A DNA stretch of 64,000 nucleotides from Bacteriovoracaceae bacterium (GTDB lineage Bacteria > Bdellovibrionota > Bacteriovoracia > Bacteriovoracales > Bacteriovoracaceae), in the NCBI GenBank assembly GCA_050247975.1, contig JBFWTE010000021.1, positions 272 through 64,271 on the forward strand, given 5' to 3'. The notes beneath the pieces are model-generated. The model did not search any database. It was given only the letters and a program-made list of their open reading frames with translations, and was not told the origin of the DNA. A program made the translations under genes and the position numbers. Each line of letters begins with the position of its first letter. Position 1 is the stretch's first letter. This document shows, piece after piece, positions 1-64,000 of the stretch.

Positions 1-583
1 AGAAATTGTAAAGAAAGACATTGAAAGGATGAAAGAGACCAGTGAGCGGATTGAGAAGATTGTAAAAGGGCTCTCAACCTTTTCACGAGATGGAAGAAAT
101 GATCCATTTTTACATACGAGTTTAAATAGCATAATTAAAAATACTCTCTCTTTTTGTGAAGCAAGATTAAAGAACAGCAATATTACTCTGATTCAGAATG
201 TAATCGATCCAAATTTAATGATTGAGTGTAGAGAGGCACAAGTTTCACAGATTCTTCTTAATTTAATTCACAATTCATTTGATGCCGTTGAAAATTTAGC
301 GGAGAAATGGATCAAGATAGATGTTGTTGATTGTGATGAAAGTGTAAAGATAATTGTCACAGACAGTGGACATGGAATTCCGGAAAACATTCAGCATAAA
401 ATTATGCAACCCTTCTTTACGACCAAAGAAGTTGGTAAAGGAACTGGCCTGGGATTGAGTATCACCACAGGGCTAGTTAAATCTCATAATGGATCTATCG
501 AAATAGATCGAAATCATCCGAACACATCTTTTGTTGTGATATTACCAAAACATCAGAAAGCATTAATTCAAAAAGTCGCTTAA
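1..583 (+). CDS. Sensor histidine kinase, C-terminal HATPase_c part (5'-truncated by window edge)
   Basis: N box (LLNLIHNSFDA), G1 (DSGHGI), F box (PFFTTK), G2 (GKGTGLGL). Frame is open back to position 2. Confidence 0.9.
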   Translation, partial: EIVKKDIERMKETSERIEKIVKGLSTFSRDGRNDPFLHTSLNSIIKNTLSFCEARLKNSNITLIQNVIDPNLMIECREAQVSQILLNLIHNSFDAVENLAEKWIKIDVVDCDESVKIIVTDSGHGIPENIQHKIMQPFFTTKEVGKGTGLGLSITTGLVKSHNGSIEIDRNHPNTSFVVILPKHQKALIQKVA

Positions 584-586
584 GCT

Positions 587-1327
587 TTACTCAATTTCAG
601 GACGAATTCCTTCACAACTTTTTACTTCTTCTTCCTCTTCATGAGAAATCTCGACATATTGGGGAAGTGCAATGAATGGAGAGTAAATTGTTTTCTTCTT
701 TGAATCATAAGCGGCAATTTCCAAGTGATACTCACCAATCAAACTGTGTCCTGCATTGAATGAGCTAGGAGCAAGTTCTGCCATTTGTGCTTTCTCCGGA
801 TAGGATATATTTTGATTTATTGATATATCAAATAGATCATTACTGCCGATGATACTCATTTTATCTATTTTCTTTCTATGATTGAAGGCGGGACATTTAA
901 AATTTCTGAATCTCTCTGATGCGTAGGCTGCAGCATAATAAATTTTAATCGCTACCGATCCAGGAGTTCCGGCCCTATCATGACCTCTTAATATCTTATG
1001 TGTTTTAAAGGGAGAATAGACTGAGCCTAAATCTTGCTTTTCTCCACCTCGATGGATAATAATTCTGATGAGCCAGGCATCGACTCCTTTAACTTGAGTG
1101 AGATGTTCTAAATCTTCTTCTTTTACTTTGGGCATATCCACAATGAAAGTTATGCTCTGAGATACTGTAGCTTCTTTTCTTTGTCCCACATGCCATTCAA
1201 TTTCTTTTAAATGTGTAAGTTCCATTTGTACTTTTTTAAGATGAAGCCCAACATCATCTTTTGAGAGTTCAGAGTACCTAGTACAAGAAAAAACGAGAGA
1301 AAGAGTCAGGTAAATAAATGCTTTCAT
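587..1327 (-). CDS. Hypothetical lipoprotein
   Basis: Signal peptide with lipobox-like VFSC. AAGGA sits 6 nt before the ATG at 1327, favouring it over 1333. Confidence 0.65.
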   Translation of the reverse strand: MKAFIYLTLSLVFSCTRYSELSKDDVGLHLKKVQMELTHLKEIEWHVGQRKEATVSQSITFIVDMPKVKEEDLEHLTQVKGVDAWLIRIIIHRGGEKQDLGSVYSPFKTHKILRGHDRAGTPGSVAIKIYYAAAYASERFRNFKCPAFNHRKKIDKMSIIGSNDLFDISINQNISYPEKAQMAELAPSSFNAGHSLIGEYHLEIAAYDSKKKTIYSPFIALPQYVEISHEEEEEVKSCEGIRPEIE

Positions 1328-1380
1328 GGCCATTCCTTTATCTAATGATATTATAAATCAAATTTAGAAAGGGAGTTAGA

Positions 1381-1662
1381 ATGAAGTACTTAGTGTTACT
1401 TTCTTTATTAGTCGCATGTGCCTCAAAACCTGAGCAATTAACAGAAAAAGCGAAGAATCTTGAGGTTTATGTTAATAAACCTGCTAATTGCAATGTGGTT
1501 GGTAAGCTCACTGGAACTGATGATATGGGAAGTAAGGAGCTTGCTTTAAATAAAGTCATGAATCAAGCAGCTGATCTTGGGGCCACAGGAGTTCATGTGA
1601 ACCAAGAAGTTCCAAATGGAAAGAAGGTTACAGTTTACGGAACTGCCTATCAGTGCGAATAA
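1381..1662 (+). CDS. Small lipoprotein, DUF4156-like
   Basis: Lipobox LVAC, Cys in PANCNVVG, C-terminal GTAYQCE typical of DUF4156; RBS GGGAG. Confidence 0.65.
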   Translation: MKYLVLLSLLVACASKPEQLTEKAKNLEVYVNKPANCNVVGKLTGTDDMGSKELALNKVMNQAADLGATGVHVNQEVPNGKKVTVYGTAYQCE

Positions 1663-2594
1663 GCTTTTTCTAATTTAGTATCAAGTGCGTGGAGTGTAGA
1701 AAGATAAGTGACCCTCATTTTTTCAAGCTCCGCGCGCACATAAGGTTTTACATTCCCACCCACCCAAATTTCAGTATTGGTGTTTAGATTTTGTTGTAAC
1801 GAATGAATATATTCCTCAAGTGACGGCTTACCCTCGAGATTATTTATCTTAGTTGAACCAAGTAAAATAATTTTAGGATGAAGGGCATTGGCCGCTTCAG
1901 ATAAAGAGATTGCCGGTAAATTAATTCCAAGAAAAATGAATTTAACGCCGTGATGAAGACATAAAAGAGCGGCCCCAAGAAGTCCGATTTCGTGTAATTC
2001 TCCCTCTGGAGCAGCAATGAGGACTAGATTTTGTTGTTTAAAATTTTTTAAATAATTTTGGTTAAGCATTGTTCCGATGTGGAATGAAATAATGGCACTA
2101 ATGGTGTGCTCTTGAGCAATACTAAGCTCATTCTTTTCAACTTTAGAACCGATGGCCTGAAAAAGTGGAATGAGAATATCCAAGCAAAATTCTCTTGGGT
2201 TTACTGAGTGGCAAATTTTATCAAGCTCATGAGAAAGAATATCTATTTTATAGGCAGAGAGTGCCAGAAGCAAATTAGTGAGAACTTTTGAATGATCGAT
2301 TTTTTCGTGATTTAATGTAATCACTTCTTTTTCATCATAAGGCCGATGAAGGAGAGTGGAATAAATTTGCTTTAATTCTTCTATTTCTAAATGAGCAATT
2401 TTACCAATGCTTTGTCCGCATTCAGTCAGCTTGAAAAGGATGGCCAATTTCTCTATATCTTTTTCAGAATACAAGCGGTGCTTATTTTCGGCCCTCTCTG
2501 GAACAACAGCATGGTATCTTTTCTCCCAAGCTCTTATGGTAGCAGTTGCGACACCTGAAAGTTGAGAGGCCACTTGTATATTAAAATATTGCAT
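1650..2594 (-). CDS. MerR-family regulator with cobalamin-binding domain (CarH/LitR-like)
   Basis: MerR HTH (TIRAWEKRY...HRLYS), EH motif (IAQEH), B12-binding ExHxxG (GELHEIG). Confidence 0.85.
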   Translation of the reverse strand: MQYFNIQVASQLSGVATATIRAWEKRYHAVVPERAENKHRLYSEKDIEKLAILFKLTECGQSIGKIAHLEIEELKQIYSTLLHRPYDEKEVITLNHEKIDHSKVLTNLLLALSAYKIDILSHELDKICHSVNPREFCLDILIPLFQAIGSKVEKNELSIAQEHTISAIISFHIGTMLNQNYLKNFKQQNLVLIAAPEGELHEIGLLGAALLCLHHGVKFIFLGINLPAISLSEAANALHPKIILLGSTKINNLEGKPSLEEYIHSLQQNLNTNTEIWVGGNVKPYVRAELEKMRVTYLSTLHALDTKLEKAYSH

Positions 2595-2638
2595 CAGAGC
2601 TCGCTAGCAAACTATAGTTTAAATAAAAGGATGAATTT

Positions 2639-4585
2639 ATGAATAACATAAAAAGCTACCCAGTGAAAAAGAATATAGAAGCCAAATCTCATCTTCAAGG
2701 CATGAAGGACTATCAAGAGATGTATCAATGCTCAATAAAGGATCCAGAAAGCTTTTGGCTTGATGCAGCGAGAAGGCTTTCTTGGTTTGAATTCCCTAAG
2801 CAAGCAAATCAAGGAGATTTTCATCGAGTGAATCATACTTGGTATTTAGGTGGAAAAATTAACGCTTCATACAATTGCTTAGACCGTCATTTAAAAAAAC
2901 ACGCTGAAAAGAGTGCCATTATTTGGGCAAAGGATGCTCCAGGTGAATATCAACACATCAGTTATCAAGAGGCCTATGAGTATGTTTGTCGGCTTACAAA
3001 TTTATTAGAGGCCAGCGGAGTTAAGAAAGGAGATAGAGTTTGTATTTATCTTCCTATGATTCCTGAATTGGTTTATTCCGTCCTTGCATGTTCACGAATT
3101 GGTGCAATTCATTCGGTGGTTTTTGGAGGTTTTAGTTCAGAGTCTTTGAAAGGCAGAATATTAGATGCTGAATGTAAATTTATTATTACTGCCAATGAAG
3201 GTCTTCGTGGTGGGAAAAGAATTCCACTAAAAGAGATTACTGATGAGGCCATTAAAGATCTCTCTTTTGTAGAGAAAGTTTTAGTCGTTCATCGCACTGA
3301 TGCTAAAGTGCCAATGATTGAAGGTCGAGATCTTCACTATGAATCTGAAATTATAAAATACCGTCCTGTTGCTCCTTGTGCGACGATGGATGCAGAAGAT
3401 CCATTATTTATTCTTTATACTTCTGGATCTACCGGAAGACCTAAGGGTGTTCTCCACACGACTGGCGGTTATTTAACTTATGCTTCATTCACGCATCAGT
3501 ATGTTTTTGATTATCATGAAAGTGATGTTTATTTTTGTACCGCTGATATTGGATGGGTGACAGGACACTCATATGTTGTTTATGGGCCTCTTAGCAATGG
3601 AGCAACCACAGTTCTATTTGAATCAATTCCTACTTACCCAGATGCTGGACGGTATTGGCAAATTGTACAAGATTTAAAAGTTAATATTTTTTATACAGCT
3701 CCTACTGCACTAAGAACTTTAGCGCAATTTGGAGATGAGCTGGTTAATAAGTATGACAGATCAAGTATCAGAATTCTTGGAACTGTTGGTGAGCCTATCA
3801 ATCCAGAAATTTGGAAATGGTATCATGATGTTGTCGGTGAACAAAGATGCGATATTGTAGATACTTGGTGGCAAACAGAAACAGGTGGAATACTTATTAC
3901 ACCGATTCCGGGTGTCACTCCGACTAAACCAGGATCAGCAACTCTTCCGTTTTTTGGTGTTGAGCCAGTGATCGTGAAACCAGAAACAGGTGAAGTTTTA
4001 AAAGGTAATGATGTTGAAGGTGCCCTTTGTTTAAAACATTCTTGGCCAGGCCAAGCTCGCACTATTTATAAAGATCACTCTCGTTTTGTGGATACCTATT
4101 TTACTCAGTACAAGGGGATGTATTTTACAGGTGATGGCTGTCATCGCGACGAAGATGGCTACTATTGGATTACTGGCCGAATCGATGATGTATTAAATGT
4201 TTCAGGTCACCGTTTAGGAACTGCAGAAATAGAAAGTGCTTTGATGGAGCATCCTCATGTTGCTGAAGCTGCAGTTGTAGGAATGCCTCATGATATTAAA
4301 GGTACAGGAATTTACGCTTACGTCATCCTTTATGAAGAACATCAAGATAGTCCTGAATTGCATGAGAGCATTAAAGATAAAGTGCGAGAAATTATCGGAC
4401 GATTTGCGGCCCCAGATATCATTCATTTGACCAGAGGGCTTCCAAAAACGCGATCAGGAAAAGTGATGCGAAGGATATTGAGAAAAATTGCAGCGGCCGA
4501 GTATGATGGATTGGGAGATATTTCAACCCTTGCGGATCCTTCTGTTGTGGAGAACATTGTGAAGGAGCATAAAACAAAAAAATAA
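2639..4585 (+). CDS. acs: Acetyl-CoA synthetase (AMP-forming)
   Basis: [41 protein letters not shown]; 648 aa. Confidence 0.96.
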
Positions 4586-4594
4586 GGAGTGGAG

Positions 4595-5080
4595 ATGGAA
4601 CTTAAAGGTTCATGCTCATGTGGTGGAGTCTCATTTAAAGTCCAATCACAAACACCTTATCCTTATCAGCGATGTTACTGCAGTATTTGTCGTAAGACCC
4701 AAGGAGGTGGAGGTTATGCCATCAACCTTGGGGCCGATTATCGAACTCTCAAAGTTAAAGGTAAAAAAAATATTGCTGTTTATCGTGCTCGCGTAAAAAA
4801 TCCAGGCGAGCGATCCTATCAAAGCTCAGGAGAGCGAAACTTCTGCAAAATTTGCGGATCAGGACTTTGGCTTTATGATCCCAACTGGCCAGAGTTGGTT
4901 CATCCATTCGCTTCGGCCATTGATTCTTCTTTGCCTATCCCTCCAGAGCAAACTCATTTAATGTTAGAATTTAAGGCCTCATGGGTTGAAATCCAGAAAA
5001 AGAAAAAAGATAGAATTTTTAAGAAATATCCTAAAGAATCGATTAGAGAATGGCATGAGAGATTGAATTTGGTCAGTTAG
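4595..5080 (+). CDS. GFA/CENP-V family Zn-binding protein
   Basis: GSCSCG, CYCSICRK, RNFCKICGS. RBS AAGGAG favours the ATG at 4595. Confidence 0.88.
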   Translation: MELKGSCSCGGVSFKVQSQTPYPYQRCYCSICRKTQGGGGYAINLGADYRTLKVKGKKNIAVYRARVKNPGERSYQSSGERNFCKICGSGLWLYDPNWPELVHPFASAIDSSLPIPPEQTHLMLEFKASWVEIQKKKKDRIFKKYPKESIREWHERLNLVS

Positions 5081-5139
5081 AGGGATGTAAAATTTACTAA
5101 GCCCCTCTCACATTTATAATTTTTGGCTAGATTGGCGCC

Positions 5140-6474
5140 ATGAAAATTCAATTCTTCATTCTCATTTCTTTCTTTTCGTTTTCTTCTTTTGGCAGGGCCT
5201 TTATTTCCGATTCCTCTGAGATTGAAATTGGAAGATTGAATCGAAATATTTCATCCCAAATGATGCTGGTAAAATTAAAAAATCAATCTCAAATTGATCT
5301 AAAAAATTATGGAGAGTTTGAGACATTTTTTAAAGCTCATGATGGTGTTTGGGGATATTTAAAATTAAACATGATCCCCGATGAAGAAAGTGCAGAATTA
5401 TTATTAAAAGATTTTTCAAAAAATAAAAATATCCTTCATGCTTATTTTGCTCCTTTGCCTCGTAATGCAACTGAATCAGATCCAGAACCAACAGATCCTG
5501 TTTTAGTTGAAACTCCTAACTTTGAAGAAAGACAATTCTATTTAGAAGATGCCCCGAAGGGGGTTGGAGCGAGAAGTGCCTGGCCAATTCCTGGTGGTGC
5601 TGGGAAGAATGTTAAAGTGATAGATGTTGAAACCTGTTTTCAAGATGATCATGAAGATTTCATGGCCCCTTTTTTTAATGGGAATAACCCTGCCTGCTCT
5701 GAAAATGACCACGGTACGGCCGTTTGGGGTGAGATTGCAGCGAAGAAAGATGACAAAGGTGTCACAGGAATTGCCCATCAGGCCCAATTTGGAATTTATG
5801 GATTTATTGAAGGTGATCTTGAGGAAGTAGATGATCAGTATATTAAAAGCATCAATGAAGCGATTCAAGCTTCTATTCAGAATCTTGAGCAAGGTGATGT
5901 CTTAGTTATTGAGCAGCAGATGGTTGGCCCTGATCTTAAAAAGTATACGGCCGTCGAGTATTGGCCACATATTTTTGATCAATTAAAAATGGCGACTGAT
6001 AAAGGAATTATTTGTGTTGAGGCCGCTGGTAATGGTGGATCAAATTTTGATGATCTAAGTTACGATGGCGCCTTTGATTTAAGCAAGAGAGATTCAGGCT
6101 GCATTATAGTTGGGGCGGTTGCTCCTTCTTCTTTAGATCGACTTGGATTTTCAAACTACGGCAATCGTTTAGATGCGGCCGCTTATGGCCGAATGGTAAC
6201 CACTGCTGGCTACGGCGATCTTTTCAATGCGGCCGTAAACCGTAAGTATACGGCCAGATTTTCTGGTACATCTTCTGCCACTCCTATCGTTGCTGGAGCA
6301 GTTGCTGTGGTTAGCTCAATTGCTAAAGAAAAAGGCATTACTATTTCTCCAAGAAATATGAGAGATGCTTTAAGATTAACGGGAACACCACAAAGTGAAA
6401 GTACTCGTTCCACTCGAGTGGGGAATCTTCCTTCCATTCAAGCTCTCTTAGATATATTGCAGCTTACACTTTAA
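5140..6474 (+). CDS. Secreted subtilisin-like S8 serine protease
   Basis: Signal peptide; triad D (IDVE), H (DHGTAV), S (FSGTSSATP); oxyanion AAGNG. Confidence 0.92.
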   Translation: MKIQFFILISFFSFSSFGRAFISDSSEIEIGRLNRNISSQMMLVKLKNQSQIDLKNYGEFETFFKAHDGVWGYLKLNMIPDEESAELLLKDFSKNKNILHAYFAPLPRNATESDPEPTDPVLVETPNFEERQFYLEDAPKGVGARSAWPIPGGAGKNVKVIDVETCFQDDHEDFMAPFFNGNNPACSENDHGTAVWGEIAAKKDDKGVTGIAHQAQFGIYGFIEGDLEEVDDQYIKSINEAIQASIQNLEQGDVLVIEQQMVGPDLKKYTAVEYWPHIFDQLKMATDKGIICVEAAGNGGSNFDDLSYDGAFDLSKRDSGCIIVGAVAPSSLDRLGFSNYGNRLDAAAYGRMVTTAGYGDLFNAAVNRKYTARFSGTSSATPIVAGAVAVVSSIAKEKGITISPRNMRDALRLTGTPQSESTRSTRVGNLPSIQALLDILQLTL

Positions 6475-7102
6475 TGAAATGGATGGTGTCTGAAAGCTCA
6501 CTAACATTAACGTTTGAGGCCTTGCCCTGAAATTTGGTAAGGATTTTTTCTTCTAAAATTTCGATGCTTTTATGAAGTCCCTCACTCATCTTTTGATCTT
6601 GGAAATGATTTTTCATCACATCAATAAGTTGATCAAGTTCGGTTTGGATCATTTTTTCTTTTAATGTCTCGTCCACAAGAATATGAATTTTTCTTTCTAA
6701 AACGGAAATACAAATCATCGCTGTGACTTTATGGCCAACTTTAGAAGTTCCAAGAGTATGAAAAAGTTCCGTTGCTTTTTCTCTCGTTTCTCGCTCAATT
6801 TCCCATGAACTCAAGGCCAGTCTTTTTAGGAAAGAATAGTTTCCAAGTGAAGTTAGTAGGAGAGTGGTAATAAAAAAAGTCACTGGCCAAAAAATGGCAT
6901 GATGAAATTCAAAATAATAACTAAAAATAAGAGTCATCATAAAGCTTGAGAAAACTCCAAAGCGCCAAGAGGCCCCTGGATAGGGATCAGATGCATTCGT
7001 TACAACAAGAAGAAGCTCGCAACCAGTTTTCTCTTCAAATGATTTTATCTTATTTTCAATTAATTGAATTTCAGAAGGTTGTATAAAATATTTCATTACC
7101 AT
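6464..7102 (-). CDS. TPM-domain membrane protein
   Basis: IENKIKSFEEKTGCELLLVV, two TM segments; last gene of the lemA-TPM-TPM triad. Confidence 0.8.
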   Translation of the reverse strand: MVMKYFIQPSEIQLIENKIKSFEEKTGCELLLVVTNASDPYPGASWRFGVFSSFMMTLIFSYYFEFHHAIFWPVTFFITTLLLTSLGNYSFLKRLALSSWEIERETREKATELFHTLGTSKVGHKVTAMICISVLERKIHILVDETLKEKMIQTELDQLIDVMKNHFQDQKMSEGLHKSIEILEEKILTKFQGKASNVNVSELSDTIHFIKV

Positions 7103-7944
7103 CTCCCTGAAGAGCCGCCGCCACTAAAGCCGCCTCCGCCTCCACCCCAATCACTACCACCACCGAAGCCACCACTCCTTCCACCTCCGCCGTATCTGCT
7201 TCCTTGGGCCAGGGCAAAAAGAAAATTACTTAGTCCGGTAACACCAATGACTAATCCTAAGACGAAGAAGGGAATAATAAGTCCCATGACACCTAAAAGG
7301 AAACTTCCACCAGCAAGTCCAGCACCAGTATAAATACCTCTTGCGACGGGATGTTTTCTTAGAAGAATGTAACCAACGAAAACACTAAAAAGTAAGATGG
7401 GAAAAGCAGCAGGAATTTTTATTGGAGTTTGTGGCCGAGAAGATCGGCGTACAATTGAATGGTTTTCAGAAGATTGAATATTAAATTTTTTGGCAACATC
7501 TTCCAAGACAGCGCGAAGACCACCATAAAAATCACCTTGTTTAAAACTTGGTGTCAGGATATTTCGAATATATTTATTTGAGTCGTAATCGGTAATTTCT
7601 CCCTCGATTCCATTGCCAACTTCAATGCGCATTTCTCGCTCACTCTTCGCAATAACAATCAAAAGTCCGTTATCTTTTTCTTTTGTTCCGAGTTGCCATT
7701 TTTCCGCCACTCGAATGGAGAATTCCTCAATGGGATATCCTTGAAGATCAGGGACAGTGAAAATAGTAATTTGAGGCCCATGGTTACTGTAGATCTCATA
7801 GGCCAATTGAGAAAGAGAAGAGCGCTCATTTTCAGATAGAAGTCCCGCTTCATCCATTACAGGACTTGTGAGTGCTGGGATTTGGATTTCAGCTCCCAGC
7901 ACTTGAAAAGAAATTAAAAACAGAAAACTAAGCAAGTAGTTCAT
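7096..7944 (-). CDS. TPM-domain protein (YgcG/DUF477-like) with Gly-rich tail
   Basis: VMDEAGLLS, IEEFSIRVAEKWQLG..DNGLLIVIA..REMRIEVG; C-terminal GGGGGGFSGGGSSGRW. Confidence 0.9.
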   Translation of the reverse strand: MNYLLSFLFLISFQVLGAEIQIPALTSPVMDEAGLLSENERSSLSQLAYEIYSNHGPQITIFTVPDLQGYPIEEFSIRVAEKWQLGTKEKDNGLLIVIAKSEREMRIEVGNGIEGEITDYDSNKYIRNILTPSFKQGDFYGGLRAVLEDVAKKFNIQSSENHSIVRRSSRPQTPIKIPAAFPILLFSVFVGYILLRKHPVARGIYTGAGLAGGSFLLGVMGLIIPFFVLGLVIGVTGLSNFLFALAQGSRYGGGGRSGGFGGGSDWGGGGGGFSGGGSSGRW

Positions 7945-8516
7945 TAGAATTGAACTTCAGGAGTTTTTTGCTCGTCTTCAGAAATACTGAATTGAGGCTT
8001 TTTATTAAGATGGTGAATCAAAGAATTAGTTAAGCTTGTAGGAAAGACAGTGACAAGATCGTTAAATCTTTGAACTGATTCAATGTAGCGGCGACGTGCA
8101 ATAGCAATTCGGTTTTCTGTTCCTTCAAGTTGTGCTTGGAGGGCCTGAAAATTTTCATTCGCTTTAAGATCCGGATATCTTTCTGAAACCATCATCAAAC
8201 GTCCAAGTGCTTGAGAAACACCTGATTGGGCCTCCTGAAATTCTTTTAGTTTTTCAGGAGTAAGATTTTTTGGATCTACTGTAATTTGTGTCGCTTTCGC
8301 GCGGGCCTCTATGACTTTTAGAAGAGTTCCTTCTTCATGCTTTGCGTATCCTTTAACGATATTGACCAGATTAGGGATAAAATCTGTCCGGCGCTTGTAT
8401 TGGTTCATCACCTCGGCCCAGTTTGCTTCAACTTCATTGTTGGCCTGAGGAATTGATTGTAAACCACATGATACCAGGAATAGGGAAATAAATAGAACCA
8501 GAATAGAAGACTTCAT
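7944..8516 (-). CDS. lemA: LemA family protein (lipoprotein signal)
   Basis: YKRRTDFIPNLV, ERYPDLKANENF..LQAQLEGTENRIAIARRRY; lipobox LVSC. Confidence 0.93.
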   Translation of the reverse strand: MKSSILVLFISLFLVSCGLQSIPQANNEVEANWAEVMNQYKRRTDFIPNLVNIVKGYAKHEEGTLLKVIEARAKATQITVDPKNLTPEKLKEFQEAQSGVSQALGRLMMVSERYPDLKANENFQALQAQLEGTENRIAIARRRYIESVQRFNDLVTVFPTSLTNSLIHHLNKKPQFSISEDEQKTPEVQF

Positions 8517-8530
8517 AGTTACCTCAATAT

Positions 8531-8565
8531 AAAAAAGCCCAAAGTATTATTTATACTTTGGGCTT
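8531..8565 (-). terminator. Intrinsic terminator downstream of rpsT
   Basis: 13-bp stem AAGCCCAAAGTAT/ATACTTTGGGCTT (8535-8565) followed by a U-run on the minus strand. Confidence 0.8.
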
Positions 8566-8601
8566 AATTTTGAGTAAATCAAGGTCTTCTGGCAAATTAA
8601 A

Positions 8602-8868
8602 TTATTTGCTGATTGAAGCAACAAGCTTAGTAAGACGTGAAGTCTTACGAGCAGCTGTTTGTTTCTTCATAGCTGGTGATTTTGCAAGTTTTGCAAGAAG
8701 TGATTGAGCTTTAACTAATAATTCTTTAGCAGCTTTTGAATCGCCTTTAGCTACTGCGTCGCGAAGAGCTTTAACAGCTGTACGAGATTTTGCAGTTTTA
8801 GTTTTGTTCGTCATACGACGAGTTTTTTCTTGTTTAGCTCTTTTTTCTGATGATTTGTGATTCGCCAC
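8602..8868 (-). CDS. rpsT: 30S ribosomal protein S20
   Basis: ANHKSSEKRAKQ...KQTAARKTSRL. GTG start at 8868 with AGGAG RBS (the track's 8889 start is probably too long). Confidence 0.95.
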   Translation of the reverse strand: MANHKSSEKRAKQEKTRRMTNKTKTAKSRTAVKALRDAVAKGDSKAAKELLVKAQSLLAKLAKSPAMKKQTAARKTSRLTKLVASISK

Positions 8869-8912
8869 AGTCGTTCTCCTAATGAACAATTTTTTTTCAA
8901 AAATATTGCGAT

Positions 8913-8941
8913 GTTATAAACAAATTTGGTCTTCATGGCAA
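8913..8941 (-). promoter_or_regulatory. Sigma70-type promoter of rpsT
   Basis: Minus strand TTGCCA-N17-TATAAC. Confidence 0.7.
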
Positions 8942-9018
8942 TAGTGAATCGATATTGACCTCTGCTTTCTTTAAAAGCATATTGTTTTATCTTCTATTTT
9001 GAACAAGGAAATCATCTC

Positions 9019-9876
9019 ATGAAAAACATTCAAGTTGTTGGAATTGTTGGTGCTGGGCAAATGGGACGAGGTATTGCTCAGGTGGCGGCCCAAAGTGGTT
9101 TTGACGTCATTTTATATGATGCTTTTAAAACATCTCTTGATTTTGGCCATAATTTTATTAAGACGCAGTTAGATAAAGGTGCCGAAAAAGGAAAGTGGAG
9201 TGCTGATGAGGCGAAGTCTGCTTTTGCTAAAATTAAAGCAACACTGGAACTCAATGACCTTAGAAATTGTGACTTGGTGGTTGAAGCTGCTACTGAAAAA
9301 AAAGATCTTAAATTCGATATTTTTAAAAAATTAGATGAAGTCGTTAAGGCCGATGGAATTTTGGCCTCAAATACTTCTTCAATCTCCATTACTGAAATTG
9401 CCGCTAATACGAAACGTCCTTCGCAAGTTGCAGGAATGCACTTTATGAATCCTGTTCCAGTGATGAAGTTGGTAGAGGGGATTAGAGGTCTTGAAACTTC
9501 TGATGAGACTTTCAATACTGTTGCGGCCGTGTCTGAAAAAATGGGCAAAACGTTTGTTCGCGCTCAGGACTATCCTGGTTTTGCAGTAAACCGAATTCTT
9601 ATGCCAATGATTAACGAAGCTGTTTATGCTCTCTATGAAGGTGTCGCTTCGGTGAAAGATATTGATACGGCCATGAAACTTGGAACCAATCAGCCCATGG
9701 GCCCGCTAGAGCTTGCTGACTTTATTGGGCTTGATACATGTTTGGCGATTATGAACGTGCTTCATGATGGACTGGCAGATACAAAATATCGTCCTTGTCC
9801 TCTCTTAAAGCAATACGTGGCCGCTGGAAGATTTGGCCGTAAAAATGGAAAAGGATTTTATACTTATGATAAGTAA
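9019..9876 (+). CDS. hbd: 3-hydroxybutyryl/3-hydroxyacyl-CoA dehydrogenase
   Basis: GAGQMG Rossmann motif, ASNTSS, GMHFMNP, GFAVNR, PMGPLELADFIGLD. Confidence 0.93.
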   Translation: MKNIQVVGIVGAGQMGRGIAQVAAQSGFDVILYDAFKTSLDFGHNFIKTQLDKGAEKGKWSADEAKSAFAKIKATLELNDLRNCDLVVEAATEKKDLKFDIFKKLDEVVKADGILASNTSSISITEIAANTKRPSQVAGMHFMNPVPVMKLVEGIRGLETSDETFNTVAAVSEKMGKTFVRAQDYPGFAVNRILMPMINEAVYALYEGVASVKDIDTAMKLGTNQPMGPLELADFIGLDTCLAIMNVLHDGLADTKYRPCPLLKQYVAAGRFGRKNGKGFYTYDK

Positions 9877-10654
9877 GTTTGAGACACTTGGATTTGAAAT
9901 AAAAGATGATTTAGGTTTTTTGACAATCAATCGTCCAGCAAAATTAAATGCGCTCAATATACAAGTTCTTAGAGAATTAAAAGATTGCTTAAGAGAACTT
10001 CAAAGTGAATCAATTAAAGGTCTCGTTGTGACAGGAGAAGGCGAGAAGGCCTTTATTGCCGGGGCCGATATTGCTGAAATGCGACCTATGGCAACTCCTG
10101 AAGCAAAAGCTTTCTCAGAGCTTGGGCAACAAGTGACTCTTTTATTTGAAAATCTCCCTTATCCAACTCTTGCAGCAGTGAATGGATTTGCTCTGGGTGG
10201 TGGTTTTGAGATGGCGCTTTCATGTGATTTTATTTTTGCTACAAAAAATGCTGTATTTGGTTTACCTGAAGTGAAGCTTGGGCTTATTCCAGGTTTTGGT
10301 GGAACCCAAAGACTGGCAAGAGTTGTTGGATTATCCCGGGCCAAAGAACTTATGTTTTCTGGACGAAATGTGATGAGTGACGAGGCCAAAAGTTTAGGAA
10401 TTGCTTTAGAAGTTTTTGAAAATAAATCAGCTCTTCTAGAAGGTGTTCAAAATTGGTTTAAAATGGCTCTTCAAAATTCAACTTATGCGATTTCTCGAGC
10501 GAAATTGTCTCTTCAGCAGGGTTATGAAGAAAATCTTGTGAAAGGTTTAGAGCTTGAGAAAAATGAGTTTGGAAACTTATTTTCTTCTTATGATATGCAA
10601 GAAGGAACAGCAGCTTTTATTGAAAAACGTAAGCCTCTATTCAAAGGAAAATAA
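9866..10654 (+). CDS. crt: Enoyl-CoA hydratase (crotonase)
   Basis: AFIAGADI, ALGGGFE, GLPEVKLGLIPGFGGTQRL. Likely start is the ATG at 9866. Confidence 0.9.
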   Translation: MISKFETLGFEIKDDLGFLTINRPAKLNALNIQVLRELKDCLRELQSESIKGLVVTGEGEKAFIAGADIAEMRPMATPEAKAFSELGQQVTLLFENLPYPTLAAVNGFALGGGFEMALSCDFIFATKNAVFGLPEVKLGLIPGFGGTQRLARVVGLSRAKELMFSGRNVMSDEAKSLGIALEVFENKSALLEGVQNWFKMALQNSTYAISRAKLSLQQGYEENLVKGLELEKNEFGNLFSSYDMQEGTAAFIEKRKPLFKGK

Positions 10655-10655
10655 T

Positions 10656-11798
10656 ATGATGTTAGATGAAAAGTATAAAGAAATTCGCGACATGGTGAAA
10701 AAGTTTTCTGACTCAGAAGTGGCCCCGCTTGCTGCTAAAATTGATCATGAGGGACATATTCCGTCAGAGTTAATTGCAAAGCTTGCTGAAAATGGTCTTC
10801 TTGGCTCTTATGTTCCAGAAGAATATGGTGGAGCTGGCATGGATTACACTTCATATTCACTAATCGTAGAAGAAATTTCTCGAAATTGTGCTTCAACCGG
10901 TGTGTTTATTTCTGCCCATACTTCTCTTGGAATTTGGCCAATTTTAAATTTTGGAACTGAAGCTCAAAAGAAAAAATATCTTCCAAAAATGGCCAGCGGA
11001 GAGTTGATTGGTTGTTTCTGTCTATCAGAGCCAAATGCTGGATCTGATGCTGGATCATTAACAACTTTTGCTGAAGACAAAGGCGATCATTGGGAAATTA
11101 ATGGTGTAAAAAACTGGATCACTAATGGCCAGGAAGCTGGTGTTTGTATCGTTTTTGCTAAAACAAAGAAGACTCCAGACTATAAAGGAATTTCAGCTTT
11201 TATTGTTGAAACTTCTACCCCTGGATTTTCAATTATTAAAAAAGAAGACAAGCTTGGGATTCGTGGATCTTCAACTTGTCAGCTAGCTTTTGATAAAGTT
11301 AAGGTTCCTAAGGATGCCCTCCTTTCAGAGCCTGAAAAAGGTTTCAGAGTTGCTATGGCCACTTTAGATGGTGGACGTATTGGGATTGCCTCTCAGGCGT
11401 TAGGTATTGCTCAAGGGGCCTTTGATTACGCCATCCGTTACGTTAAGCAGAGAGTGCAATTTGGTGCTCCACTTTCTGATCTTCAAGGAATTCAATTTAT
11501 GCTTGCTGATATGAGCACTAAAATTGGGGCCTCGAGACTTCTTATTTATCATGCTTCAGCTTTAAAAGATGCAGAGCTTCCATATTCGAAAGAATCGGCC
11601 CAAGCGAAACTATTTGCTTCTGAGTCGGCCATGTGGATTACGACTAAGGCAATCCAGCTTTGTGGTGGAAATGGCTATACTAAAGAGTATCCAGTAGAGC
11701 GTTATTTTAGAGATGCTAAAATTACTGAAATCTATGAAGGAACATCTGAAGTTCAGCGCATGGTAATTGCAGCTAATGAATTAAAGGCAGTACATTAA
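10656..11798 (+). CDS. bcd: Short-chain (butyryl-CoA-type) acyl-CoA dehydrogenase
   Basis: LSEPNAGSD, NGVKNWITN, KLGIRGSST, LDGGRIGIA, IYEGTSEV; follows hbd-crt. Likely start 10656. Confidence 0.88.
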   Translation: MMLDEKYKEIRDMVKKFSDSEVAPLAAKIDHEGHIPSELIAKLAENGLLGSYVPEEYGGAGMDYTSYSLIVEEISRNCASTGVFISAHTSLGIWPILNFGTEAQKKKYLPKMASGELIGCFCLSEPNAGSDAGSLTTFAEDKGDHWEINGVKNWITNGQEAGVCIVFAKTKKTPDYKGISAFIVETSTPGFSIIKKEDKLGIRGSSTCQLAFDKVKVPKDALLSEPEKGFRVAMATLDGGRIGIASQALGIAQGAFDYAIRYVKQRVQFGAPLSDLQGIQFMLADMSTKIGASRLLIYHASALKDAELPYSKESAQAKLFASESAMWITTKAIQLCGGNGYTKEYPVERYFRDAKITEIYEGTSEVQRMVIAANELKAVH

Positions 11799-11810
11799 AA
11801 TTGACTCGTC

Positions 11811-11841
11811 AATGGACACTCTCTTTGCTAGAGTGTCCATT
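11811..11841. promoter_or_regulatory. Perfect 12-bp inverted repeat with CIRCE-like core (operator and/or terminator hairpin)
   Basis: AATGGACACTCT-N7-AGAGTGTCCATT, containing TGGACACTC-N9-GAGTGTCCA; overlaps TGcTAGAGT extended -10 (11826-11834). Confidence 0.55.
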
Positions 11842-11897
11842 AAATTTGTTGAATGGCCCGACCTGGGTGATCAGATATATTTTTAGGAGAAATAATC

Positions 11898-13031
11898 ATG
11901 GCGAAAAAAAAGCCGGCCGCTAAAATGCCAGTTAAAAAAGCAGTGGTAAAAGCACCTGTAAAAAAAGCAGTGGCAAAACCTGCTCCAAAAAAAGATGTAA
12001 AAATGGCAAAAAAAGTAGCACCTAAAAAACCAGTAGCTCCAGCTAAAAAAGTTGCTGCTAAACCAGCACCAAAAAAAGCAGCTCCAGCTCCTAAAAAATC
12101 AGCGAAAGTTGAAAAGAAAATTGCTCCTAAGTCCCTCAAGGAATCTGTATTAAAAGCAGCTTCTAAGATTGTGGCCAAGGTTGCAGCTAAGCCTTTATCT
12201 AAAGAGCAAGTAAAAGCACAAAAAGAGAAAGAGGCCAAAGAAAAAAAATTAGCTGCAGAAAAAGCTAAAGAGCTTGAGAAGAAAAGAAAAGAAGAAGAGA
12301 AGATAAAGGCCAAAAAAGAAAAAGAAGCAGAAAAAGCTTCTAAGAAAAAAGGCAAAAAATCTGAAGATGAAGAAGAGATGTATGGCGAAGAAGAAAGCAT
12401 GCAATCTCGTTCAAAAAATGAAGATGAAGATTTTGATGAGTTCGAAGAGGACTATAAAAAATCAAAGGCAAAAAAATCTGGTAAGAAAGCTTATGAAGAA
12501 GATGAAGATCAAATTGATCTTTTTGAAACAAAGCCTACTAAGAAATATAACAATGCTATTCTGGCAGAACTTGAATCAAAAATAGCTGATGAAATAGCTG
12601 AGCTTCGCGAGCATTTCAACTGGAAAGATATTTCTGATGCCATTGGTACTCTTGATTTCTTTATTGATCCAAAAAATGATGAATGTATCGAAAAGGGTTG
12701 TGACAACATTCGTACAACTCAAAGTTACTGTCGTGCCCATTATTTAAAAAATTGGAAAACAATTCAGAAGAAGCGTGACATTCTTAAAGAAGGAAAGCTT
12801 CAAGAATATATTGAAGAGTTAATTTCAAAATACCCTCCTAAATATATCGAAGCTCTTTTATCTGATCTTTCTGATGATAAAGAATTTTACAGAGTTCTTA
12901 ATGAACTTAACATCACATCTGAATTTGATTTCGAGGAAGATGAATTCGAAAATGCAGTGGATGATGATGATACAGATGATGATATTGGTATTGAAACAAT
13001 TTCTAGCAGTCTTCGTTACGAAGATGAGTGA
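11898..13031 (+). CDS. Histone H1-like Lys/Ala/Pro-rich protein with acidic tracts and C-terminal CCCH Zn-finger-like domain
   Basis: KKAVxKAP/AKPAPKK repeats; D/E-rich blocks; C-x4-C-x9-C-x2-H (CIEKGCDNIRTTQSYCRAH); RBS AGGAG. Confidence 0.75.
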   Translation: MAKKKPAAKMPVKKAVVKAPVKKAVAKPAPKKDVKMAKKVAPKKPVAPAKKVAAKPAPKKAAPAPKKSAKVEKKIAPKSLKESVLKAASKIVAKVAAKPLSKEQVKAQKEKEAKEKKLAAEKAKELEKKRKEEEKIKAKKEKEAEKASKKKGKKSEDEEEMYGEEESMQSRSKNEDEDFDEFEEDYKKSKAKKSGKKAYEEDEDQIDLFETKPTKKYNNAILAELESKIADEIAELREHFNWKDISDAIGTLDFFIDPKNDECIEKGCDNIRTTQSYCRAHYLKNWKTIQKKRDILKEGKLQEYIEELISKYPPKYIEALLSDLSDDKEFYRVLNELNITSEFDFEEDEFENAVDDDDTDDDIGIETISSSLRYEDE

Positions 13032-13032
13032 T

Positions 13033-13060
13033 AAAAAAGGCTCCTCACGGAGCCTTTTTT
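13033..13060. terminator. Bidirectional intrinsic terminator
   Basis: AAAAAAGGCTCC-TCAC-GGAGCCTTTTTT between convergent genes. Confidence 0.9.
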
Positions 13061-13541
13061 ATTGGTCTAAATCTTCTTCTTCAAATTCTTCAAACTCTGG
13101 CCCTAAAAGTTTATTGGCCTCTAGAGTGGCATTAATATTTTCACGAGAAATTTTGTAAAAATAGTTTTGGTTTTTGTATGAAACTTCCTGCCAATTTGGT
13201 TCGAATTCATCCCATTCTTCATTGGCAAAAATTTCATCAAAGAAAAGTCCTATAATATCAATAAAGTTTTTTTGGGTGTCTTTAACTTTAGATTCATCGG
13301 CCATTTGATCAGGTTCACATGATAAAAAGCATGTAATTGGAGAAAGATACTCATCTTTTTCAGATAGATATGAAACAATCAGTAGGAGTTCTTCGGAATA
13401 AATCTGACCGTAGACATCGAAATAACGGCCATTCTTGTCACATTCAGACTTATAGGTCTCGTTGAGAAGACGGGAAAGACTTTCTTGCCAATCTTGAGGA
13501 ATACTCTTTCCTGCTTTTGAACTTACTTTTCGGGCCAACAT
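13059..13541 (-). CDS. Hypothetical acidic protein
   Basis: 160-aa ORF filling the gap; no motif recognised. Confidence 0.7.
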   Translation of the reverse strand: MLARKVSSKAGKSIPQDWQESLSRLLNETYKSECDKNGRYFDVYGQIYSEELLLIVSYLSEKDEYLSPITCFLSCEPDQMADESKVKDTQKNFIDIIGLFFDEIFANEEWDEFEPNWQEVSYKNQNYFYKISRENINATLEANKLLGPEFEEFEEEDLDQ

Positions 13542-13641
13542 GACGACCTGCCTTATTAATCAATTTAGTGGTAATTTACTTGGCCCTTAATTAAAATATT
13601 TGTAAAAGAAAGACAATGTTTCATTCTCAAAAAGGATATTT

Positions 13642-14805
13642 ATGACTGTTTATATACTTGGGGGAGCTCGTACGGCACTTGGAAGTTTCATGGGGGGCCT
13701 CTCCAATGTTCCTGCTCCAAAGCTTGGGGCAGCAGCGATTGAAGGTGCACTTCAGAAATCGAATGTTGAAAAAAATAAAGTTGATGAAGTGTTTATGGGT
13801 AATGTTTTAACCGCCGGAGTAGGACAAGCTCCAGCAAGACAGGCCTTACTTGCAGCAGGCCTACCTGAAAGTGTTCCTGCAACTACTGTGGGAAAAGTTT
13901 GTGGCTCTGGCTTACAGGCCGTTATTTTAGCTGCTCGCTCAATTATGTCTGGTGAGAATCAATTAGTGGTTGCAGGAGGAATGGAGAATATGTCTCTTGC
14001 TCCTCATATGTTGATGAATTCAAGAAATGGATTTAAATATGGTGCCACTGAAATGAAAGATTCCATGCAGTGGGATGGACTTTGGGATGTGTATACAAAT
14101 CGCGCTATGGGAAATTGTGCGGAAGAGTGTACTAAGAAGTTCAATATGTCTCGAGAAGAGCAAGATGCTTTTGCTATTGAATCATTTAAGCGTGCTCAAG
14201 CGGCCACTAAAGAAGGCTTTTTTAAAGATGAGATTGTTGCTGTAAAAGTTCCGGCCAAAGGTGGAACGGTAGATATTCTAGAAGATGAAGGACCTTTCAA
14301 AGCAAATTTTGAGAAAATTCCATCTTTAAAACCTGCCTTTGAAAAAGATGGTACGATCACAGCTGCTAACGCTTCTACTATTAATGATGGTGCTGCTGCT
14401 GTTGTTCTAGGTGGCGATGCTTTTGCTTCAACTGCTGAATTTAAGATTCTTTCTTTTGCTTCTCATGCACAAAATCCAACATGGTTTACAACTGCGCCTG
14501 TTGAGGCCATTAATAAATCATTGAAGAAGGCCAATTTAACAATTGATCAAGTTGACCTTTTTGAAATTAATGAAGCCTTTGCTGCTGTTACGATGGCCGC
14601 TATGAAGGAGTGTAAAATCCCTCATTCAAAAGTTAATGTCATGGGTGGAGCAGTTTCACTTGGACATCCTATTGGTGCCTCAGGTGCAAGAATTCTTGTA
14701 ACTCTTATGAATGCCATGAAAAAGAAAAAGGCGAAATATGGTTGTGCTGCTATCTGTATTGGTGGTGGTGAGGCCTTAAGCTTAGTGATTGAGAGAATTA
14801 AATAA
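13642..14805 (+). CDS. Acetyl-CoA C-acyltransferase (thiolase)
   Basis: KVCGSG, NEAFA, GHPIGASG, CIGGG. Confidence 0.95.
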   Translation: MTVYILGGARTALGSFMGGLSNVPAPKLGAAAIEGALQKSNVEKNKVDEVFMGNVLTAGVGQAPARQALLAAGLPESVPATTVGKVCGSGLQAVILAARSIMSGENQLVVAGGMENMSLAPHMLMNSRNGFKYGATEMKDSMQWDGLWDVYTNRAMGNCAEECTKKFNMSREEQDAFAIESFKRAQAATKEGFFKDEIVAVKVPAKGGTVDILEDEGPFKANFEKIPSLKPAFEKDGTITAANASTINDGAAAVVLGGDAFASTAEFKILSFASHAQNPTWFTTAPVEAINKSLKKANLTIDQVDLFEINEAFAAVTMAAMKECKIPHSKVNVMGGAVSLGHPIGASGARILVTLMNAMKKKKAKYGCAAICIGGGEALSLVIERIK

Positions 14806-15911
14806 TGACAACGGCCATAACCACAACAGCTGCTCCAAAATCTGGTGTTAGGGTTTTAAAAGCTGGAGAGATCCTTTTTAATGAGAATGATGAAGCAGGT
14901 TCACTCTTTATTATTCAAAAAGGTCAAATCAGATTGTTTAAGCCTAAAGGAAAGGGATTCATAGAACTGGCCGTCCTTAGGACAGGAGAAGTTATTGGGG
15001 AGATGGCCTATTTTGATGAAGATGGCTCTGGCAAGAAGAGATCTTGTTCTGCATCGGCCTTAACTCAAGTTGAGATTATTGAAATTTCTTTTACTGCATT
15101 TGGAAAGCAAATGCAGTCGCTTAATCCTTGGTTCAAAACGATTATCCATACCCTTGTAGCGAGATTAAAAAAAACAAATTCACGAGTTAAAGAATTGGAA
15201 GATAACCAGGCCTCCGTAAGTTATAGCGGCAAACATGCTGGCTACGAATTTATGAAGCCCATTGAGATCATGAGAATTCTTGGAACTTTATTTTTAGTTC
15301 TTAAGGCCCATGGAGAAGTGAAGGGACAGACGGTTGTAACAAATAAAAAAGTTCTCACTCTTTATACCTCGGACATGTACCAGATCATGGAGTCCAAATT
15401 AGAATCGATTCTTTCCACTCTCGTCGCTCTCAATTGGTTAGAGATAACAGAAGATGCAGATAAAAATCCAACAGTTTTAAATTTTAAAAATATCGAATTA
15501 ATTAGGCAGCTATTCATTTTTTATAACTCAGAAAGATCTCTTCCTGATGAGAAGAAAATGCGTATTTCTGAAAAGTGTGAGACTTTTATTAATAAAATTA
15601 TTGAATATCACTCTAAGAATCCACTGGTTGATATCCCTAATTTAAAAACAATTGATGGAGTAAAACCAAGGTTCACTCAGTACTATAATCTAACTCCCAT
15701 TTTGGAAGAATTTAAAAATAGAAATTTAATAATTAACCCAGAACATCTCGACGATGCTAAAAACCTAGGTTTCTTTGGTGAAGTGATCACTAAAGACAAG
15801 AATGTTTTTATTGAGGCGGATTTTCAGAAGATTGCTAAATTGCATCCTGTGATTAGTTTCGTAAATGCGATTAAAAAATCCAATGCAGAAAAATCTGCGG
15901 GCCCAGGTTAA
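14805..15911 (+). CDS. Cyclic-nucleotide-binding (Crp/Fnr-like) protein
   Basis: LFNENDEAGSLFIIQKGQI, GEMAYF...KRSCSA phosphate-binding cassette. Start overlaps thiolase stop (TAATG). Confidence 0.8.
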   Translation: MTTAITTTAAPKSGVRVLKAGEILFNENDEAGSLFIIQKGQIRLFKPKGKGFIELAVLRTGEVIGEMAYFDEDGSGKKRSCSASALTQVEIIEISFTAFGKQMQSLNPWFKTIIHTLVARLKKTNSRVKELEDNQASVSYSGKHAGYEFMKPIEIMRILGTLFLVLKAHGEVKGQTVVTNKKVLTLYTSDMYQIMESKLESILSTLVALNWLEITEDADKNPTVLNFKNIELIRQLFIFYNSERSLPDEKKMRISEKCETFINKIIEYHSKNPLVDIPNLKTIDGVKPRFTQYYNLTPILEEFKNRNLIINPEHLDDAKNLGFFGEVITKDKNVFIEADFQKIAKLHPVISFVNAIKKSNAEKSAGPG

Positions 15912-17335
15912 AGAGCTGCCGGAAAATAATCCACAGTGATTTCATCGCCGGACTTATAATAATTTGAAGAACCATTAAGCTGAATCATGAATCCAGTCTT
16001 AATTATTGCTGGTAGATCATCTCCTGAATTAGGGTAGGGCATTTTTATATTTTTATTTGTCTGGTATCCAATATAAGTCCAACCATTCGTAGAACTCTGA
16101 GGAATAACTTTACCATTTACTCTCAGTACAACAGAGGCCACTTGAGGTGCTTTTTGAATCACCACATAACCTAAATATTCAGTTCGCGAAATAGACTTTA
16201 CAATAACACAATCTGGATAGGTAATAAGATTTCCATCAGTAAAGCGAACAAAGTGTCTTCCTACGACTGCTTCACCAAGAGAAGGTAATTCTCTCGTATT
16301 TACTGAAACAGCACTTCCTTCATCAACATAAGTCCATTGAGCGTTTTTACTCAAATCTGTCTTTGAGCCATTTGAGCTTACCTTAATGACTTGAATATCG
16401 TTGATAGAAACCATTTCATTATTTTCGGCAAACGTAATTGGCCAGTAACGATAGGTATGAGGAATGAGTACTTGTTGAATTGAATTATTAACACCAGTAA
16501 AAAGTGATGAAATGCTATTAGTACATAGATTATAAAAGTCTTGATTTACATTTGAATCAGTTGCTCCAGAAAGATTATAGAGATCTTTAGCAATAGAGAT
16601 ATAAGATTTTTCAGATGAATACCATCCTGTCTTATTGCATGAAGAGTTTGCTGTTACTGAGAAGAATCTGAGTTGTTGTAAATTGAGCTGTGTCTTAATG
16701 CTTTTTAAACTATTAAGTCTTTCATTATAAATCGCGATATTCTGCAGTGTTTGTCCATTTGAATATGGAGAGTATTCGATTTCTTGATCTCGTCCATTGG
16801 AAATGAGAACCACTAATAGATAAGCACTTTGTCTAAATAGGCCACTACTTGAGTTATTACTTATAAAATCAATGACTCTTTTAGCTCCCGCTTCAGTTCC
16901 CTCTGGCTCCGGTGTATTAAAAAAATTCAATTCATCAGCAGATATAATCTTTCTTCCTGCTGCTTCAGATGATAAAGCATCCGAAGAATTAGTGATGACT
17001 TGATAATCATTATAAGGAGTCGGATCGTCTTTTACTGGTAAAAGACTTGTTCCAATCACCCTGTAATCAAATTGAGTAGAAATAGAATTAACCGTGTTCT
17101 TAATGGCATTTCGAATGTCACTTTGAAGAAAGTAGGTACTACTTGAGTTATCTACTACATAAAGGATATCAACTTTAGGTTTAATAAGAGTAAAGGAAGA
17201 GCAGCTTAATTGTTCATAAGTTTTTAAGGTGTTGGCCTGAGAAGAAGAATTTTGTCTAACGGCACCGAATTGCTCTTGGCCGCAGCCAATGAGAGTTAAA
17301 AGAATGAGCAAAAGGATTGGGCCATAAATTTTCAT
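15908..17335 (-). CDS. vWA-domain lipoprotein (CglB-like)
   Basis: Lipobox LIGC; VDILYVVDNSSS (DxSxS MIDAS); LVVLISNGRD; C-terminal beta domain VNGKVIPQ..GWTY. Confidence 0.7.
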   Translation of the reverse strand: MKIYGPILLLILLTLIGCGQEQFGAVRQNSSSQANTLKTYEQLSCSSFTLIKPKVDILYVVDNSSSTYFLQSDIRNAIKNTVNSISTQFDYRVIGTSLLPVKDDPTPYNDYQVITNSSDALSSEAAGRKIISADELNFFNTPEPEGTEAGAKRVIDFISNNSSSGLFRQSAYLLVVLISNGRDQEIEYSPYSNGQTLQNIAIYNERLNSLKSIKTQLNLQQLRFFSVTANSSCNKTGWYSSEKSYISIAKDLYNLSGATDSNVNQDFYNLCTNSISSLFTGVNNSIQQVLIPHTYRYWPITFAENNEMVSINDIQVIKVSSNGSKTDLSKNAQWTYVDEGSAVSVNTRELPSLGEAVVGRHFVRFTDGNLITYPDCVIVKSISRTEYLGYVVIQKAPQVASVVLRVNGKVIPQSSTNGWTYIGYQTNKNIKMPYPNSGDDLPAIIKTGFMIQLNGSSNYYKSGDEITVDYFPAAL

Positions 17336-17364
17336 AAAAACACCTTAAACAATTTCCTGTTATC

Positions 17365-17392
17365 TGATCGGTTAGCAGCAGGTTAAACTTTA
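17365..17392 (-). promoter_or_regulatory. Putative sigma28 (FliA) promoter of the vWA lipoprotein
   Basis: Minus strand TAAAGTTT-N12-ACCGATCA versus consensus TAAAGTTT-N11-GCCGATAA. Confidence 0.6.
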
Positions 17393-17505
17393 ATTCAGAG
17401 TTTTTTAGTCATGAATAAAAAAGAGGAAATTATTGCCATGGACTCTTTCTGCTCACTGCTGAGTTATTATAATACTAATAATCATTTCAATGGGTTGAGG
17501 AATAT

Positions 17506-18276
17506 ATGGCGGATAATTGGTATTATGTACAAAAAGGAAATCGTCACGGGCCAGTTGATTTTGGAGTTCTTGAATCTTTAATTGCGAGAGAAGAGCTTAA
17601 GCAAGAAGATTTTGTTTGGAAAAAAGGTTTTGAGAACTGGAAAAAAATTAAAGATGTGAGTGAATTAATTGCTATTCCTAAGCAGAGTTCAGCTTTAGAT
17701 CTGCCACCTGTTGAGTTTGCTGATGTGAACCTTAAAGACCTAGATTCAGAAAATAGAATTATTTATGTAAGAATTGGAATAGATCGTGGGGGAGCTTTTT
17801 CTGACTACGGACCTTTTAACATTAAACAGTTAAAGCAACTTTTTAAAGAAAATAGAATTAATGGTAAGACTCTTATATTTTGTAAAGGGATGAGAGATTG
17901 GAAAATACTTGGTGATCTTCCTGAGTATCAAGAAATTTTTCAACAAATGCCACCAGTTATTAAGGAAGTAGAACGACGAGTGAATGTGAGAAAACCTTTC
18001 ATAGCACGAATGTTCGTTCAAAATAACAAAAAAGTTTTTGAGGGTATTTGCCGAGATATTTCGATTGGCGGAATGCAAGTCTTGATAGATAACTTTCAAG
18101 GCCAATCAGGTGATAAGATAACTATTAACGTCCATCCTGAAAATACTGAATATCACTTTACTGCTTCTGGACAAGTGGTAAGAATATTAGAGGGCAACTC
18201 TGGATTTTCTTTTCGTTTTCAGGGATTATCTGAAGATGCTAAAAAATCAATAGAAAGATACGTACAAGAAAATTAA
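17506..18276 (+). CDS. Tandem GYF_2 (DUF4339) plus PilZ domain protein
   Basis: WYY..GNRHGPV...VWKKGFENWKKI; second GPF...FCKGMRDWK; PilZ RxxxR (RRVNVR) and DxSxGG (DISIGG). Confidence 0.85.
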   Translation: MADNWYYVQKGNRHGPVDFGVLESLIAREELKQEDFVWKKGFENWKKIKDVSELIAIPKQSSALDLPPVEFADVNLKDLDSENRIIYVRIGIDRGGAFSDYGPFNIKQLKQLFKENRINGKTLIFCKGMRDWKILGDLPEYQEIFQQMPPVIKEVERRVNVRKPFIARMFVQNNKKVFEGICRDISIGGMQVLIDNFQGQSGDKITINVHPENTEYHFTASGQVVRILEGNSGFSFRFQGLSEDAKKSIERYVQEN

Positions 18277-18277
18277 A

Positions 18278-19165
18278 GTGGCCAAGCAGCAACAGAATTT
18301 TAAAGTAGAAGATCACACACTACTCTCAGCAGATGGAGAGTCGACATTATTTGTACGCCATTTTTTAAAAGGTCAGTCGAATATTCATTTTCTGATTGTT
18401 CATGGAGCTATTGAGCATTCAGGTCGTCATCAAGATTTAACCCATTTTCTTTTGAAAAATTACTCAAATGTGGCGGTAACAGTTTTTGATCATGTAGGAC
18501 ATGGGAGAAGTGGAGGGGCAAGAAGCTATCTTTCTTCTTTCAAAGTTTATGTTGAAGATCTTAAAAAAGTTGGTGAATTCGTTCAGAATAAAAATCATCA
18601 AGATACTAAGACTTTTGTTTGTGCCCATAGTTTAGGTGGACTCATTGCTTTAACCTGTTTGTTAGATCCTCTGTATAGTTGGAAAATTCCAATTGCTGGC
18701 CTTATCCTTTCTAGTCCATGTGTAAGACCACGTTTAGTCTTTGGTGATATTTCTGAATCTCTTTTGCAAATTTTAGATAAAGTCACACCAAAGCTACATC
18801 TTCCAGCAATTTATGGTGGAAGGGATTTAACTCGAGACCCTGAAAGGGCAAATGATTTTGATACAGACTCACTTATCCCTAAATACATGACAGTGAGAAT
18901 GGCCAAGGAAGTAATTGAGGCCAGTCATCGAATTCGTGGATTTTCATACTATTTAAAAACGCCTAGTCTCTTTTTAATTGCCGGTGATGATAAAATTGTC
19001 GATCCTGAAAGTACAACTCTTTTCGCTCATGGGATTGATAAACGCTTGGTTCAAGTCATACAATATCCTAAACATTACCATGAATTATGGAATGAAATTG
19101 ATCGGCAAGATATATTTGAATCAATGAAAGTTTGGGTTGATAAGCAATTGAAGGAGCATCCATGA
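18278..19165 (+). CDS. Alpha/beta hydrolase (lysophospholipase / monoacylglycerol lipase type)
   Basis: LIVHGAIEHSGR, DHVGHGRS, AHSLGG nucleophile elbow, DKIVD, YHEL; GTG start. Confidence 0.9.
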   Translation: MAKQQQNFKVEDHTLLSADGESTLFVRHFLKGQSNIHFLIVHGAIEHSGRHQDLTHFLLKNYSNVAVTVFDHVGHGRSGGARSYLSSFKVYVEDLKKVGEFVQNKNHQDTKTFVCAHSLGGLIALTCLLDPLYSWKIPIAGLILSSPCVRPRLVFGDISESLLQILDKVTPKLHLPAIYGGRDLTRDPERANDFDTDSLIPKYMTVRMAKEVIEASHRIRGFSYYLKTPSLFLIAGDDKIVDPESTTLFAHGIDKRLVQVIQYPKHYHELWNEIDRQDIFESMKVWVDKQLKEHP

Positions 19166-19692
19166 AACTGATATTAGCATTTCTTCTATCTATGGCAGTT
19201 GGGTGTGCAGCTTACAAATCCTACAATCAGGAAGCAACTGGGCAAGTTGTCCTTAGAGGTGGTTACTATAAAAAACAATCTTGGCCTGATTCACTCGTTT
19301 TAAAGCGAATGAGCTGGTATCATGGGATGACTCTTTATTATGATATTTTACTTTGGAAGGCCGATCCAAATTCGCCATTTGCTAAATGGTTTTCACAAAC
19401 AGAAATGGAATTGTTTAATCGCTGTGAAAATTTATTAGTGACAGCAGGATACAGCGCAGATCCAAATAAGATCTCGCATGTTAGCTTCCGTGAGCAAATG
19501 AAACTCAATGGGTACGATGATATCGTTCTAGCTACCTTTTCTACCTTTTTAAGAGGCCATCCATCCGCCCCGGATTGGAGACTTCAGAATTATAAGATCT
19601 TGGGCTACTGTAAGCGTTCTCCAACAATGCTTGAAAATAGTAATCTCATTATTAATTTCCCAGGTTTCAAGCAGTTAGAGATTAAATTATAA
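19162..19692 (+). CDS. Hypothetical lipoprotein
   Basis: Signal peptide ending AVGC; ATGA overlap with the upstream hydrolase. Confidence 0.65.
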   Translation: MKLILAFLLSMAVGCAAYKSYNQEATGQVVLRGGYYKKQSWPDSLVLKRMSWYHGMTLYYDILLWKADPNSPFAKWFSQTEMELFNRCENLLVTAGYSADPNKISHVSFREQMKLNGYDDIVLATFSTFLRGHPSAPDWRLQNYKILGYCKRSPTMLENSNLIINFPGFKQLEIKL

Positions 19693-19729
19693 CTAAAATT
19701 TAAATCTGATTAAATTTATCAATTTGTCC

Positions 19730-19756
19730 TCAAGAAGAGCGTCCAAATACCGATAG
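19730..19756 (+). promoter_or_regulatory. Putative sigma28 (FliA) promoter of the Ser/Thr kinase
   Basis: TCAA-N15-ACCGATAG, ending 14 nt before the ATG. Confidence 0.55.
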
Positions 19757-19770
19757 GCACTTGAGGGATT

Positions 19771-21684
19771 ATGACTGAAAAGAAATTTCAACGTTTTGGA
19801 AAATACCTAATTTTGGATCATCTCGTTGATGGTGGAATGGCAAAAATTTGTCGCGCTCGCTATCTTGGTGAGCAGGCAAATAAAGTTGTGGCCATTAAAA
19901 TGGTTCAGCCTCAATTTTCAAATGATGATGCTTTTGCACGTATGTTTCAGGATGAGCTTAATATTACTTTTGGGATGCTTCATCCAAATATTATGCAGGT
20001 CTATGATTATGGTAAAACGAATGGCCAGTTATACACAGCGATGGAGTATATTCATGGGGCCAATCTAAAACAATATCTTGATCGCTTAAAAGACCGTAAA
20101 GTTGTTTTTCCTGTAGAGATTTCTTGTTACATCATCTCACAAGTATGTTTAGGCCTACATTACGCTCATACTTTCACCGATAAATTAACTGGTAAGCCTT
20201 ACAATATCGTTCATAGAGATATATCGCCTCATAATATCATGCTGACTTATGATGGAGCGGTTAAGGTTATTGATTTCGGTATCGCCAAGGCCAATACCAA
20301 CACTGAATCAACTCAAGCAGGAACTATAAAAGGGAAGTTATCTTATCTTGCTCCTGAATATTTGGATGGGCAGGAGTTAGATGCTCGTTATGATGAATTT
20401 GCAGTGGGAATTACTTTATGGGAACTTTTATGTTCACGTAAATTATTCCAAGCAAATAATGATCTGGCCGTGCTTAAACTTATTCAGGCCTGCAAAGTGA
20501 CTCCTCCTTCTCAAATTAACCCTTCAGTTCCAAAGGAGCTGGATGCAATTGTGATGAAGGCCTTGTCCAAAGATCGATCTCAAAGATATGAAAATCTTGA
20601 TCAAATGAACCGAGCACTGGTGAAGTTTTTATATTCTCATTATCCTGAATTTAATGCTTCCGATCTAAAAACATTTGCTGATGATTTATTTAAAACAGAA
20701 ATGGCGATGGATAAGGAAAAGTTTGTTGAATATGGAAAAATTGATATTCAGCCGTATATTGAGGATTTAAAGCGAGAAGAAAGTAAAGCTTCTAGAACAG
20801 TTAAAGGTCAAGTCCTTCCAGAAAGAAGTGAAATTGTTGAACTTGAACTTGATATTGATAACAATACTGGAATTGAAATTGCCAATGACGTTCACAAAAC
20901 GACAACTAGAAAGTTAGTTAAAAATTCTGCCGGGCCAGCTAAGCCTCAGCCCCCTAAATCGAACAAGGCAGAAGCTTCTGTTATTACCAAAAAGGCAGAT
21001 GAGAAGAACCAAACTAAAATGAGTTCTCGTAAAGAGATGAAAAAAGAATCCCACAGTTCATCTCCGATTATTATTTTTATTATTGCTGCTTCATTTGCTG
21101 GATTTGCATATTTTCAACCTGAACTAGTTGAAAGTATTTTTGGGATAAATTTAAAAAATCTGATTGATGGTACTGATCAATCTCGTTCTGTCTCTTCAGT
21201 AGAAAGTGTCAAAAAGCACAAATCAAATTCAACTCTGGAAGAAGTCGCTAATGGAACAGGGGAAGTCGTTTTAAGAGGTGTAGATATTTCGATGGAAGTC
21301 TTTATAGATGGTGTAAAAACTGAATATGTTGGACGACCAATTTTAGTGAATTTAAATCAAGAGATTACTTTAAGTGTTAAGAAGAAAGGGCATATGCCTT
21401 TCAGTACAAAGGTTAACTTAAATGATACAACTCGCTCTGTTGTGGTCAATATTCCAGAATTAGAAAGAGCGCGGATTGGCTTATTAAGTTCTTCTTTGAA
21501 TTATACATCTGGCTCTAAGCTTATCTACACAGAAGGTGGAGAAGTGGTAGAGAGAGAACTTCCTCTTAAAGATGTGCCAATCACTGAAGGGACTTATGAG
21601 GCAAAGATTGTTAATCCAATTCTAGGAACGGAAAAGAAAGTAGAATTTTCAATTGAAGAAAATAAGAAGCACTTCTTAGAGTAA
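19771..21684 (+). CDS. Membrane Hanks-type Ser/Thr protein kinase with extracytoplasmic PEGA-like domain
   Basis: VAIK, HRDISPHN, DFG, YLAPE; TM segment IIIFIIAASFAGFAYF; C-terminal EVFIDG beta repeats. Confidence 0.92.
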   Translation: MTEKKFQRFGKYLILDHLVDGGMAKICRARYLGEQANKVVAIKMVQPQFSNDDAFARMFQDELNITFGMLHPNIMQVYDYGKTNGQLYTAMEYIHGANLKQYLDRLKDRKVVFPVEISCYIISQVCLGLHYAHTFTDKLTGKPYNIVHRDISPHNIMLTYDGAVKVIDFGIAKANTNTESTQAGTIKGKLSYLAPEYLDGQELDARYDEFAVGITLWELLCSRKLFQANNDLAVLKLIQACKVTPPSQINPSVPKELDAIVMKALSKDRSQRYENLDQMNRALVKFLYSHYPEFNASDLKTFADDLFKTEMAMDKEKFVEYGKIDIQPYIEDLKREESKASRTVKGQVLPERSEIVELELDIDNNTGIEIANDVHKTTTRKLVKNSAGPAKPQPPKSNKAEASVITKKADEKNQTKMSSRKEMKKESHSSSPIIIFIIAASFAGFAYFQPELVESIFGINLKNLIDGTDQSRSVSSVESVKKHKSNSTLEEVANGTGEVVLRGVDISMEVFIDGVKTEYVGRPILVNLNQEITLSVKKKGHMPFSTKVNLNDTTRSVVVNIPELERARIGLLSSSLNYTSGSKLIYTEGGEVVERELPLKDVPITEGTYEAKIVNPILGTEKKVEFSIEENKKHFLE

Positions 21685-22560
21685 TTATTCCTCTGTCTTC
21701 GTATCATCAAACCGCTTTGATTGCTTGAAGCGATTAACTTTTCTCATATTAAGAAGTTTAATAATTTCAGCAGCTGTTTCTTCCAGTGCTTTTCCTGTCA
21801 CATTGAAGATAGGCCACCTTTTATTTTCAGCGAAAATTTTATTGGCCCATTCAATTTCTTCAGTTACTTTTGAAATATCAGCATAATCACCTTCATCATT
21901 TGATAGTCCTAAACGGGTGAGGCGATTTTTTCTGATTTGAAATAAGGCTTCTGAATCAATTGTTAATCCAAAAATTTTTCTTTGATCTACTTGGAAAAGT
22001 TTTTCAGGCAGTGCGACTCCCATGACAATGGGAACATTAACAACTTTGATTCCCTCTAAGGAAAGGTACATTGAGAGTGGGGTCTTAGAAGTTCTCGAGA
22101 TACCAACAAGAATGACATCTGCTTCTTCGAGAGAATTCATATTTCTGCCATCATCATGGTTAAGAGTAAATTCTATGGCGGCCACTCTTTTAAAGTATTG
22201 ATCATTAACTGCGTGAAGAAGGCCTGGTTGATAGTTAGGTTCTGCCTCAAAAAAATTAGAAAAAGCACCTAAGAGAGGACCCATCACATCCACTGAACGA
22301 ACGTGGTCTCGCTTGGAAAGTTCTGCAATATAAGTGCGCAGCTCTACTGAAACAATGGTGTAAACAACAATGTCATGATGGATGGCCGCTTCTTTAAAAA
22401 TGGCGTCGATTTGCTCTTTTGTTCTGATATTTTTATAACGAGTAAAGAAAATTTCTTTTTCTTGAAACTGTGTCATCGCCGCACGGGTAATGGCCGACGC
22501 TGTTTCTCCAGTACCATCAGAAATGACTATCACTTTTAATTTATCATTAGCTTGCATCAT
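21685..22560 (-). CDS. ppsR: PEP synthase / pyruvate phosphate dikinase regulatory protein (DUF299)
   Basis: VISDGTGETA, FTLNHDDG, GISRTSKTP. Confidence 0.92.
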   Translation of the reverse strand: MMQANDKLKVIVISDGTGETASAITRAAMTQFQEKEIFFTRYKNIRTKEQIDAIFKEAAIHHDIVVYTIVSVELRTYIAELSKRDHVRSVDVMGPLLGAFSNFFEAEPNYQPGLLHAVNDQYFKRVAAIEFTLNHDDGRNMNSLEEADVILVGISRTSKTPLSMYLSLEGIKVVNVPIVMGVALPEKLFQVDQRKIFGLTIDSEALFQIRKNRLTRLGLSNDEGDYADISKVTEEIEWANKIFAENKRWPIFNVTGKALEETAAEIIKLLNMRKVNRFKQSKRFDDTKTEE

Positions 22561-22635
22561 ATGCTTTTCGAGTTGAGGGTGAGGTTAAAAACTACTAATA
22601 TAGTTACACATATTTTAACTTAAGTAGGAGTCGAA

Positions 22636-23670
22636 ATGCATCTAAGAAAAACAATCTTTCTATCTATTTCTGTGCTCTCAATGAATGCTCATGCAGTTTT
22701 TAAAGCACTGCCAAAGGAAGTTCCAGTTCCTAAAGATAATCCAATGACTCCGGCCAAAATTGAACTTGGTAAGATGTTATTTTTTGATCCAAGATTATCG
22801 ATGGATGGAACTGTCTCATGTAATTCTTGTCACAATGTTATGTTCCATGGTGGAGATGGCCGTCCAGTTGGTGTTGGAGTTCATGGTCAGCGTGGAGGTC
22901 GCGGTTCTCCTACTGTTTGGAACTCTGCTTATCAAACAGTTCAGTTTTGGGATGGACGAGCAGCAACTTTAGAGGATCAGGCCAAAGGCCCTCTTGTCAA
23001 TAATGTTGAAATGGGAATGAGCTCACATGATTTTGTGATTGAGCGCCTTAATCGAATTCCTGGTTATACAGAATATTTTAGAAAAGCATTTCCTAAAGAT
23101 AAGAATCCAATCAATATCGATAATCTTGCGAAGGCAATTGCTACGTATGAGAGAACACTTGTTACTCCAAATTCTCCTTTTGATAAATATATGCGTGGTA
23201 ATAAAAAAGCTTTATCGGCCCAACAGATTCGTGGGATGAAGTTGGTGGATGAAATCGGGTGTACATCTTGCCATACTGGCGACAACTTTTCTGGAGAAGG
23301 TTTCAAGATGGGCGAAGGTAATTATCAGCCTTTCCCTCAAATTCCAGGATCAAAGTATGATAAAATGTATGATTTAACTTCTGATAAAGGTCGCTATGAA
23401 GTGACTAAAAAAGATGAAGATAAGAATCTTTGGCGTGTTCCGACTTGGAGAAACGTTGCGATTACAGCTCCATATTTTCATAATGGAAAAGTTAAAACTC
23501 TTGATGAGGCCGTACGTGTGATGGGTAAAACTCAACTTGGTATGGATTTAACTGATGCTCAGGTTGAAGATATCGTAGCTTTTTTAAATTCATTAACGGG
23601 CGAATTTCCAAAGCAAACTATGCCAATGTTACCTAACACCGCTAATTTTACAGTTACTCCAGAGCCATAA
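22636..23670 (+). CDS. Di-heme cytochrome c peroxidase (CcpA/MauG family)
   Basis: Signal peptide; CNSCH and CTSCH; FWDGRA..LEDQA; PYFHNG. Confidence 0.93.
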   Translation: MHLRKTIFLSISVLSMNAHAVFKALPKEVPVPKDNPMTPAKIELGKMLFFDPRLSMDGTVSCNSCHNVMFHGGDGRPVGVGVHGQRGGRGSPTVWNSAYQTVQFWDGRAATLEDQAKGPLVNNVEMGMSSHDFVIERLNRIPGYTEYFRKAFPKDKNPINIDNLAKAIATYERTLVTPNSPFDKYMRGNKKALSAQQIRGMKLVDEIGCTSCHTGDNFSGEGFKMGEGNYQPFPQIPGSKYDKMYDLTSDKGRYEVTKKDEDKNLWRVPTWRNVAITAPYFHNGKVKTLDEAVRVMGKTQLGMDLTDAQVEDIVAFLNSLTGEFPKQTMPMLPNTANFTVTPEP

Positions 23671-23677
23671 ATAATGA

Positions 23678-23703
23678 GGCCCTCTAACGAGGGCCAAATT
23701 TTT
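23678..23703. terminator. Probable intrinsic terminator
   Basis: GGCCCTC-TAAC-GAGGGCC then AAATTTTT, between convergent genes. Confidence 0.65.
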
Positions 23704-23705
23704 TA

Positions 23706-24089
23706 TTAGAGATTATTAATGAGATCGACAACTTCTTCAAATGAGAGTTCCTTACCTTGTGCAAGGGCCTCAGCTTGAATTTTTTCAACAGTTGATTCAA
23801 GTGCAGCCGAAGAAGATCCTTCAGCAGCAAAAGCAAGCGCTTCTGGTTTTACTTCTTGAACTTCTTTCATAAGTGCAACCGTCACAGCAACACCAGCTCC
23901 CAATGCTGTCAGCGCGAGAAGTTTATCACAAGCTTCCTCATAACCTTTCGAGCATCCTGTGGTAAAAATGGCGGCCTGTGCAGCAGTCGTGCCAGCTAAA
24001 GCAGCACTCACAACACCAACGGCAAAAGAATTTTGTGCAATAAAAATAGAAAGAGAGGCAAGAATTAAAGCTTTGCGGATGGATTTCAT
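23706..24089 (-). CDS. Small secreted Ala-rich protein (weakly DUF2388-like)
   Basis: Signal peptide ending SFA; one Cys pair; C-terminal EALAFAAEG..AALE..EEVVDLI; RBS AGGAG. Confidence 0.6.
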   Translation of the reverse strand: MKSIRKALILASLSIFIAQNSFAVGVVSAALAGTTAAQAAIFTTGCSKGYEEACDKLLALTALGAGVAVTVALMKEVQEVKPEALAFAAEGSSSAALESTVEKIQAEALAQGKELSFEEVVDLINNL

Positions 24090-24167
24090 TTTTTCTCCTT
24101 GGGATGGCGATTTTGATTTGACGCACAGTATAGCATCAAAGGATTTGCCGGTTAAGAATTGAAAATT

Positions 24168-25109
24168 TTACAATCCAAGAAACTTTGAGACTTTTAAAAA
24201 GATGAGTTCGCGCTCTTTAAGTGGATGAAAGGTCGTTTTGAGAGGATCACGTTTAAACCAAGTTCTTTGAGATTTGGCGAGTTGTCTGGTGGAAATAATA
24301 ATTCTCTCTCTACATTCAGAAATGGATTTATAGATCCCAAAATGGAAATCGAGAATTTCTTTATATCCAATAGATTGAAGAGGTTTTTCTAGTCCACTAA
24401 AACCTTGATCCAGAAGAGACTTTACTTCGCCCAGAAGATCAAGTCCTAGCATCTTATCAGTTCTTCTCTCAATTATTTTAAGATGTTCTTCTTTTGGTAA
24501 ATCAAGATGAAGATGAAGTATTTCCCAATTATGGATACTTTGTGATTCTAATTTTTCATTGGCCTGATCTTTTTTTTCTCTTGCTGTTGAGAGTGGAGTT
24601 TTATTGGCCCACCAATGTTCAACCGCCCGTCTTATCCGGTAATGATCATTCTCATGATAGCGAGAAAAACTTTGTGGATCGTGTATTTTCAAAAGTTCGA
24701 GAAAAGGAGCAATCCCTTCTTGATGATAAAGATCATCAGATTTTTTTAAAATCTCAGCAGGGGTAGAAGGGGAATCGTACATTCCTTTTAAAAGGGCCTG
24801 AAGATAGAAACCACTTCCACCTACGAGGTAAACAATCTTATTTTGTTTGAGAAGTTGATCGACTATGGGTAAGGCCTCACGAGCATAATCTGCTGCGTTC
24901 ATTGGATTTGATATGCTTCGTACATCAATCATATGATGAGGAATAAGTCTTCTCTCTTCGATTGTAGGTTTTGCTGTTCCAATATTAATTTCTTTATAAA
25001 GTAAAAGAGAATCGAAATTGACGATTTCCCCGCCAAACTTTTGAGCAAGTTCAATGCTGATTTCTGTTTTTCCTGTTGCTGTTGGACCTGAGATGACAAT
25101 GACTTTCAC
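24168..25109 (-). CDS. miaA: tRNA dimethylallyltransferase
   Basis: GPTATGKT, NFDSLLLYKEINIGTAKP, VGGSGFY, QSIGYKE, QLAKSQRTWF. Confidence 0.95.
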   Translation of the reverse strand: MKVIVISGPTATGKTEISIELAQKFGGEIVNFDSLLLYKEINIGTAKPTIEERRLIPHHMIDVRSISNPMNAADYAREALPIVDQLLKQNKIVYLVGGSGFYLQALLKGMYDSPSTPAEILKKSDDLYHQEGIAPFLELLKIHDPQSFSRYHENDHYRIRRAVEHWWANKTPLSTAREKKDQANEKLESQSIHNWEILHLHLDLPKEEHLKIIERRTDKMLGLDLLGEVKSLLDQGFSGLEKPLQSIGYKEILDFHFGIYKSISECRERIIISTRQLAKSQRTWFKRDPLKTTFHPLKERELIFLKVSKFLGL

Positions 25110-26698
25110 TTTAATCGATCCTTTAACAAGGCCTCTAATTCAGCAATGATTTTTTTCTCTATCAGAACATCAATTTTAAAATGAGTCAGCATTTCATGCC
25201 AGGTCGAAGAAGCCCATTCAGCAGGAATTAATTTTAATTCAGTAAGTTTTTTTTCTTCCAGGAGATGACTGACAATATCCCTTAATGGAAAACCATTCAT
25301 CCAATCGGGAATGGCCCTTAGTACCAGTGTTTCAGCTCCTAAATTTTCAATCTCGAATCCTGCATTTTGAAGTTTCAGGATGACTTCTTTACTCACTCCT
25401 CGAGAAGGGTATGGCTCACTTACTAATAATGGAATACTTAAACTTTGAGTATTCATTTTATTGGAGACAAATTCTTCCAAGAGTTTTGAGCAATTAATGG
25501 CCATCCAATTCATTTCATATTTTGTCATTAGAAAATTTCCAACCCAATAAAAATCGCTTTTTTCTTGTTGGATATTGTGAGGAGAAAAAAGTCCTTCCAT
25601 ATTGTAATCATGTCTTTGCTGAAGCAAAGAAGGGGGAGCATCTTGGAAGGAAGACAGAAAATCGGATGGAGGTAAAGGAGTAGAAGAAACTGGTGAAATC
25701 GGTTTTCTTCCTTGAGCAAGCTCTTTAATGGTGGAAGAAAGCAGACTAATCATCTTTGATGTTTCTAAACATTTAATGAGAGTTTTATTTGGATGCACAT
25801 TAACATCGATGTGATCCGCTGGAAGATGAAAGAAAACAAGATAATTATATTCTTCTTCGCCAAAGGATGAAATTAGAGCATTGCTTAATACTTTATGTAG
25901 CTGTTTATCTAGAACATATCTCCCATTGATGAAGATGTATTGCCATTTAATGGGAAGTTTTAAAAAAGAGGGAATGAGATAAACCTCGAGCTCATTGTCT
26001 TCATAAAATTTTTCAGAATAAAGAAGTAATCCTTTAGATTTTGGGACTATTTCTTCTATCCTCGTTTTTAAATCTTGAGCTGCATGGAATATTTCTTTCT
26101 CGTCATCTTCAAATTTAACAATAAATTCAATTTGAGGGTGTGAGAGAATAAAAGCGTAAATAGTCTTTTTTAGAAATTGCTTTTCTGCTTGTTGAGTTTG
26201 GATAAATTTCAAACGGGCAGGTGTATTAAAGAACAAATCTTGAATGACTAGTTCAGTACCTTGATTACCCTGAACTTGCTTCTTGCCATGGTAGATTGTT
26301 TGTCCACCTTCAATTCGAATTTCAGATCCTTCACCGCTACTCAGATAAGAATGGCATTGTACTCTGGCAATGGCAGCGATTGAGGCCAATGCTTCACCTC
26401 GAAATCCAAATGAGTGCAATTGATAAAGATCTTCGAATCGTTTAATTTTGGAAGTTGCATGACGAGAGAATGCCAACGGAAGATCATTAAATGTCATTCC
26501 ATGGCCATTGTCTTTTAATGAGATAAGATCTAGTCCATTATTCTTTATATGAAGTTCTATCCTGGTTGCTCCAGCATCGATAGAGTTTTCTAAAATTTCT
26601 TTGATTAAACTTCCTGGCCGCTCGATTACTTCTCCGGCCTTAATCTGATCTATCAGATGTTCTGGAAGTAAATCGATTTTAGGCGGAGAGAGAGTCAT
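25106..26698 (-). CDS. mutL: DNA mismatch repair protein MutL (short C-terminus)
   Basis: IKAGEVIERP, ENSIDAGAT, DNGHGM, HATSKI, GFRGEALASI, DVNVHPNK; adjacent to miaA. Confidence 0.92.
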   Translation of the reverse strand: MTLSPPKIDLLPEHLIDQIKAGEVIERPGSLIKEILENSIDAGATRIELHIKNNGLDLISLKDNGHGMTFNDLPLAFSRHATSKIKRFEDLYQLHSFGFRGEALASIAAIARVQCHSYLSSGEGSEIRIEGGQTIYHGKKQVQGNQGTELVIQDLFFNTPARLKFIQTQQAEKQFLKKTIYAFILSHPQIEFIVKFEDDEKEIFHAAQDLKTRIEEIVPKSKGLLLYSEKFYEDNELEVYLIPSFLKLPIKWQYIFINGRYVLDKQLHKVLSNALISSFGEEEYNYLVFFHLPADHIDVNVHPNKTLIKCLETSKMISLLSSTIKELAQGRKPISPVSSTPLPPSDFLSSFQDAPPSLLQQRHDYNMEGLFSPHNIQQEKSDFYWVGNFLMTKYEMNWMAINCSKLLEEFVSNKMNTQSLSIPLLVSEPYPSRGVSKEVILKLQNAGFEIENLGAETLVLRAIPDWMNGFPLRDIVSHLLEEKKLTELKLIPAEWASSTWHEMLTHFKIDVLIEKKIIAELEALLKDRLK

Positions 26699-27610
26699 TT
26701 ATCCCTTAAAAAAGTTTACTTGATTCCTACCAGCTTCTTTAGATTTATAAACTGCAGAGTCCGCACGTTTAAACAAATCCGTTCCAGAGTTTACACCCTG
26801 TCGATAATCTGCAACGCCAATAGAGGCGGTTACTGGTAAGCGCTTTCCATCATAGATGAACTCATGCTTTTCTACCAATTTTCTTAATCGCTCGGCAATC
26901 TCAAAACCTTGTTTGAGATTTGTATTTGGTAGAAGAACACAAAATTCTTCCCCTCCATACCTAGCAAACACGTCACCTTGGCGAATTCCATGTTCACGAA
27001 TAATTCTTGCCTTTTCTTTTAAAACAAAATCACCCGCATCATGGCCAAAGTTATCGTTGAGCTTTTTAAAATGATCGAGATCAAAAATGATAAGAGTAAG
27101 TGGTTTCCCGGTAACTTTACTTTTTTTAACTTCTAGTTCGAGTTGATTGTTAAAAAAGTTTTTATTGTAACACTTGGTGAGACCATCTGTATTGGCCTCC
27201 TCAAGAAGTTTGTCATAGGTTAAACGCTCTGGATCGCCTTTAGGAATGTATTTTAAAGCGATGGAGCCGATTTTAATAATATCTGCTTTTTTAAGAACTA
27301 ATGGTTGAGTTACTTTCTGATCGTTAAGATATGTTCCATTGGCCGATCCTAAATCAGTCAAGGTGACTTCATTTTCCTCAACAGTAATGGTGAAGTGTCT
27401 TCGAGAGATACCATGAAAGTCTAAGCAAATATTGCAATCAGGGTTTCGGCCAACAAATGTATCACCAAGATTCAAATTGAAAATGGAGCCATTCAGTTCA
27501 CCACCAACAACGAGTAAGCATGCAGGCTTTTGCTTGGCCTCTTCTTCAGTTGCTGTGAGCGCCTTATGAATGTCGGTAATTAAAACGGTTGAATTTTTGT
27601 CCTGACTCAT
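26699..27610 (-). CDS. FHA-GGDEF diguanylate cyclase (DgcB-like)
   Basis: FHA motifs GR, SRRH, DLGSANGT; DGLTKCYN; I-site RQGD; GGEEF. GGAG RBS favours start 27610. Confidence 0.92.
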   Translation of the reverse strand: MSQDKNSTVLITDIHKALTATEEEAKQKPACLLVVGGELNGSIFNLNLGDTFVGRNPDCNICLDFHGISRRHFTITVEENEVTLTDLGSANGTYLNDQKVTQPLVLKKADIIKIGSIALKYIPKGDPERLTYDKLLEEANTDGLTKCYNKNFFNNQLELEVKKSKVTGKPLTLIIFDLDHFKKLNDNFGHDAGDFVLKEKARIIREHGIRQGDVFARYGGEEFCVLLPNTNLKQGFEIAERLRKLVEKHEFIYDGKRLPVTASIGVADYRQGVNSGTDLFKRADSAVYKSKEAGRNQVNFFKG

Positions 27611-27687
27611 TAATAGCTCCAAATATCCACTTGTTACTTAATCATTTTAGGGCCAAGCCTAACTTTGAGCAAGTAAACCACAATGGC

Positions 27688-27713
27688 GTATCGGAATTAC
27701 TTAAGACTTTTTA
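27688..27713 (-). promoter_or_regulatory. Putative sigma28 promoter of the FHA-GGDEF gene
   Basis: Minus strand TAAA-N14-TCCGATAC; the -35 lies in the last codons of pgi. Confidence 0.45.
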
Positions 27714-28926
27714 ACCAAGCGTAAGCATATTTTTTTCCGGCCTCGACTCCTGGTTGATTAAATGGATCAATCTTTAGCATTTTACCAACCATTACTGTCA
27801 GGCATTCAGAGAATAAAATGAGCTGACCTAGAAAGCATTCATTCAATTGAGGCACTTTAATCCTCAATACATGACGGCCATTTTCATTGAGCGCGGCCAG
27901 AGTTCCTTCTAGTTCCGCCTTCATTAACTCTGAAAGAGAATATTGAGAAAGACGATTAAAGCTCTCTCCCTCAATGGAATTAGAAAGTGAATAGTTATGC
28001 TGAAATTTTTCAACCTCAATGATGATAAGAAGTTTATCATTGGGTCCTTCCATGAATAATTGCATTTGAGAGTGCTGGTCTGTTGCTCCATAAGCAGGAA
28101 TAGGTGTTAGTCCTTTACCTTCTTTACCTAAGCTTTCGGCCCATAATTGCACAAACCATGCAGAAAAGTTTTTCAGTAACGAAGAATAGGGCATCATGAC
28201 TGTTTGTTTAATATTTTGATCATGAAGCTCTTTTATCCAGGCAGCTAATTGATAAAAGTCATTCCCTGATTCATGGCTGAGTATTGTTTGAGCTTCTATG
28301 GCCCCTTCCAAAATTTCTTTAGCATCAATCCCTGCAAAAAGTGCAGGCAATAGGCCAACAGGAGAGAGAACAGAATATCTTCCGCCCACATTTGAAGGGA
28401 TACTCAAGGCCGTCACATGCCATTTTTGAGCAAGACTTCTTAGATCACCTTTTTCTGGATCAGTACAAAATACAAAGTAGTCTTTAAATTCAGATTCTTT
28501 AACGCCAATTTTTTTCAGCTCATTCACTAATATGCTCATGGCCGCTACTGTTTCGGCAGTCGTTCCAGATTTAGAAACCACGTAGATGAGTGACTCTTTC
28601 AAATCAATTTTCATCAAGTTTCGTTCAAATTCATCTGGATCGATATTATTTAAGAAAATAAAATCAACACCACTATTATTTCCAAGGGCACTTAGGAGCA
28701 TTTCTGGCCCTAGAGCACTGCCACCAATACCAATATGAATGAAATATTTTTTGTGACAAAATTTTTCATAAACCTGCTTGCATTCGAGGAGCAATTCTTT
28801 TTTCTTGGCAAGTTCAAAAAAACCAATTTCACTAGATGAAATAGTTTGATGATAAGCTTCAATATCATGTTGGATATTGGAAATTTTTGGAAGTGAATGA
28901 CTTGAGCGAATTTCCCAATTAAGCAT
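27697..28926 (-). CDS. pgi: Glucose-6-phosphate isomerase (short type)
   Basis: GIGGS, VVSKSGTTAET, GGRYSVLS, QLWAESLGK, DQHSQ, FNQPGVEAGK. Confidence 0.93.
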   Translation of the reverse strand: MLNWEIRSSHSLPKISNIQHDIEAYHQTISSSEIGFFELAKKKELLLECKQVYEKFCHKKYFIHIGIGGSALGPEMLLSALGNNSGVDFIFLNNIDPDEFERNLMKIDLKESLIYVVSKSGTTAETVAAMSILVNELKKIGVKESEFKDYFVFCTDPEKGDLRSLAQKWHVTALSIPSNVGGRYSVLSPVGLLPALFAGIDAKEILEGAIEAQTILSHESGNDFYQLAAWIKELHDQNIKQTVMMPYSSLLKNFSAWFVQLWAESLGKEGKGLTPIPAYGATDQHSQMQLFMEGPNDKLLIIIEVEKFQHNYSLSNSIEGESFNRLSQYSLSELMKAELEGTLAALNENGRHVLRIKVPQLNECFLGQLILFSECLTVMVGKMLKIDPFNQPGVEAGKKYAYAWLKSLK

Positions 28927-30058
28927 GATGTTCGTACTCTTTTTTAAGGTGGCGAGCGATCACCACTCGTTGAATTTGGTTTGTTCCTTCTACAATCTGA
29001 AGTACCTTAGCGTCTCTCATGAAACGCTCTACCGGGTATTCCGAAGTATATCCTACTCCTCCAAGAACTTGCACAGCATCCGTTGTCACTTTCATGGCCG
29101 TGTCCGTAGCTTTGAGTTTTGCCATTGAGCAAAGTTTAGAATTAGGATTTTTCTCATCTAAAGACTTGGCCGCGGCATGCACTAAAAGTCTCGCTGCTTC
29201 AGTTTCTGTGGCCATATCGGAAAGCATAAATTGAAGGCCCTGAAAGTCAAAAATGGATTGCTTAAACTGTTGGCGAGTCAAAGAATATTTGACGGCTTCA
29301 TCAAGAGCACGGGCCGCACACCCAACACCAATGGATCCAATCGCCATTCGTCCACGATCAAGTCCACCCATGGCCACATTAAATCCTTTGCCTTCTTCTA
29401 GAAGTAAATTTTCAGCTGGTACAAAACAATTTTCAAAAATAAGTTCACGTGTAGGGGAAGTTTTCCAACCCATTTTCTTTTCAGCTTTTCCAAAAGAAAA
29501 ACCTTTCATGCCACTCGTAACAATAAAGGCCGAGACACCTTTTGCTCCTTCACCACCAGTTCTTGCCATCACAATATAAGTTTTGGCAATTCCACCAGAG
29601 GTAATCCACATTTTTGTTCCATTAAGGATGTAGCCACCTTCAACTTTTTTTGCAGTGGTTTTTAATGAAGCAGCATCTGATCCAGAGTGAGACTCAGAAA
29701 GAGCAAAGGCCCCAATTTCCTGTCCACTGGTTAATTCAGGCAAATACTTTTTCTTTTGCTCTTCATTGCCGTAATTAAGAAGAATGGATTGAACCATGCT
29801 TGATACTGAAACAGTGACGGCATAAGGAACAGAGCATTTTGCAATTTCCTCTAAAACATAACAGTAATCGAGGTAAGTTAAACCAGCTCCACCGTATTCT
29901 TCCGGTAGGGTCACTCCTGTAACTCCATACTCACCAAGGCCTCGGAAAATTTCCATGCGGAAAGTTCCTGCCTGATCATCATGCTCCATATGGGGCTCAA
30001 TAGAGTCTTTACAAAATTTTCTTAAACTATCGCAAAGATCTTTTTGAAACTCATTCAT
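28919..30058 (-). CDS. Acyl-CoA dehydrogenase
   Basis: ALSESHSGSDA, NGTKMWIT, EKKMG, LDRGR, IVEGTNQIQR. Confidence 0.92.
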   Translation of the reverse strand: MNEFQKDLCDSLRKFCKDSIEPHMEHDDQAGTFRMEIFRGLGEYGVTGVTLPEEYGGAGLTYLDYCYVLEEIAKCSVPYAVTVSVSSMVQSILLNYGNEEQKKKYLPELTSGQEIGAFALSESHSGSDAASLKTTAKKVEGGYILNGTKMWITSGGIAKTYIVMARTGGEGAKGVSAFIVTSGMKGFSFGKAEKKMGWKTSPTRELIFENCFVPAENLLLEEGKGFNVAMGGLDRGRMAIGSIGVGCAARALDEAVKYSLTRQQFKQSIFDFQGLQFMLSDMATETEAARLLVHAAAKSLDEKNPNSKLCSMAKLKATDTAMKVTTDAVQVLGGVGYTSEYPVERFMRDAKVLQIVEGTNQIQRVVIARHLKKEYEHHA

Positions 30059-30060
30059 GT

Positions 30061-31206
30061 TTAATTCCTGATGGCATCTTTTAATAAATTTTTAGCAATG
30101 ATCATAATCATCACTTCATTTGTTCCAGCGCCAATCTCATTGAGTTTGTTATCTCTCATCATGCGCTCAACTGGGAACTCACGAGAGTATCCATAACCAC
30201 CGTGAAGCTGAATCGCATCGAGAGCGATCTTGGTTGCCATCTTTGGTAGTTGTAGTTTTACTGCCGAAGCAAGGTTATTTGATTTATTGCCATGATCATA
30301 CTCGTAACAAACAGAGTAGAGCATTCTTCTCATCGCCTCTGTTTCAGCATACATTTCTGCAATCATTTTTTGGATCAGTTGATAGTTGGCCAGAGTCTTC
30401 CCGAATTGCTTTCTTTCTCCAGCATACTTAATACATTGATCAAGACAAGCTTGAGCGATACCCAAAGAAATTCCCGAAATAGTAATTCGCTCGATCTCAA
30501 GATTTTTCATCATATGAACAGTTGAGTCACCTTCTTGCCCCACACGATTAGTGGCAGGAACTCGACAGTTTTGAAATGAAAGTTCACCAGTAGGTGATGA
30601 GCGCATACCCATTTTGTGAATTTCTTTTGAAACAGAAAATCCTGGAGTGCCTTTTTCCACAATGAAAGTGGTAAGATCTTTTTTGCCAGGACCAGTTCTT
30701 GTATAGAGATAGACGATATCAGCGTATTGAGCATTGGTGATCCACATTTTATTTCCTGTTATCAGGTAATGATCACCATCCTTAACGGCCTTAGTTTGCA
30801 TTCCTACTGCATCAGAGCCAAATTCCGGCTCACTCATGCCCATGCAACCAATATGTTCACCAGAAATAAGCTTCGGGAGATATTTTGCTTTTTGCTCTGT
30901 TGAGCCATTGTTGTTTAAATTGTTCACACAAAGAATGGTATGGGCAAGGTAGGAAAGAGTAGAGCCCGCACAGGCCTTACCAAATTCTTCCATCACGATG
31001 GTTGCAGCTGTGGCACCCATGCCTGAACCACCATACTCAGGATCGGCAGTAATTCCCAGAAGCCCCAAATCTCCCATGTGCTTGAAGGCCTTGAGGTTAA
31101 AAGTTTCGTCGTGATCATGTTTCTCTGCCAATGGGGCCAATTCATTCTGAGCGAAATCGCGGCAAACTTTCTGTATTTCTTTTTCTTCTGGTGTAAAAAA
31201 CCACAT
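30061..31206 (-). CDS. Isovaleryl-CoA dehydrogenase-like acyl-CoA dehydrogenase
   Basis: MSEPEFGSDAVGM, GNKMWITN, KMGMRSSPTGEL, EIGAGTNEV (IVD-type C-terminal motif). Confidence 0.8.
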   Translation of the reverse strand: MWFFTPEEKEIQKVCRDFAQNELAPLAEKHDHDETFNLKAFKHMGDLGLLGITADPEYGGSGMGATAATIVMEEFGKACAGSTLSYLAHTILCVNNLNNNGSTEQKAKYLPKLISGEHIGCMGMSEPEFGSDAVGMQTKAVKDGDHYLITGNKMWITNAQYADIVYLYTRTGPGKKDLTTFIVEKGTPGFSVSKEIHKMGMRSSPTGELSFQNCRVPATNRVGQEGDSTVHMMKNLEIERITISGISLGIAQACLDQCIKYAGERKQFGKTLANYQLIQKMIAEMYAETEAMRRMLYSVCYEYDHGNKSNNLASAVKLQLPKMATKIALDAIQLHGGYGYSREFPVERMMRDNKLNEIGAGTNEVMIMIIAKNLLKDAIRN

Positions 31207-31350
31207 ATACCATCCATCCTTTTAATAGAAGCCAAAGTGTAGCGGAAAAATCAGTTTTTGGGAAATGTGAAGCATTCAATTATTTTGATACACTTCCTAT
31301 CATCTCTTACGTTAAAATGGCATAACGCTTTTAAATTTCTCGGAGTCATT

Positions 31351-33048
31351 TTGAATTATCTGGAAACTTCTAAAGATCAAGAAGATCTAGTTCATCCTGG
31401 TGAGCAGTGGTTTTTCTATTGGAAAACTTCCGCGGCCCTATGGGAAGGAAAAATTCTTGAACGCCCTCTTGAAGAAGTTATTTTTATTCCCATTTATTGG
31501 GGATTTCATGCAGAGTCTCCTGGCAAATGGGATTTTGGTCAGATTCATCCTGAGCGAGATCTTTTGAGGTTAACGAATTTAATGACGCAGCACAAGCGAA
31601 AGTTTTGTTGGTTGCTTCCTCTTACGCCGGCCCCTTTCTTACCCAATGGAGGAGTGCCTGCTCATACGGCCCGTACGCTGAGTATTTCGATTGATGGTGT
31701 GCATCTTGCTGCAATCGATCAGGAGCAAAAGCTTAATAAAATGTTTTCATTTTTTGAGCCCAAAGTTTGGGAAGCTTTCGGACAATTTCTTAATAGTTTT
31801 GCTCAGTTTTTAACTATCAATAAAATTAAATCTCCTGTTTGGGGAGCAGAATTTAGCTATGTGGAAGGCAGTAAAATAATAAGTTATTTGACTGATAGGT
31901 CACTGGCCTTCGAACAAGGATTTTCACGCTACTTAAAACAAAATTTTCCTCAGGGAACAGATCTATCCGAAATTCATCAAGAAGAGCAATTAAAGTCGAA
32001 TTTTTTAGATGATGTGTTTAAGTTATTTAAAACAACTGCTGAATCATCTCTTGCTCCATTTTGGATGGGGATGCAATCAATTTGTCTACTAGGTGGGGGG
32101 CCAAAAGATACGATTCAGCGCTCATTAAAAGAAAATAAGACTCAGCTGGATTTTTTTAGAGATCTTTTTTTTGTTAACTCGGAAAGCTTATGGCCTAGCT
32201 CTGCGCTGATGATGAAAGAAGAGAAGAAAAACCTCTTTGTTGAGTTTTTAAGAGAGCATTTTTCTTCACGTGCCATTGATGAAAGATATAACTATTCTAT
32301 TCATTCTAAATTTCTAGGTGAAGAATTTCGTCCATTTTCTTTAATTGATATTTTTGGTTCAAATCATTGTGGACTGATTAATTATTTGGATACCTACTTC
32401 AGATGGCTTTATCAAGTTCACGGAGAATTAAACTTTACAACTGAATGGATAGAAAATAACCAATACAAAATTAAATTTTTTCACTCTCGTTCACTGAATC
32501 GAACGAGTTTTAGTCAGATGCTTAAACTTTTTCTTATGGGAGAAAAAGTTATTCTGGATAAAACCCAACTTCATCCAGAACTAGAAAAGCGTTTACAAAT
32601 ATTTATTTTGGAAAATAATCTAAAAATTCAGTCCATTAATTTTCTTACTCCCGTTTCAATTGTTGAATTAGGGGAAGGAAGATTGATAACTTATGAAGGT
32701 GATAAGTTTAAAAATAAAGAAGAACAAAATAAATTTTGGGAACATCTCTTTAGATATTTGAATCTCGCTCATCCATTGATCAAATTAGATCAGGATGTTT
32801 TTTCATTATGGAGAATAAGAGCAACCTCTCCATTTGAGTTAAATTATCTCGATGTCAGAAGAGTGAATCTTTATAATCCTACCAGCTATAAGAAGAATGT
32901 TTATATTCAGACTCAAAAACATTTTGCCTTTATGAAAATGATAGATCCCTTGAAGGCCCAAGCAAAATCAACTCCTCACGGGGTCGAAGTGGAGCTTCTT
33001 CCTCAAGGCAGAATAGCATTGGATTTTGGTCACTATGAGGAGAGTTAA
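31351..33048 (+). CDS. Hypothetical protein with GH35/GH42 beta-galactosidase-like N-terminus
   Basis: IPIYWGFHAESPGKWDFG...RDLLRL...NGGVP. TTG start at 31351 with GGAG RBS. Confidence 0.55.
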   Translation: MNYLETSKDQEDLVHPGEQWFFYWKTSAALWEGKILERPLEEVIFIPIYWGFHAESPGKWDFGQIHPERDLLRLTNLMTQHKRKFCWLLPLTPAPFLPNGGVPAHTARTLSISIDGVHLAAIDQEQKLNKMFSFFEPKVWEAFGQFLNSFAQFLTINKIKSPVWGAEFSYVEGSKIISYLTDRSLAFEQGFSRYLKQNFPQGTDLSEIHQEEQLKSNFLDDVFKLFKTTAESSLAPFWMGMQSICLLGGGPKDTIQRSLKENKTQLDFFRDLFFVNSESLWPSSALMMKEEKKNLFVEFLREHFSSRAIDERYNYSIHSKFLGEEFRPFSLIDIFGSNHCGLINYLDTYFRWLYQVHGELNFTTEWIENNQYKIKFFHSRSLNRTSFSQMLKLFLMGEKVILDKTQLHPELEKRLQIFILENNLKIQSINFLTPVSIVELGEGRLITYEGDKFKNKEEQNKFWEHLFRYLNLAHPLIKLDQDVFSLWRIRATSPFELNYLDVRRVNLYNPTSYKKNVYIQTQKHFAFMKMIDPLKAQAKSTPHGVEVELLPQGRIALDFGHYEES

Positions 33049-33438
33049 ATGGGTCTAAATTTAATATATCATTTTCAATCTTCTCAAAATCAAGACGAAG
33101 ATTTTAAACCAGCCCGGTACCGTGTAATTTATTTTTTTTCAGAACAAGGATTTCTAGAAAAAGAATTTATGCGGGAGATGTCTAAGTCTGTCCCCGAGGC
33201 TGACCATGAGCAGATCACTTTTCTTAATCTAGATGATCTAAAAGCCTTTGCTCTTAGGGTGTGCCAGGAAATGGATTTGTCTGAAATACGGCTCATCTCT
33301 GTTCAGGATTACAATATTGGCTTAGATGGGGCGAAGGATCTTAAAAGCTTTCAGTCGATCTTTGATAACTATGGGGAATTAGTTGTAAATGAAGCGGCTC
33401 CGAGGAAAAAAGGCTTACTAGGTAAGTTATTTAGTTGA
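33049..33438 (+). CDS. Hypothetical protein
   Basis: 129 aa; ATG directly follows the upstream TAA; GAGGAG RBS. Confidence 0.7.
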   Translation: MGLNLIYHFQSSQNQDEDFKPARYRVIYFFSEQGFLEKEFMREMSKSVPEADHEQITFLNLDDLKAFALRVCQEMDLSEIRLISVQDYNIGLDGAKDLKSFQSIFDNYGELVVNEAAPRKKGLLGKLFS

Positions 33439-33494
33439 TGTAATATTCACCTCCTGGCTTGCAAAAATACCAATCTTCCACTACTTATACTCTC

Positions 33495-34616
33495 ATGAAA
33501 CCATCTTTTTTTGATCTTACTTATGAAGAGTTAAAGGCCCTTTTGACTGAGAAAGGTTTATCTCCATTTGGGGCAACTCAAATGTTTGACTGGGTTTATA
33601 AAAAAGAAATTCATGATCCTACACTTTGGAGTAATGTTTCAAAAGCTGCTAGAGAATATTTTTTAGAAAATTATCAATTTAATTTGCCTAAAGTTGTGTG
33701 GAACGGGCTCTCAAAAGATGGGACTCGAAAATTTTTAGTAAAAATGGAAGATGGTCAAACTGTTGAGACAGTGGCAATACCTGCTCGAGACAGACTCACT
33801 CTATGTGTGTCTTCACAAATTGGTTGCGCTGTTGGATGTACATTTTGTCATACGGCCACCCAAGGTCTTAAGAGACATTTAAAGGCCTCTGAAGTTGTTG
33901 GCCAATATTTGACTGTTCAAAAATGGTTAAATGAGAATGTTTCAAAAGAAGAAAAGCTCACCAATATCGTCTATATGGGTCAAGGGGAGCCACTTCATAA
34001 TTATGAGAATATGAAGAAGGCCACATTGATATTTATGAGTGAAAAGGGACTGGGTCTAGGTCAGCGTAGAATTACTCTTTCTACCTCAGGTTTAGTGCCA
34101 GCGATTGAAAAACTCGCGCTTGATTTTCCTCCTGTGAATATTGCCATTTCTCTCCACTCTGCGCGAAATGATGTTCGAACGGAGATGATGCCAATTAATA
34201 AAGTCTATGATCTTGAAAGACTCTTTACTGCGATTAAAAAAATACCTCTCAAGGCCCATCGTCGTATTACCTATGAATATCTACTTGCGGATGGTGTGAA
34301 TGATACAATGGAAGATGTTATCGCATTGTCCGAATTATTAAATTCGAAAGAGTCTAAGATTAATCTCATTCCCTTTAATGAATACCCAGGTTCAAAATAC
34401 AAGCGTCCTTCTGAAACTAAAATTATGTGGTTCCTAGATCAGATGATTAAGAGGGGATTCACTTGCACCATTCGAACAACCAAAGGAAGTGACATTCTTG
34501 CGGCCTGTGGCCAATTAAAGAGTGAATTTGAAAAGCTTAATCTTTGGGATGATAAAACACCAAAAATTATTCCGAGTATTGCCAGTAGCGTACTTCAGAA
34601 TCAGGGCCGCTCTTAG
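33495..34616 (+). CDS. rlmN: 23S rRNA m2A2503 / tRNA methyltransferase (radical SAM)
   Basis: CVSSQIGCAVGCTFC, MGQGEP, ITYEY, NLIPFN, AACGQL. Confidence 0.95.
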   Translation: MKPSFFDLTYEELKALLTEKGLSPFGATQMFDWVYKKEIHDPTLWSNVSKAAREYFLENYQFNLPKVVWNGLSKDGTRKFLVKMEDGQTVETVAIPARDRLTLCVSSQIGCAVGCTFCHTATQGLKRHLKASEVVGQYLTVQKWLNENVSKEEKLTNIVYMGQGEPLHNYENMKKATLIFMSEKGLGLGQRRITLSTSGLVPAIEKLALDFPPVNIAISLHSARNDVRTEMMPINKVYDLERLFTAIKKIPLKAHRRITYEYLLADGVNDTMEDVIALSELLNSKESKINLIPFNEYPGSKYKRPSETKIMWFLDQMIKRGFTCTIRTTKGSDILAACGQLKSEFEKLNLWDDKTPKIIPSIASSVLQNQGRS

Positions 34617-34815
34617 GTTCAGACCTTTCTTCCTGATGCCATTTTTTCTTTTTAATTTTTTCACCAGCAAGCGCTCGTTTGGCCTCTTGCTCATGCGAGG
34701 GATGACTCATCTTGTACCCTTGCGCATCATCAAGGTTCTCTTTCTCGACGCGTAGCTGCGCATAAACCAGACTCACCCAAGTTAAAGCAGCTAGTAAGAC
34801 AAGATTTTTTACCAT
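34567..34815 (-). CDS. Small secreted hypothetical protein
   Basis: MVKNLVLLAALTWVSLVYA signal peptide; GGAGAGG RBS; convergent 50-nt overlap with rlmN. Confidence 0.6.
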   Translation of the reverse strand: MVKNLVLLAALTWVSLVYAQLRVEKENLDDAQGYKMSHPSHEQEAKRALAGEKIKKKKWHQEERSEPKSGPDSEVRYWQYSE

Positions 34816-34999
34816 AAATACCTCTCCTGGATTTCTCTTCGGAGAATTTCTCTCACAACTAAAGTCCAAACGTAGTTTTAATGGCTTAGACTTAGATTAA
34901 AAGTTGATTTTACCTAAAGTAAGAAACTTTTTCGTGACAATCCTGACATATATTAGGAGATTTAATGCTTACTATTAGGCTCCTTTATATAAGGATATT

Positions 35000-36346
35000 A
35001 TGATCATCTGGAAGCCGCTCATTTTAACAATTGCTCTATGGACCTTACCTGCACTTGGTAGCATCAAGGCCTACTTCAATCAAAATCAATCCACTAGTTA
35101 TATAGATCCTTATCGAAATTTTACTCGAGCAGGTGATAACCTTGAGCAAGTCTTGATTGATCAAGTGGCCCAGGCCAAAAAAACCATCTATGTGGCAGTT
35201 CAAGAATTTCGTCTCCCGAATTTAGCTCGCGCTCTGATCATCAAAAAAAATGAGGGAGTTGATGTCAGAATTGTTATCGAGCATGACTATAATTTTTCTG
35301 TTCTTGGACAGAGAGATCCTGGTGATGATGAATATGAAACAACGAAGCTTAATGAACTTGTGGCCTTTGTTGATATAAATAAAAATGGCACTTTTGAGAA
35401 GCAAGAGCTTGAAACTCGTGATGCCATCTATATGTTGAGAATGGCGAAGATTCCTATTATGGATGATACCCAGGATGACTCTCAAGGTTCAGGTTTAATG
35501 CATCATAAATTTATGGTGATTGATGGTAAAAGCACGGTGATAAGCACTGCCAATTTTACCATGAGTTGTGTTCATGGAGATATGCTTGCTCCTGCCTCAA
35601 GAGGAAATGCGAACTCGATGGTGGTCGTTCAATCAACAGCTCTTGCCAATATTTTTGTGAATGAATTTTCACAATTATGGGGAAACGGAAAAAGAGGGAA
35701 TTTTGGCCATAACAAAACTTATCGAGGACCTCAGAAGGTAAGTGTTCGTGGGATTAGTATTACAGTTCAGTTTTCTCCCACTTCAGAAAAGTATAATTGG
35801 GAAGAGAGTGTTAATGGTTTAATAGGCGAGTTTGTAAAACGGGCAACGACTTCAGTTCATGCTGCTTTATTTGTTTTTAGTGATCAAAATATTGCTAATG
35901 AACTTGAAAAGAGAAGCGATGCTGGGGTGAGAATGGGATTTTTAGTTGAACCGAAATTTGCTTATAGAGACTATTCTGAACTTCTCGATATGATGGGACT
36001 TCAACTTTTAAATCCACGTTGCAATTACGAATTTGGCAATCATCCCTGGAAAAAGGCCGTCGCAGAAGTAGGGATGCCCTATATGCCTCGAGGGGATGTT
36101 CTTCATCATAAGTTTGGTGTGATCGATAGAAAAACGGTTCTTATGGGCTCTCAAAATTGGACAGAATCGGCCAATTATATCAATGATGAAACTTTAATTG
36201 CCATTGAAGACGAAAATATAGCTGATCTGTATACACGTGAATATCAAAGACTTAAAAAAAATAGCATGATGGGTGTAAACGAAAGGCTTAAATTTGAAAT
36301 AGATAACCAAGAAAAATCCTGTATGGGCCAGGGACGTTATTTTTAG
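35000..36346 (+). CDS. Secreted phospholipase D-superfamily protein (nuclease-like, two HKD motifs)
   Basis: Signal peptide; HHKFMVID and HHKFGVID; GSQNWT; VAVQEFRLP. Confidence 0.85.
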   Translation: MIIWKPLILTIALWTLPALGSIKAYFNQNQSTSYIDPYRNFTRAGDNLEQVLIDQVAQAKKTIYVAVQEFRLPNLARALIIKKNEGVDVRIVIEHDYNFSVLGQRDPGDDEYETTKLNELVAFVDINKNGTFEKQELETRDAIYMLRMAKIPIMDDTQDDSQGSGLMHHKFMVIDGKSTVISTANFTMSCVHGDMLAPASRGNANSMVVVQSTALANIFVNEFSQLWGNGKRGNFGHNKTYRGPQKVSVRGISITVQFSPTSEKYNWEESVNGLIGEFVKRATTSVHAALFVFSDQNIANELEKRSDAGVRMGFLVEPKFAYRDYSELLDMMGLQLLNPRCNYEFGNHPWKKAVAEVGMPYMPRGDVLHHKFGVIDRKTVLMGSQNWTESANYINDETLIAIEDENIADLYTREYQRLKKNSMMGVNERLKFEIDNQEKSCMGQGRYF

Positions 36347-36416
36347 CACAATCTTTTCTTTTTTACTCAAAACTAGTTATACTTAAAGCTCCGGAAACTT
36401 ATGGAAGGAGTTCCTC

Positions 36417-37340
36417 TTGAGCCGAGAACGATCTAAAGGAATAGTCGGAATTTTTATTCTGGTGACTGTCCTCTTTTTTATTTTTTTAATGTTTGCTTTT
36501 TTTACTGTTTCAAAATTAAAAGACACTAGCTCTTTAGGGGATAGTCTTTTAGACGCTTCGAAGCATTCGGAAATTGCTGTTATTCCTATTGAAGATGAAA
36601 TTAAAGAGTCAAAAAAAATCGTTGAGATGCTGCTTGCCGCTGAGGAAGATAAAACAGTTAAGGCGATTATTTTAAGAATTGATTCTCCAGGGGGAGCAGT
36701 TGCACCCACTCAAGAAATTTATGAAGAAGTTCGTCGGATAGATAAGATTAAACCTGTCTTTGCCAGCTTTGGTTCTGTGGCCGCTAGCGGTGGCTACTAT
36801 ATTGGAGCTGCGTGCAGAAAGATCTATGCCAATGCAGGAACACTAACAGGCTCTATCGGAGTCATTATGCAAATGGCGGATCTCTCTGAGCTTGCGAAGT
36901 TTGCTAAAATTAAACCTGAGACAATTAAGGCCGGACGCTATAAAGATATTGGAAATCCAGCGAGATCTTTAACTGAAGAAGAGCGTATGTTTTTAAATGA
37001 TCTTCTTGCTGGAACTCATACACAATTTAAAAATGACATCTTGGCGGTAAGAAAAAATCGTTTAAAGAAGGATATCTCTGAGCTTGCTCAAGGACAAATC
37101 TTCCATGGTTATGAGGCCAAGGAACTTGGTTTAGTCGACGAAGTCGCAAGCTTATGGCAAGCGGGACGAATGATTCATAAAGAAATGAAACTTAAGGGTA
37201 AATTTGCTCTTCGCTATATGAAGCCAGCAAAAAAGAAATTCAATTTGAGTGATTTCCTTCAAGAAACTGAGGACACTTTAAGTTCTGTAAAAGATATGGT
37301 GAAAGCAAAAAGCTCTCCGGCCTATCTTTTTCAATTATAG
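36417..37340 (+). CDS. sppA: Signal peptide peptidase SppA (36K type, S49)
   Basis: RIDSPGG, AASGGYYI, TGSIGV, AGRYKD; TTG start with AAGGAG RBS. Confidence 0.93.
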   Translation: MSRERSKGIVGIFILVTVLFFIFLMFAFFTVSKLKDTSSLGDSLLDASKHSEIAVIPIEDEIKESKKIVEMLLAAEEDKTVKAIILRIDSPGGAVAPTQEIYEEVRRIDKIKPVFASFGSVAASGGYYIGAACRKIYANAGTLTGSIGVIMQMADLSELAKFAKIKPETIKAGRYKDIGNPARSLTEEERMFLNDLLAGTHTQFKNDILAVRKNRLKKDISELAQGQIFHGYEAKELGLVDEVASLWQAGRMIHKEMKLKGKFALRYMKPAKKKFNLSDFLQETEDTLSSVKDMVKAKSSPAYLFQL

Positions 37341-37346
37341 GGGATT

Positions 37347-38576
37347 ATGGATTACAGTTTTCTCTTAGAGTGGGGAAAAAATCATACGCTGACGATAGTC
37401 GCAGTATCAATTACGCTTATTCTCATCTATCACTATGTGATCGAGAGGGATAAAGCTGTTAAGCTCTCTAAGAAATATAGAAACTCAATTTTTGAAGCGC
37501 AATCTAGAATCTTTTTAAATGCTACCCAGTACTTAATTGAAGGTAATAAAGACTTAGCAATTAAAGAGTTTTTAAATGCCGTCGATTTAAATAGAGAGAC
37601 CATTGAAACTTACTTTGCACTTGGTGGTTTATTTCGATCTAATGGTGAAATAGAGAAGGCCATTTCAATTCATCGGTCTTTGATCGCAAGAGAAAATATA
37701 TCTGAATCAACTCGTCTCCAGGCCCTGAAAGAATTGGCGATGGATTTTGATAAGGGTGGCTTCGTAGATAAGGCCGTTGAAACTTATAAAGATGTTTTAA
37801 AAATCAATCGTGATCAGCAAGATGTTATTCATGCCTTATGCAGGATTTATGAGGATATTGAAGACTGGGATCAGGCCTACAATTATCGCATTATGCTTTC
37901 AAAAGTTGGCCATGAGAATCAATCTGAAACCATATCACATATTTTAGTTCAAAAAGCGAAGGCCCTCTTTGAGAAGGGTCAATTCAAGGCATGCTTTGAA
38001 GAGCTTGAAGATGCTTTTCGATTCGCTCCATCTGTTTCGGCCAAAATACTTCGCTTAAGATTATTTTTAGTTCTAGGTAAAATGGAAGACGCTAATGGAT
38101 TACTTTTAGAGCTACTAAAAGAGCATCCGATGTATGCTACTTTTATTTTTGTTTCTCTGGAAGATTTCAATCCTAAATTGCCTCAGAAAGATGAATATAA
38201 AGAGCGACTCCAACAACTGAAGAGTTACTTTCTTGCTTTAAATGATCAAGATTTAATGACTTCTCCTTCTGTGATTTTATCAAAGATAAGACTTTTAAAA
38301 GATCAGCATAAAACAGGTGATGCTTTTGATCTTTTAGATAACTGGATGAAAAATCATGGGCATAGTGATGTTCTTAAAGTTGAGTATATAAAAATATTAA
38401 TTGAAGTTGGAAAAATTGAAGAGGCCCTTCATCACACTAAATCTCTACTTAATAATCTACATAGCTCTTTAACTAAACACTACTGCTCTCAATGTGGTTA
38501 TAATTCTGATGAATTATTTTGGCGTTGTCCTCAATGCCATAATTGGGAGACGATTCAATTTAGATGGAAGGTATAA
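37347..38576 (+). CDS. lapB: Lipopolysaccharide assembly protein B (TPR + rubredoxin-like)
   Basis: N-terminal TM; ETYFALGGLFRSNGEIEKAISIHRSL; C-terminal CSQCG...CPQCHNW. Confidence 0.88.
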   Translation: MDYSFLLEWGKNHTLTIVAVSITLILIYHYVIERDKAVKLSKKYRNSIFEAQSRIFLNATQYLIEGNKDLAIKEFLNAVDLNRETIETYFALGGLFRSNGEIEKAISIHRSLIARENISESTRLQALKELAMDFDKGGFVDKAVETYKDVLKINRDQQDVIHALCRIYEDIEDWDQAYNYRIMLSKVGHENQSETISHILVQKAKALFEKGQFKACFEELEDAFRFAPSVSAKILRLRLFLVLGKMEDANGLLLELLKEHPMYATFIFVSLEDFNPKLPQKDEYKERLQQLKSYFLALNDQDLMTSPSVILSKIRLLKDQHKTGDAFDLLDNWMKNHGHSDVLKVEYIKILIEVGKIEEALHHTKSLLNNLHSSLTKHYCSQCGYNSDELFWRCPQCHNWETIQFRWKV

Positions 38577-38578
38577 GA

Positions 38579-38968
38579 ATGTGGTGGATATTTCTTCTTC
38601 CGACACTACTTTTCGCTGCTGAATCTGCCGATGAGAAAGTTGTCGGTGTATTTTATTTCACACCTCTCTTTGGACATGTACATCAATCGCCAAGTAAAAT
38701 GTCGGCAAGTTTAACAACAATCCAATGCGCACATCCAGTTAAGGTGCTTCAATCATCTAAGGTATCAACATCTCAGGAATGGAGTTATGTTGAAGTTGCT
38801 GATTATCACGGCTTCATACAAAAAAGATTTTTAGAAAAAACTCGACCTGATTGTTTTCTGGCAGAGTATCCAAAATTTTTTGATGCTTTAAACTTGGATC
38901 TTTCGGAACTATATTATTGGGGACGTCTTTATGACCATTATATCCAAGGTGAATCTCGCGTTCATTAG
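38579..38968 (+). CDS. Secreted SH3b-like protein
   Basis: Signal peptide; VHQSPS...PVKVL...WSYVEV..YHGFI pattern. Confidence 0.55.
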   Translation: MWWIFLLPTLLFAAESADEKVVGVFYFTPLFGHVHQSPSKMSASLTTIQCAHPVKVLQSSKVSTSQEWSYVEVADYHGFIQKRFLEKTRPDCFLAEYPKFFDALNLDLSELYYWGRLYDHYIQGESRVH

Positions 38969-39821
38969 TCTATTTTTTATCACTGGAGTCTCTTTTGCAG
39001 AGGAAAAACTTCAAGAAGAAAAAGAACTAGAGGCGGTTAATTTTAATAGTATAAAAAAAGTCCTTCAAAAAGATGGCCTCTCTCAAGCTGTTATTGAAAA
39101 AAAAGAAGAAGTTAAAGTTTTAAAAATTGAGCAAAAGAACTTACAAAAGCACCTCTACAATTATCCTAGTGAAGATGAAATTTGGGGATTTGCTACTGAC
39201 TATTGGTTAGTTAAAAATGCCCAATTATTAGGTTGGGATTTTGATAAACCAGACTATGGACTTGATCTTTCATTTCGGAATTTGCTGGAAAAATTAGGTT
39301 ACTTTCAGAAATCGTTCAGAATTTTACTTGTAAATACTCCTTCTGTCGTAAGAGCTGGATTACCAGGTTCTCATAATGACATGGTTTTATTAGTCTCTGT
39401 TCCTTTTATTAGAACGCTAGATTTATCTAAGCTAGAAATATCACTTCTATTACTAGAAGATTTTTTTCGAATAGAGTTAGGATTTTTCAAAAAATCTGTT
39501 GGTACAGAGAAAATGAAAAAGCTTGCTGGAACAAATTTTTACGGAACCAAGCCGGATCTTTCGTTAATTGAGGAACTTCTAAAAAATTACGACAAACAAG
39601 TTAATGAGAAGGGGTTTACTTTTCAGCAACAATTCGAGGTCACTAAGAAGATGGATAATTTTTTGAAAGGCCAGCCTGATTTGTGGAATACTTATTTTAA
39701 AATGCTAACGAAGATAGATCGTTTTACTAAATCGAATAATCAATATAAAGATTATATTAAGCTTTATCCTTCACCAGAGATGCAAATAAAGTGGCTAAGT
39801 CCTGAAGAGAAAGTTCGTTGA
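38931..39821 (+). CDS. Secreted hypothetical protein, possibly degenerate M48 peptidase fold
   Basis: Signal peptide; FRILLVNTP..RAGLPG...LLVS...EISLLLLEDFFR with no HExxH. Confidence 0.5.
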   Translation: MTIISKVNLAFISLFFITGVSFAEEKLQEEKELEAVNFNSIKKVLQKDGLSQAVIEKKEEVKVLKIEQKNLQKHLYNYPSEDEIWGFATDYWLVKNAQLLGWDFDKPDYGLDLSFRNLLEKLGYFQKSFRILLVNTPSVVRAGLPGSHNDMVLLVSVPFIRTLDLSKLEISLLLLEDFFRIELGFFKKSVGTEKMKKLAGTNFYGTKPDLSLIEELLKNYDKQVNEKGFTFQQQFEVTKKMDNFLKGQPDLWNTYFKMLTKIDRFTKSNNQYKDYIKLYPSPEMQIKWLSPEEKVR

Positions 39822-40651
39822 TGTTAAAGCAGAATCCACTGATTCAGAATTTTAAGTATTACACTACCTATCAATTTATTTACGTGGTGATTGTTGTTCT
39901 TTTAAGTTCGATCGGAGCTTTTTTTCATTTTTTACTTAATCATGAAATTAGTATTGTTGAATCTTGGCTACATAATAATCAATGGGAAATTTTAATTGTA
40001 TCAAAAGTAACTTCTGCTTTTTTACTTGGGCGCTGGTTCCAAATTCGATCCTATAACATGAAACCAATTCGATTGATGATCAAAGAGTTAGTGGAGTGGC
40101 CTGAACCTCAGGCGATTGTGATATCCCTGTTTATGCTGGTCTCATTATTAACACTGGGAGAAGTTGGAGGCGGAGGACAAAACCTTGGTCATTGGTACAA
40201 TCAATTTACTTCTTTCATTGGGCTATTTTTATTTTTTGGAATTGATTTTGTAGTGCTTACATATTTGGGTGAATTTTTAACTCAAAGAGATGCTTCTTCA
40301 AGAATGTGGACAGGAATTGGGCACACCTTTATTTTCAGTATGGCCTATAAAGTGAGTGTCCCAGATTACTATGGTCTTCTGGGCTATGTTATTTTTTGCT
40401 ATTCAACGTTATTTTATTTAAGCGGAAAACTGTTTAAGAGTTGGAGTAATATAGTTTGTTTTCTCCTCTTGTTTGTTGCCCCTATGGGAACATTTTTTGG
40501 AATGGATCCTGTTTGGGGGGATGATTTTTCTTCTCTTAGAATGATGAACAAGCTGAACTTGGCTTTTCTAGCTGCAATTTGGATGATATCTTTTGGCTAT
40601 TACAATTATAGAAATCAATTTTTAAAATCTTTTCAAAAGTATTTTCGTTGA
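39818..40651 (+). CDS. Polytopic inner-membrane protein
   Basis: About 7-8 hydrophobic segments; overlaps the upstream stop. Confidence 0.7.
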   Translation: MMLKQNPLIQNFKYYTTYQFIYVVIVVLLSSIGAFFHFLLNHEISIVESWLHNNQWEILIVSKVTSAFLLGRWFQIRSYNMKPIRLMIKELVEWPEPQAIVISLFMLVSLLTLGEVGGGGQNLGHWYNQFTSFIGLFLFFGIDFVVLTYLGEFLTQRDASSRMWTGIGHTFIFSMAYKVSVPDYYGLLGYVIFCYSTLFYLSGKLFKSWSNIVCFLLLFVAPMGTFFGMDPVWGDDFSSLRMMNKLNLAFLAAIWMISFGYYNYRNQFLKSFQKYFR

Positions 40652-40659
40652 GGTGAGCT

Positions 40660-41361
40660 ATGCATGGTGGTTTAAATATATGGCAAATTCTTTGGCAATC
40701 AGGAATTGTAGTTAAAATTGTTCTTATTCTTTTAGTTATGGCCTCAGTTTTATCTTGGACTATTATTTTGCAAAAATGGAAAGAGCTGAAAGCTGTCATT
40801 GAAGCGAATGAAAAGTTTTATACTTTTTTTAAAAATAATAATTCTATATCTGAAATTCACCGTGAAGCGACTGAGCAACATGCTTCTTCTATGAGTTTGA
40901 TGTTTAGAAAAGGGTATGATGAATTAAATAAAATTAGTGAAAAGCTAAGTGCAAATGGCAAGGCCAATATGGCAGAACATTTTGGCCAACATGGTTTTCA
41001 ACCCCTAGAGCGAGCTCTTAAAGCTGGTTACAATACCGCCAATGAAAAAATGGATTTAAGAATCTCTACACTCGCAACAATCAGTTCTGTTGCTCCGTTT
41101 ATTGGTCTCTTTGGAACAGTTTGGGGAATCATTGATGCATTCTCTGGATTATCTCAAGGTGGTGGTAGTATTGAAGCGGTTGCCCCAGGAATTGCGGAAG
41201 CCTTAGTGGCCACGGCCGTTGGACTTGTAGCTGCTATCCCGGCCAACTGTTTTTTTAACTTATTTAATAATCAAATCTCTCGAATTAATTCTCAAATGGA
41301 ATCTTTCTCTCAGGATTTTTTAAATCTAGTGGAACGTTCTATTCTCATTAAGAAGGACTAA
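40660..41361 (+). CDS. tolQ: TolQ (MotA/ExbB family)
   Basis: LATISSVAPFIGLFGTVWGI, VAPGIAEALVATAVGLVAAIPA. Confidence 0.92.
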   Translation: MHGGLNIWQILWQSGIVVKIVLILLVMASVLSWTIILQKWKELKAVIEANEKFYTFFKNNNSISEIHREATEQHASSMSLMFRKGYDELNKISEKLSANGKANMAEHFGQHGFQPLERALKAGYNTANEKMDLRISTLATISSVAPFIGLFGTVWGIIDAFSGLSQGGGSIEAVAPGIAEALVATAVGLVAAIPANCFFNLFNNQISRINSQMESFSQDFLNLVERSILIKKD

Positions 41362-41365
41362 GTCC

Positions 41366-41785
41366 ATGGGAATGAATTTTGGTACAGGAAAAAAAGGCCC
41401 AGTCGCCGATATTAACGTCACTCCTTTAGTGGATGTAATGTTAGTGTTGTTAGTTATTTTTATGGTGACGGCCCCAATGCTTTTTAGTGGGATTGATCTT
41501 AAATTGCCCAAAACAAAAAAAGTAAACAATGTAGGTCTTACTCCTGAGTTGGTTATTCTTTCTGTTACTGATAGTGAGCAATTTTATCTAGGAAAGAATC
41601 TTGTCACGAGTAAAGATTTAATTCCCTCTATTTTAAAAAAATTAAAGTCTGCAAAAACTGAAGTGATTTACCTTCGGGCCGATTACAGTTTGAAGTATGA
41701 GAAAGTGGCAAAGTTGATCGCAAGTCTTAAAAAGGCAGGAGTAAGCAATATTGCTCTTGTGACTGAAGTGGAGAAGACAAAGTAA
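41366..41785 (+). CDS. tolR: TolR (ExbD family)
   Basis: ADINVTPLVDVMLVLLVIFMVTAPM; LRADYSLKY. Confidence 0.92.
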   Translation: MGMNFGTGKKGPVADINVTPLVDVMLVLLVIFMVTAPMLFSGIDLKLPKTKKVNNVGLTPELVILSVTDSEQFYLGKNLVTSKDLIPSILKKLKSAKTEVIYLRADYSLKYEKVAKLIASLKKAGVSNIALVTEVEKTK

Positions 41786-42577
41786 ATGTTTGGAACATTA
41801 GACCAGAATTTTACTAAGAATTTCTTTCTCTCCTTTGGGGGGCATCTCTTGCTTGTGTTTTTGGCATTTACTGGCGGAGAAGTCGTTAAGCGTATTTTCA
41901 AAAATGAAGATGTCGAAATTATTCGTGCTTCAGTTCGAGTAGATGTCGTTGGGATGCCTAAGTTTACGATTCAAGAATTAAAGGAGATGCAAAAATCTCC
42001 AACTGCTCCAGTTGAGCCTGAGGTTGCTAAAGGGGTTAAAGAAGTGACCAAAGTTGAAGCGGCCGATGTTATCAAAAAAGATGACCTGGTTATTGAAGAG
42101 CAGTCTAAAGAAAAAAAGAAAAAATCTTTTTTAAATCTTATCTCTGATTATTCAAGTGTTAAGGTTTCTCCTAAAGAATCAAGCAAAGGATCACAATCTG
42201 GCAAAGGTTCTAAAAATCTAGATTCACTCATTCTCGAAGGAAATAGACTTAGTAAAGGAACGGCCTTGGTGGGGGATTATTCAGATCAGGCCAATTCAGA
42301 ATTTGCTAATTATGTTCAAACATTACCAGAATTAATAAGAAGTCATTGGAAATTACCGAGCTATTTGTTGGATAAAAACCTTCGCTGCAGAATCAGAATC
42401 TATTTATCAATGAGTGGACAGCTTATAAAAATTGAGATGCAAGAGTCATCTGGCCAAGTAGAGTTTGATACTCGCGCCGAAAAGGCCATTCGTGATGCTT
42501 CTCCTTTTCCAAAACCTTCAGAGGTTGTTGGTGCACGCTTAACCAGCTCAGGAATAATCCTTGGATTTCCTCTCTAG
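41786..42577 (+). CDS. tolA: TolA / TonB C-terminal domain protein
   Basis: TM with SFGGH; charged linker; IRSHW..P, SSG..EFD..A..AI..ASPFP; lies between tolR and tolB. Confidence 0.8.
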   Translation: MFGTLDQNFTKNFFLSFGGHLLLVFLAFTGGEVVKRIFKNEDVEIIRASVRVDVVGMPKFTIQELKEMQKSPTAPVEPEVAKGVKEVTKVEAADVIKKDDLVIEEQSKEKKKKSFLNLISDYSSVKVSPKESSKGSQSGKGSKNLDSLILEGNRLSKGTALVGDYSDQANSEFANYVQTLPELIRSHWKLPSYLLDKNLRCRIRIYLSMSGQLIKIEMQESSGQVEFDTRAEKAIRDASPFPKPSEVVGARLTSSGIILGFPL

Positions 42578-42584
42578 GAGAATT

Positions 42585-43943
42585 ATGAAAGCATTTATTA
42601 CACTATCTCTTTTATTATTTTCATTTCATGTTTTTGCCCAAGACTCAGTTGCTGTGATTGCGGTAGGGAATGCAGAGCAAGATAAAGATAAATTTGTCAT
42701 AGATGATTCTGAGCTTAAATCATTAAGTGGGAACCAAAAACGTCTTGCTCTTGAATTGAATGATATCCTGAGAAATGATTTTATTTTTTATAAACATAAA
42801 TTCAATTCTGTTGATTACTCTGAAAAAGGAAAAGATAGTTTCTCTAAACCTGATTTAGAAAAATGGCAGAGTGGTGGTATTAATTATTTTGTTGCTTCTG
42901 AAATTTCGAGTAGTGGAAGTGGTATAGAGGCCAAGTACAAAGTATGGAGTGTGTCGGGGAAAAAAGAAATTTTTTCTGAATCTGTGAAATTGACCGAGTC
43001 CAATTTAAGAAACATGGCCCACCATCTTGCAGATAAGATGTATCGAGCAATGACTGGAAAACCTTCTATCTTTAATTCAAAAATTGTTTTTGTTTCTGAT
43101 AGGACGACTCGTGGAAGAGACGTTGAGAAAGAACTTTATATTATGGATTTTGATGGTAGGAGAGTAGAGAAATTAACCAACTTCAACTCTGTGGTCATAT
43201 CACCGGCAGTAGCACCAGATAATTCTAAAATTATTTTTTCCTTGATTGCTCCACATAAAGAAAAAGTTAATGGCCGAATTATCAATACAAAGAATATTGA
43301 TTTGAAGGCGATGGATTTGAGTACGCGAAAAATCACTACAATTTCTGATAAACCAGGGATTAATTCTGGAGCGATATTTAATCACACTGGCGATAAGCTA
43401 TATTTGACTCTTTCTTACACAGGTAATGCTGATATTTATGAGATGAAATTGTCAGATCACAGTCTTCGTAAAGTGACTTCGCACTACTCAGATGATGTTG
43501 ATCCTTCTATTAATAAAGATGGAAATTTGATGACGTTTTTGTCTAACCGTCCGGGTAGGGCCCATGTCTACACGATGGATCCATCTCAAACAGAAAAAGA
43601 CGTCAAAAGAATTTCTTTTGTAGGTCAATTTAATGCTGCTCCTCGCTTTTCTCCAGATGGAAAAGAAATTGTTTTTACTTCTTGGGTTGATAATGGTTTT
43701 GATCTTTACCGAATTGATGCTCAAGGCTCAAACCTTTATCGCTTAACCAAGAATTTTGGCTCTAATGAAGAGGCCCTATTCTCTCCGGATGGGGAGTTTA
43801 TTGTTTTTACGTCCAAAAAAGTGACTTCAGGTAAGGCCATTCAGGATATCTACCTTATGAATAGGGAGGGTGAAATTTTAGGGCAATTAACCCAAGATTT
43901 TGGCCGCTGCTTCTCTCCGCAATGGACTAACATATTGAAATAA
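42585..43943 (+). CDS. tolB: TolB beta-propeller protein
   Basis: Signal peptide; IVFVSDR, ELYIMDFDG, repeated PxxSPDG (PD40) units. Start 42585 with AGGAG. Confidence 0.9.
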   Translation: MKAFITLSLLLFSFHVFAQDSVAVIAVGNAEQDKDKFVIDDSELKSLSGNQKRLALELNDILRNDFIFYKHKFNSVDYSEKGKDSFSKPDLEKWQSGGINYFVASEISSSGSGIEAKYKVWSVSGKKEIFSESVKLTESNLRNMAHHLADKMYRAMTGKPSIFNSKIVFVSDRTTRGRDVEKELYIMDFDGRRVEKLTNFNSVVISPAVAPDNSKIIFSLIAPHKEKVNGRIINTKNIDLKAMDLSTRKITTISDKPGINSGAIFNHTGDKLYLTLSYTGNADIYEMKLSDHSLRKVTSHYSDDVDPSINKDGNLMTFLSNRPGRAHVYTMDPSQTEKDVKRISFVGQFNAAPRFSPDGKEIVFTSWVDNGFDLYRIDAQGSNLYRLTKNFGSNEEALFSPDGEFIVFTSKKVTSGKAIQDIYLMNREGEILGQLTQDFGRCFSPQWTNILK

Positions 43944-44062
43944 TAAGTAAAAACGAGGTTTTTTTAAACACTGCACCATTTTAGTCTTGTAAATTTTTCA
44001 GGCAGAATGTAATATCTCCCCATTAACGCACTGTGTAATAAATTATCAGTACCGAAAAGGGG

Positions 44063-45556
44063 ATGTCTATGAACAACGCTTTTAACAAGAACGATCTAGC
44101 TACTCTTTCTACAGTTTTACTTTCTCACCTAGATGAAGTTGTCTTTTTCTCAAAACTTTCAGGCTTTATTCATGACCTTACTCAAGAGCACAAGGTTCTA
44201 GGGTTTGAGGTTCTTAACGATGGATCGACTCGTTTAATTGCAGAAAACGGACAAGCTCTATCGGCCGCAAAGCATTTAAATAAAGGTCAGGGATTATCTG
44301 GATATGTTGCACGAATTAAGCGTGCTTATTATTCAAACTCAGTAAGAAGAGATCCAATCGCTTCAACTGGTATTAGAGATGAAGCTGTTGAGGCAGAACT
44401 TTCAATTCCAGTAATGATGGATGGCTCAGTTATTGGAACGATTAATATCCAATCAACTAAGAAGGATAGAAACTTTGGTGATGCTGATATTGTTGTGATC
44501 AATAATATTTTAAAAGAACTTGAAACTCCAATTCGTAATATGCATCTTTTCTTAGTTGCTAAGAATTTAAACCGTGAATTAATGGGTAGAATTGAGGCAA
44601 AAGATAAAGAGCTTTCAAATCGTACAGAAATCCAGGTGACTCGTCATCATGAAGACAATACTCAGATGTTAGGTCTTTCTAAAAACTTCTTAGAAGTTGT
44701 TCAGACCGCTAAAAAAGTTTCTGGCCAAGACTTCCCAATTCTTCTTGAAGGTGCTCATGGAGTTGGTAAAAAGATTCTGGCAAAAAAGATCCATCTTTGG
44801 TCGGGCAGAAAAGGTAACGTTGTCACGGCTTCATGTTCTGCTTTAAATGAAGCTCAATTAGATAGAGAACTTTTTAGCTCTAAAGGTTTAATGATTCAGG
44901 CCAATGGTGGAACACTTGTTATTGATGATATTGGATCAACTACTCACCATATTCAAACTAAACTTCTTCGAGCACTGGTCTCTGGAGAAATGACAACTGT
45001 AGATACAGAAGAAAAAGTAGCTTTGAATATTCGTATCATTGCCACTTCAAAAGTAGATTTAAAATCCCTGGTTGAAGATGGGAAATTTAAAGAAGATCTT
45101 TTCTATCGCTTGAACACGATCGTACTTAAAGTACCATCTCTTCGCGATCGTCAGGAAGATATTAAGGTGCTTGCAGAGTTCTTTTTAAACTCAGGCAAGT
45201 CACAAGCTAAAATTTTAACGAGTGCAGCGATTGAGAAATTGACTAATTACTTTTGGCCAGGAAATGCCCATGAGTTAAAAAACATCATGGAAAGAACTTA
45301 TATCTTAACTGATGGCCAGTACATTGAAGCTTCTCATCTTCCAGAGTTCGCTCAGGAAGTAAAAGTTGAGCTTGCCCCGGCCCCGGCTAAATATGTTGAA
45401 TTGACACTGTTTGATCTTGAGAAAAAGCATATTATTGACACTCTTGATCATTTAAGTGGGAATAAAACAAGAGCGGCCAAGGCCCTTGGAATTACAGTGA
45501 AAACTCTTTACAACAAGCTTCACAGCTATGGATTGATTGAAGCTCGTGAGCAATAG
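44063..45556 (+). CDS. GAF - AAA+ - Fis-HTH regulator (atypical bEBP lacking GAFTGA)
   Basis: GAF (ELSIPV..GSVIGTINI); GAHGVGK; GGTLVIDDIG; EDLFYRL; WPGNAHEL; NKTRAAKALGITVKTLYNKL. Confidence 0.88.
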   Translation: MSMNNAFNKNDLATLSTVLLSHLDEVVFFSKLSGFIHDLTQEHKVLGFEVLNDGSTRLIAENGQALSAAKHLNKGQGLSGYVARIKRAYYSNSVRRDPIASTGIRDEAVEAELSIPVMMDGSVIGTINIQSTKKDRNFGDADIVVINNILKELETPIRNMHLFLVAKNLNRELMGRIEAKDKELSNRTEIQVTRHHEDNTQMLGLSKNFLEVVQTAKKVSGQDFPILLEGAHGVGKKILAKKIHLWSGRKGNVVTASCSALNEAQLDRELFSSKGLMIQANGGTLVIDDIGSTTHHIQTKLLRALVSGEMTTVDTEEKVALNIRIIATSKVDLKSLVEDGKFKEDLFYRLNTIVLKVPSLRDRQEDIKVLAEFFLNSGKSQAKILTSAAIEKLTNYFWPGNAHELKNIMERTYILTDGQYIEASHLPEFAQEVKVELAPAPAKYVELTLFDLEKKHIIDTLDHLSGNKTRAAKALGITVKTLYNKLHSYGLIEAREQ

Positions 45557-45618
45557 ATTGATCGTTTGCTTGAAGAGTTAGAGAGAAAAAAGTAAAATAG
45601 CAAGACTAGGAGACCAAT

Positions 45619-45828
45619 ATGTCGAAAACAGTAAATCTAGATGAGAAAGCAGGTCAGGCCCCAGAAGTGATGACCATTAAAAATTTCCGTACCAACGGTG
45701 ATATTGAAAACTTCTACCGCTACATCCATGACAATGGTCTACGTCGTGAAGCTTTCATGCTGATGGAATACGCTATCAGCAAAGTGGCAAAAGCAAAGAA
45801 AGGCAAGAAATCTAAAAATTTACAATAA
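45619..45828 (+). CDS. Small basic hypothetical protein
   Basis: 69 aa; AGGAG RBS; own terminator; many C-ending codons. Confidence 0.8.
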   Translation: MSKTVNLDEKAGQAPEVMTIKNFRTNGDIENFYRYIHDNGLRREAFMLMEYAISKVAKAKKGKKSKNLQ

Positions 45829-45838
45829 TTTTTTCTTC

Positions 45839-45861
45839 AAGGGGTCCATGCAGGACCCCTT
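45839..45861 (+). terminator. Hairpin, probable terminator
   Basis: AAGGGGTCC-ATGCA-GGACCCCTT followed by ATT. Confidence 0.65.
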
Positions 45862-45873
45862 ATTAAGTGAAAC

Positions 45874-47298
45874 ATGGAAGTCCCTTCAAAAAGCAAAATC
45901 GTCTTTGACCCCCTTTACGGCTTTATCCATTTAACTAATCTCGAATGGGAAATCATCCATACTCCTTTTTATCAGAGGCTTCGTTGGATTAAGCAGTTAG
46001 GATTTACCTTTTATACTTTTCCAGGTGCTGAGCATTCGCGTTTTGGTCACTCTATTGGTGTGATGTTTAATGCACATAAAATTTTGCAAAGACTAGGAAG
46101 AGCAGTATCCGATCATGATTTATTTGATGATGCTGTTCAATCTCCTTCAAAGGCTTTCCATCAAAGTATTCGCTTAGCTGCTCTTCTACACGACTTAGGT
46201 ACTTTCATGTTTTCTCATACCACTGAAATGGCCTATATTCGTTTCGGTGAAACGACCCATGAGAAAAATGGTAAAGGTCATCCGGATGATCATGAGCATT
46301 TAGGTTCTTACATTATCAAGAACACTGACTATGCAAATGGAATCACCTTCATTTTAAAAAAATATCGCATTGATCCTCAGAAGATTTCAAACCTAGTGAA
46401 GGGGATTGATCCAAGTATTCTTGCCAATCAGATTCTTCATTCTGAAATTGACTGTGATCGAATGGATTATTTACTTCGAGACGCTCATTACTCCGGAATT
46501 AAGTACGGGACCTATGACCGAGATTATTTACTTCACCATTTTAGAGTGGCCAATGTTAATGGGCATGATGTGGTGGCAATTAATCATAATGCTCTTCACG
46601 CTGTTGAAGACTTTTTGATGGCCCGCTTTGCTTGGTACTCTCAAGTGATTCGTTCGGCCAGAGGCGCTCGTTTTGATGCTATCGCGGAAGAGATTTGTTT
46701 TTATATGCTTGAGAAGGGCAAGATTTATACTTATTCGCAACTCATGGACATGATTGCAAATGATCCAGATCGCTTCTACACCTTCAATGATCAGTACTTT
46801 ATGCAACAAGTTCATCATTACTATGTGACTGGTGAATTTGATAAAAATCCTCGCATCAAAGATATGGCCAACTGTCTTTTATATGAGAAGGCCCCAAGAA
46901 CAATTAAATGCGACGAATTTAAACAAAGAATTTTGAATCAAGATGAGGACCATGTTTACGATAAAATCGTAAAAAAGGCCGAAGATAAAATTAAAGAGAT
47001 TAAAGATATTTTAAAGAAAAAAGGCACGGAAAAAGATTGGATCGTAGAAGACCTTCCTAAGAAAAATATCATTTTTGTAAAATCTCGCAAAAAACTAGTT
47101 AAGACTAAGACCAGTGAAAATCTATTACTGGAGCGTGATCCTGCTAAGATTTTAATGGAAAATGGGGATGTAAAGCTTTTGGGAGATGTTGAGAACTCTA
47201 TTATTAGTGATCTCCAGACTAAGTTTAATTTCGTGCCGAATGTTTATTGTTCTGATTCGGCCTATGAACTCTTAGTGAAAGAGGGGATAGTTGTCTAA
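45874..47298 (+). CDS. HD-domain phosphohydrolase (SAMHD1/dNTP triphosphohydrolase-like)
   Basis: FYQRLRWIKQLG, AEHSRFGHSIG, LLHDLG, DCDRMDYLLRD. Confidence 0.88.
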   Translation: MEVPSKSKIVFDPLYGFIHLTNLEWEIIHTPFYQRLRWIKQLGFTFYTFPGAEHSRFGHSIGVMFNAHKILQRLGRAVSDHDLFDDAVQSPSKAFHQSIRLAALLHDLGTFMFSHTTEMAYIRFGETTHEKNGKGHPDDHEHLGSYIIKNTDYANGITFILKKYRIDPQKISNLVKGIDPSILANQILHSEIDCDRMDYLLRDAHYSGIKYGTYDRDYLLHHFRVANVNGHDVVAINHNALHAVEDFLMARFAWYSQVIRSARGARFDAIAEEICFYMLEKGKIYTYSQLMDMIANDPDRFYTFNDQYFMQQVHHYYVTGEFDKNPRIKDMANCLLYEKAPRTIKCDEFKQRILNQDEDHVYDKIVKKAEDKIKEIKDILKKKGTEKDWIVEDLPKKNIIFVKSRKKLVKTKTSENLLLERDPAKILMENGDVKLLGDVENSIISDLQTKFNFVPNVYCSDSAYELLVKEGIVV

Positions 47299-47364
47299 AA
47301 AAGACAGGATTCCTAATCTTTACTTTCTCAGTTAAATTTCGGTACAATGTTTGCATAATGTTAA

Positions 47365-47387
47365 ATAGGTTCCATGAGGGAACCTAT
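47365..47387. promoter_or_regulatory. Inverted repeat upstream of ftsE
   Basis: ATAGGTTCC-ATGAG-GGAACCTAT with no U-tract. Confidence 0.4.
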
Positions 47388-47410
47388 GGTTATAAAGGCA
47401 GGTTTCACGG

Positions 47411-48112
47411 ATGTTAACCGGTCGTCATATTCCAAATGCTGGTGGCCCAAATCAGCAAAATTATTTATTTCATCTTGATAATCTTTCAGTTGAATACGGA
47501 AACGTTAAGGCCCTAAAGTCTGTTCAATTGACGATTTATCCGGGAGAGATTCTATTTGTCACTGGCCCATCTGGTGCCGGAAAGACATCACTTTTGAATG
47601 TGCTTGGTGGCCACTTGGAACCAACGTCAGGTAAGGCCATTTTACCTCATCAAAGATCCTCAAAACATTTTGTGGCAACAGTGTTTCAAGATCTTCGTTT
47701 GCTTCAGAAGAAAACTTGTGAAGATAATTTATGGATGGCGTATGATGGCTCCGTTTATAATTCAAGAAATGACTTTTATCGTGAACTAGAAGATTTAACT
47801 CGATTGCTTCATGTTCATGATCACTTAAATAGAAAAATTGAAGATTGTAATGGTGGACTTAGACAGAAAGTGGCCATGATCAGAGCACTGCTCAGTCGTC
47901 CAACAGCGCTGCTTGCCGATGAGCCTACTAGCTCATTAGATAAAGATAATTCTTATCGATTATTTGAAGTGCTTAATCACTTCAATCATAAAAAAGGGCT
48001 GACTATTGTTTGGGCCACTCATAATAAAGAGCTTATTAAACAATTTCCGGGCAAGATAGCTCATCTTGATGCTGGAAGATTAGTATACTCGGGGCATGCA
48101 TGTTTTATTTAA
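47411..48112 (+). CDS. ftsE: Cell-division ABC ATPase FtsE-like
   Basis: GPSGAGKTS, VFQDLRLL Q-loop, variant signature CNGGLRQ, LLADEP, ATH; followed by FtsX- and EnvC-like genes. Confidence 0.75.
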   Translation: MLTGRHIPNAGGPNQQNYLFHLDNLSVEYGNVKALKSVQLTIYPGEILFVTGPSGAGKTSLLNVLGGHLEPTSGKAILPHQRSSKHFVATVFQDLRLLQKKTCEDNLWMAYDGSVYNSRNDFYRELEDLTRLLHVHDHLNRKIEDCNGGLRQKVAMIRALLSRPTALLADEPTSSLDKDNSYRLFEVLNHFNHKKGLTIVWATHNKELIKQFPGKIAHLDAGRLVYSGHACFI

Positions 48113-48900
48113 ATGAGTTTTTCAAATCTCTTGGAGAATCTCTTATACGAGGTTTTTCATTTTTTCTTTTCTCATGTCTTCTGGCCTTCAGTTTAACCCA
48201 CAGGCCATGGATTGCTAAAACGATTGAGCGAATCACACCAGAGAAAATGGTGAGCCCTTATTTTGTGGCGGTGATGGATGGATCTGTTGATGCTGGGAAA
48301 ATAAAAAGTATCATGCAAAAACTACCTGGAATTGTCGCGATTGATGATAAGGAATCTGTAGAAAGTAAAAATAAATTACAGGCATTAGTGGGCGAGCTTG
48401 GAAGTGAGTATTCTGTCAATTCAGAACTGATGAATTTTAAATCTTTAAGAATTATCATGAGTCCATCTCTTTCAATTGAGAGTTTAAATTTTGTGAGAGG
48501 CCAAGTGGTAAAACTTGGTGGAAAAGATCACTTAACAGCGACTGAAATTAAGTATCCTGAAATTACCGCAGTGATGAAGTCACAACCCTTTTATGCTTTT
48601 TTGAGTAAGGCCGGAGATTGGGGAGTGGTGTTCATTCTTGCTTTGTTATGGATCACAAGTTATTGGCTTTGTTATGATGTCTTTAGATCTCGTTCCTACG
48701 TGATCGAGAAATTCCAAAGAAAAAAATTAGTGGCGGCCAAATCGATAGCAACAGGTCTTGCTTTCGTTGTAGGCCTGTTTGTTGCCCTTGGTATTTGGAA
48801 TGAAACATTGAAATTTTTCGATTTGATTATTTTATTAATGATATTTTCAGTGTTTTGGACTTTTTCGATGCAAGATTGGAGATGGAAACCAGCACTATGA
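48100..48900 (+). CDS. ftsX: Divergent FtsX-like membrane protein
   Basis: 1 TM + periplasmic loop + 3 TM topology; position between ftsE and envC. Call rests on topology and synteny. Confidence 0.55.
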   Translation: MFYLNEFFKSLGESLIRGFSFFLFSCLLAFSLTHRPWIAKTIERITPEKMVSPYFVAVMDGSVDAGKIKSIMQKLPGIVAIDDKESVESKNKLQALVGELGSEYSVNSELMNFKSLRIIMSPSLSIESLNFVRGQVVKLGGKDHLTATEIKYPEITAVMKSQPFYAFLSKAGDWGVVFILALLWITSYWLCYDVFRSRSYVIEKFQRKKLVAAKSIATGLAFVVGLFVALGIWNETLKFFDLIILLMIFSVFWTFSMQDWRWKPAL

Positions 48901-49910
48901 GAAATATTCTTTTTCTCTCGTTACTTGTTTGTTCTATTGAATCATCTTATTCGGCCATCAAAGGTCGCGGTGATGATTTGACAAAATATCGCTCGGAAGT
49001 CGTACAACTAGGTGCTAAGTTAACGACACTAGAAAAAGAAATTGGCTCTAAAAATAATTTGTACTTATCAAGTATTGAGCAGATTAAGCAATTTGAAATT
49101 GATGTTCATCATTATCGTGAAAAATTAAAAGAAATTCATAAGCACGTTAAAGAGGCCCAGAGAGAAAATAAAAGAATTCTTCAAAGCTATTTGTTAGAAA
49201 GTAACAATGAATCACTTGAGCCTTGGCAAAGGAAAGTTCATTTGGAGCTCTTGAAACAGGCCCAGATAAAATTGAAAAATAAAGAAAATGAACTTATCTC
49301 TTTTGAAAATAAAGTGGCAGAATTTGACTTAAAGTTAGCCGAACTTCGCAGAAATGAAGAAGAGCTTTCAGAAGTGATTAAAGAACTTAATGAAAGAAAA
49401 AAAATCGCCATGGAATTATACATGGCAAAAGTTCAAGATAAGAAAAAGATTGAGTCAGAAATTCAGAAGCAAAAAATAAATACAAAATTAGCTGAAGTTA
49501 AAAAAGAATTTAGTAAGGCCCCAATCATTGAAGCGAGACCAGATCGCATATTCTCAAGACCAGTAGATGACTTTTTGAGTTTTACTCCGAGTCCCAAAGG
49601 AGTCACTTTTAAGTATCAGTCTATTCAACCAGTCAAGGCCACAGGGGAAGGCAAGGTTGTCTTTGCTGGTGATCTTGCAAGTTATGGACAAGTGGTTTTA
49701 ATTGATCATGGTAATGATCTTCGATCTGTGATTTTGGGCAAGATGAATATTAGAGTGAAGAAGAATGATTCTGTGAAAGATGGAGATGTTCTGGCCTATA
49801 CGATGAATGACACTAAAGAAGCTCAGAATCTTTACTTTGAAATCAGAAAGAAAAACACAGCTCAGAACACTATTTTGTGGTTAGATCAGAATGGAGTGAG
49901 TAAAATTTAA
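48897..49910 (+). CDS. envC: EnvC-like amidase activator (coiled coil + degenerate LytM)
   Basis: Signal peptide; long coiled coil; YGQVVLIDHG...NLYFEIRK without Zn ligands. Confidence 0.75.
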   Translation: MRNILFLSLLVCSIESSYSAIKGRGDDLTKYRSEVVQLGAKLTTLEKEIGSKNNLYLSSIEQIKQFEIDVHHYREKLKEIHKHVKEAQRENKRILQSYLLESNNESLEPWQRKVHLELLKQAQIKLKNKENELISFENKVAEFDLKLAELRRNEEELSEVIKELNERKKIAMELYMAKVQDKKKIESEIQKQKINTKLAEVKKEFSKAPIIEARPDRIFSRPVDDFLSFTPSPKGVTFKYQSIQPVKATGEGKVVFAGDLASYGQVVLIDHGNDLRSVILGKMNIRVKKNDSVKDGDVLAYTMNDTKEAQNLYFEIRKKNTAQNTILWLDQNGVSKI

Positions 49911-49938
49911 GACAGATAAAAATGTCTTAGGAGTACTC

Positions 49939-51330
49939 ATGTTACGCTTCTCTGTCTTAACTGTTTCCCTCTTTATTTCCTTCCAAGCTTTGGCCAAAGA
50001 TAAAATTCCAGGGAATGCACCAAAAATTTCAGAAAATAGTTCTCGCTTTGAGCAGCTTGAACTTTTTAATAAAGTTCTCCACCTGGTAGAAACTCAATAT
50101 TACAGAGAAGTTAGTACTGAAAAGTTAATTGAAGGTGCTTTAAAAGGAATGATGGAAACCTTAGATCCTCATTCTTCTTTTTTGAATCGTGATTTCTTTG
50201 AGAAAATGCAAAATGATACTCAAGGAGAATTTGGAGGCCTTGGATTAGAGGTGACTCAAAAAGAAGGCGTCATTTATATTATTACGCCAATTGATGATAC
50301 TCCGGCCTTTCGTGCAGGAATTAAACCTAAAGATAAATTAGTTGAAATTAATCATGAACCGATTGTGGGGATGACACTTGAGCAATCCATCGAAAAAATG
50401 CGTGGCCAGGTTGGAGAAAAAATTCATTTAGGAATTATTCGTGAAGGCGAAGATGGTATCAAGCATTTTAATTTAAAGCGTGAAGTGATCAAAGTGAAGC
50501 CAGTGAAGGCAGAATTAATTAAAAATCAATTTGCCTACATTCGTTTAACTCAATTTCAAAAGCGTTCTGCCGAATCAATTGAAGAAGCACTTAAAAAACT
50601 GTCTGCTGAAGCAAAGAAAAATGGTGGGCTAGCAGGTATTATCCTTGATTTAAGATCGAATCCTGGTGGACTTTTAGATCAGGCAGTAGATGTTTCATCT
50701 CTTTTCTTAAAAGAAGGAATTGTTGTTTCTACCGAGTCTCGTGATCCCCAAAATAAAGATATTCGTTATGTTAAAAAGTCTGGGTATAAGGATTTAACGA
50801 CTCCTCTAGCGGTACTTATCAATGGTGCTTCAGCTTCGGCCTCTGAAATTGTTGCTGGTGCTCTTCAAGACTACAAACGCGGTGTCATCATGGGGTCTCA
50901 ATCATTTGGTAAAGGCTCTGTTCAAACTGTTGCTCAATTGGATAAATATACTGGAGTAAAACTTACGATTGCTCAGTACATGACCCCTCATAATAGAAAG
51001 ATTCAGGCCGTGGGAATTACTCCTGACATTCAAATTGAAGAAGTTGATCAAAATTCCTTTGAGAAGAATTTAAAAGAAGACCGCTATATTCGAGAAAAAG
51101 ATTTGAAGAATCATTTAACTGCAACTCTTGAGACACCTAAGGAAAAGCAAGAGCGTGAGGCGAGAGAAAAAATTGAAAGGGCCGAACGTATAAAAGAAAT
51201 GGAAATGAAGAAAAAAACAAAAAAAGAAGAGGATGAATTATTTAAAGTTTATAGGCCTTCTGAAGATTATCAAGTTCTTCAATCAATTAGATACTTGCAA
51301 GGATTTAGTATATTTAAAAATTATAAATAA
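49939..51330 (+). CDS. ctpA: Carboxy-terminal processing protease (S41A, PDZ)
   Basis: LDPHS, GEFGGLGLEV, DLRSNPGGLL, SASASEIVAGALQD, FGKGSVQ. Confidence 0.92.
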   Translation: MLRFSVLTVSLFISFQALAKDKIPGNAPKISENSSRFEQLELFNKVLHLVETQYYREVSTEKLIEGALKGMMETLDPHSSFLNRDFFEKMQNDTQGEFGGLGLEVTQKEGVIYIITPIDDTPAFRAGIKPKDKLVEINHEPIVGMTLEQSIEKMRGQVGEKIHLGIIREGEDGIKHFNLKREVIKVKPVKAELIKNQFAYIRLTQFQKRSAESIEEALKKLSAEAKKNGGLAGIILDLRSNPGGLLDQAVDVSSLFLKEGIVVSTESRDPQNKDIRYVKKSGYKDLTTPLAVLINGASASASEIVAGALQDYKRGVIMGSQSFGKGSVQTVAQLDKYTGVKLTIAQYMTPHNRKIQAVGITPDIQIEEVDQNSFEKNLKEDRYIREKDLKNHLTATLETPKEKQEREAREKIERAERIKEMEMKKKTKKEEDELFKVYRPSEDYQVLQSIRYLQGFSIFKNYK

Positions 51331-52598
51331 TGATGAATTATCAAGCAGCTTCAGTTACAGATTTGGTTTCAAGCATAAAGGATTTGCTTGAAGAGCAATT
51401 CCAAGAAGTCATGGTTCAGGGAGAAATAACCAATCTTTCTCCTTCGGCCGCTGGACACTGGTACTTTACACTTTCAGATGAAAACTCTTCCATTTCTTGC
51501 GCCTTATTTAAGATGGAGGCCTTAAGAAATCCTTTAATACGTAATTTGAAGGATGGTGATAAAGTTGTCGTATTAGGTCCTGTAAGTGTTTATCAAAAGC
51601 GTGGCTCATTTCAACTTATCATCAAGAGAATCATGCCTGCTGGAGAGGGGCAATTAAAGCTTCAATACGAAAAACTTAAAAGCAAGCTTGCAGCTGAGGG
51701 ATTATTTGATCTTGAAAAAAAGAAAGCGATTCCCGTATTTCCAAGAAAAATCGCTGTTATAACAGCGGAGCATGGAGCAGCTTTGCAAGACTTTCTTAAT
51801 GTCTTTAAGCGAAGATCTCTTTGGTACAATATCTTAATTATTCCGGCCTTAGTTCAAGGAGAGGGATCTCCAAAGTCTCTTATTTCAGCTCTTAAAAAAG
51901 CACAAGAGATTGAAGAAGTTGATGTTATCGTCCTTACTCGTGGGGGAGGAAGTTTAGAGGATCTTTGGGCCTTTAACGATGAAGCCTTAGTTCGCGAGAT
52001 AGATAAATGCCAGATTCCAGTGATAAGTGCAGTTGGCCATCAGGTGGATTTTACTCTCTGTGATTTTGTGGCCGATTATAGGTCTGAAACACCGACTGCT
52101 GCAGCAGAGATACTCTCTCAACCTCAGACCCAATTGGAAGGAAGACTAAAATATTGTCAGTCCCACTTAAAATCAGATCTCTTTAAACTCGAGCAACAAA
52201 TCGAGTTAATGAATGAGAAATTTCATCCTCGAGAACTTTTGGGGCTTATTTGGCAAAAACTTCAAAATGGAGAAAAAAAATTATCTAGTATTCGTTTTAG
52301 AGATCGATCTTCGGAGTTATTGGGACTTCAAGAAGCTTCTCAACGTTTAGATGAATCAATTTTACGTTTAGAGCATAATACCCAGCTAAAAATATCAAGA
52401 ATAGATCATCATTTAATACGACTGGAGCAGGTTTTGGGAGCACTAAATCCTCGAAATGTTCTAGGAAGAGGGTATTCCTATATACAAATTGCCGATGGTG
52501 AAGTTGTTTCATCTCTGCAAAAATATAACCAGCTTCCTTCAAGGGAAAAAATAAAAATTCAATTCCATGATGGAGTGGGTGAGGCGAGTAAGGATTAG
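51330..52598 (+). CDS. xseA: Exodeoxyribonuclease VII large subunit
   Basis: VQGEITN, GHWYFTL, VQGEG, RGGGSLEDLWAFN, SAVGHQVD, TPTAAAE. Confidence 0.95.
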   Translation: MMNYQAASVTDLVSSIKDLLEEQFQEVMVQGEITNLSPSAAGHWYFTLSDENSSISCALFKMEALRNPLIRNLKDGDKVVVLGPVSVYQKRGSFQLIIKRIMPAGEGQLKLQYEKLKSKLAAEGLFDLEKKKAIPVFPRKIAVITAEHGAALQDFLNVFKRRSLWYNILIIPALVQGEGSPKSLISALKKAQEIEEVDVIVLTRGGGSLEDLWAFNDEALVREIDKCQIPVISAVGHQVDFTLCDFVADYRSETPTAAAEILSQPQTQLEGRLKYCQSHLKSDLFKLEQQIELMNEKFHPRELLGLIWQKLQNGEKKLSSIRFRDRSSELLGLQEASQRLDESILRLEHNTQLKISRIDHHLIRLEQVLGALNPRNVLGRGYSYIQIADGEVVSSLQKYNQLPSREKIKIQFHDGVGEASKD

Positions 52599-52599
52599 C

Positions 52600-53442
52600 A
52601 TGAAAATATTTTTGATTCTTTCATTTTTTTATTCAGTTTCTTCTTATTCACAAAAGATAGTTCCTATTGAAACTCTGCATTTTAAGATTAGGCCAGGAGA
52701 AGTCAGGGTCGTTGAGTTTCCCTTGAGAAACGATAATGTGAAACTGATTTGCCGAGAAGATGAGATTAAATTTGCTAGAAAAGATAAGGTGGGCCGGGCC
52801 ATCATTGTTGAAAGTTACTTCAGCGATGAGAAACCTTTTTTATGTCGAGTCGAATCAGATAATGAAACTTATTATCAATTGGAGTTTAGTGTTGAATCTA
52901 GAACTTTTAAGGAAGAGAAATTAAAAGTTGATCCTAAAAGAGTTAAGCTTTCGCCTGAAAATGAAAAAAGAGCATGGGAAGAGCAGCAGGTCTTAAATAG
53001 AATTTATGCAAGTTCTGCCAAAGAATTTCTTTTTACAACTCCATTCATTCAACCAATGTCTAGTTTGGTCACAAGTGTTTATGGAATAAAGCGTGTTTAT
53101 AATAAAGAAAAAAAAGGTCAGCATTTAGGTATTGATTATAGAGCGGCCATTGGTGAAAACGTTCCGGCCACGAACTCTGGAAATGTTGTCTTTGCCGGAG
53201 ACTTATTTTATACCGGCTGGACTGTGATCATTGATCATGGCCTTGACATCTTTACTGTTTACGGGCATCTTTCTAAAACCCTTGTCAAAGCAGGACAGCG
53301 AGTAGAAAAAGGTGAGTTGATTGGCCTCTCTGGAAATACAGGCCGATCTTCAGGTCCACATCTACACTGGGGCGTAAAAGTTCAGGGCCAGTACATTGAT
53401 GGATTTGTCCTGATTGATGAAACAAAGAGATACTTCCAGTAA
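52600..53442 (+). CDS. Secreted M23 (LytM) metallopeptidase
   Basis: Signal peptide; HLGID, YGHL, GNTGRSSGPHLHW (Zn ligands intact). Confidence 0.9.
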   Translation: MKIFLILSFFYSVSSYSQKIVPIETLHFKIRPGEVRVVEFPLRNDNVKLICREDEIKFARKDKVGRAIIVESYFSDEKPFLCRVESDNETYYQLEFSVESRTFKEEKLKVDPKRVKLSPENEKRAWEEQQVLNRIYASSAKEFLFTTPFIQPMSSLVTSVYGIKRVYNKEKKGQHLGIDYRAAIGENVPATNSGNVVFAGDLFYTGWTVIIDHGLDIFTVYGHLSKTLVKAGQRVEKGELIGLSGNTGRSSGPHLHWGVKVQGQYIDGFVLIDETKRYFQ

Positions 53443-55131
53443 ATGCGTGAGTTTTCAGGTCTAATCACTTTTCGTATAGATCCTCTCATAGGTATGGAGT
53501 CAAGACGACTTCTGGAAGATCAGTTGTCTGATTTTAAAAATGCAGAAATTCAAGAATTAAAGTCTTGGGCGCCAGAGAACAGCTCTAATCTTTTAGTCGA
53601 TTTTTTGGCCGAAGGATCTTTGCACCTTGCTAAGGCAGGACCGCATATTAAGCTTTGTCTTCTTGATGAAAATCAAGGGCTGTTTAGTTTTGGTCAAAGC
53701 ATAGAAGATTCCTTGATTGATGGAGTCTTAGATTCCCAAGTAGATATAAAACAAATATCAATGCTGATTCAGGCCCCATTGATGGGTCTTGTTCAAAAGA
53801 AAGAACAGGCCCTATATCAAAAAGGTATTAAGAATTTAAGGCGTTTTGAAACAGCTCTCAAGTCAAAAAAAGAAGTTCATAACCTCACTTCAGAGGCGTT
53901 GTTGAGTTATACTCAGGCCCTAGTGGATTTAGAAAAAGAGCTTATTCATGCTGAAGATATTCCTAGAATTTCAAAAGTTGTAAAACAGTTTGCGAAAAAT
54001 CAATTTGAGAAAAGTAAATTTAACTTTTATACCTCAGATGATATCTATCAAATAGGCAGCTCGAGCACATTTTTAGTTCTTCCAAAATATAAAGGTCATT
54101 TTCTTGCCATTGAAATGAATTGGGAAGAAGAGGATTATCTTAAACTTCTGAAACGCTTTTTTTTCTTTTATACATTAGTGAGCTTTATTCTTTCTCAACA
54201 AGAAATTCGAGATCCTTTTTTTGATGAAAAATTATGGGAAAATGTTTTAGATAGTATCCCTTTTCCTGTTGCACTTTTGTCTCAGTCAGGGGAAGTCTAC
54301 CAACATAATACTTTGTTTTCTAAACTCAATTTCACTCCTCAAGATTGTTTAAAACTTAAATTAAGAGATAAAATTCTCATCAACGACATTCCGTATAATA
54401 TTTTTAGAAAAGATACTTTTCATTTGGATGAGAATAAAATTTTATTTGTTTTTTTTACGGAGAGTTTTTTTCTTAAAGGTGATGGTAATTTAACACCAAG
54501 TGGACAAGAATTAGGAATTATTAGTTCAAGCATTGCCCATGAACTTAATAATCCAATTGCTGGAATTCAGACTGCTCTTTCACTCCTTATGTTAGACGAT
54601 GATCTAAATGAAGAGGCGAAGCAAACACTCAGTGAAATGAAAAATGGGGCGATTCGCTGTAAGCAGCTCATTGAAACTTTCCTTGGCTTTTCTCGGGCCA
54701 ATCCTAAGGCCGCTTTTACAAAGACTCAAGTTAGCCCAGTTGAAGTTTGCTACGGACAAGCTCAGAACTTATTAAGATTTAGAACTGTGGAGAGTGGGAT
54801 ACGTTTTTCAATCGAATATTCGAATCATACTGATTTTCGTGCTTCAGTTAATTTGAGTCTTTTGACTATGACTTTTTACCTCATCATGGGTGAATTAATG
54901 ACGTTATATTCTCATCAGTTATTGATTGCGAATAAGAGTCAGATAGAAAAAGTGATCAAGGGAGAGCTTATTGAATCTTCTCAAGAAATCCAAATTCAAT
55001 TGCATGAGCTAAATATTTCAGGTCTTACTCTTTCTAAACTGATTCAGAATTTACTTAATATCGAAAATTTCGTTCTACAAGTTTCAGACTATTCTTTGCG
55101 CTTTATTTATAATCCACCTAGAGATGATTAG
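53443..55131 (+). CDS. PAS + HisKA protein with degenerate ATPase domain (pseudo-histidine kinase)
   Basis: VLDSIPFPVALL..GEV..HN (PAS-like); SIAHELNNPIAGI H-box; no recognisable N/G1/F/G2 boxes. Confidence 0.7.
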   Translation: MREFSGLITFRIDPLIGMESRRLLEDQLSDFKNAEIQELKSWAPENSSNLLVDFLAEGSLHLAKAGPHIKLCLLDENQGLFSFGQSIEDSLIDGVLDSQVDIKQISMLIQAPLMGLVQKKEQALYQKGIKNLRRFETALKSKKEVHNLTSEALLSYTQALVDLEKELIHAEDIPRISKVVKQFAKNQFEKSKFNFYTSDDIYQIGSSSTFLVLPKYKGHFLAIEMNWEEEDYLKLLKRFFFFYTLVSFILSQQEIRDPFFDEKLWENVLDSIPFPVALLSQSGEVYQHNTLFSKLNFTPQDCLKLKLRDKILINDIPYNIFRKDTFHLDENKILFVFFTESFFLKGDGNLTPSGQELGIISSSIAHELNNPIAGIQTALSLLMLDDDLNEEAKQTLSEMKNGAIRCKQLIETFLGFSRANPKAAFTKTQVSPVEVCYGQAQNLLRFRTVESGIRFSIEYSNHTDFRASVNLSLLTMTFYLIMGELMTLYSHQLLIANKSQIEKVIKGELIESSQEIQIQLHELNISGLTLSKLIQNLLNIENFVLQVSDYSLRFIYNPPRDD

Positions 55132-56425
55132 TTGGGAAATTATAGCGATTAGGTTCTAAGGCCATCTGCTCTATCTTGTCTAAGTAGAGTTTTCTTTCAT
55201 CTTTTATGTCATGAATTTTAAAACATAAGTAAAGATCTCTTTCTTGGATAAGGGCCTTATGAAAAAGTCCGAGGAAAATGTCTTTGATATCAGTTTGAAT
55301 GAATATCTTCTTCTTTCCTTTCTGTTGCGTTTCAAAACGATTTACTTGGCCGGTTAAAAACTGGTGTAACTTTTTTTTGTGAGCAGGAAACTTAAAGATT
55401 AATTGTGAATAAGGAGAGAAATTTAAAAAAGAATAAACAATAAATTGTCCATTAATCAGGTGAGGAGTGATAACAAAATCATTCTCTTCAATTAATTTGG
55501 GTGCAGGATGTATTTGATGATTCTTCTGTAGGTATTCAATTGTTTTTTGTCGATAGGTCTCTGGGATTTTAACAAAGTTTGAATTCAAAAAGAAGAGACC
55601 CTCAATAAATGGGCCACATAAGCGAATATGAATTTGACTCCATCTAAACTCAGCAAGATATAATTTAAGAGCTTCTAATTCATCCTTAGGTGATTTGATA
55701 GGTAAGATCGTCAGTATCACCCCATTATCACCTTTGATGGTAAGGACGCATGGATTTTCAATTTTATTGATTGTCTCATAGACCTTTTCAAGGCCATCAC
55801 TGGTTTCAAAAATAGCACGATCTAGTTCAAATTTATTTCTTGGATAATAAAGCTGATTAATTTTTCTAATATGCTTACTTTCAAAAATCTCGAGGTATTT
55901 TAAAAGCAGTTTTCCTGTCGCTCTCGCATCTTCAATCGCTCTATGGGCCTGAGAGTGGGGGATATTGAAGAGTTGGGACATATAATTAAGATTTGAACTC
56001 ATGATATCTGGGATCATGTACTTCGTCATAATATTGGTACAGATAACTTTATTTTCTAAAGTGGGACGATGAAGTTTTCTCAGAACACCATTAAGAAATG
56101 GAATATCAAATGAAGTATTATGAGCAACGAGTATTGTATCTCCAATAAATTGGACAATCTCATCGATGACTTCTTCAATTTTGGGAGAATGCTCAACATC
56201 AGCTTTTTTTATTCCCGTGAGTTTTTGAACAAAATCAGGAATTTCTTTTTGGGGATTGATTAAAAAACTTCTTTCTTCAGTTATTTGAAAGTTCTCAATT
56301 TTGACCATTCCTATTTCAATGATCTTTTCTGTCTCGGGGTTACCACCAGTGGTTTCCAAGTCAATGACACAAAAGTTTAAAGAATTTAGTAATTCATGTG
56401 AATCAGGGAATGAAGGCTCTTGCAT
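55118..56425 (-). CDS. DEDDh 3'-5' exonuclease (DnaQ/PolC-like) with C-terminal extension
   Basis: VIDLETTG, VAHNTSFD, AHRAIEDA. Confidence 0.88.
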   Translation of the reverse strand: MQEPSFPDSHELLNSLNFCVIDLETTGGNPETEKIIEIGMVKIENFQITEERSFLINPQKEIPDFVQKLTGIKKADVEHSPKIEEVIDEIVQFIGDTILVAHNTSFDIPFLNGVLRKLHRPTLENKVICTNIMTKYMIPDIMSSNLNYMSQLFNIPHSQAHRAIEDARATGKLLLKYLEIFESKHIRKINQLYYPRNKFELDRAIFETSDGLEKVYETINKIENPCVLTIKGDNGVILTILPIKSPKDELEALKLYLAEFRWSQIHIRLCGPFIEGLFFLNSNFVKIPETYRQKTIEYLQKNHQIHPAPKLIEENDFVITPHLINGQFIVYSFLNFSPYSQLIFKFPAHKKKLHQFLTGQVNRFETQQKGKKKIFIQTDIKDIFLGLFHKALIQERDLYLCFKIHDIKDERKLYLDKIEQMALEPNRYNFPTNHL

Positions 56426-56465
56426 TTTATCAAAGGGACATTCGTCCCTTCCTCTATAGTTAACT

Positions 56466-56852
56466 TTATTTTAAATGATCTGGAGTAAATGCCGAAGTGA
56501 GGAATTCACCCAGCTTCTTAGTCATTTCTTTTCCATTCTTGTCGCCACAGGTGATTTCCAAATCGAGAGTCGCAAACTCTGTCATCACTTGGAGGCACAT
56601 GCCACAAGGAGGCCAGCCGGCCTCAGTGTAGACATAAACTTTTTTAAGTTTCTTATGTCCCTCTGAAACAGCTTTCCAAATCGCCACTCTTTCAGCGCAG
56701 ACAGTGCCACCGTAACTTGAATTTTCAATGTTACAACCTTGATAGAAATGGCCATCACTTGTTTCAATGGCCGAACCTACTTTGGCCTTTGAATAAGGCG
56801 AGTGAGCACGAGTGGAAGCATCTATGGCAAGTTCACGTAGATTTTTACTCAT
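56466..56852 (-). CDS. cdd: Cytidine deaminase (homotetrameric type)
   Basis: SPYSK..VG, GCNIEN, VCAER, PCGMC. Confidence 0.95.
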   Translation of the reverse strand: MSKNLRELAIDASTRAHSPYSKAKVGSAIETSDGHFYQGCNIENSSYGGTVCAERVAIWKAVSEGHKKLKKVYVYTEAGWPPCGMCLQVMTEFATLDLEITCGDKNGKEMTKKLGEFLTSAFTPDHLK

Positions 56853-57685
56853 TAAATCTTTCCAAGTTTCTTAAGTTCTCCAATAGTTTCAGTCAAAATT
56901 GTAGCAAAACCAACCATGGCCTTTTCTGCCACTTTTTTTACATCAGCATGATTGAGCTTTTCATTCTTGAGCCCGGCCGCATAGTTTGTTACACAGGCCA
57001 CACCTACCACTTTTAGGCCCAAATGATTGGCAGCGATCACTTCAGGAACAGTACTCATACCAACTAGGTCTGCACCAATCATTTTAAACATGCGGATTTC
57101 GGCCGGAGTTTCATAAGTAGGGCCCAAAACTGAGCAGTATACTCCGGATTTCATTTCCACATGATGAGTCTTGGCCACGTCGATCATGATTGAATTTAAT
57201 TCTTTGTCATAGGCATTGGACATATCTGGGAAGCGAGGTCCCAGTTCAGCAATATTAGGTCCAACTAATGGATTTCTCCCTGAAAGATTAATATGGTCTG
57301 TAATCGCCACTAAATCTCCTGGATGGAAATGATCATTGATACCGCCAGAAGCATTGGATAAAAATAAAAATTCGATACCAAGGGCCGCTAAGGTTCTTAC
57401 GGGATGAACGATCTCTTCCATAGGGTGACCTTCATAAGCGTGAAGGCGACCTTGAAGAGCAGCAACAGGAACGCCATGAACCTCACCAATAATCAAGCGC
57501 CCTTCATGTCCTTCTACGGAGCAACGGCGAAAATGAGGAATATCTTGATAGGGAATAATTGTTTTATTTTGGATTTGATCGACATAAATGCCAAGGCCTG
57601 AACCTAACACCATTCCAATTTTAGGTTTTACACTTATTTTTGATTTAATGTATTCCGAAGCCTCTAAAATTTTCATCATCGACAT
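56852..57685 (-). CDS. punA: Purine nucleoside phosphorylase (trimeric PNP/XapA type)
   Basis: VLGSGLG, GHEG, QGRLHAYEG, GPTYETPAE, GMSTVPE, VTNYAAG. Confidence 0.93.
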   Translation of the reverse strand: MSMMKILEASEYIKSKISVKPKIGMVLGSGLGIYVDQIQNKTIIPYQDIPHFRRCSVEGHEGRLIIGEVHGVPVAALQGRLHAYEGHPMEEIVHPVRTLAALGIEFLFLSNASGGINDHFHPGDLVAITDHINLSGRNPLVGPNIAELGPRFPDMSNAYDKELNSIMIDVAKTHHVEMKSGVYCSVLGPTYETPAEIRMFKMIGADLVGMSTVPEVIAANHLGLKVVGVACVTNYAAGLKNEKLNHADVKKVAEKAMVGFATILTETIGELKKLGKI

Positions 57686-57694
57686 ATAGTTTCC

Positions 57695-59017
57695 TTAGCT
57701 CAATTTTTCTTGAATTAATTTAGGAGATCTCACTTTAGTTTTAGAAAAAGTCACAACTTCTTTTAAAAAAGTGTTTTTAATATTTTCAACGATCTCATTT
57801 TGATAAGGGTGATGGTAGACCGTCATAATGGCCTCACCTTTCTTGACCTGATCGCCAATTTTTTTATGAAAAATAAAACCAACTCCATGATCAATCACAT
57901 CGGTTTTAAATTTTCGACCTCCACCAAGCTCAATTAAGAGAAGTCCTATTTTATCATTTTGAAACATTTTAATGTATCCAGACTTCGGAGCAAGAATTTG
58001 TGTCGTCACTTGGGCCTGAGGAAGAAGTGAATAATCATCGATGACTTTATCATCACCACCTTGGGATTGAATGAGTTTTCTAAATTCTTCGAGGGCCTTT
58101 CCACTTGAGACCATGAGTTCAGCTTTTTTAAGGGCCTTATCATAAGTTTTTTCGACACCTGCTAAATGAATCATGTGTGCCGAGAGTGCCAACGATAGAT
58201 CAGTTAAATCTTTTGGCCCGTGACCCTTGAGAGTTTCAATTGATTCAATAATTTCGTGAGTGTGGCCAACTGCATTTCCAAGAGGTTGATCCATGTCGGT
58301 AATGAGAGCAACGGCCTTCTTTTTAAATCTTTTGGCCGTTTGAATTAGACTTTTTCCCAGTGCTCGAGCGTCTTTTTTCTCTCTCATAAAGGCACCGGTA
58401 CCAGTTTTGATATCAAAAACTATTCCGTTAGCCCCTTCGGCCAATTTTTTACTCATGATTGAAGCGGTAATAAGAGGAATAGAATCAATAGTCGCTGTGA
58501 CATCTCTAAGAGCATAAATTAAACGGTCTGCAGGGGCGATCTCAGGTGTTTGTCCAATAAGTACTAATCCATCTTTATTTAATTTTTCTTGAAAGACTTT
58601 TAAATCAAGAGAGGTTTTGAATCCTTTAATGGCCTCAATTTTATCGACTGTTCCACCGGTATGGCCCAAGCCTCGGCCAGCGATCATGGGAACTTTCACT
58701 CCGGCCGCAGAAGCAATAGGGGCAAGGACAAAAGAAGCCTTGTCACCAATTCCTCCAGTGGAGTGTTTATCAATGACATTTTTACCAGTGAACTTAAGTT
58801 GTTCTCCTGATTCCAGCATAGCATCGGTTAAGGCCGCTGTTTCAGTTACTTCCATGCCTTTAATAAACATGGCCATTAACATTGCTGACATTTGATAGTC
58901 AGGAATTTTGCCATCAGTATAGTTTTGGATGAACCACTTAATTTCGGCTTCGGTTAATTTTTGTCCCTTCTTTTTTTTGTCAATAAGGGGATAGACTTGA
59001 AAATTTTCTTTACTCAT
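57695..59017 (-). CDS. pdp: Pyrimidine-nucleoside / thymidine phosphorylase
   Basis: DKHSTGGIGDK, GRGLGHTGGTVDK, LYALRD-like LIYALRDVTAT, SIMSKK. Confidence 0.94.
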   Translation of the reverse strand: MSKENFQVYPLIDKKKKGQKLTEAEIKWFIQNYTDGKIPDYQMSAMLMAMFIKGMEVTETAALTDAMLESGEQLKFTGKNVIDKHSTGGIGDKASFVLAPIASAAGVKVPMIAGRGLGHTGGTVDKIEAIKGFKTSLDLKVFQEKLNKDGLVLIGQTPEIAPADRLIYALRDVTATIDSIPLITASIMSKKLAEGANGIVFDIKTGTGAFMREKKDARALGKSLIQTAKRFKKKAVALITDMDQPLGNAVGHTHEIIESIETLKGHGPKDLTDLSLALSAHMIHLAGVEKTYDKALKKAELMVSSGKALEEFRKLIQSQGGDDKVIDDYSLLPQAQVTTQILAPKSGYIKMFQNDKIGLLLIELGGGRKFKTDVIDHGVGFIFHKKIGDQVKKGEAIMTVYHHPYQNEIVENIKNTFLKEVVTFSKTKVRSPKLIQEKLS

Positions 59018-59118
59018 ATAAACTCACTAAAAAGATAACTCGTTTGCCAACTTTAAGATGGGCACTTATCATAGTCTTAAGGCATACCATTGGCAAACTT
59101 TGTCCCCAAGGACTTGAT

Positions 59119-59541
59119 ATGAAAAAGCTTATTTCCATAATACTTTCCCTTCAATTTTTATTGATGATGCCGGTCATGGCGCAAGACGAAGGAGAGTCAG
59201 CTCCTGAAGATGATTTTCTAAAAAATACTCAACAAGATGTGATGATTGTGGCCGGTGCGGCCGTCGCAGGGGGAGTGATTGGTCTTTCAACTCTTTCGTT
59301 TGTGGATAAACCAAGTAAGCACATGTCCAACATTTGGACTGGAGCTGCCGTGGGTATGATTGCAGGTGTTATTTTTGTTGCCTATAACAGCGCACAAAAA
59401 GGCCAGGAGGAGCTGATTGATGAAAGTGCCAGCCTCGATTTTAATAGTTCTGAAAGAGCTGATTGGCACTTTGCGAGCAATTCATATAAAAATTCACAAA
59501 TTAATACTTTCGAAATCCCTTTTTGGCAGAAAAGCTTCTAA
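59119..59541 (+). CDS. Hypothetical secreted/membrane protein with two Gly/Ala-rich helices
   Basis: Signal peptide; VAGAAVAGGVIGL and TGAAVGMIAGV; likely start is the ATG at 59119. Confidence 0.65.
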   Translation: MKKLISIILSLQFLLMMPVMAQDEGESAPEDDFLKNTQQDVMIVAGAAVAGGVIGLSTLSFVDKPSKHMSNIWTGAAVGMIAGVIFVAYNSAQKGQEELIDESASLDFNSSERADWHFASNSYKNSQINTFEIPFWQKSF

Positions 59542-59557
59542 ATTCTTAGACTTTAAC

Positions 59558-59587
59558 TTGCCATCTATTTAATCGTTTGAGTATAAC
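59558..59587 (+). promoter_or_regulatory. Sigma70-type promoter of nupC
   Basis: TTGCCA-N18-TATAAC (same hexamers as the rpsT promoter). Confidence 0.5.
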
Positions 59588-59625
59588 CCCATGAGTTAGA
59601 CTTAAAACATTTATTAGGATGGCTT

Positions 59626-60843
59626 ATGGAAAAACTTATTTCCTTTGTTGGACTTTTCGTTATGGTGGGCGTGGCCTACGCTCTTTCAGAAAATAAAAAA
59701 GCAATTCAATGGAGAACAGTCATCACTGGAATTCTTCTTCAAATCCTTTTTGGTTTAGTTATTTTAAAAACAGGTTTTGGAAGAATGGTTTTTTCATCAA
59801 TCGGAGAAGGCTTTAACGCTATTCTTGGTTACACAGGTGAAGGGGCAAAATTTTTGTTTGGTGGTCTTGCTGCCCCAACAGAAAGTTTAGGATTTATTTT
59901 TGCGACGATGGTTCTTCCAACCATCATCTTCATGAGTGCGCTCATGTCAGTTCTTTATCATATTGGTGTTATGCAAAAAGTAGTGGAAGTCGTGGCGAAA
60001 GTGATGATGAAGGCCATGAGAACTTCAGGGGCCGAATCTCTTGCATCGGCCGCAAATATTTTCGTTGGTCAAACCGAAGCCCCTCTGGTGATTAAGCCTT
60101 ATGTTAATCATATGACAAAGTCAGAACTTATGTGCCTTATGACTGGTGGTATGGCCACTGTTGCTGGTGGTGTTCTTGCTGCCTATGTGGGCTTTGGAAT
60201 TGACGCTGGCCACCTACTTGCAGCTTCTGTGATGAGTGCTCCTGCGGCACTTGTTTGTGCAAAATTAATGGTGCCTGAAACAGAAGAATCTGAAACGGCC
60301 GGTGTAGTAAAAGTTGAGCTTCCAAAGATGGCGACAAATGTGATTGATTCTGCGGCCACAGGTGCTTCAGATGGATTAAAACTTGCTGTTAATGTTGCAG
60401 CGATGCTTTTGGCCTTTATTGCCTTAATTGCGATGTTGAATGGAATTCTTCGCGCTCTTGGTGGTCTTTTTGGTTTTGAAAATCTAACTTTTGAATTGAT
60501 CATGGGCTACATTAATGCGCCTGTGGCCTGGATTATCGGTGTTCCTTGGGAAGATTGCTTAAAAGTAGGCGCGATCCTTGGGAAAAAATTAGTTCTTAAC
60601 GAATTTGTCGGATATCTTGATCTTAAAGCATCAATGGGCTCAATTTCTGAGCGTTCTACAATTTTAACCACCTACGCACTGTGTGGTTTTTCGAATTTTT
60701 CATCTATTGCGATTCAGCTTGGTGGAATTGGAACCATGGCACCAGATAAACGCCCTGTTCTGGCCGCCTACGGTATGAAGGCACTTATCGGTGGAACTCT
60801 GGCCTGCTACATGACAGCATGTATTGCCGGGCTTTTTATTTAA
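59626..60843 (+). CDS. nupC: Concentrative nucleoside transporter (NupC/NupG, CNT family)
   Basis: ANIFVGQTEAP, GGMATVAG, LVLNEFVGY, LCGFSNFSSI. Confidence 0.94.
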   Translation: MEKLISFVGLFVMVGVAYALSENKKAIQWRTVITGILLQILFGLVILKTGFGRMVFSSIGEGFNAILGYTGEGAKFLFGGLAAPTESLGFIFATMVLPTIIFMSALMSVLYHIGVMQKVVEVVAKVMMKAMRTSGAESLASAANIFVGQTEAPLVIKPYVNHMTKSELMCLMTGGMATVAGGVLAAYVGFGIDAGHLLAASVMSAPAALVCAKLMVPETEESETAGVVKVELPKMATNVIDSAATGASDGLKLAVNVAAMLLAFIALIAMLNGILRALGGLFGFENLTFELIMGYINAPVAWIIGVPWEDCLKVGAILGKKLVLNEFVGYLDLKASMGSISERSTILTTYALCGFSNFSSIAIQLGGIGTMAPDKRPVLAAYGMKALIGGTLACYMTACIAGLFI

Positions 60844-60905
60844 GTCTTTTTTCGGTATCCTAGTACTAATTACAGTTTAAAAGTTTTTAGTATTAGGACA
60901 TTCAC

Positions 60906-62483
60906 ATGGCAAAAGAGTTAGTGGTCAACCAGACTCACACGGAGTCGCGTATTGCGCTCATAGAGAATGGTGAGATCTTAGACTTCCTTATTGAGAGACA
61001 TTCTCAAAAAAATGAATCCTCCCCAGTTGTTGGCAATATTTATCTTGGAAGAGTTCTAAGAGTTCTTCCGGGAATGCAGTCAGCATTTGTGGATATTGGC
61101 CAAGAGCGGGCCGCCTTCTTATATGTGGACGATGCTTACATTCCAACATTGGAAGAGCAAAGAGAAATGCAAAATCGAGTTGAATCAACTGAGGCCGGAG
61201 CAAAACGTTTAGGCGAAGTTATTCCTGATGAATTTTCTACTCTAACTGAAACAGTAGATATGAAATTTCGTCCTGATGTAAGGATTCAAGATTTTCTCAA
61301 AGAGGGTGATGAGATTGTGGTTCAAATCGCGAAAGAACCTATTTCAACCAAGGGCCCTCGAGTTACTCGTCATATCACTTTGGCAGGCCGTCACATCGTT
61401 TACATGCCGTTTATTGAGCATACAGGTGTTTCTCGAAGGATTGAATCAGAGGAAGAAAGAAAGCGTTTAAAAGATATTTTAGATTCTGTTCGTCCTGAAG
61501 GTGTCGGTGTTATTGCCCGTACAGTGGCCGAAGGTCAGAGTTATAAAGTACTTAAAAATGACTACAATAATTTAGTGAAGATCTGGAAAGATGTTCAAAA
61601 GAAATTGGAAAAGGCCAAGGCCCCAGTTGAATTACATCAGGATCTTTCATTTATTCAGCGTGCTCTCCGAGACATTATGGATGAGGATGTGGATAACTTG
61701 ATCGCTGATTCAAAAAATGCAGTTAAGCAGATTGAAAAATTCATTCAAAGATTTATTCCTCATCATAAAGCTAAAATTAAATTTTATGATGGTGAAACAC
61801 CTATCTTTGAGCATTATGGAATTGATATCGAAATTGAAAGAGCTCTTTCAAATCAGGTTTTCTTAAAGTCTGGTGGATCAATCAATATTGATCAAACCGA
61901 AGCACTTGTATCGATTGATGTTAATACTGGAAAATTTGTTGGAAAGAAAACTCTCGAAGAGACGATTCTTAAAACAAACCTCGAAGCAGTCAAAGAAATT
62001 TCTTACCAACTTCGAGTGCGAAATTGCGGTGGAATTATCATTATTGATTTTATTGACATGGAAAAAGAAGAGCATAGAGCGCAAGTCTATGCGGCCCTTC
62101 TCGAAGCACTGAAAAAAGATCGCTCTAAAACTAACGTACTTCCAATTTCGGGCCTTGGTCTGGTTGAAATGACGAGAAAGCGAACGAGAGATACTTTAAT
62201 TCGCACGATGTGTGAGCCGTGCCCTTATTGTGAAGGTGTCGGAAGAATTAAATCAGTTGTAACAGTGAGTTTTGAGATTATTCGTGAACTTCAAAAAGTG
62301 ATGAAGCGATCAAATGCTTCGAAAATTACACTTTTTGCTCATCCTGAGGTTTGTGCCAAATTATCTTCAGAGGATTTTGGAATTATTGAGGTATTGGAAG
62401 AGACATTCAATAAGACCTTACTGGTTCGTGCAGACAACAACTATCACGCTGAGCAGTACGAGATTTACGCGCCGGAGAATTGA
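60906..62483 (+). CDS. rng: Ribonuclease G (Rne/Rng family)
   Basis: GNIYLGRV..VLPGMQSAFVDIG, TKGPRVT, IDVNTG, RNCGGIIIIDFIDM, CPYCEG; no RNase E-type C-terminal scaffold. Confidence 0.92.
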   Translation: MAKELVVNQTHTESRIALIENGEILDFLIERHSQKNESSPVVGNIYLGRVLRVLPGMQSAFVDIGQERAAFLYVDDAYIPTLEEQREMQNRVESTEAGAKRLGEVIPDEFSTLTETVDMKFRPDVRIQDFLKEGDEIVVQIAKEPISTKGPRVTRHITLAGRHIVYMPFIEHTGVSRRIESEEERKRLKDILDSVRPEGVGVIARTVAEGQSYKVLKNDYNNLVKIWKDVQKKLEKAKAPVELHQDLSFIQRALRDIMDEDVDNLIADSKNAVKQIEKFIQRFIPHHKAKIKFYDGETPIFEHYGIDIEIERALSNQVFLKSGGSINIDQTEALVSIDVNTGKFVGKKTLEETILKTNLEAVKEISYQLRVRNCGGIIIIDFIDMEKEEHRAQVYAALLEALKKDRSKTNVLPISGLGLVEMTRKRTRDTLIRTMCEPCPYCEGVGRIKSVVTVSFEIIRELQKVMKRSNASKITLFAHPEVCAKLSSEDFGIIEVLEETFNKTLLVRADNNYHAEQYEIYAPEN

Positions 62484-62529
62484 ATTATTGGCCCTCTTTT
62501 TATATAGATGCTTAAAAAAGAGAGGGCCA

Positions 62530-63084
62530 ATGAAAGCATTGTTTACACTATCCTTAGTTCTATTTAGTTTTTTTGCCCACTCTGCTGATGTTATTATCGT
62601 TGCTCCCGTTAAATTCAATATAGCCACAGAAGATGCTTTTAATAAGTTAGAGGAATCTATTCATCGTCCTCAAGGAATTCTAGAGAAGTTTATTCCTTAT
62701 GGAGTGAGTTATCGAAATAAAGTAGTTAAAGATAATTATTTTGAAATGGTTGCGACCAAGAGAGTTCTTCTCTTTACAAGAACCATTGATCTTCGTGGGC
62801 TCTTTAATGTTAAAGAAGTAAGCAGTGATGCTGAAAAGCATTGTTATGATGTGAATGTTGATTTTGCTCAATCAAGTCCACTTCTAAGTGATAACTTTAA
62901 TTTATTAGAGATTAATTTTTGTGCAGTCGAAAAAAGTAACAGTGACTTAGAAATTACTGTCTCTCCTAAAATTTACAAGGGGAACAACTATGATGTTGTT
63001 CTTGGCCCCGTTGTAAAAAATATTTTATTAGATCAAATTGCACCAATTATTGAAGCTGTAAAAGAAGATGTTGAAACAAAATAA
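62530..63084 (+). CDS. Secreted hypothetical protein
   Basis: MKALFTLSLVLFSFFAHS signal peptide. The track start 62314 overlaps rng and is unlikely. Confidence 0.7.
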   Translation: MKALFTLSLVLFSFFAHSADVIIVAPVKFNIATEDAFNKLEESIHRPQGILEKFIPYGVSYRNKVVKDNYFEMVATKRVLLFTRTIDLRGLFNVKEVSSDAEKHCYDVNVDFAQSSPLLSDNFNLLEINFCAVEKSNSDLEITVSPKIYKGNNYDVVLGPVVKNILLDQIAPIIEAVKEDVETK

Positions 63085-63106
63085 CGGGAGGGTCCGTTAT
63101 TTTGTT
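63075..63106. terminator. Bidirectional terminator hairpin containing both stop codons
   Basis: 13-bp stem AACAAAATAACGG-GAGGGT-CCGTTATTTTGTT. Confidence 0.8.
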
Positions 63107-64000
63107 AGTTCTTTGATTTCTGTTTTAATCTTTTCAAGTAGCTGATCTTTGTCTTCAGCTTTCTCTACAAAATCAAGATTTGAAAAAGCAGATGCCAGAG
63201 TTTTCTCTAGGCCCTTTTCAACTCCGATTAATTTTAAAAAACGCTTGGCCTTCAATGCACCATCAAGATATTTTTCTGTCCAAATGCGAGTAGAATGATT
63301 CGATCCATCTACCACTTCTGGTAAATCAATTTCGCCCAATTTACCTTTGGTGATAATAAAGATAAGGGCCTTGGCCTTTTGCTTGATACTCATTTCTTTT
63401 TTATCTGTGAGATTCTTTAAGGCAAGAGCTGAAAGGATATCCACGCGTGCCTTAACCAGTTCAATCATGATTTCGCGATACATTCCATTAGTGAGTACCT
63501 CTTCGTAAGGTTTAAGGGCCTCTGAGTTCGTATGATCTTTTAGCAAGGCCCCTTTTACAAGATCATAAAATGAAGTTGTTGGAATATTTAACTTCCGGGC
63601 CAGATCTTCTTGATAAGGATGATTAAGATGCATTGAACCGGCCAGAGCATAAAATGACGTTTCCATTGCATGCTTTCTACCAGAATTAGTCGGCGACATC
63701 TTTTCAAGATTGACCTGCTCATACATATCGACCATTCTGCGAGTAAATTCATTGGCGGCATCGAGGTAAAGTTCATAAAGAAAATCTTTGTTGTCAGCTC
63801 CTGTTCCTGTCCAAAGTTGAAACTCAAAACCTTTAAAATAAATCGCAGCTGCTGCGAATTTTGCTCCCGCATCGACCTCATCATCGTTTAGGATCGCAAA
63901 TTTTCTATTTCGGGTTTCTTCAGATTCTTTGTTCCGAATCTGCTGATACATAGTCGTGGTGACATCCTTCATATCTTGAGTCGTTTGCGAAACGGCACTG
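63097..64000 (-). CDS. Hypothetical helical protein (5'-truncated by window edge)
   Basis: Frame stays open from 63972 to the window end; no motif recognised. Confidence 0.7.
   Translation of the reverse strand, partial: SAVSQTTQDMKDVTTTMYQQIRNKESEETRNRKFAILNDDEVDAGAKFAAAAIYFKGFEFQLWTGTGADNKDFLYELYLDAANEFTRRMVDMYEQVNLEKMSPTNSGRKHAMETSFYALAGSMHLNHPYQEDLARKLNIPTTSFYDLVKGALLKDHTNSEALKPYEEVLTNGMYREIMIELVKARVDILSALALKNLTDKKEMSIKQKAKALIFIITKGKLGEIDLPEVVDGSNHSTRIWTEKYLDGALKAKRFLKLIGVEKGLEKTLASAFSNLDFVEKAEDKDQLLEKIKTEIKELTK

Follow-up and report, generated by a model that had tools for sequence, protein, structure and literature searches.

A GGCT-to-GGCC footprint in Bacteriovoracaceae genomes points to methylation-linked repair

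We demonstrate that Bacteriovoracaceae genomes carry a strong, DNA-level excess of GGCC that is independent of translation, and that the excess is matched by a loss of GGCT and AGCC. Together with a universally kept orphan cytosine methylase and a MutL protein that has no cutting site, this bias is suggestive of a hitherto undescribed system of methylation-linked repair. The reading that we favour, and hold to be only just probable, is that GGCT and AGCC are turned into GGCC by a site-specific bias of mismatch correction, linked to methylation and executed by a putative nicking enzyme that is neither a Vsr nor a MutH.

Size, direction and boundary of the GGCC bias

The window, meaning the whole stretch of 64,000 nt that was analysed, contains the following features:

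1..64000: GGCC-rich DNA with 379 GGCC, 89 GGCT and 71 AGCC (Markov z of +19, -13.4 and -13.0, respectively)
58081..58920: first hand-counted stretch, with 13 GGCC, 3 CCGG and 0 GCGC
57695-59017, minus strand: pyrimidine-nucleoside phosphorylase gene, enclosing the hand-counted stretch 58081..58920
63181..63660: second hand-counted stretch, with 8 GGCC

The original prediction had counted these sites by hand, exactly in both stretches, and had proposed that GGCC is over-represented across the window. This is borne out: base composition predicts 77.3 sites and a second-order Markov model 188.6, GGCC is the highest-ranking tetranucleotide (Markov z = 19) and all 4-kb bins are enriched (o/e0 between 3.2 and 5.9). 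The 3.84-Mb genome contains 19,188 GGCC (o/e0 of 4.17, or about 4.2; Markov o/e of 1.90; z = 123). Each of the NGGCCN hexamers is enriched 3- to 5-fold with no added preference for a flanking base, and site density is even along the window, ruling out a longer motif or a repeat element as the source. GATC statistics, taken from window counts, are normal.

The direction of the pressure is visible in the words that lose. The genome-wide Markov o/e is 0.42 for GGCT/AGCC and 0.94 for GGTC/GACC, and the latter pair stands at 1.00 in spacers. Compared to 18 outgroup samples with similar GC content, GGCT and AGCC together are down by about 3.5 sites/kb and GGCC is up by about 2.9 sites/kb, while GGCA, GGTC, GGAC, GGGC and AGCT lie at 0.9 to 1.2 of the outgroup baseline. 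Only the transition neighbours at the outer position, GGCT/AGCC, are depleted, and the mass balance fits their pure conversion into GGCC. Both neighbour pairs had been put forward for a depletion check; GGCT/AGCC are drained, but GGTC/GACC, the words that a HaeIII-type GG(m5C)C methylase plus Vsr would drain, are not.

The excess is best read as a product of mutational pressure and not of selected sites. It had been suggested that GGCC often arises from codon pairs of the form xxG-GCC, and this is correct, as that phase holds 69% of coding GGCC. Alanine codons that follow G are GCC in 65.5% of cases and GCT in 5%; after T, the shares are 20% and 46%. Likewise, Lys, Glu and Gln codons end in G in 86% of cases ahead of GCC, as opposed to 11-40% ahead of other alanine codons, and the C:T ratio at synonymous sites is shifted roughly 30-fold. 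Codon and dicodon correction leaves the enrichment in place: the phase-specific Markov o/e is 1.38, 1.52 and 2.25 across the three codon phases, and 959 short intergenic spacers (110 kb) have an o/e0 of 5.19 and a Markov o/e of 1.86. An excess in every phase and in spacers rules out a codon or dicodon artefact. Positional conservation of GGCC at orthologous sites is 20%, compared to 22-31% for control words. The rpoBC/ribosomal-protein cluster and stretches resembling accessory islands show the bias least. DNA identity to relatives is only about 72% and synonymous sites are saturated; therefore, the bias must be actively maintained.

We found the footprint in about 50 Bacteriovoracaceae loci with GC contents of 28-62%, while it was absent from 32 Desulfuromonadales loci and from 28 genomes of other Bdellovibrionota families. 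It is bounded by the Bacteriovoracaceae among the Bdellovibrionota families sampled. The bias extends over the whole of the genome that the original prediction had proposed to be shaped by biased repair, but the trait is family-wide and not special to the present genome.

The orphan methyltransferase, MutL and the search for a nicking enzyme

Three traits have the same clade boundary: the footprint, an orphan C5 methyltransferase and a MutL without nuclease motifs. The methyltransferase, encoded at 19650-20852 of contig C26, matches PF00145 at 9e-73 and has all catalytic motifs, with PCQ, ENV and QxGNAVPP conserved, as well as a C-terminal [K/R]xAFxY peptide, and its gene neighbourhood holds no linked nuclease. 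It is present in 150 of 151 genomes and in 57 of 57 genera, and we found no orthologue outside the order. Only its catalytic blocks (query residues 11-176 and 299-347) can be aligned to M.HaeIII (1DCT). The target-recognition domain cannot, which speaks against the HaeIII-like enzyme that the original prediction had sought. Named relatives are uninformative on specificity: the closest annotated one (39% identity) is not NgoPII, but belongs to a Neisseria cassette that combines a C5 methyltransferase, a D12 N6-adenine methyltransferase and an HNH nuclease. In one genome, a paralogue that is 65% identical over its full length shares a cassette with a genuine Vsr, indicating that the family consists of DNA m5C enzymes and that T:G repair can act at their sites.

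We infer from the footprint that GGCC is the methyltransferase's target, that the outer C is the methylated base and that the bias needs this methylation. To our knowledge, all characterised GGCC C5 methyltransferases methylate the inner C, and methylation of the outer C would have no precedent. GG(m5C)C stops HaeIII from cutting, but GGC(m5C) is not known to do so; therefore, the HaeIII digestion that had been proposed as a check would probably miss outer-C methylation. A literature search found no published methylome.

A second methyltransferase-carrying lineage also singles out GGCC. In a small genome of the sister family, whose orthologue has 43% identity, GGCC is the most depleted tetranucleotide (o/e of 0.32, z = -11), with a density of 1 per 7.7 kb. 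The lost sites are too few against the background for the gaining neighbours to tell which C is methylated.

Synteny around the methyltransferase is gone beyond the genus, and its neighbours provided no conserved partner. Two families recur beside the gene, one of a lipoprotein and one of a degenerate protein resembling ABC ATPases, and a divergent 125-aa ORF encodes a Tat-signal HiPIP-like protein. A putative endonuclease beside the sister-lineage methyltransferase was also rejected; the genes there encode Asn-rich proteins of a secreted type, none of which has a homologue in the present genome.

The mismatch-repair setting is defined by two adjacent genes in the window:

25106..26698, minus strand: mutL, the genome's only MutL (530 aa), with an intact ATPase domain
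24168..25109, minus strand: miaA (IPP transferase), directly downstream of mutL in the ordinary mutL-miaA arrangement

The C-terminal domain of MutL has NWMAINCSKLLEEFV in place of DQHA(x)2E(x)4E, CPHGRP is missing too, and the genome encodes no second MutL with nuclease motifs. Both endonuclease motifs are missing from 11 of 11 Bacteriovoracaceae MutLs and from that of the sister family, and are kept in 18 of 19 MutLs from 12 other Bdellovibrionota families. MutS is canonical, and MutH (PF02976) is absent from the present genome, with 2 of the 151 genomes of the class positive. Strand discrimination in bacteria without MutH is commonly attributed to MutL's own nuclease activity. With that site lost and MutH absent, the missing enzyme is plausibly a MutL-dependent nuclease.

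These components are not sufficient to create the footprint. One Bacteriovoracaceae genome (G115) has an intact methyltransferase and a nuclease-dead MutL, yet no footprint; it has no other outlier word whatever, which rules out a switch in specificity. The MutL nuclease site is degenerate in an outgroup genome (G154) too, which also has no footprint.

The search for the nicking enzyme itself covered several families. Vsr (PF03852 / TIGR00632) and DUF559 gave zero six-frame matches in the present genome, tblastn with five Vsr queries from the clade found nothing there, and 145 of the 151 genomes of the class have no Vsr. The genome has no homologue of the 376-aa ORF in the Vsr cassette, no Mig-like glycosylase and no HhH-GPD glycosylases beyond Nth and a MutY-like protein, which scores just under the curated cut-off of the MutY model. 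No nuclease was found around mutL-miaA or mutS, and family searches, gene neighbourhoods and homology to the cassette's Vsr and 376-aa ORF yielded no candidate. The Vsr or MutH partner of the original prediction therefore finds no support, nor does its HaeIII-like methylase, while its broader idea of a methylase acting with biased repair is supported by the genome-wide, DNA-level conversion footprint and by the conserved methyltransferase candidate.

Competing explanations of the footprint

Several mechanisms could drain GGCT/AGCC into GGCC. In the favoured one, the core orphan methyltransferase would mark GGCC, with the footprint suggesting methylation of the outer C. A putative nicking enzyme from neither the Vsr nor the MutH family would act where only the outer base of a GGCC is mispaired (T:G or A:C), and the mispair would be resolved to G:C. 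Such a nuclease would plausibly depend on MutL and may double for general mismatch repair.

A more far-reaching version, which we advance tentatively, covers the whole order: in Bacteriovoracales, m5C in GGCC, placed by the core orphan methylase, would serve as the repair signal, MutL would have given up its nuclease, and an undescribed nicking endonuclease, activated by MutL and combining the functions of MutH and Vsr, would write GGCC through its preference for the strand with the intact word. If true, it would be the first methyl-directed mismatch repair beyond the Dam/MutH paradigm and a concrete instance of the mechanism that Elhai postulated for cyanobacterial HIP sequences.

Alternatively, the sites could accumulate as a by-product of an Elhai-type ratchet, in which m5C in GGCC is the strand signal of mismatch repair and any replication error that makes a GGCC on the daughter strand is kept because the word is soon methylated. 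We consider this unlikely. Dam/MutH in E. coli is not known to enrich GATC, and thus methyl-directed mismatch repair alone need not create sites. The ratchet also predicts gains from all site-creating neighbours, but GGTC/GACC, GGCA/TGCC, GGAC and GGGC remain at baseline, and the GGCC density of the methyltransferase-carrying sister genome is far too low for a strand signal. On the other side, the palindrome is enriched in every frame and in spacers, and a nuclease-dead MutL, a missing MutH and a core orphan methyltransferase form the very arrangement postulated for the ratchet (PMC4390886).

The next explanation in order, which we rate as improbable, dispenses with methylation. A context-specific repair enzyme or the error spectrum of a polymerase would convert GGCT into GGCC, and the methyltransferase would share the boundary by descent while having another target or role. 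The enzyme's specificity for GGCC is putative, G115 has the enzyme and no footprint, and traits that arise on one branch share that branch's boundary. However, the bias needs the full 4-bp palindromic context (AGCT shows no effect, and no NGGCCN hexamer stands out from the others), as is typical for enzymes with an origin in restriction-modification systems. Moreover, in the sister lineage, which shares the methyltransferase, no tetranucleotide deviates more than GGCC, there in the opposite direction, and a member of the enzyme's family shares a cassette with Vsr.

Selection on a function of GGCC, be it in protein binding, in structure or in self-recognition, would suit a large, uniform and family-wide enrichment, but we regard it as very improbable: individual sites have no positional conservation, a single neighbour class is drained, highly expressed genes under the most constraint show the bias least, and one family member does not have the footprint. 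Least credible, and already contradicted, are codon-pair or translational selection, despite the large xxG-GCC share, and a relic of a lost ancestral Vsr, despite its persistence in 6 of 151 genomes; intergenic spacers and both strands show the same skew, a relic would have decayed given the saturation of synonymous sites between relatives, and the footprint of the Vsr-less present genome (1.90/0.42) equals that of the Vsr-bearing G122 (1.82/0.37).

Related systems and implications

If the favoured reading is correct, the system would combine traits of several known ones. M.HaeIII-type enzymes and M.MthTI are GGCC-directed cytosine methylases, as the present methyltransferase is inferred to be; M.MthTI, from an archaeal plasmid, reportedly comes with a repair enzyme of its own, the T/G glycosylase Mig. 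In contrast to M.HaeIII, the target-recognition domain here is unalignable and GGTC, the inner-C product, stays at a normal level; unlike in HaeIII-type restriction-modification, there is no conserved neighbour or cognate endonuclease and GGCC is enriched, not avoided. Mismatch repair in E. coli shares with the present case a MutL without endonuclease motifs, a canonical MutS and a clade-wide orphan DNA methyltransferase, whose role as the source of a strand mark is putative here. It differs in having MutH, in using Dam in place of a C5-cytosine enzyme and in a signal word, GATC, that is not known to be enriched there and is normal here, whereas the presumed signal word of Bacteriovoracaceae is strongly enriched.

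A parallel in outcome is Dcm/Vsr of E. coli, acting at CCWGG. There, a conserved C5 methyltransferase stands alongside sequence-specific T:G to C:G correction, as proposed here, and the methylated word is enriched while its T-containing neighbour is drained (CTWGG/CTAG in E. coli; here the putatively methylated GGCC and GGCT, as the outer-position product only). MutL binds Vsr and stimulates this nicking enzyme in E. coli (PMC2715241). Unlike that system, Bacteriovoracaceae show a far stronger effect (the roughly 30-fold C:T shift), the drained neighbour implies the outer C, the present genome has no Vsr-family protein and its methyltransferase is unlinked to any nuclease. In Caulobacter, the solitary cytosine methyltransferase ScmA (YGCCGGCR) is likewise tied to a mismatch endonuclease encoded elsewhere, VsrA, but this is a Vsr-like protein of the DUF559 / PD-(D/E)XK type (PMC12907096), and neither DUF559 nor Vsr occurs here.

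The HIP1 sequence GCGATCGC and its alternates, explained in Elhai's model by GmeC-dependent mismatch repair (PMC4390886), are also GC-rich palindromes over-represented in all frames and spacers. They co-occur with an orphan methyltransferase and have been proposed to be by-products of methylation-linked repair with a postulated nicking enzyme. The present word, for which the methyltransferase is a putative match, differs in being a 4-mer, in a neighbour depletion limited to one transition, a pattern not expected under the ratchet model, and in having independent genomic support for an unusual mismatch repair, namely the nuclease-dead MutL and the missing MutH.

This order of predatory bacteria has neither MutH nor a MutL nuclease site, but a conserved cytosine methylase and a strong site-specific footprint. 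If the favoured reading holds, cytosine-methyl-directed or HIP-type repair, long hypothetical, would become testable in the culturable Peredibacter starrii, Bacteriovorax stolpii and Halobacteriovorax marinus. A repair bias would then sway the choice between synonymous codons about 30-fold within a single dinucleotide context, with relevance to codon-usage models, gene design and the tetranucleotide-based binning of Bacteriovoracaceae genomes. With the caution that highly expressed core genes are GGCC-poor too, GGCC density may also flag recently acquired DNA in this family.

GGCC excess in the window and across the genome

GGCC is by a wide margin the most extreme tetranucleotide of the window (C21:272-64271; assembly 3.84 Mb, 37% GC), with 379 sites observed versus 77 expected from base composition and 189 from a second-order Markov model (z = 19), and is followed in rank by GGCT (z -13.4) and AGCC (z -13.0). 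The original prediction of an over-representation throughout the window is borne out, as every 4-kb bin is enriched, and its hand counts were exact (13 GGCC, 3 CCGG and 0 GCGC in 58081-58920; 8 GGCC in 63181-63660). Genome-wide, 19,188 GGCC sites were counted (o/e0 4.17, Markov o/e 1.90, z 123), and the Markov o/e of GGCT/AGCC is down to 0.42 (z -89). The enrichment concerns the tetramer itself and nothing longer: each of the ten NGGCCN classes is raised 3- to 5-fold with no flank preference.

About 5% of 5-kb bins are near baseline; some hold the rpoBC/EF-Tu/ribosomal-protein cluster, and others, among them a low-GC cluster for polysaccharide synthesis, resemble accessory DNA. These two clusters and a mixed stretch make up the following regions of G000, the genome containing the window:

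C11:50001-80000, C7:55001-80000 and C24:1-20000: GGCC-poor stretches, o/e0 0.7-2.3 versus a median of 4.3

The mixed stretch includes a 724-aa ORF whose N-terminus carries Cys-rich metal-binding-type motifs. Other words also deviate across the genome (Markov o/e), on the low side GGATCC (0.53), GGWCC (0.69), GCCGGC (0.67) and GTCAA/TTGAC (0.63), and on the high side GTCAC/GTGAC (1.35) and GGTCAA/TTGACC (1.42); restriction avoidance may account for the depleted palindromes GGATCC, GGWCC and GCCGGC. Two ORFs of the window were recorded as well:

31258-33048, + strand: 596-aa ORF, neither NCBIfam nor Pfam match
63097-63972, - strand: 291-aa ORF, no NCBIfam match

A directional transition independent of coding

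With crude gene calls that span 89% of the genome, we found that GGCC is raised in each codon phase (phase-specific Markov o/e 1.38, 1.52 and 2.25), GGCT (0.71, 0.83, 0.15) and AGCC (0.54, 0.65, 0.25) are depleted, and GGTC/GACC remain at ~1. Short intergenic spacers (n = 959, 110 kb) carry the same bias (GGCC o/e0 5.19, Markov 1.86; GGCT 0.41). At synonymous sites, Ala codons that follow a G-ending codon are 65.5% GCC and 5.0% GCT, compared to 20% and 46% after T and only 7% GCC after A; Lys/Glu/Gln codons are G-ending in 86% of cases before GCC versus 11-40% before other Ala codons. Because all phases, spacers and synonymous sites show the bias, the excess survives codon and dicodon correction.

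Relative to 18 outgroup samples of comparable GC, the genome shows a loss of ~3.5 GGCT/AGCC sites per kb and a gain of ~2.9 GGCC sites per kb, while other neighbour words were unchanged (GGCA 1.01, GGTC 0.90, GGAC 1.06, GGGC 1.20, AGCT 1.02). Thus, of the two neighbour pairs proposed for depletion, GGCT/AGCC is depleted (Markov o/e 0.42), but GGTC/GACC is not. Consequently, this footprint (GGCC excess plus GGCT/AGCC deficit) is a pure outer-position transition, T to C on one strand and A to G on the other, that requires the other three GGCC base pairs. The nearest published idea, Elhai's ratchet, predicts gain from all site-creating neighbours (PMC4390886), which is not seen here. GGCC sites are conserved at 20% of orthologous positions, versus 22-31% for control words. 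Together with the neighbour pattern and the near-baseline bins, this lack of extra conservation fits a mutational or repair pressure resisted by selection, rather than selected functional sites.

Distribution of the footprint, methyltransferase and MutL

By its RNase G, the genome adjoins Peredibacter (94% identity to Peredibacter sp. HCB2-198; Bacteriovoracaceae, Bdellovibrionota). In samples of ~2.5-22 kb, mostly 10-20 kb, the footprint was present in ~50 of ~50 Bacteriovoracaceae loci (28-62% GC; GGCC Markov o/e ~1.0-2.2, GGCT 0.28-0.87), absent in 28 genomes of other Bdellovibrionota families (average GGCC ~0.95, GGCT ~1) and not seen in 32 Desulfuromonadales loci. Its strength varies inside the family; G093 is extreme (o/e0 4.5, GGCT 0.28), and 100 kb of another member, G115, showed neither the footprint nor other outlier words. 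Syntenic DNA of relatives is only ~72% identical, so synonymous sites have reached saturation and each lineage must be actively maintaining the bias. A literature search found neither a report of GGCC bias nor a methylome for these predators. Three genes of G000 were considered:

C26:19650-20852 (L004:7648-8853), - strand: the genome's only full-length chromosomal C5-methyltransferase (MTase), 377 aa as called, PF00145 9e-73
C29:44284-45567 (L005:6956-8571): truncated C5-MTase, 297 aa, without C-terminal motifs, adjoining a DUF4096 IS-family transposase fragment and a DUF3560 protein
window 25106-26698, - strand: mutL, the sole MutL, with NWMAINCSKLLEEFV at the expected position of DQHA(x)2E(x)4E and without CPHGRP

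The truncated MTase is probably a decayed mobile restriction-modification remnant; contig C29 as a whole has a weaker GGCC excess (o/e0 2.8-3.2). The C26 MTase is a core gene of the class (150/151 genomes, 57/57 genera, 45-83% identity) with no orthologue outside the order, where 137 of 154 genomes gave no match and the remaining matches are generic C5-MTases (≤35% identity). No nuclease gene adjoins it, and its gene order is not preserved beyond the genus. A candidate for the predicted C5-MTase is therefore present and near-universal, but a likeness to the HaeIII enzyme is not supported, as its target-recognition domain is unalignable with M.HaeIII. Its nearest annotated relative (39%) lies in a Neisseria cassette with a D12 N6-adenine MTase and an HNH nuclease; consequently, homology cannot assign its specificity.

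Two indirect pointers, one from the sister-family genome G052 and one from a Vsr cassette in G030, point to GGCC as the target. G052 (0.9 Mb, 29% GC; loci L139, L168-L170 and L177-L196) encodes an MTase orthologue (43% identity) that, like the MTase of G000, has a HiPIP gene in its vicinity. Its most depleted tetranucleotide is GGCC (64 sites in 496 kb, Markov o/e 0.32, z -11), and only 0.5% of its Ala codons after G are GCC. G052 is also strongly CpG-depleted (o/e0 0.05 for CGCG, 0.15 for ACGT, 0.25 for GCGC), encodes a second C5 methyltransferase (G052:C1:61688-62725) and has a MutL of only 445 aa; MutS was not found in the 55% of the genome covered. The G030 cassette is:

L201:2239-6930 (G030:C3): integrase-linked cassette, in order a 376-aa ORF, an MTase paralogue and Vsr

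Its MTase is 65% identical to the core MTase over the full length and its Vsr is genuine, showing that this MTase family can be served by dedicated T:G repair. The 376-aa ORF, with no Pfam match, possibly encodes the cognate restriction enzyme.

Among 31 aligned MutLs, both endonuclease motifs are missing in 11/11 Bacteriovoracaceae and in G052, and are kept in 18/19 genomes of 12 other Bdellovibrionota families, the lone exception being an isolated degenerate MutL (G154). MutH occurs in 2/151 genomes, and MutS is canonical. From these distributions, a single boundary is shared by three traits: the orphan MTase, the combination of a nuclease-dead MutL with no MutH, and the rank of GGCC as most extreme word.

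A putative GGCC-directed mismatch correction

The predicted Vsr partner is lacking: PF03852, TIGR00632 and DUF559 are absent from the genome, and tblastn with five clade Vsr proteins gave no match. Vsr occurs in only 6/151 genomes, and the footprint is as strong in Vsr-less G000 (1.90/0.42) as in Vsr-bearing G122 (1.82/0.37). HhH-GPD proteins are limited to an ordinary Nth and one resembling MutY, which scores just under the curated cut-off of the MutY model, and no nuclease neighbours mutS or mutL.

The simplest mechanism that fits so specific a footprint is Vsr-like in logic, with an enzyme that is not Vsr. A T:G (or A:C) mispair at the outer GGCC position would be corrected to G:C, which would reverse deamination of the putatively methylated outer C and would also convert genuine GGCT/AGCC sites after replication errors. 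With MutH absent and a MutL unable to nick, an attractive candidate for both roles is an inferred nicking enzyme that reads GGCC and depends on MutL. In E. coli, MutL binds and stimulates Vsr (PMC2715241). On this view, G052, which has retained the MTase while its GGCC has decayed, would represent a case lacking the correction, and G115 one where a third factor may have been lost or balanced.

In 7/20 genomes of other genera, the gene immediately upstream of the methylase, and co-oriented with it, encodes an uncharacterised protein of 220-280 aa that bears degenerate ABC-ATPase-like motifs (L106:8882-9589 and homologues, alignment A2); G000 has no homologue of this protein. The C-terminus of all family MTase orthologues (L099-L118) is a conserved [K/R]-x-A-F-x-Y peptide preceded by a Lys-rich linker (KNAFHY, EKAFVY and STAFLY are examples; only a weak form, KSLTF, is present in the sister-family copy), and this peptide resembles a short motif for docking to a partner protein.

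What the first reader, a model, noticed from the sequence alone, without database searches (positions are those of the whole stretch)
11898..13031. Histone H1-like protein with acidic tracts and a CCCH Zn-finger-like domain
Seen: about 110 aa of K/A/P/V repeats, a KE-rich coil, two D/E-rich blocks and a folded domain with C-x4-C-x9-C-x2-H (12684-12740); strong RBS and own terminator. Established: PAKK-type tails condense DNA (H1, Hc2, AlgP). Inference: an uncharacterised nucleoid-condensing or RNA polymerase-associated protein whose acidic tracts could act as intramolecular DNA mimics. Relevant to the compact attack-phase nucleoid of predators.
Basis: partly seen in the sequence, partly recalled or inferred. 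Interest (0 to 1): 0.7.

Follow-up and report, generated by a model that had tools for sequence, protein, structure and literature searches.

The report
Conserved zinc-knuckle protein with histone-like tail
This gene encodes an unstudied protein found once in nearly every genome of the predatory phylum Bdellovibrionota: a small zinc-binding domain of unknown fold joined to a histone-H1-like basic tail and acidic tracts, probably a nucleic-acid-binding housekeeping factor rather than an attack-phase DNA condenser.

Summary
ORF 11898-13031 (+) encodes 377 aa: a K/A/P/V tail, a K/E coil, acidic blocks, an invariant C-x4-C-x9-C-x2-H motif (12684-12740), a strong RBS and a bidirectional terminator.

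It belongs to an unnamed family with no Pfam, NCBIfam or PDB match. The family occurs in 280 of 301 Bdellovibrionota genomes, nearly always once.

The conserved unit is a ~95-aa core: a zinc knuckle, a basic helix and an acidic helical bundle. AF2 gives pLDDT 84, and no fold match reaches significance. The knuckle has the spacing of the WRKY19-type finger, which also sits at the N-termini of actinophage EndoVII/HNH nucleases.

The H1-like tail is a lineage-specific addition. Tail-less 107-170-aa forms exist elsewhere in the phylum. The family is a near-neutral block polyampholyte.

By gene order and gene lengths, the B. bacteriovorus orthologue is Bd2092. Its mRNA is growth-phase specific (RPKM 7 in attack phase, 551 in growth phase) and its protein level is nearly constant. 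This gives no support for an attack-phase-specific role.

My best reading is a nucleic-acid-tethered housekeeping adaptor, DNA somewhat more likely than RNA (confidence about 0.4). Nucleoid localisation, DNA binding and zinc binding are untested.

The parts
11801..11884 (+). Conserved upstream region containing a 12-bp-arm palindrome (11811-11841); probable promoter/operator of the gene
   Evidence: The hairpin folds at -17.2 kcal/mol, z -5.4. In about 20 relatives the right arm plus the downstream 'TTTGCTAGAGTGTCCATTAAATTTGTTTTAT' is conserved, but the left arm is not complementary in several (L027, L032, L035, L043).
11885..11889 (+). Shine-Dalgarno AGGAG, 8 nt before the ATG
   Evidence: Read directly from the sequence. 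GAGGAGAAA-N-ATG is conserved in relatives.
11898..13031 (+). Coding sequence, 377 aa, member of the Bd2092 family (unnamed, no Pfam)
11898..12197 (+). Residues 1-100: H1/Hc2-like polycationic K/A/P/V tail, net +30
   Evidence: Composition. 324 of 360 family members have at least 25% K+R in this region.
12198..12359 (+). Residues 101-154: K/E/A-rich charged helix-like spacer, net +11
12360..12512 (+). Residues 155-205: acidic linker (E 29%, D 14%)
   Evidence: The family median linker charge is -19.
12513..12683 (+). Residues 206-262: N-terminal helices of the C-terminal module (EIxxLRExFxWxEIxDAIxTLDFF), conserved only in Bacteriovoracia-type members
   Evidence: Alignment A1. AF2 predicts helices at pLDDT 64-72. 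This segment is not matched in Bdellovibrio orthologues.
12684..12740 (+). Residues 263-281: zinc knuckle C263-x4-C268-x9-C278-x2-H281 followed by an invariant Tyr
   Evidence: Invariant in 109/109 sequences and in alignment A2. It is modelled with short strands leading into a helix. It has the same spacing as phage EndoVII/HNH knuckles and Pfam Zf_WRKY19.
12741..12932 (+). Residues 282-345: basic helix (NWKxIxKKRxILKEGKL) followed by an acidic helical bundle (QEYIEELISKYPxKYIE..DLSDDKEFY..L.ELNI)
   Evidence: A2 consensus. AF2 pLDDT 87-94 over this stretch. No fold match reaches significance.
12933..13028 (+). Residues 346-377: acidic C-terminal tail (net -15) ending in a conserved short motif (IGIET....RYEDE)
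   Evidence: The family median C-tail charge is -9.
13033..13060 (.). Bidirectional intrinsic terminator shared with the convergent gene
13059..13541 (-). Convergent partner gene 'Y': acidic 160-aa protein of unknown function, inferred orthologue of Bd2087
   Evidence: No Pfam, NCBIfam or PDB hit. It lies next to X in about 80 loci of the window's family and in families f10, f12, f13, f23, f24, f26 and f30.

Best explanation
Shown: the gene encodes a cytoplasmic-type protein (no Pfam-detectable membrane or secretion domain) of an undescribed family present in about 93% of sampled Bdellovibrionota genomes, nearly always once. By gene order and gene lengths its B. bacteriovorus orthologue is Bd2092. 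The conserved unit is a ~95-aa core. It consists of a knuckle with three Cys and one His (WRKY19/phage-nuclease type, C-x4-C-x9-C-x2-H-Y), a Lys/Arg-rich helix, and an acidic helical bundle with no significant structural relative. Bacteriovoracia and Bdellovibrionia added a 100-250-aa H1-like polycationic tail and an acidic linker, and the acidic C-tail is kept. The result is an almost net-neutral block polyampholyte.

Inferred mechanism: the protein is a nucleic-acid-tethered housekeeping adaptor. The tail binds a polyanion non-specifically; DNA is the most likely target, given how PAKK-type tails behave in H1, Hc2, HupB and AlgP. The knuckle plus basic helix gives a second, more specific contact with nucleic acid or a partner protein. 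The acidic linker and C-tail either fold back on the basic parts to tune binding or recruit basic partner proteins. It acts in growing, replicating and transcribing cells and persists into the attack phase. It is not an attack-phase-specific nucleoid condenser.
For: - Family breadth and conservation. 108 homologues were found. 604 cluster representatives match among 1.84 billion proteins. 280 of 301 phylum genomes have a match, nearly always one. The genome containing the window has a single copy. The core is 84-92% identical in relatives whose thiolase is 80-90% identical.
- Core structure. With a deep alignment the AF2 model reaches pLDDT 83.6 and shows short strands followed by five helices.
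- Knuckle kinship with DNA enzymes. BFVD hits over 25-30 residues (rmsd 0.6-2.4 A, probability up to 0.93) fall on actinophage HNH/EndoVII/'DNA-binding zinc finger' proteins. Those proteins have the identical spacing, and one reads CRAHYL as the window does. The Pfam model Zf_WRKY19 scores the phage EndoVII above its cut-off and 7 of 119 family members below it.
- Tail and charge balance..
- Expression of Bd2092. mRNA RPKM is 7.4 in attack phase and 551 in growth phase. The protein was seen with 20 unique peptides at log2 6.48 to 6.86 to 6.64 and is in none of the nine dynamic clusters.
- Strong SD and a clean terminator.
Against: - There is no direct evidence of DNA binding, nucleoid localisation or zinc binding.
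- The structural and sequence matches of the knuckle are individually non-significant (E 0.08-10).
- The tail is missing in lineages f3, f6, f7, f11 and f15, so the ancestral function does not need it.
- In those lineages the gene sits among RNA and translation genes (tsaE-X-miaB; rpoA-rplQ-...-X-pseudouridine synthase-RimO/MiaB-like). This favours an RNA or translation role about as much as a DNA role.
- Published lists of B. bacteriovorus nucleoid proteins do not mention Bd2092.
- I could not map Bd2092 onto the CAE identifiers of the published nucleoid-fraction proteome.
Confidence: 0.4

Rival explanations
1. RNA or translation-linked factor. The knuckle plus basic helix binds tRNA, rRNA or a ribosomal or RNA-modification partner. 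The polycationic tail tethers it to RNA or ribosomes.
For: - In tail-less lineages the gene is co-directional and tightly spaced with RNA-modification genes. In f7 the order is tsaE-X-miaB-guaB with gaps of about 50 nt. In f3 the X stop overlaps the miaB start. In f15 the order is X-DCC1-miaB.
- In all 10 f11 genomes sampled (9 genera) the order is rpsM-rpsK-rpoA-rplQ-redoxin-X-(S4+PseudoU_synth_2 synthase)-...-RimO/MiaB-like on one strand.
- The Bd2092 protein profile peaks at 3 h, as do ribosomal proteins S2 and L31 and RNAP beta, and unlike histone Bd0055, which dips.
Against: - The same block also holds guaB-guaA and, in f12 and f30, thiolase and cNMP genes. The linkage may therefore be inherited synteny of housekeeping genes rather than a functional operon.
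- In the window's family and in Bdellovibrio the gene is not next to any RNA gene.
- The closest relatives of the knuckle sit on DNA nucleases.
Confidence: 0.25
2. One reading: an H1-like nucleoid-condensing protein responsible for the compact attack-phase nucleoid, with acidic tracts acting as intramolecular DNA mimics.
For: - H1/Hc2-type tail. One homologue carries a precomputed Pfam HC2 hit.
- Near-neutral block charge pattern.
- The protein is present in attack-phase cells of B. bacteriovorus.
Against: - Bd2092 mRNA is growth-phase specific and the protein is slightly lower in attack phase than at 3 h.
- Tail-less orthologues exist in several families.
- Its phyletic pattern is independent of the Bdellovibrionota histone.
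- The correlation between tail charge and acidic charge is weak (r = -0.25).
Confidence: 0.15
3. Binder of a non-nucleic-acid polyanion or of basic proteins. Either an AlgP-like polyphosphate-granule protein acting through the K-rich tail, or an acidic chaperone for basic proteins (ribosomal proteins, histone).
For: - AlgP, with a similar KPAA tail, localises to polyP granules (PMC9239181, listed).
- The long acidic tracts resemble those of histone and ribosomal-protein chaperones (my own knowledge).
Against: - The histone Bd0055 phyletic pattern does not track the family. f4 has the histone but no X; f3, f7 and f6/g40 have X but no histone.
- No polyP gene lies in the neighbourhood.
- The invariant element is the zinc knuckle, not the charged tracts.
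Confidence: 0.1

Closest known systems
Pfam Zf_WRKY19 (PF24906) type zinc knuckle, as found in tandem at the N-termini of actinophage endonuclease VII / HNH endonucleases (e.g. Gordonia phage Yvonnetastic gp162, Mycobacterium phage Squint gp126)
   Same: It has the identical ligand spacing C-x4-C-x9-C-x2-H followed by Tyr. Yvonnetastic reads CSVEACDRQAKTRGMCRAHYL and the window reads CIEKGCDNIRTTQSYCRAHYL. Predicted structures superpose over 25-30 residues at rmsd 0.6-2.4 A. The phage protein passes the Pfam cut-off (29.5 vs 27 bits).
   Different: Family members score only 12.8-14.4 bits, below the cut-off, and the window protein gives no hit. There is a single knuckle rather than tandem copies. 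No nuclease domain follows; instead there is a unique basic helix plus acidic helical bundle. The function of this knuckle type is itself not established.
Bacterial H1-like polycationic-tail proteins (Chlamydia Hc2, Pseudomonas AlgP, mycobacterial HupB, H1-like CarD variants of myxobacteria)
   Same: It has a long K/A/P repeat tail of PAKK/APKK type. In CarD an acidic stretch is likewise combined with the basic DNA-binding region and a separate folded interaction domain (PMC2919716, listed; the rest is my own knowledge).
   Different: The folded domain is unrelated: no HU, CarD_TRCF or coiled-coil AlgP N-domain hit. The domain order is basic-acidic-folded. The tail is dispensable in several lineages. 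The Pfam HC2 model is not matched by the window protein.
Eukaryotic linker histone H1 and HMGB1-type autoinhibited DNA binders
   Same: The tail composition is that of an H1 C-terminal domain. The opposition of an acidic tail and a basic region recalls HMGB1 autoinhibition (my own knowledge).
   Different: There is no winged-helix globular domain and no HMG box. There is no evidence of chromatin binding.
A20-type zinc finger (best PDB Foldseek hits 2eqf, 3vuy, 3vuw)
   Same: It is a small treble-clef-like knuckle with similar spacing (C-x4-C-x11-C-x2-C). The target-normalised TM-score is 0.68-0.74 at rmsd 1.4-1.6 A over 28 residues.

Membership tests
Bd2092 family (new, unnamed; defined here by alignments A1/A2) | Invariant C-x4-C-x9-C-R-x-H-Y knuckle followed by W/F at +4, ILxEGKL, KYP, DL..(D/E)K.F | tested here: met
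   Window residues 263-340 carry all of these features. hmmsearch gives E 2.8e-82 in the genome containing the window.
Linker histone H1/H5 | Winged-helix globular domain (Pfam Linker_histone) | tested here: not met
   No Pfam family at E <= 1 for the whole protein.
Linker histone H1/H5 | K/A/P-rich unstructured tail | tested here: met
   Residues 1-100 are 85% K+A+P+V.
Chlamydial Hc2 (Pfam HC2, PF07382) | Match to the HC2 profile | tested here: not met
   No hit for the window protein. Only one homologue (P0093) has a precomputed PF07382 hit.
zf-CCCH (C-x8-C-x5-C-x3-H) | Ligand spacing and profile match | tested here: not met
   The spacing is C-x4-C-x9-C-x2-H. There is no Pfam hit.
Zf_WRKY19 (PF24906) | C-x4-C-x9-C-x2-H spacing | tested here: met
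   The spacing equals that of phage proteins that pass the model.
Zf_WRKY19 (PF24906) | Score at or above the gathering cut-off (27 bits) | tested here: not met
   7 of 119 family members hit, with best E 0.0044. The two hits whose scores were printed are 12.8 and 14.4 bits. The window protein gives none.
CarD/CdnL (CarD_TRCF RNAP-interacting domain) | Match to the CarD_TRCF domain | tested here: not met
   No Pfam or NCBIfam hit.
AlgP-type polyP-granule protein | Localisation to polyphosphate granules | not testable with these tools
   Only the composition of the tail is comparable.
Zinc-binding protein in general | Bound Zn2+ | not testable with these tools
   The four ligands are invariant and are modelled as a knuckle plus helix N-terminus. 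Metal content was not measured.

The most novel reading that the evidence does not exclude
The Bd2092 family is a phylum-defining, probably indispensable component of Bdellovibrionota chromatin or its gene-expression machinery. It would be a new zinc-knuckle/helical fold that nucleates charge-driven assemblies with nucleic acid through a self-compensating polycation/polyanion architecture. It would act together with the conserved convergent partner Y (Bd2087), a type of nucleoid or RNP organiser with no counterpart in model bacteria.
Probability: 0.15. Interest if true: 0.8.

Novelty: new variant of a known kind. Interest (0 to 1): 0.6.

Why it matters
Bdellovibrionota have unusual chromatin, with histone-fold proteins and an extremely compact attack-phase nucleoid, and the factors behind it are largely unknown. 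Published inventories of nucleoid proteins for B. bacteriovorus list HU, IHF, Fis, Dps, SMC, Bd0055 and Bd3044, but not Bd2092.

This family is nearly universal in the phylum, nearly always single-copy, and as conserved as central enzymes. The Bd2092 protein was detected with 20 unique peptides at every stage sampled, and the fold has no known relative. It is therefore a concrete, testable candidate for a lineage-specific nucleic-acid organiser.

It also gives a first cellular, non-nuclease context for the WRKY19/phage-nuclease zinc knuckle, whose function is not established. If the family turns out to be ribosome- or tRNA-linked instead, it would be a new phylum-specific translation factor.

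Tried and rejected
1. Pfam, NCBIfam and PHROGs scans of the whole protein gave nothing.
2. PDB sequence searches with the single sequence and with the profile gave nothing below E 0.07.
3. The first AF2 run with 26 sequences was unusable (pLDDT 50). It was replaced by a 119-sequence core alignment (pLDDT 83.6).
5. Histone-partner idea: the phyletic patterns of X and of the Bd0055-type histone are independent, so I rejected it.
6. Nucleoid enrichment from Hocher et al. 2023: their tables use CAE ids. A constant NP-to-CAE offset is verified at Bd0055 but gives impossible intensity/iBAQ ratios around Bd2087-Bd2099. Enrichment could therefore not be read out.
7. A literature search for 'Bd2092' found no paper text.
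9. Exact-sequence cluster look-ups gave no informative names.
10. A tblastn of the core against phages found only weak knuckle-only matches.
11. A search with the most divergent short form found only close, unnamed relatives.
12. Family f4 was re-searched with the broader profile. It yielded only knuckle-only small proteins (E 9e-5 to 7e-3), so f4 either lacks the family or has a degenerate version.
Full report
**1. What is in the sequence**

ORF 11898-13031 (+) is real and encodes 377 aa. The protein is about 43 kDa with a calculated pI of 8.6.

Segments, with composition:
- Residues 1-100 are 85% K/A/P/V (net +30) with nine (A/P)xKK repeats.
- Residues 101-154 are K/E/A-rich (net +11).
- Residues 155-205 are acidic (E 29%, D 14%).
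- Residues 206-262 are predicted helices.
- Residues 263-281 carry the only three Cys of the protein plus H281, as C-x4-C-x9-C-x2-H (nt 12684-12740).
- Residues 282-345 are helical.
- Residues 346-377 are an acidic tail (net -15).

AGGAG sits 8 nt before the ATG. A GC hairpin flanked by A- and U-runs (13033-13060) is a strong bidirectional terminator (-24.6 and -20.4 kcal/mol, z about -6.5 to -6.9). It is shared with the convergent gene 13059-13541.

**2. It is a conserved family, not a low-complexity accident**

The whole protein has no Pfam, NCBIfam or PHROGs match and no PDB sequence relative.

- A word-indexed search with residues 205-377 found 108 proteins (E 1e-38 to 6e-99). All that are named are 'hypothetical', apart from one JGI record labelled FlhF, presumably through its K-rich tail. 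They come from Bacteriovoracaceae, Halobacteriovoraceae, Bdellovibrionota and Oligoflexia MAGs.
- The motif is present in all 109 sequences.
- A profile of 26 trimmed sequences (A1) found 604 cluster representatives among 1.84 billion proteins, 122 of them below 1e-30.
- In whole genomes the profile hits 280 of 301 sampled genomes of the phylum (259 of 273 high-quality ones), nearly always once. It hits once in the genome containing the window.
- Named genome hits place the window close to Peredibacter and 'Bacteriovorax stolpii' MAGs.
- Across families the match shrinks to profile positions ~50-145, which cover the knuckle and the helices after it.
- Within the window's family the core is 84-92% identical. 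This is similar to the neighbouring acyl-CoA dehydrogenase and thiolase, and well above the crotonase, the Y gene and the cNMP-binding gene.

**3. Architecture across the family**

Of 360 complete-looking members, 324 have a K/R-rich N-terminal region. The median N-terminal length is 200 aa.

Median charges are tail +36, acidic linker -19, core -3, C-tail -9, giving a whole-protein median of +2 (IQR -3 to +13.5). The window protein is +41/-20/-3/-13, net +5. The correlation between tail charge and acidic charge is only -0.25.

Bdellovibrio orthologues (~300 aa) have the same tail-acidic-core-acidic layout but lack the N-terminal helices seen in Bacteriovoracia.

Families f3, f6, f7, f11 and f15 have short forms of about 107-170 aa with only a few basic residues before the knuckle. 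One Oligoflexia-labelled member has an acidic N-terminus instead.

Family f4 lacks the family proper. It has only 120-140-aa proteins that keep a similar knuckle (CRLHF), a basic helix and an acidic tail.

I conclude that the core is the ancestral functional unit and the H1-like tail is a later addition.

**4. Structure**

AF2 with 26 sequences failed (pLDDT 50). With 119 diverse core sequences (A2) the model reaches mean pLDDT 83.6, and 87-94 over residues 11-80 of the core. It shows short strand bridges around the first three ligands, and the C-x2-H sits at the start of a helix. Five helices follow. This is a treble-clef-like arrangement.

- Against BFVD no hit is significant. However, many of the top 50 align 25-30 residues of the knuckle at rmsd 0.6-2.4 A (probability up to 0.93). 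These are actinophage HNH endonucleases, endonuclease VII and a 'DNA-binding phage zinc finger' protein.
- tblastn against phages gives the same kind of weak knuckle-only matches.
- I translated two of them. Mycobacterium phage Squint HNH endonuclease starts CSIEGCDRQRKYSEWCQTHY. Gordonia phage Yvonnetastic EndoVII starts CSVEACDRQAKTRGMCRAHYL. Both have the same C-x4-C-x9-C-x2-H-Y spacing as the window's CIEKGCDNIRTTQSYCRAHYL.
- Pfam assigns the Yvonnetastic knuckles to Zf_WRKY19 above its cut-off (29.5 vs 27 bits). Only 7 of 119 family members hit that model, with best E 0.0044. The two whose scores were printed gave 12.8 and 14.4 bits.

So the knuckle works like, and may be distantly related to, the WRKY19/phage-nuclease knuckle, but membership is not established. 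The helical part has no detectable relative.

**5. Orthologue in the model predator and its expression**

In a B. bacteriovorus genome of the panel, the order of gene lengths around X is thiolase (1176 nt), a 1002-nt DUF4097 gene, X (897 nt), then 480-nt and 774-nt genes. This reproduces Bd2095, Bd2093, Bd2092 (2005191-2006087, 897 nt), Bd2091 and Bd2089 of strain HD100 in Table S1 of Karunker et al. 2013 (PMC3627812). X is therefore Bd2092, and the partner Y is Bd2087. This identification rests on gene order and lengths, not on a sequence comparison.

- That table gives Bd2092 an RPKM of 7.4 in attack phase and 551 in growth phase, flagged growth-phase specific. Bd2087 is 0.48 and 149.
- In the TMT time-course proteome of PMC12546842, Bd2092 (Q6MLC1, 20 unique peptides) runs from log2 6.48 (attack phase) to a maximum of 6.86 at 3 h and 6.64 at 7 h. 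It appears in none of the nine dynamic clusters.
- RNAP beta, S2 and L31 also peak at 3 h, whereas histone Bd0055 dips.
- Bd2092 is also listed with a protein intensity in the attack-phase data of Hocher et al. 2023.
- No paper text in the library mentions Bd2092. Reviews and recent work list other nucleoid proteins only.
- I could not read its nucleoid enrichment. The relevant tables use CAE identifiers, and a constant offset, verified at Bd0055, fails near Bd2092.

**6. Genomic context**

In about 80 loci of the window's family the order hbd-crt-acd-X(+)-Y(-)-thiolase-cNMP is conserved.

In families f12 and f30 the block is cNMP(-) thiolase(-) [DUF4097](+) X(+) Y(-) miaB(+) guaB(+) guaA(+). 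This looks like the ancestral arrangement from which the others derive.

Tail-less lineages show:
- tsaE-X-miaB-guaB, co-directional with ~50-nt gaps (f7);
- an X stop overlapping the miaB start (f3);
- X-DCC1-miaB-guaBA (f15);
- guaAB-GT2-X-C25 peptidase-rplC (f6);
- in all ten f11 genomes (nine genera), rpsM-rpsK-rpoA-rplQ-redoxin-X-(S4 + PseudoU_synth_2)-...-RimO/MiaB-like on one strand.

This is compatible with a role near RNA or translation. It is equally compatible with inherited synteny of housekeeping genes, since guaBA and thiolase travel in the same block. The window itself contains no miaB or guaBA.

The most persistent neighbour is Y, convergent and sharing the terminator. It has no family or structure match.

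**7. Histone link tested and rejected**

A search with the Bd0055 histone in the same 301 genomes found it in 271. The exceptions do not coincide with those of X. Family f4 has the histone but not X; f3, f7 and f6/g40 have X but not the histone.

**8. Interpretation**

Shown:
- a new family, near-universal in the phylum and nearly always single-copy;
- an invariant Cys3His knuckle of the phage-nuclease/WRKY19 spacing;
- a confidently predicted helical domain with no significant structural match;
- a lineage-specific H1-like tail within a near-neutral block-charge architecture;
- growth-phase transcription and constitutive protein in the inferred B. bacteriovorus orthologue.

Inferred: the protein is tethered to a polyanion by its tail, most simply DNA. 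The knuckle and basic helix give a second contact, and the acidic tracts modulate binding or recruit basic partners.

Its interpretation is partly supported: the protein is uncharacterised, the tail is H1-like and charge compensation is plausible. The finger is not a zf-CCCH, and an attack-phase-specific role has no support from expression.

**9. Novelty and interest**

Polycationic-tail nucleoid proteins are a known kind. This one has an unrelated core of unmatched fold and a phylum-wide distribution, so I rate it a new variant of a known kind. It is of good but not exceptional interest (0.6): it is a ready candidate for Bdellovibrio chromatin and cell-biology laboratories, and the function remains open.

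Noticed in passing
window 13059-13541 (-): Convergent gene Y encodes an acidic 160-aa protein with no Pfam, NCBIfam or PDB match. It stays next to X in many families and shares its bidirectional terminator. Its inferred B. bacteriovorus orthologue Bd2087 is growth-phase specific in mRNA (0.48 vs 149 RPKM) and rises 0.75 log2 in protein at 3 h.
   Followed up: partly
window 11801-11884: The region upstream of X is conserved in about 20 relatives. The right arm of the 11811-11841 palindrome and the following AAATTTGTTTTAT are kept, but the left arm is not complementary in several relatives. This points to a promoter or protein-binding site rather than an RNA hairpin.
   Followed up: partly
window 9019-14805: The hbd-crt-acd and thiolase genes of a butyrate/beta-oxidation-type cluster are separated by the X-Y pair. 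This interrupted order is conserved throughout the family.
   Followed up: partly
L125, L127-L135 (family f11 genomes): In ten genomes of nine genera the short form of X lies on the same strand between the rpsM-rpsK-rpoA-rplQ operon (plus a redoxin gene) and an S4-domain pseudouridine synthase and a RimO/MiaB-like radical-SAM gene.
   Followed up: yes
L144 2043-2366 and L146 3539-3832: In family f7 the order is tsaE-X-miaB-guaB with ~50-nt gaps. In family f3 the X stop codon overlaps the miaB start. Both suggest co-transcription with tRNA-modification genes.
   Followed up: partly
L164-L166 (family f4 genomes): Family f4 lacks the family. It encodes 120-140-aa proteins with a similar knuckle (C-x4-C-x9-CRLHF), a basic helix and an acidic tail, but no KYP helical bundle. 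These may be a degenerate or parallel version.
   Followed up: partly
G000:C51:9136-9309 (genome containing the window, outside the window): The genome containing the window has two matches to the Bd0055-type bacterial histone. The best lies in a 138-aa open frame, longer than the 64-aa Bdellovibrio protein.
   Followed up: no
L117 6476-7477: In Bdellovibrio and several other families a DUF4097 'toastrack' protein (Bd2093) lies between the thiolase gene and X on the same strand as X.
   Followed up: no

What the first reader, a model, noticed from the sequence alone, without database searches (positions are those of the whole stretch)
15908..27713. Candidate sigma28-controlled kinase / c-di-GMP / adhesin module
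Seen: within about 12 kb lie a vWA lipoprotein, a GYF-GYF-PilZ protein, a membrane Hanks kinase and an FHA-GGDEF cyclase. Three of the four have FliA-like promoters (TAAAGTTT-N12-ACCGATCA, TCAA-N15-ACCGATAG, TAAA-N14-TCCGATAC). Established: FliA promoters mark Bdellovibrio attack-phase genes; FHA-GGDEF DgcB is needed for prey entry and is activated via a phospho-Thr tail; PilZ binds c-di-GMP. Inference: the kinase phosphorylates the cyclase tail, and the c-di-GMP is read by the PilZ protein, coupling surface contact to adhesion or gliding.
Basis: partly seen in the sequence, partly recalled or inferred. Interest (0 to 1): 0.75.

Follow-up and report, generated by a model that had tools for sequence, protein, structure and literature searches.

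The report
Attack-phase kinase beside DgcB cyclase
In this predatory-bacterium (Bacteriovoracaceae) genome, the membrane kinase already suspected of switching on the prey-entry cyclase DgcB lies a few kilobases from it, and two (probably three) of the four named genes carry real flagellar-sigma (sigma-28) promoters, but the four genes are neighbouring older gene blocks rather than one proven module.

Summary
All four genes and their domains are present.

**Promoters**
- The vWA lipoprotein site scores 22.1 bits against a matrix built from this genome. The kinase site scores 17.7 bits.
- Both sites are conserved in 88-95% of 80 related species. Eleven control genes show such sites in 0-2%.
- The FHA-GGDEF site is weak here (9.3 bits). 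A matching GCCGATAAG about 80 nt upstream of the start is conserved in its closer relatives.

**Identity of the parts**
- The kinase is the reciprocal-best ortholog of B. bacteriovorus Bd3148. Bd3148's sigma-28 promoter was mapped experimentally, and Meek et al. 2019 already named it as the candidate DgcB kinase.
- The cyclase is the Bd0742/DgcB ortholog. It keeps the tail Thr with a hydrophobic residue at +3.

**The "module" reading is only partly supported**
- The gene order is nearly invariant within Bacteriovoracaceae, but pgi, mutL, miaA and ppsR are equally conserved there.
- Outside the family the three blocks are unlinked. These are vWA<>GYF-PilZ-hydrolase, the kinase, and pgi-dgcB-mutL-miaA.
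- Outside the family only the kinase keeps a sigma-28 site.
- The genome also has a kinase-less FHA/PP2C cluster, so the kinase probably has several clients.

Kinase acting on the DgcB tail is plausible (about 0.5). A dedicated PilZ or adhesin output is speculative.

The parts
15908..17335 (-). vWA-domain lipoprotein (475 aa) with a C-terminal beta-sandwich region
   Evidence: LIGC lipobox and invariant D62-N63-x-x-S66. AF2 pLDDT 82.8. Foldseek hits to integrin beta I-like, TRAP and RrgA, E 1e-8.
17363..17393 (-). Sigma-28 (FliA) type promoter of the lipoprotein: TTAAAGTTT-N-ACCGATCAGA. The -10 element is at 17366-17371.
   Evidence: 22.1 bits, rank 26 of promoter-position hits genome-wide. 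Orthologous sites have median 21.0 bits, and 95% reach >=12 bits in 58 relatives.
17506..18276 (+). GYF_2-GYF_2-PilZ protein (256 aa), a candidate c-di-GMP receptor with no sigma-28 site
   Evidence: Pfam GYF_2 2.9e-27 and PilZ 9.8e-15. RVNVR and DISIGG motifs. Best PWM score upstream is -3, and 0 of 60 relatives reach >=12 bits.
18278..19165 (+). alpha/beta hydrolase (Hydrolase_4, lysophospholipase-like), 1 nt after the PilZ gene
   Evidence: Pfam 2.4e-51. The PilZ-hydrolase pair is kept in 8 of 10 genomes of other families.
19162..19692 (+). 176-aa lipoprotein of unknown function; its start overlaps the hydrolase stop
   Evidence: AVGC lipobox. Present upstream of the kinase in 46 of 48 relatives. 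No Pfam family.
19729..19758 (+). Sigma-28 type promoter of the kinase: CTCAAG-N-ACCGATAGGC. The -10 element is at 19750-19755.
   Evidence: 17.7 bits. 88% of 76 relatives reach >=12 bits. Also found outside the family. The HD100 ortholog's site has a mapped attack-phase TSS.
19771..21684 (+). Membrane Hanks Ser/Thr kinase (637 aa) with a PEGA-like ectodomain; ortholog of Bd3148
   Evidence: Pkinase 2.3e-39. AF2 shows TM 433-448 and beta-sandwiches at 495-637. Reciprocal best hit with Bd3148. Bd3148 has PEGA at 1.6e-18.
21685..22560 (-). PpsR-like kinase/pyrophosphorylase, the last gene of the dgcB-side block
   Evidence: Pfam 2.1e-94. Syntenic with miaA-mutL-dgcB across the phylum.
22636..23670 (+). 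Di-haem cytochrome c peroxidase, a variable insert
   Evidence: Pfam 8.4e-63. Present in only about half of the relatives.
24168..25109 (-). miaA
   Evidence: Pfam IPPT 8.5e-63.
25106..26698 (-). mutL; its start abuts the dgcB stop
   Evidence: Pfam and ORF coordinates.
26699..27610 (-). FHA-GGDEF diguanylate cyclase (303 aa), ortholog of B. bacteriovorus DgcB (Bd0742)
   Evidence: FHA 7.9e-22 and GGDEF 9.6e-45. Tail MSQDKNS-T8-VLI matches HD100 K13-T14-SIV. GGEEF and RQGD I-site are readable. Single-copy ortholog in 145 of 151 genomes of the phylum.
27686..27714 (-). Weak sigma-28-like site upstream of dgcB: TTAAAAAG-N-TCCGATACGC. The -10 element, at 27689-27694, lies just after the pgi stop.
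   Evidence: 9.3 bits, rank 1328 genome-wide. A positionally homologous GCCGATAAG about 80 nt upstream is kept in close relatives (median 12.8 bits, 54% >=12, against 0-2% for controls). Absent outside the family.
27697..28926 (-). pgi, the phylum-wide upstream neighbour of dgcB
   Evidence: Pfam PGI 1.2e-33. pgi-dgcB adjacency in HD100 and many other families.

Best explanation
The stretch is a gene order found within Bacteriovoracaceae and nearly invariant there. It places three older, separately conserved units side by side.

- Unit A: a sigma-28-driven vWA lipoprotein, transcribed divergently from a GYF-GYF-PilZ / alpha-beta-hydrolase / small-lipoprotein operon.
- Unit B: a sigma-28-driven membrane Hanks kinase with a PEGA-like periplasmic domain. 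It is the ortholog of B. bacteriovorus Bd3148.
- Unit C: pgi-dgcB-mutL-miaA-ppsR. Here dgcB is the ortholog of Bd0742 and keeps its N-terminal Thr with a hydrophobic residue at +3.

Likely mechanism:
1. In the attack phase, sigma-28 (FliA) transcribes the kinase and the lipoprotein. This step is shown by motif statistics, conservation and the mapped TSS of the HD100 ortholog. In this family sigma-28 probably also adds to dgcB transcription (inferred).
2. On an envelope cue read by its ectodomain, the kinase phosphorylates Thr8 of DgcB. It probably also phosphorylates the other FHA proteins of the genome (inferred).
3. The phospho-tail binds the FHA domain and releases cyclase activity, as established for HD100 DgcB.
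4. The c-di-GMP is read by several PilZ proteins, of which GYF-PilZ is only one candidate (speculative).

The neighbours are neither one operon nor a phylum-wide gene cluster.

Sub-probabilities: sigma-28 control of the kinase and lipoprotein 0.9; of dgcB 0.6; kinase phosphorylates the DgcB tail 0.5; GYF-PilZ is the dedicated receiver 0.2; the vWA lipoprotein belongs to the same pathway 0.15.
For: - Domains.
- The own-genome sigma-28 matrix is enriched in promoter positions and hits flagellin genes.
- Sites score 22.1 and 17.7 bits.
- Conservation of sites in 21 and then 80 relatives, against 11 control genes.
- The Bd3148 promoter TTAAGGATTATTTTTATTTTACCGATAG has a mapped attack-phase TSS and is marked as carrying a FliA motif. 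It is the same site my matrix finds.
- Reciprocal best hit with Bd3148, and PEGA in Bd3148.
- DgcB tail Thr conserved across 41 genomes.
- FHA, GGEEF and I-site residues aligned with HD100 DgcB.
- Only two Pkinase-domain proteins in a 100%-complete genome. The other is a cytoplasmic 1841-aa Pkinase-AAA-GAF-PAS-HisKA protein.
- Only two GGDEF proteins.
- Block structure: within the family dgcB is linked in 48 of 51 loci and PilZ/vWA in 46 of 48. Outside the family, dgcB stays with pgi/mutL/miaA but never with the kinase (0 of 20). The kinase has none of these neighbours (0 of 16). PilZ stays with the hydrolase (8 of 10).
- Meek 2019 states that the DgcB T14 kinase is unidentified and names Bd3148 as a candidate.
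Against: - There is no expression or TSS data for this organism. It is a landfill MAG and no RNA runs were found.
- The dgcB site scores at background level in this genome (9.3 bits).
- HD100 dgcB is not attack-phase specific.
- Synteny within the family is equally strong for housekeeping genes, so it says little about function.
- One 98%-complete genome keeps the kinase but lacks FHA-GGDEF, so the kinase has other roles.
- A kinase-less FHA x3 / PP2C / T2SS-F cluster is an alternative main client.
- No direct evidence of phosphotransfer, and no interaction model could be run.
Confidence: 0.55

Rival explanations
1. One reading: a dedicated four-gene module. The kinase senses surface contact and phosphorylates DgcB. 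The DgcB-made c-di-GMP is read specifically by the neighbouring GYF-GYF-PilZ protein. The output is adhesion or gliding through the vWA lipoprotein, all co-regulated by sigma-28.
For: - All four genes are adjacent in 94-96% of 80 Bacteriovoracaceae species.
- Within this family, three of the four carry sigma-28-like sites. For the lipoprotein and dgcB these sites exist only in the family where the genes are clustered with the kinase.
- PilZ, hydrolase, lipoprotein and kinase are co-directional with overlaps or small gaps.
- The genome has only two cyclases.
Against: - The PilZ gene has no sigma-28 site.
- PilZ's deep partner is the hydrolase, and it is unlinked to the kinase in other families.
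- There are 9-12 PilZ proteins in the genome.
- In two genera the kinase stays with the dgcB block but has lost the PilZ/vWA block (L008 and L009). In others the reverse holds (G015, G012).
- Housekeeping genes are interleaved and equally syntenic.
- No evidence links the vWA lipoprotein to c-di-GMP.
Confidence: 0.15
2. Inherited synteny only. The kinase does not act on DgcB. Its clients are the other FHA proteins (for example the FHA x3 / PP2C / T2SS-F pilus-type cluster on contig C25). The DgcB tail is phosphorylated by another kinase, such as the 1841-aa Pkinase-AAA-GAF-PAS-HisKA protein, or by none.
For: - Adjacency is confined to one family with generally frozen gene order.
- The kinase is retained in a genome without FHA-GGDEF.
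- At least seven other FHA-domain loci exist, plus a PP2C with no kinase of its own.
- A second Pkinase-domain protein exists.
- HD100 dgcB and bd3148 are 2.35 Mb apart and expressed differently.
Against: - HD100 has a single genuine Pkinase gene, yet its DgcB needs pThr14. By elimination this points to Bd3148.
- The tail Thr and the kinase are both nearly universal in the phylum.
- Meek 2019 reports a Sorangium kinase-tail-FHA-GGDEF fusion whose kinase domain is closest to Bd3148.
Confidence: 0.25
3. The sigma-28-like strings are chance matches in AT-rich intergenic DNA and carry no regulatory meaning.
For: - The dgcB site scores 9.3 bits. In the 9-10 bit bin, intergenic density is only about 1.5 times coding density.
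Against: - The lipoprotein and kinase sites rank 26th and 71st among promoter-position hits.
- They are conserved in 88-95% of relatives, against 0-2% for controls.
- The orthologous HD100 site has a mapped TSS.
Confidence: 0.03

Closest known systems
B. bacteriovorus DgcB (Bd0742) and its proposed kinase Bd3148 (Meek et al. 2019, PMC6733907)
   Same: - The cyclase has the same FHA-GGDEF architecture, GGEEF and RxxD sites, and a tail Thr with a hydrophobic +3 residue. It is the single-copy best hit and keeps pgi as its upstream neighbour.
- The kinase is the reciprocal best hit of Bd3148, with the same Pkinase-TM-PEGA layout and the same sigma-28 promoter position.
   Different: - Here the two genes are 5 kb apart and convergent. 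In HD100 they are 2.35 Mb apart.
- Here and in close relatives, dgcB has a sigma-28-like site that HD100 lacks.
- The kinase follows a PilZ/hydrolase/lipoprotein operon, not the Bd3149-3153 genes (AMP-binding enzymes, formyl transferase, UbiA).
- The kinase-substrate relation is unproven in both organisms.
FliA (sigma-28) attack-phase regulon of B. bacteriovorus (Karunker et al. 2013, PMC3627812)
   Same: - The motif is the same: TTAAG-N16-CCGATA there, [CT]T[AC]AAGTTTT-N10/11-nCCGA[TA]AAG here.
- The regulon is large and mostly non-flagellar (about 80-100 strong promoter-position sites here). It includes surface proteins and the Bd3148 ortholog.
   Different: - Attack-phase specificity is not measured in this organism.
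- Seventeen strong sites here sit exactly where the TSS would coincide with the start codon (leaderless). I did not find this described in the papers I read.
Self-tail FHA regulators GarA/OdhI phosphorylated by PknB/PknG (Actinobacteria)
   Same: An N-terminal Thr-containing tail of an FHA protein is phosphorylated by a Hanks kinase and then binds its own FHA domain.
   Different: The output there is steric control of TCA-cycle enzymes, not a fused GGDEF domain. There is no relationship beyond the FHA and kinase folds.
PpkA-Fha1-PppA threonine phosphorylation pathway of the P. aeruginosa H1-T6SS
   Same: It combines a membrane Hanks kinase, a vWA domain, FHA-protein clients, a PP2C phosphatase and accessory lipoproteins that sense an envelope cue.
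   Different: - Here the vWA domain is on a separate lipoprotein, not on the kinase ectodomain, which is PEGA-like.
- No T6SS genes are nearby.
- The PP2C and most FHA proteins lie on another contig, next to a T2SS-F-type gene.
- This is an analogy only.

Membership tests
DgcB-type FHA-GGDEF cyclase (Bd0742 orthologs) | N-terminal FHA domain fused to a C-terminal GGDEF domain | tested here: met
   Pfam FHA 7.9e-22 (residues 56-119) and GGDEF 9.6e-45 (143-301).
DgcB-type FHA-GGDEF cyclase (Bd0742 orthologs) | Disordered N-terminal tail with a conserved Thr and a hydrophobic residue at +3 (T14/V17 in HD100) | tested here: met
   T8 and I11 in MSQDKNSTVLITDI. The Thr is invariant in 21 family and 20 out-of-family orthologs. 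The HD100 row reproduces the published KTSIV.
DgcB-type FHA-GGDEF cyclase (Bd0742 orthologs) | Catalytic GG(D/E)EF motif, RxxD I-site, and FHA pThr-binding Arg/Ser/Arg/Asn | tested here: met
   GGEEF and RQGD read directly. GR54, S69-R70 and N91 align with HD100 R61, S75-R76 and N97. HD100 T96 is Ala here.
DgcB-type FHA-GGDEF cyclase (Bd0742 orthologs) | Orthology: single-copy best hit and conserved pgi-dgcB neighbourhood | tested here: met
   145 of 151 genomes of the phylum have one full-length match. pgi is directly upstream in HD100 and many other families.
DgcB-type FHA-GGDEF cyclase (Bd0742 orthologs) | Activated by tail phosphorylation; required for prey entry | not testable with these tools
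   Needs biochemistry and genetics.
Bd3148-type membrane Hanks kinase | Active Pkinase domain (VAIK, HRD..N, DFG, APE) | tested here: met
   Pfam 2.3e-39. The motifs are read in P0003 and are invariant in 21 orthologs.
Bd3148-type membrane Hanks kinase | One TM helix followed by a PEGA ectodomain | tested here: inconclusive
   AF2 shows a TM helix at 433-448 and two beta-sandwiches at 495-637 with pLDDT 82-91. PEGA reaches only E 0.017 in 3 of 21 family members, but 1.6e-18 in Bd3148.
Bd3148-type membrane Hanks kinase | Reciprocal best hit with Bd3148 | tested here: met
   The window kinase finds a single hit in the HD100-sized genome, at 3,060,232 (1e-97). This lies within Karunker's coordinates for Bd3148, 3,060,220-3,062,181. 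The reverse search gives 7.6e-97, with the next hit at 1e-12.
Sigma-28 (FliA) dependent promoter | Match to the organism's own -35/-10 matrix, above background | tested here: met
   Lipoprotein 22.1 bits and kinase 17.7 bits, with an FDR of a few per cent at >=16 bits. dgcB scores 9.3 bits, so this feature is not met for dgcB in this genome alone.
Sigma-28 (FliA) dependent promoter | Site conserved at the same position in orthologous upstream regions | tested here: met
   Share of relatives with >=12 bits: lipoprotein 95%, kinase 88%, dgcB 54%, eleven control genes 0-2%.
Sigma-28 (FliA) dependent promoter | TSS 8-9 nt downstream of the -10 element, attack-phase specific, FliA dependent | not testable with these tools
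   No RNA runs for this MAG. The orthologous Bd3148 promoter has a mapped attack-phase TSS.
vWA-domain lipoprotein | Lipobox, vWA (Rossmann-like) fold and a DxSxS MIDAS motif | tested here: met
   LIGC lipobox, DNSSS motif with D62 and S66 invariant, and vWA matches by Foldseek. Sequence profiles alone failed.
PilZ c-di-GMP receptor | PilZ domain with RxxxR and (D/N)xSxxG motifs | tested here: met
   Pfam 9.8e-15. RVNVR and DISIGG in P0004. Binding itself was not tested.
Conserved functional gene cluster (kinase + cyclase + PilZ + vWA) | Linkage maintained beyond the background synteny of the lineage | tested here: not met
   Linked in 48 of 51 family loci, but so are pgi, mutL, miaA and ppsR. 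Unlinked in 0 of 20, 0 of 16 and 0 of 10 out-of-family tests.

The most novel reading that the evidence does not exclude
In Bacteriovoracaceae, evolution has assembled an attack-phase signalling supercluster. The phylum-wide, sigma-28-driven PEGA kinase was brought next to dgcB. In the same lineage, dgcB and a vWA lipoprotein newly acquired sigma-28 promoters. A GYF-GYF-PilZ / lipid-hydrolase / small-lipoprotein operon was placed directly upstream of the kinase. On this reading, envelope contact is sensed by the lipoproteins together with the PEGA domain, and the signal runs through pThr-DgcB and c-di-GMP to a PilZ-controlled hydrolase or scaffold acting at the prey-contact site.
Probability: 0.12. 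Interest if true: 0.75.

Novelty: new variant of a known kind. Interest (0 to 1): 0.48.

Why it matters
Which kinase phosphorylates Thr14 of DgcB, the switch that licenses Bdellovibrio to enter prey, was left open by Meek et al. 2019. I found no later paper that answers it.

This window shows three things about a whole sister family of predators:
- The ortholog of their candidate kinase (Bd3148) lies a few kilobases from dgcB in about 94% of species.
- The kinase keeps its experimentally validated sigma-28 promoter across the phylum.
- dgcB has gained a similar site in this family.

This is independent but circumstantial comparative support for the Bd3148-DgcB pairing.

It also points to cultured strains with the same gene order for a direct test, such as Peredibacter sp. 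HCB2-198 (L100). It flags a conserved GYF-PilZ / hydrolase pair and a kinase-less FHA/PP2C cluster as further parts of the network. It does not establish a new type of system.

Tried and rejected
- An EM refinement of the promoter matrix with a fixed score threshold drifted towards AT-rich sequence. Site counts rose from 106 to 674 over the iterations. I replaced it with a top-70 refinement.
- Six-mer strand asymmetry in upstream regions was dominated by the reverse complements of divergent start codons and was uninformative.
- Pfam, PDB phmmer and a PDB profile search all failed to identify the vWA domain. Only the fold comparison worked.
- The generic sigma-70 and terminator scan found fewer promoter-like sites than shuffled sequence and gave no promoter for the PilZ operon.
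- The search for sequencing runs found only metagenomic DNA runs, so no expression test was possible.
- A literature search for GYF plus PilZ returned nothing relevant.
- A co-loss test in six genomes without a strong DgcB hit was uninformative or mildly negative. The kinase is present in all six, and five of them are incomplete or have borderline DgcB matches.
- I did not run a fold search on the full kinase model, because the kinase domain would dominate the matches.
- I first rejected the dgcB site as chance on the single-genome score. I revised this after the 80-species comparison.

Full report
**1. What is in the sequence**

The window is part of a 3.84-Mb, 100%-complete MAG with about 37% G+C, assembled from a landfill metagenome. 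Its closest named relatives are Bacteriovoracaceae, Bacteriovorax, Peredibacter and Halobacteriovoraceae.

Between 15.9 and 28.9 kb the ORFs are as follows:

| Coordinates | Strand | Product |
|---|---|---|
| 15908-17335 | - | 475-aa lipoprotein |
| 17506-18276 | + | GYF_2-GYF_2-PilZ |
| 18278-19165 | + | alpha/beta hydrolase (Hydrolase_4) |
| 19162-19692 | + | 176-aa lipoprotein (AVGC lipobox) |
| 19771-21684 | + | Hanks kinase |
| 21685-22560 | - | PpsR-like kinase/pyrophosphorylase |
| 22636-23670 | + | di-haem cytochrome c peroxidase |
| 23706-24089 | - | 127-aa ORF |
| 24168-25109 | - | miaA |
| 25106-26698 | - | mutL |
| 26699-27610 | - | FHA-GGDEF |
| 27697-28926 | - | pgi, followed by two acyl-CoA dehydrogenases |

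So the four genes of the finding are real, but seven others lie among them. dgcB abuts mutL-miaA without a gap.

The vWA call for the lipoprotein could not be confirmed by sequence searches. It was confirmed by fold. An AF2 model built on 17 orthologs (pLDDT 82.8) matches integrin beta I-like domains, Plasmodium TRAP and the RrgA pilus adhesin (E about 1e-8). The DNSxS MIDAS motif is invariant.

**2. Are the promoters more than chance?**

TAAA-N15-17-CCGATA occurs 52 times in the genome. Of these, 27 are in the 8% of sequence that is intergenic and 24 are in promoter position. Scrambled -10 controls give 4-7 intergenic hits.

I derived a two-block matrix from the genome itself. Its consensus is [CT]T[AC]AAGTTTT-N10/11-nCCGA[TA]AAG, essentially the TTAAG-N16-CCGATA reported for Bdellovibrio attack-phase promoters. 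At >=16 bits it gives 88 intergenic and 29 coding hits. It also finds 18-20-bit sites upstream of 4 of 8 flagellin genes, which were not used to build it. A FliA gene is present.

| Site | Score (bits) | Rank among promoter-position hits |
|---|---|---|
| lipoprotein | 22.1 | 26 |
| kinase | 17.7 | 71 |
| dgcB | 9.3 | 179 (1328 genome-wide) |

These are the only two intergenic hits of >=16 bits in the whole 64-kb window.

**3. Phylogenetic footprinting**

I fetched the orthologous regions of 20 genera of the family and later of 80 named species. For each gene I scored the best matrix hit in the 220 nt upstream. In the 80-species set:

| Gene | Median score (bits) | Share with >=12 bits |
|---|---|---|
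| vWA lipoprotein | 21.0 | 95% |
| kinase | 17.2 | 88% |
| dgcB | 12.8 | 54% |
| eleven other genes | -1.9 to 3.1 | 0-2% |

The dgcB hits are positionally homologous. A GCCGATAAG sits about 80 nt before the ATG, immediately after the pgi stop codon, in most species with >=70% DgcB identity. The window's TCCGATACGC is a degraded copy of this element. I therefore rate the third site as probably functional (0.6) even though its single-genome score is at background.

The PilZ gene never has such a site.

Outside the family:
- The kinase ortholog keeps a CCGATA site in 8 of 16 genomes, including HD100.
- dgcB has none in 20 genomes. HD100 scores -4.7.
- The vWA lipoprotein ortholog has none in 3 genomes.

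**4. Identity of the kinase and the cyclase**

One genome in the panel is a single contig of 3,782,950 bp. I recall this as the size of HD100. Its DgcB N-terminus, MAHNDDNSDNLEKTSIV, is exactly the corrected Bd0742 start given by Meek et al..

The only strong match to the window kinase in that genome is at 3,060,232. It is also that genome's only genuine Pkinase hit. Karunker's Table S2 lists Bd3148 at 3,060,220-3,062,181. It records an attack-phase TSS at 3,060,201, the promoter TCATATTTGAAACTCCTTAAGGATTATTTTTATTTTACCGATAGTCTTCTC, and "FliA: yes". That is the site my matrix picked.

The reverse search returns the window kinase (7.6e-97, next hit 1e-12). Bd3148 has a PEGA ectodomain (1.6e-18). 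The window protein has a TM helix and two confident beta-sandwiches in the same place, with only weak PEGA hits in 3 of 21 relatives.

The cyclase aligns with Bd0742 over its whole length. It keeps GGEEF, the RxxD I-site, the FHA Arg/Ser-Arg/Asn residues, and a tail Thr (T8) with Ile at +3. That Thr is invariant in all 41 orthologs examined.

Meek et al. state that the T14 kinase is unidentified and put forward Bd3148. Searches found no later identification.

**5. Is it a module?**

Within the family the order is nearly fixed:

thiolase-cNMP | vWA(-) <> GYFPilZ-hydrolase-lipoprotein-kinase(+) >< ppsR-[CCP]-miaA-mutL-dgcB-pgi-acd(-)

- dgcB lies within 10 kb of the kinase in 48 of 51 loci with enough flank. 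PilZ and vWA lie upstream in 46 of 48.
- From the first panel, the kinase and dgcB are within 12 kb in 45 relatives. My hand count gives about four clearly unlinked cases, with the rest too fragmented to tell.
- The housekeeping genes are conserved just as well, so this synteny does not discriminate.

In 20 genomes of other families:
- dgcB stays with pgi, acd, mutL, miaA and ppsR, but is never within 9.5 kb of the kinase, PilZ or vWA genes.
- The kinase has none of the window's neighbours (0 of 16).
- GYF-PilZ stays with the alpha/beta hydrolase (8 of 10), and sometimes with the vWA lipoprotein, thiolase and cNMP genes.

The region is therefore three older blocks joined in one family.

Rearrangements inside the family cut both ways. 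In two genera the kinase sits co-directionally after dgcB-mutL-miaA-ppsR and has lost the PilZ block (L008 and L009). In others the kinase and dgcB are 64 kb apart or on different large contigs.

One pattern does favour some coordination. The sigma-28 sites on dgcB and on the lipoprotein exist only in the family where these genes are clustered with the kinase.

**6. Network context**

- The genome has two GGDEF proteins and 9-12 PilZ proteins.
- It has two Pkinase-domain proteins. These are the window kinase and a cytoplasmic 1841-aa Pkinase-AAA_16-GAF-PAS-HisKA-HATPase protein.
- It has at least seven further FHA-domain loci.
- One of these is a cluster PilZ ... T2SS-F - FHA - FHA - FHAx2/TPR - PP2C that has no kinase of its own.

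The window kinase is therefore very likely a multi-client enzyme, as Meek et al. predicted for the DgcB kinase.

A 98%-complete genome of another family keeps the kinase but has no full-length FHA-GGDEF.

In HD100, dgcB is expressed at 35 RPKM in attack phase and 89 in growth phase, and is flagged growth-phase specific. Sigma-28 control of dgcB cannot be assumed from Bdellovibrio.

**7. Verdict**

The third promoter is confirmed only through conservation.

- Sigma-28 control of the kinase and the lipoprotein is solid.
- The kinase-to-DgcB-tail step is plausible (about 0.5). It was already proposed for the HD100 orthologs, and here it gains circumstantial comparative support.
- The roles of the PilZ protein and the vWA lipoprotein in the same pathway are speculative (0.2 and 0.15).

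It is best described as a family-specific variant arrangement of a known or hypothesised signalling pair, not a new kind of system.

Noticed in passing
Genome-wide (e.g. C12:97359, C30:37267, C6:82030); none in the finding's region: Of 104 promoter-position sigma-28 sites scoring >=14 bits, 17 have the -10 element ending exactly 9 nt before the start codon (CCGATAAGnnnnnnATG). No other distance occurs more than 6 times. Given the HD100 TSS offset, these would be leaderless mRNAs. Most encode proteins with signal peptides.
   Followed up: partly
window 24168-28926; L021-L040: The order acd-pgi-dgcB-mutL-miaA-ppsR is conserved across many families of the phylum. dgcB takes the first position of a mutL-miaA operon-like unit, with no gap before mutL and a 4-nt overlap between mutL and miaA. 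The pgi-dgcB adjacency noted for Bdellovibrio (PMC8354745) is therefore much more widespread.
   Followed up: partly
window 17506-19165; L057-L065: GYF-GYF-PilZ followed immediately by a Hydrolase_4 alpha/beta hydrolase is a conserved pair in 8 of 10 genomes of other families. This suggests a c-di-GMP-controlled lipase or esterase. I found no literature on GYF-PilZ proteins.
   Followed up: partly
own genome contig C25 (L148:1750-11602): A cluster of a PilZ protein, a T2SS-F-type platform protein, three FHA proteins (four FHA domains, one with PAS and one with TPR) and a PP2C phosphatase, with no kinase. It is a likely second client set for the window kinase.
   Followed up: partly
own genome contig C9 (L147:1272-6797, minus strand): An 1841-aa protein that combines Pkinase, AAA_16, GAF, PAS, HisKA and HATPase domains, a Ser/Thr-kinase / histidine-kinase hybrid. 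It lies about 10 kb from two flagellin genes.
   Followed up: no
window 19162-19692: The 176-aa ORF just upstream of the kinase is a lipoprotein (MKLILAFLLSMAVGC). It is kept there in 46 of 48 relatives and has no Pfam family. It may be a periplasmic partner of the kinase ectodomain.
   Followed up: partly
own genome C47:2158-2787: A second FliA/WhiG-like sigma factor gene scores 180 bits, just under the TIGR02479 cut-off. The clear FliA is on C45 (272 bits).
   Followed up: no
window 23678-23695: A perfect 7-bp GC-rich hairpin with T-runs on both strands lies between the convergent peroxidase gene and the 127-aa ORF. It looks like a bidirectional terminator.
   Followed up: no
window 27610-27622: The longest-ORF start of dgcB (TTG at 27622) is probably wrong. 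The ATG at 27610 is preceded by GGAG at the right distance, and it matches the N-termini (MS[DN]D...) of all orthologs.
   Followed up: yes
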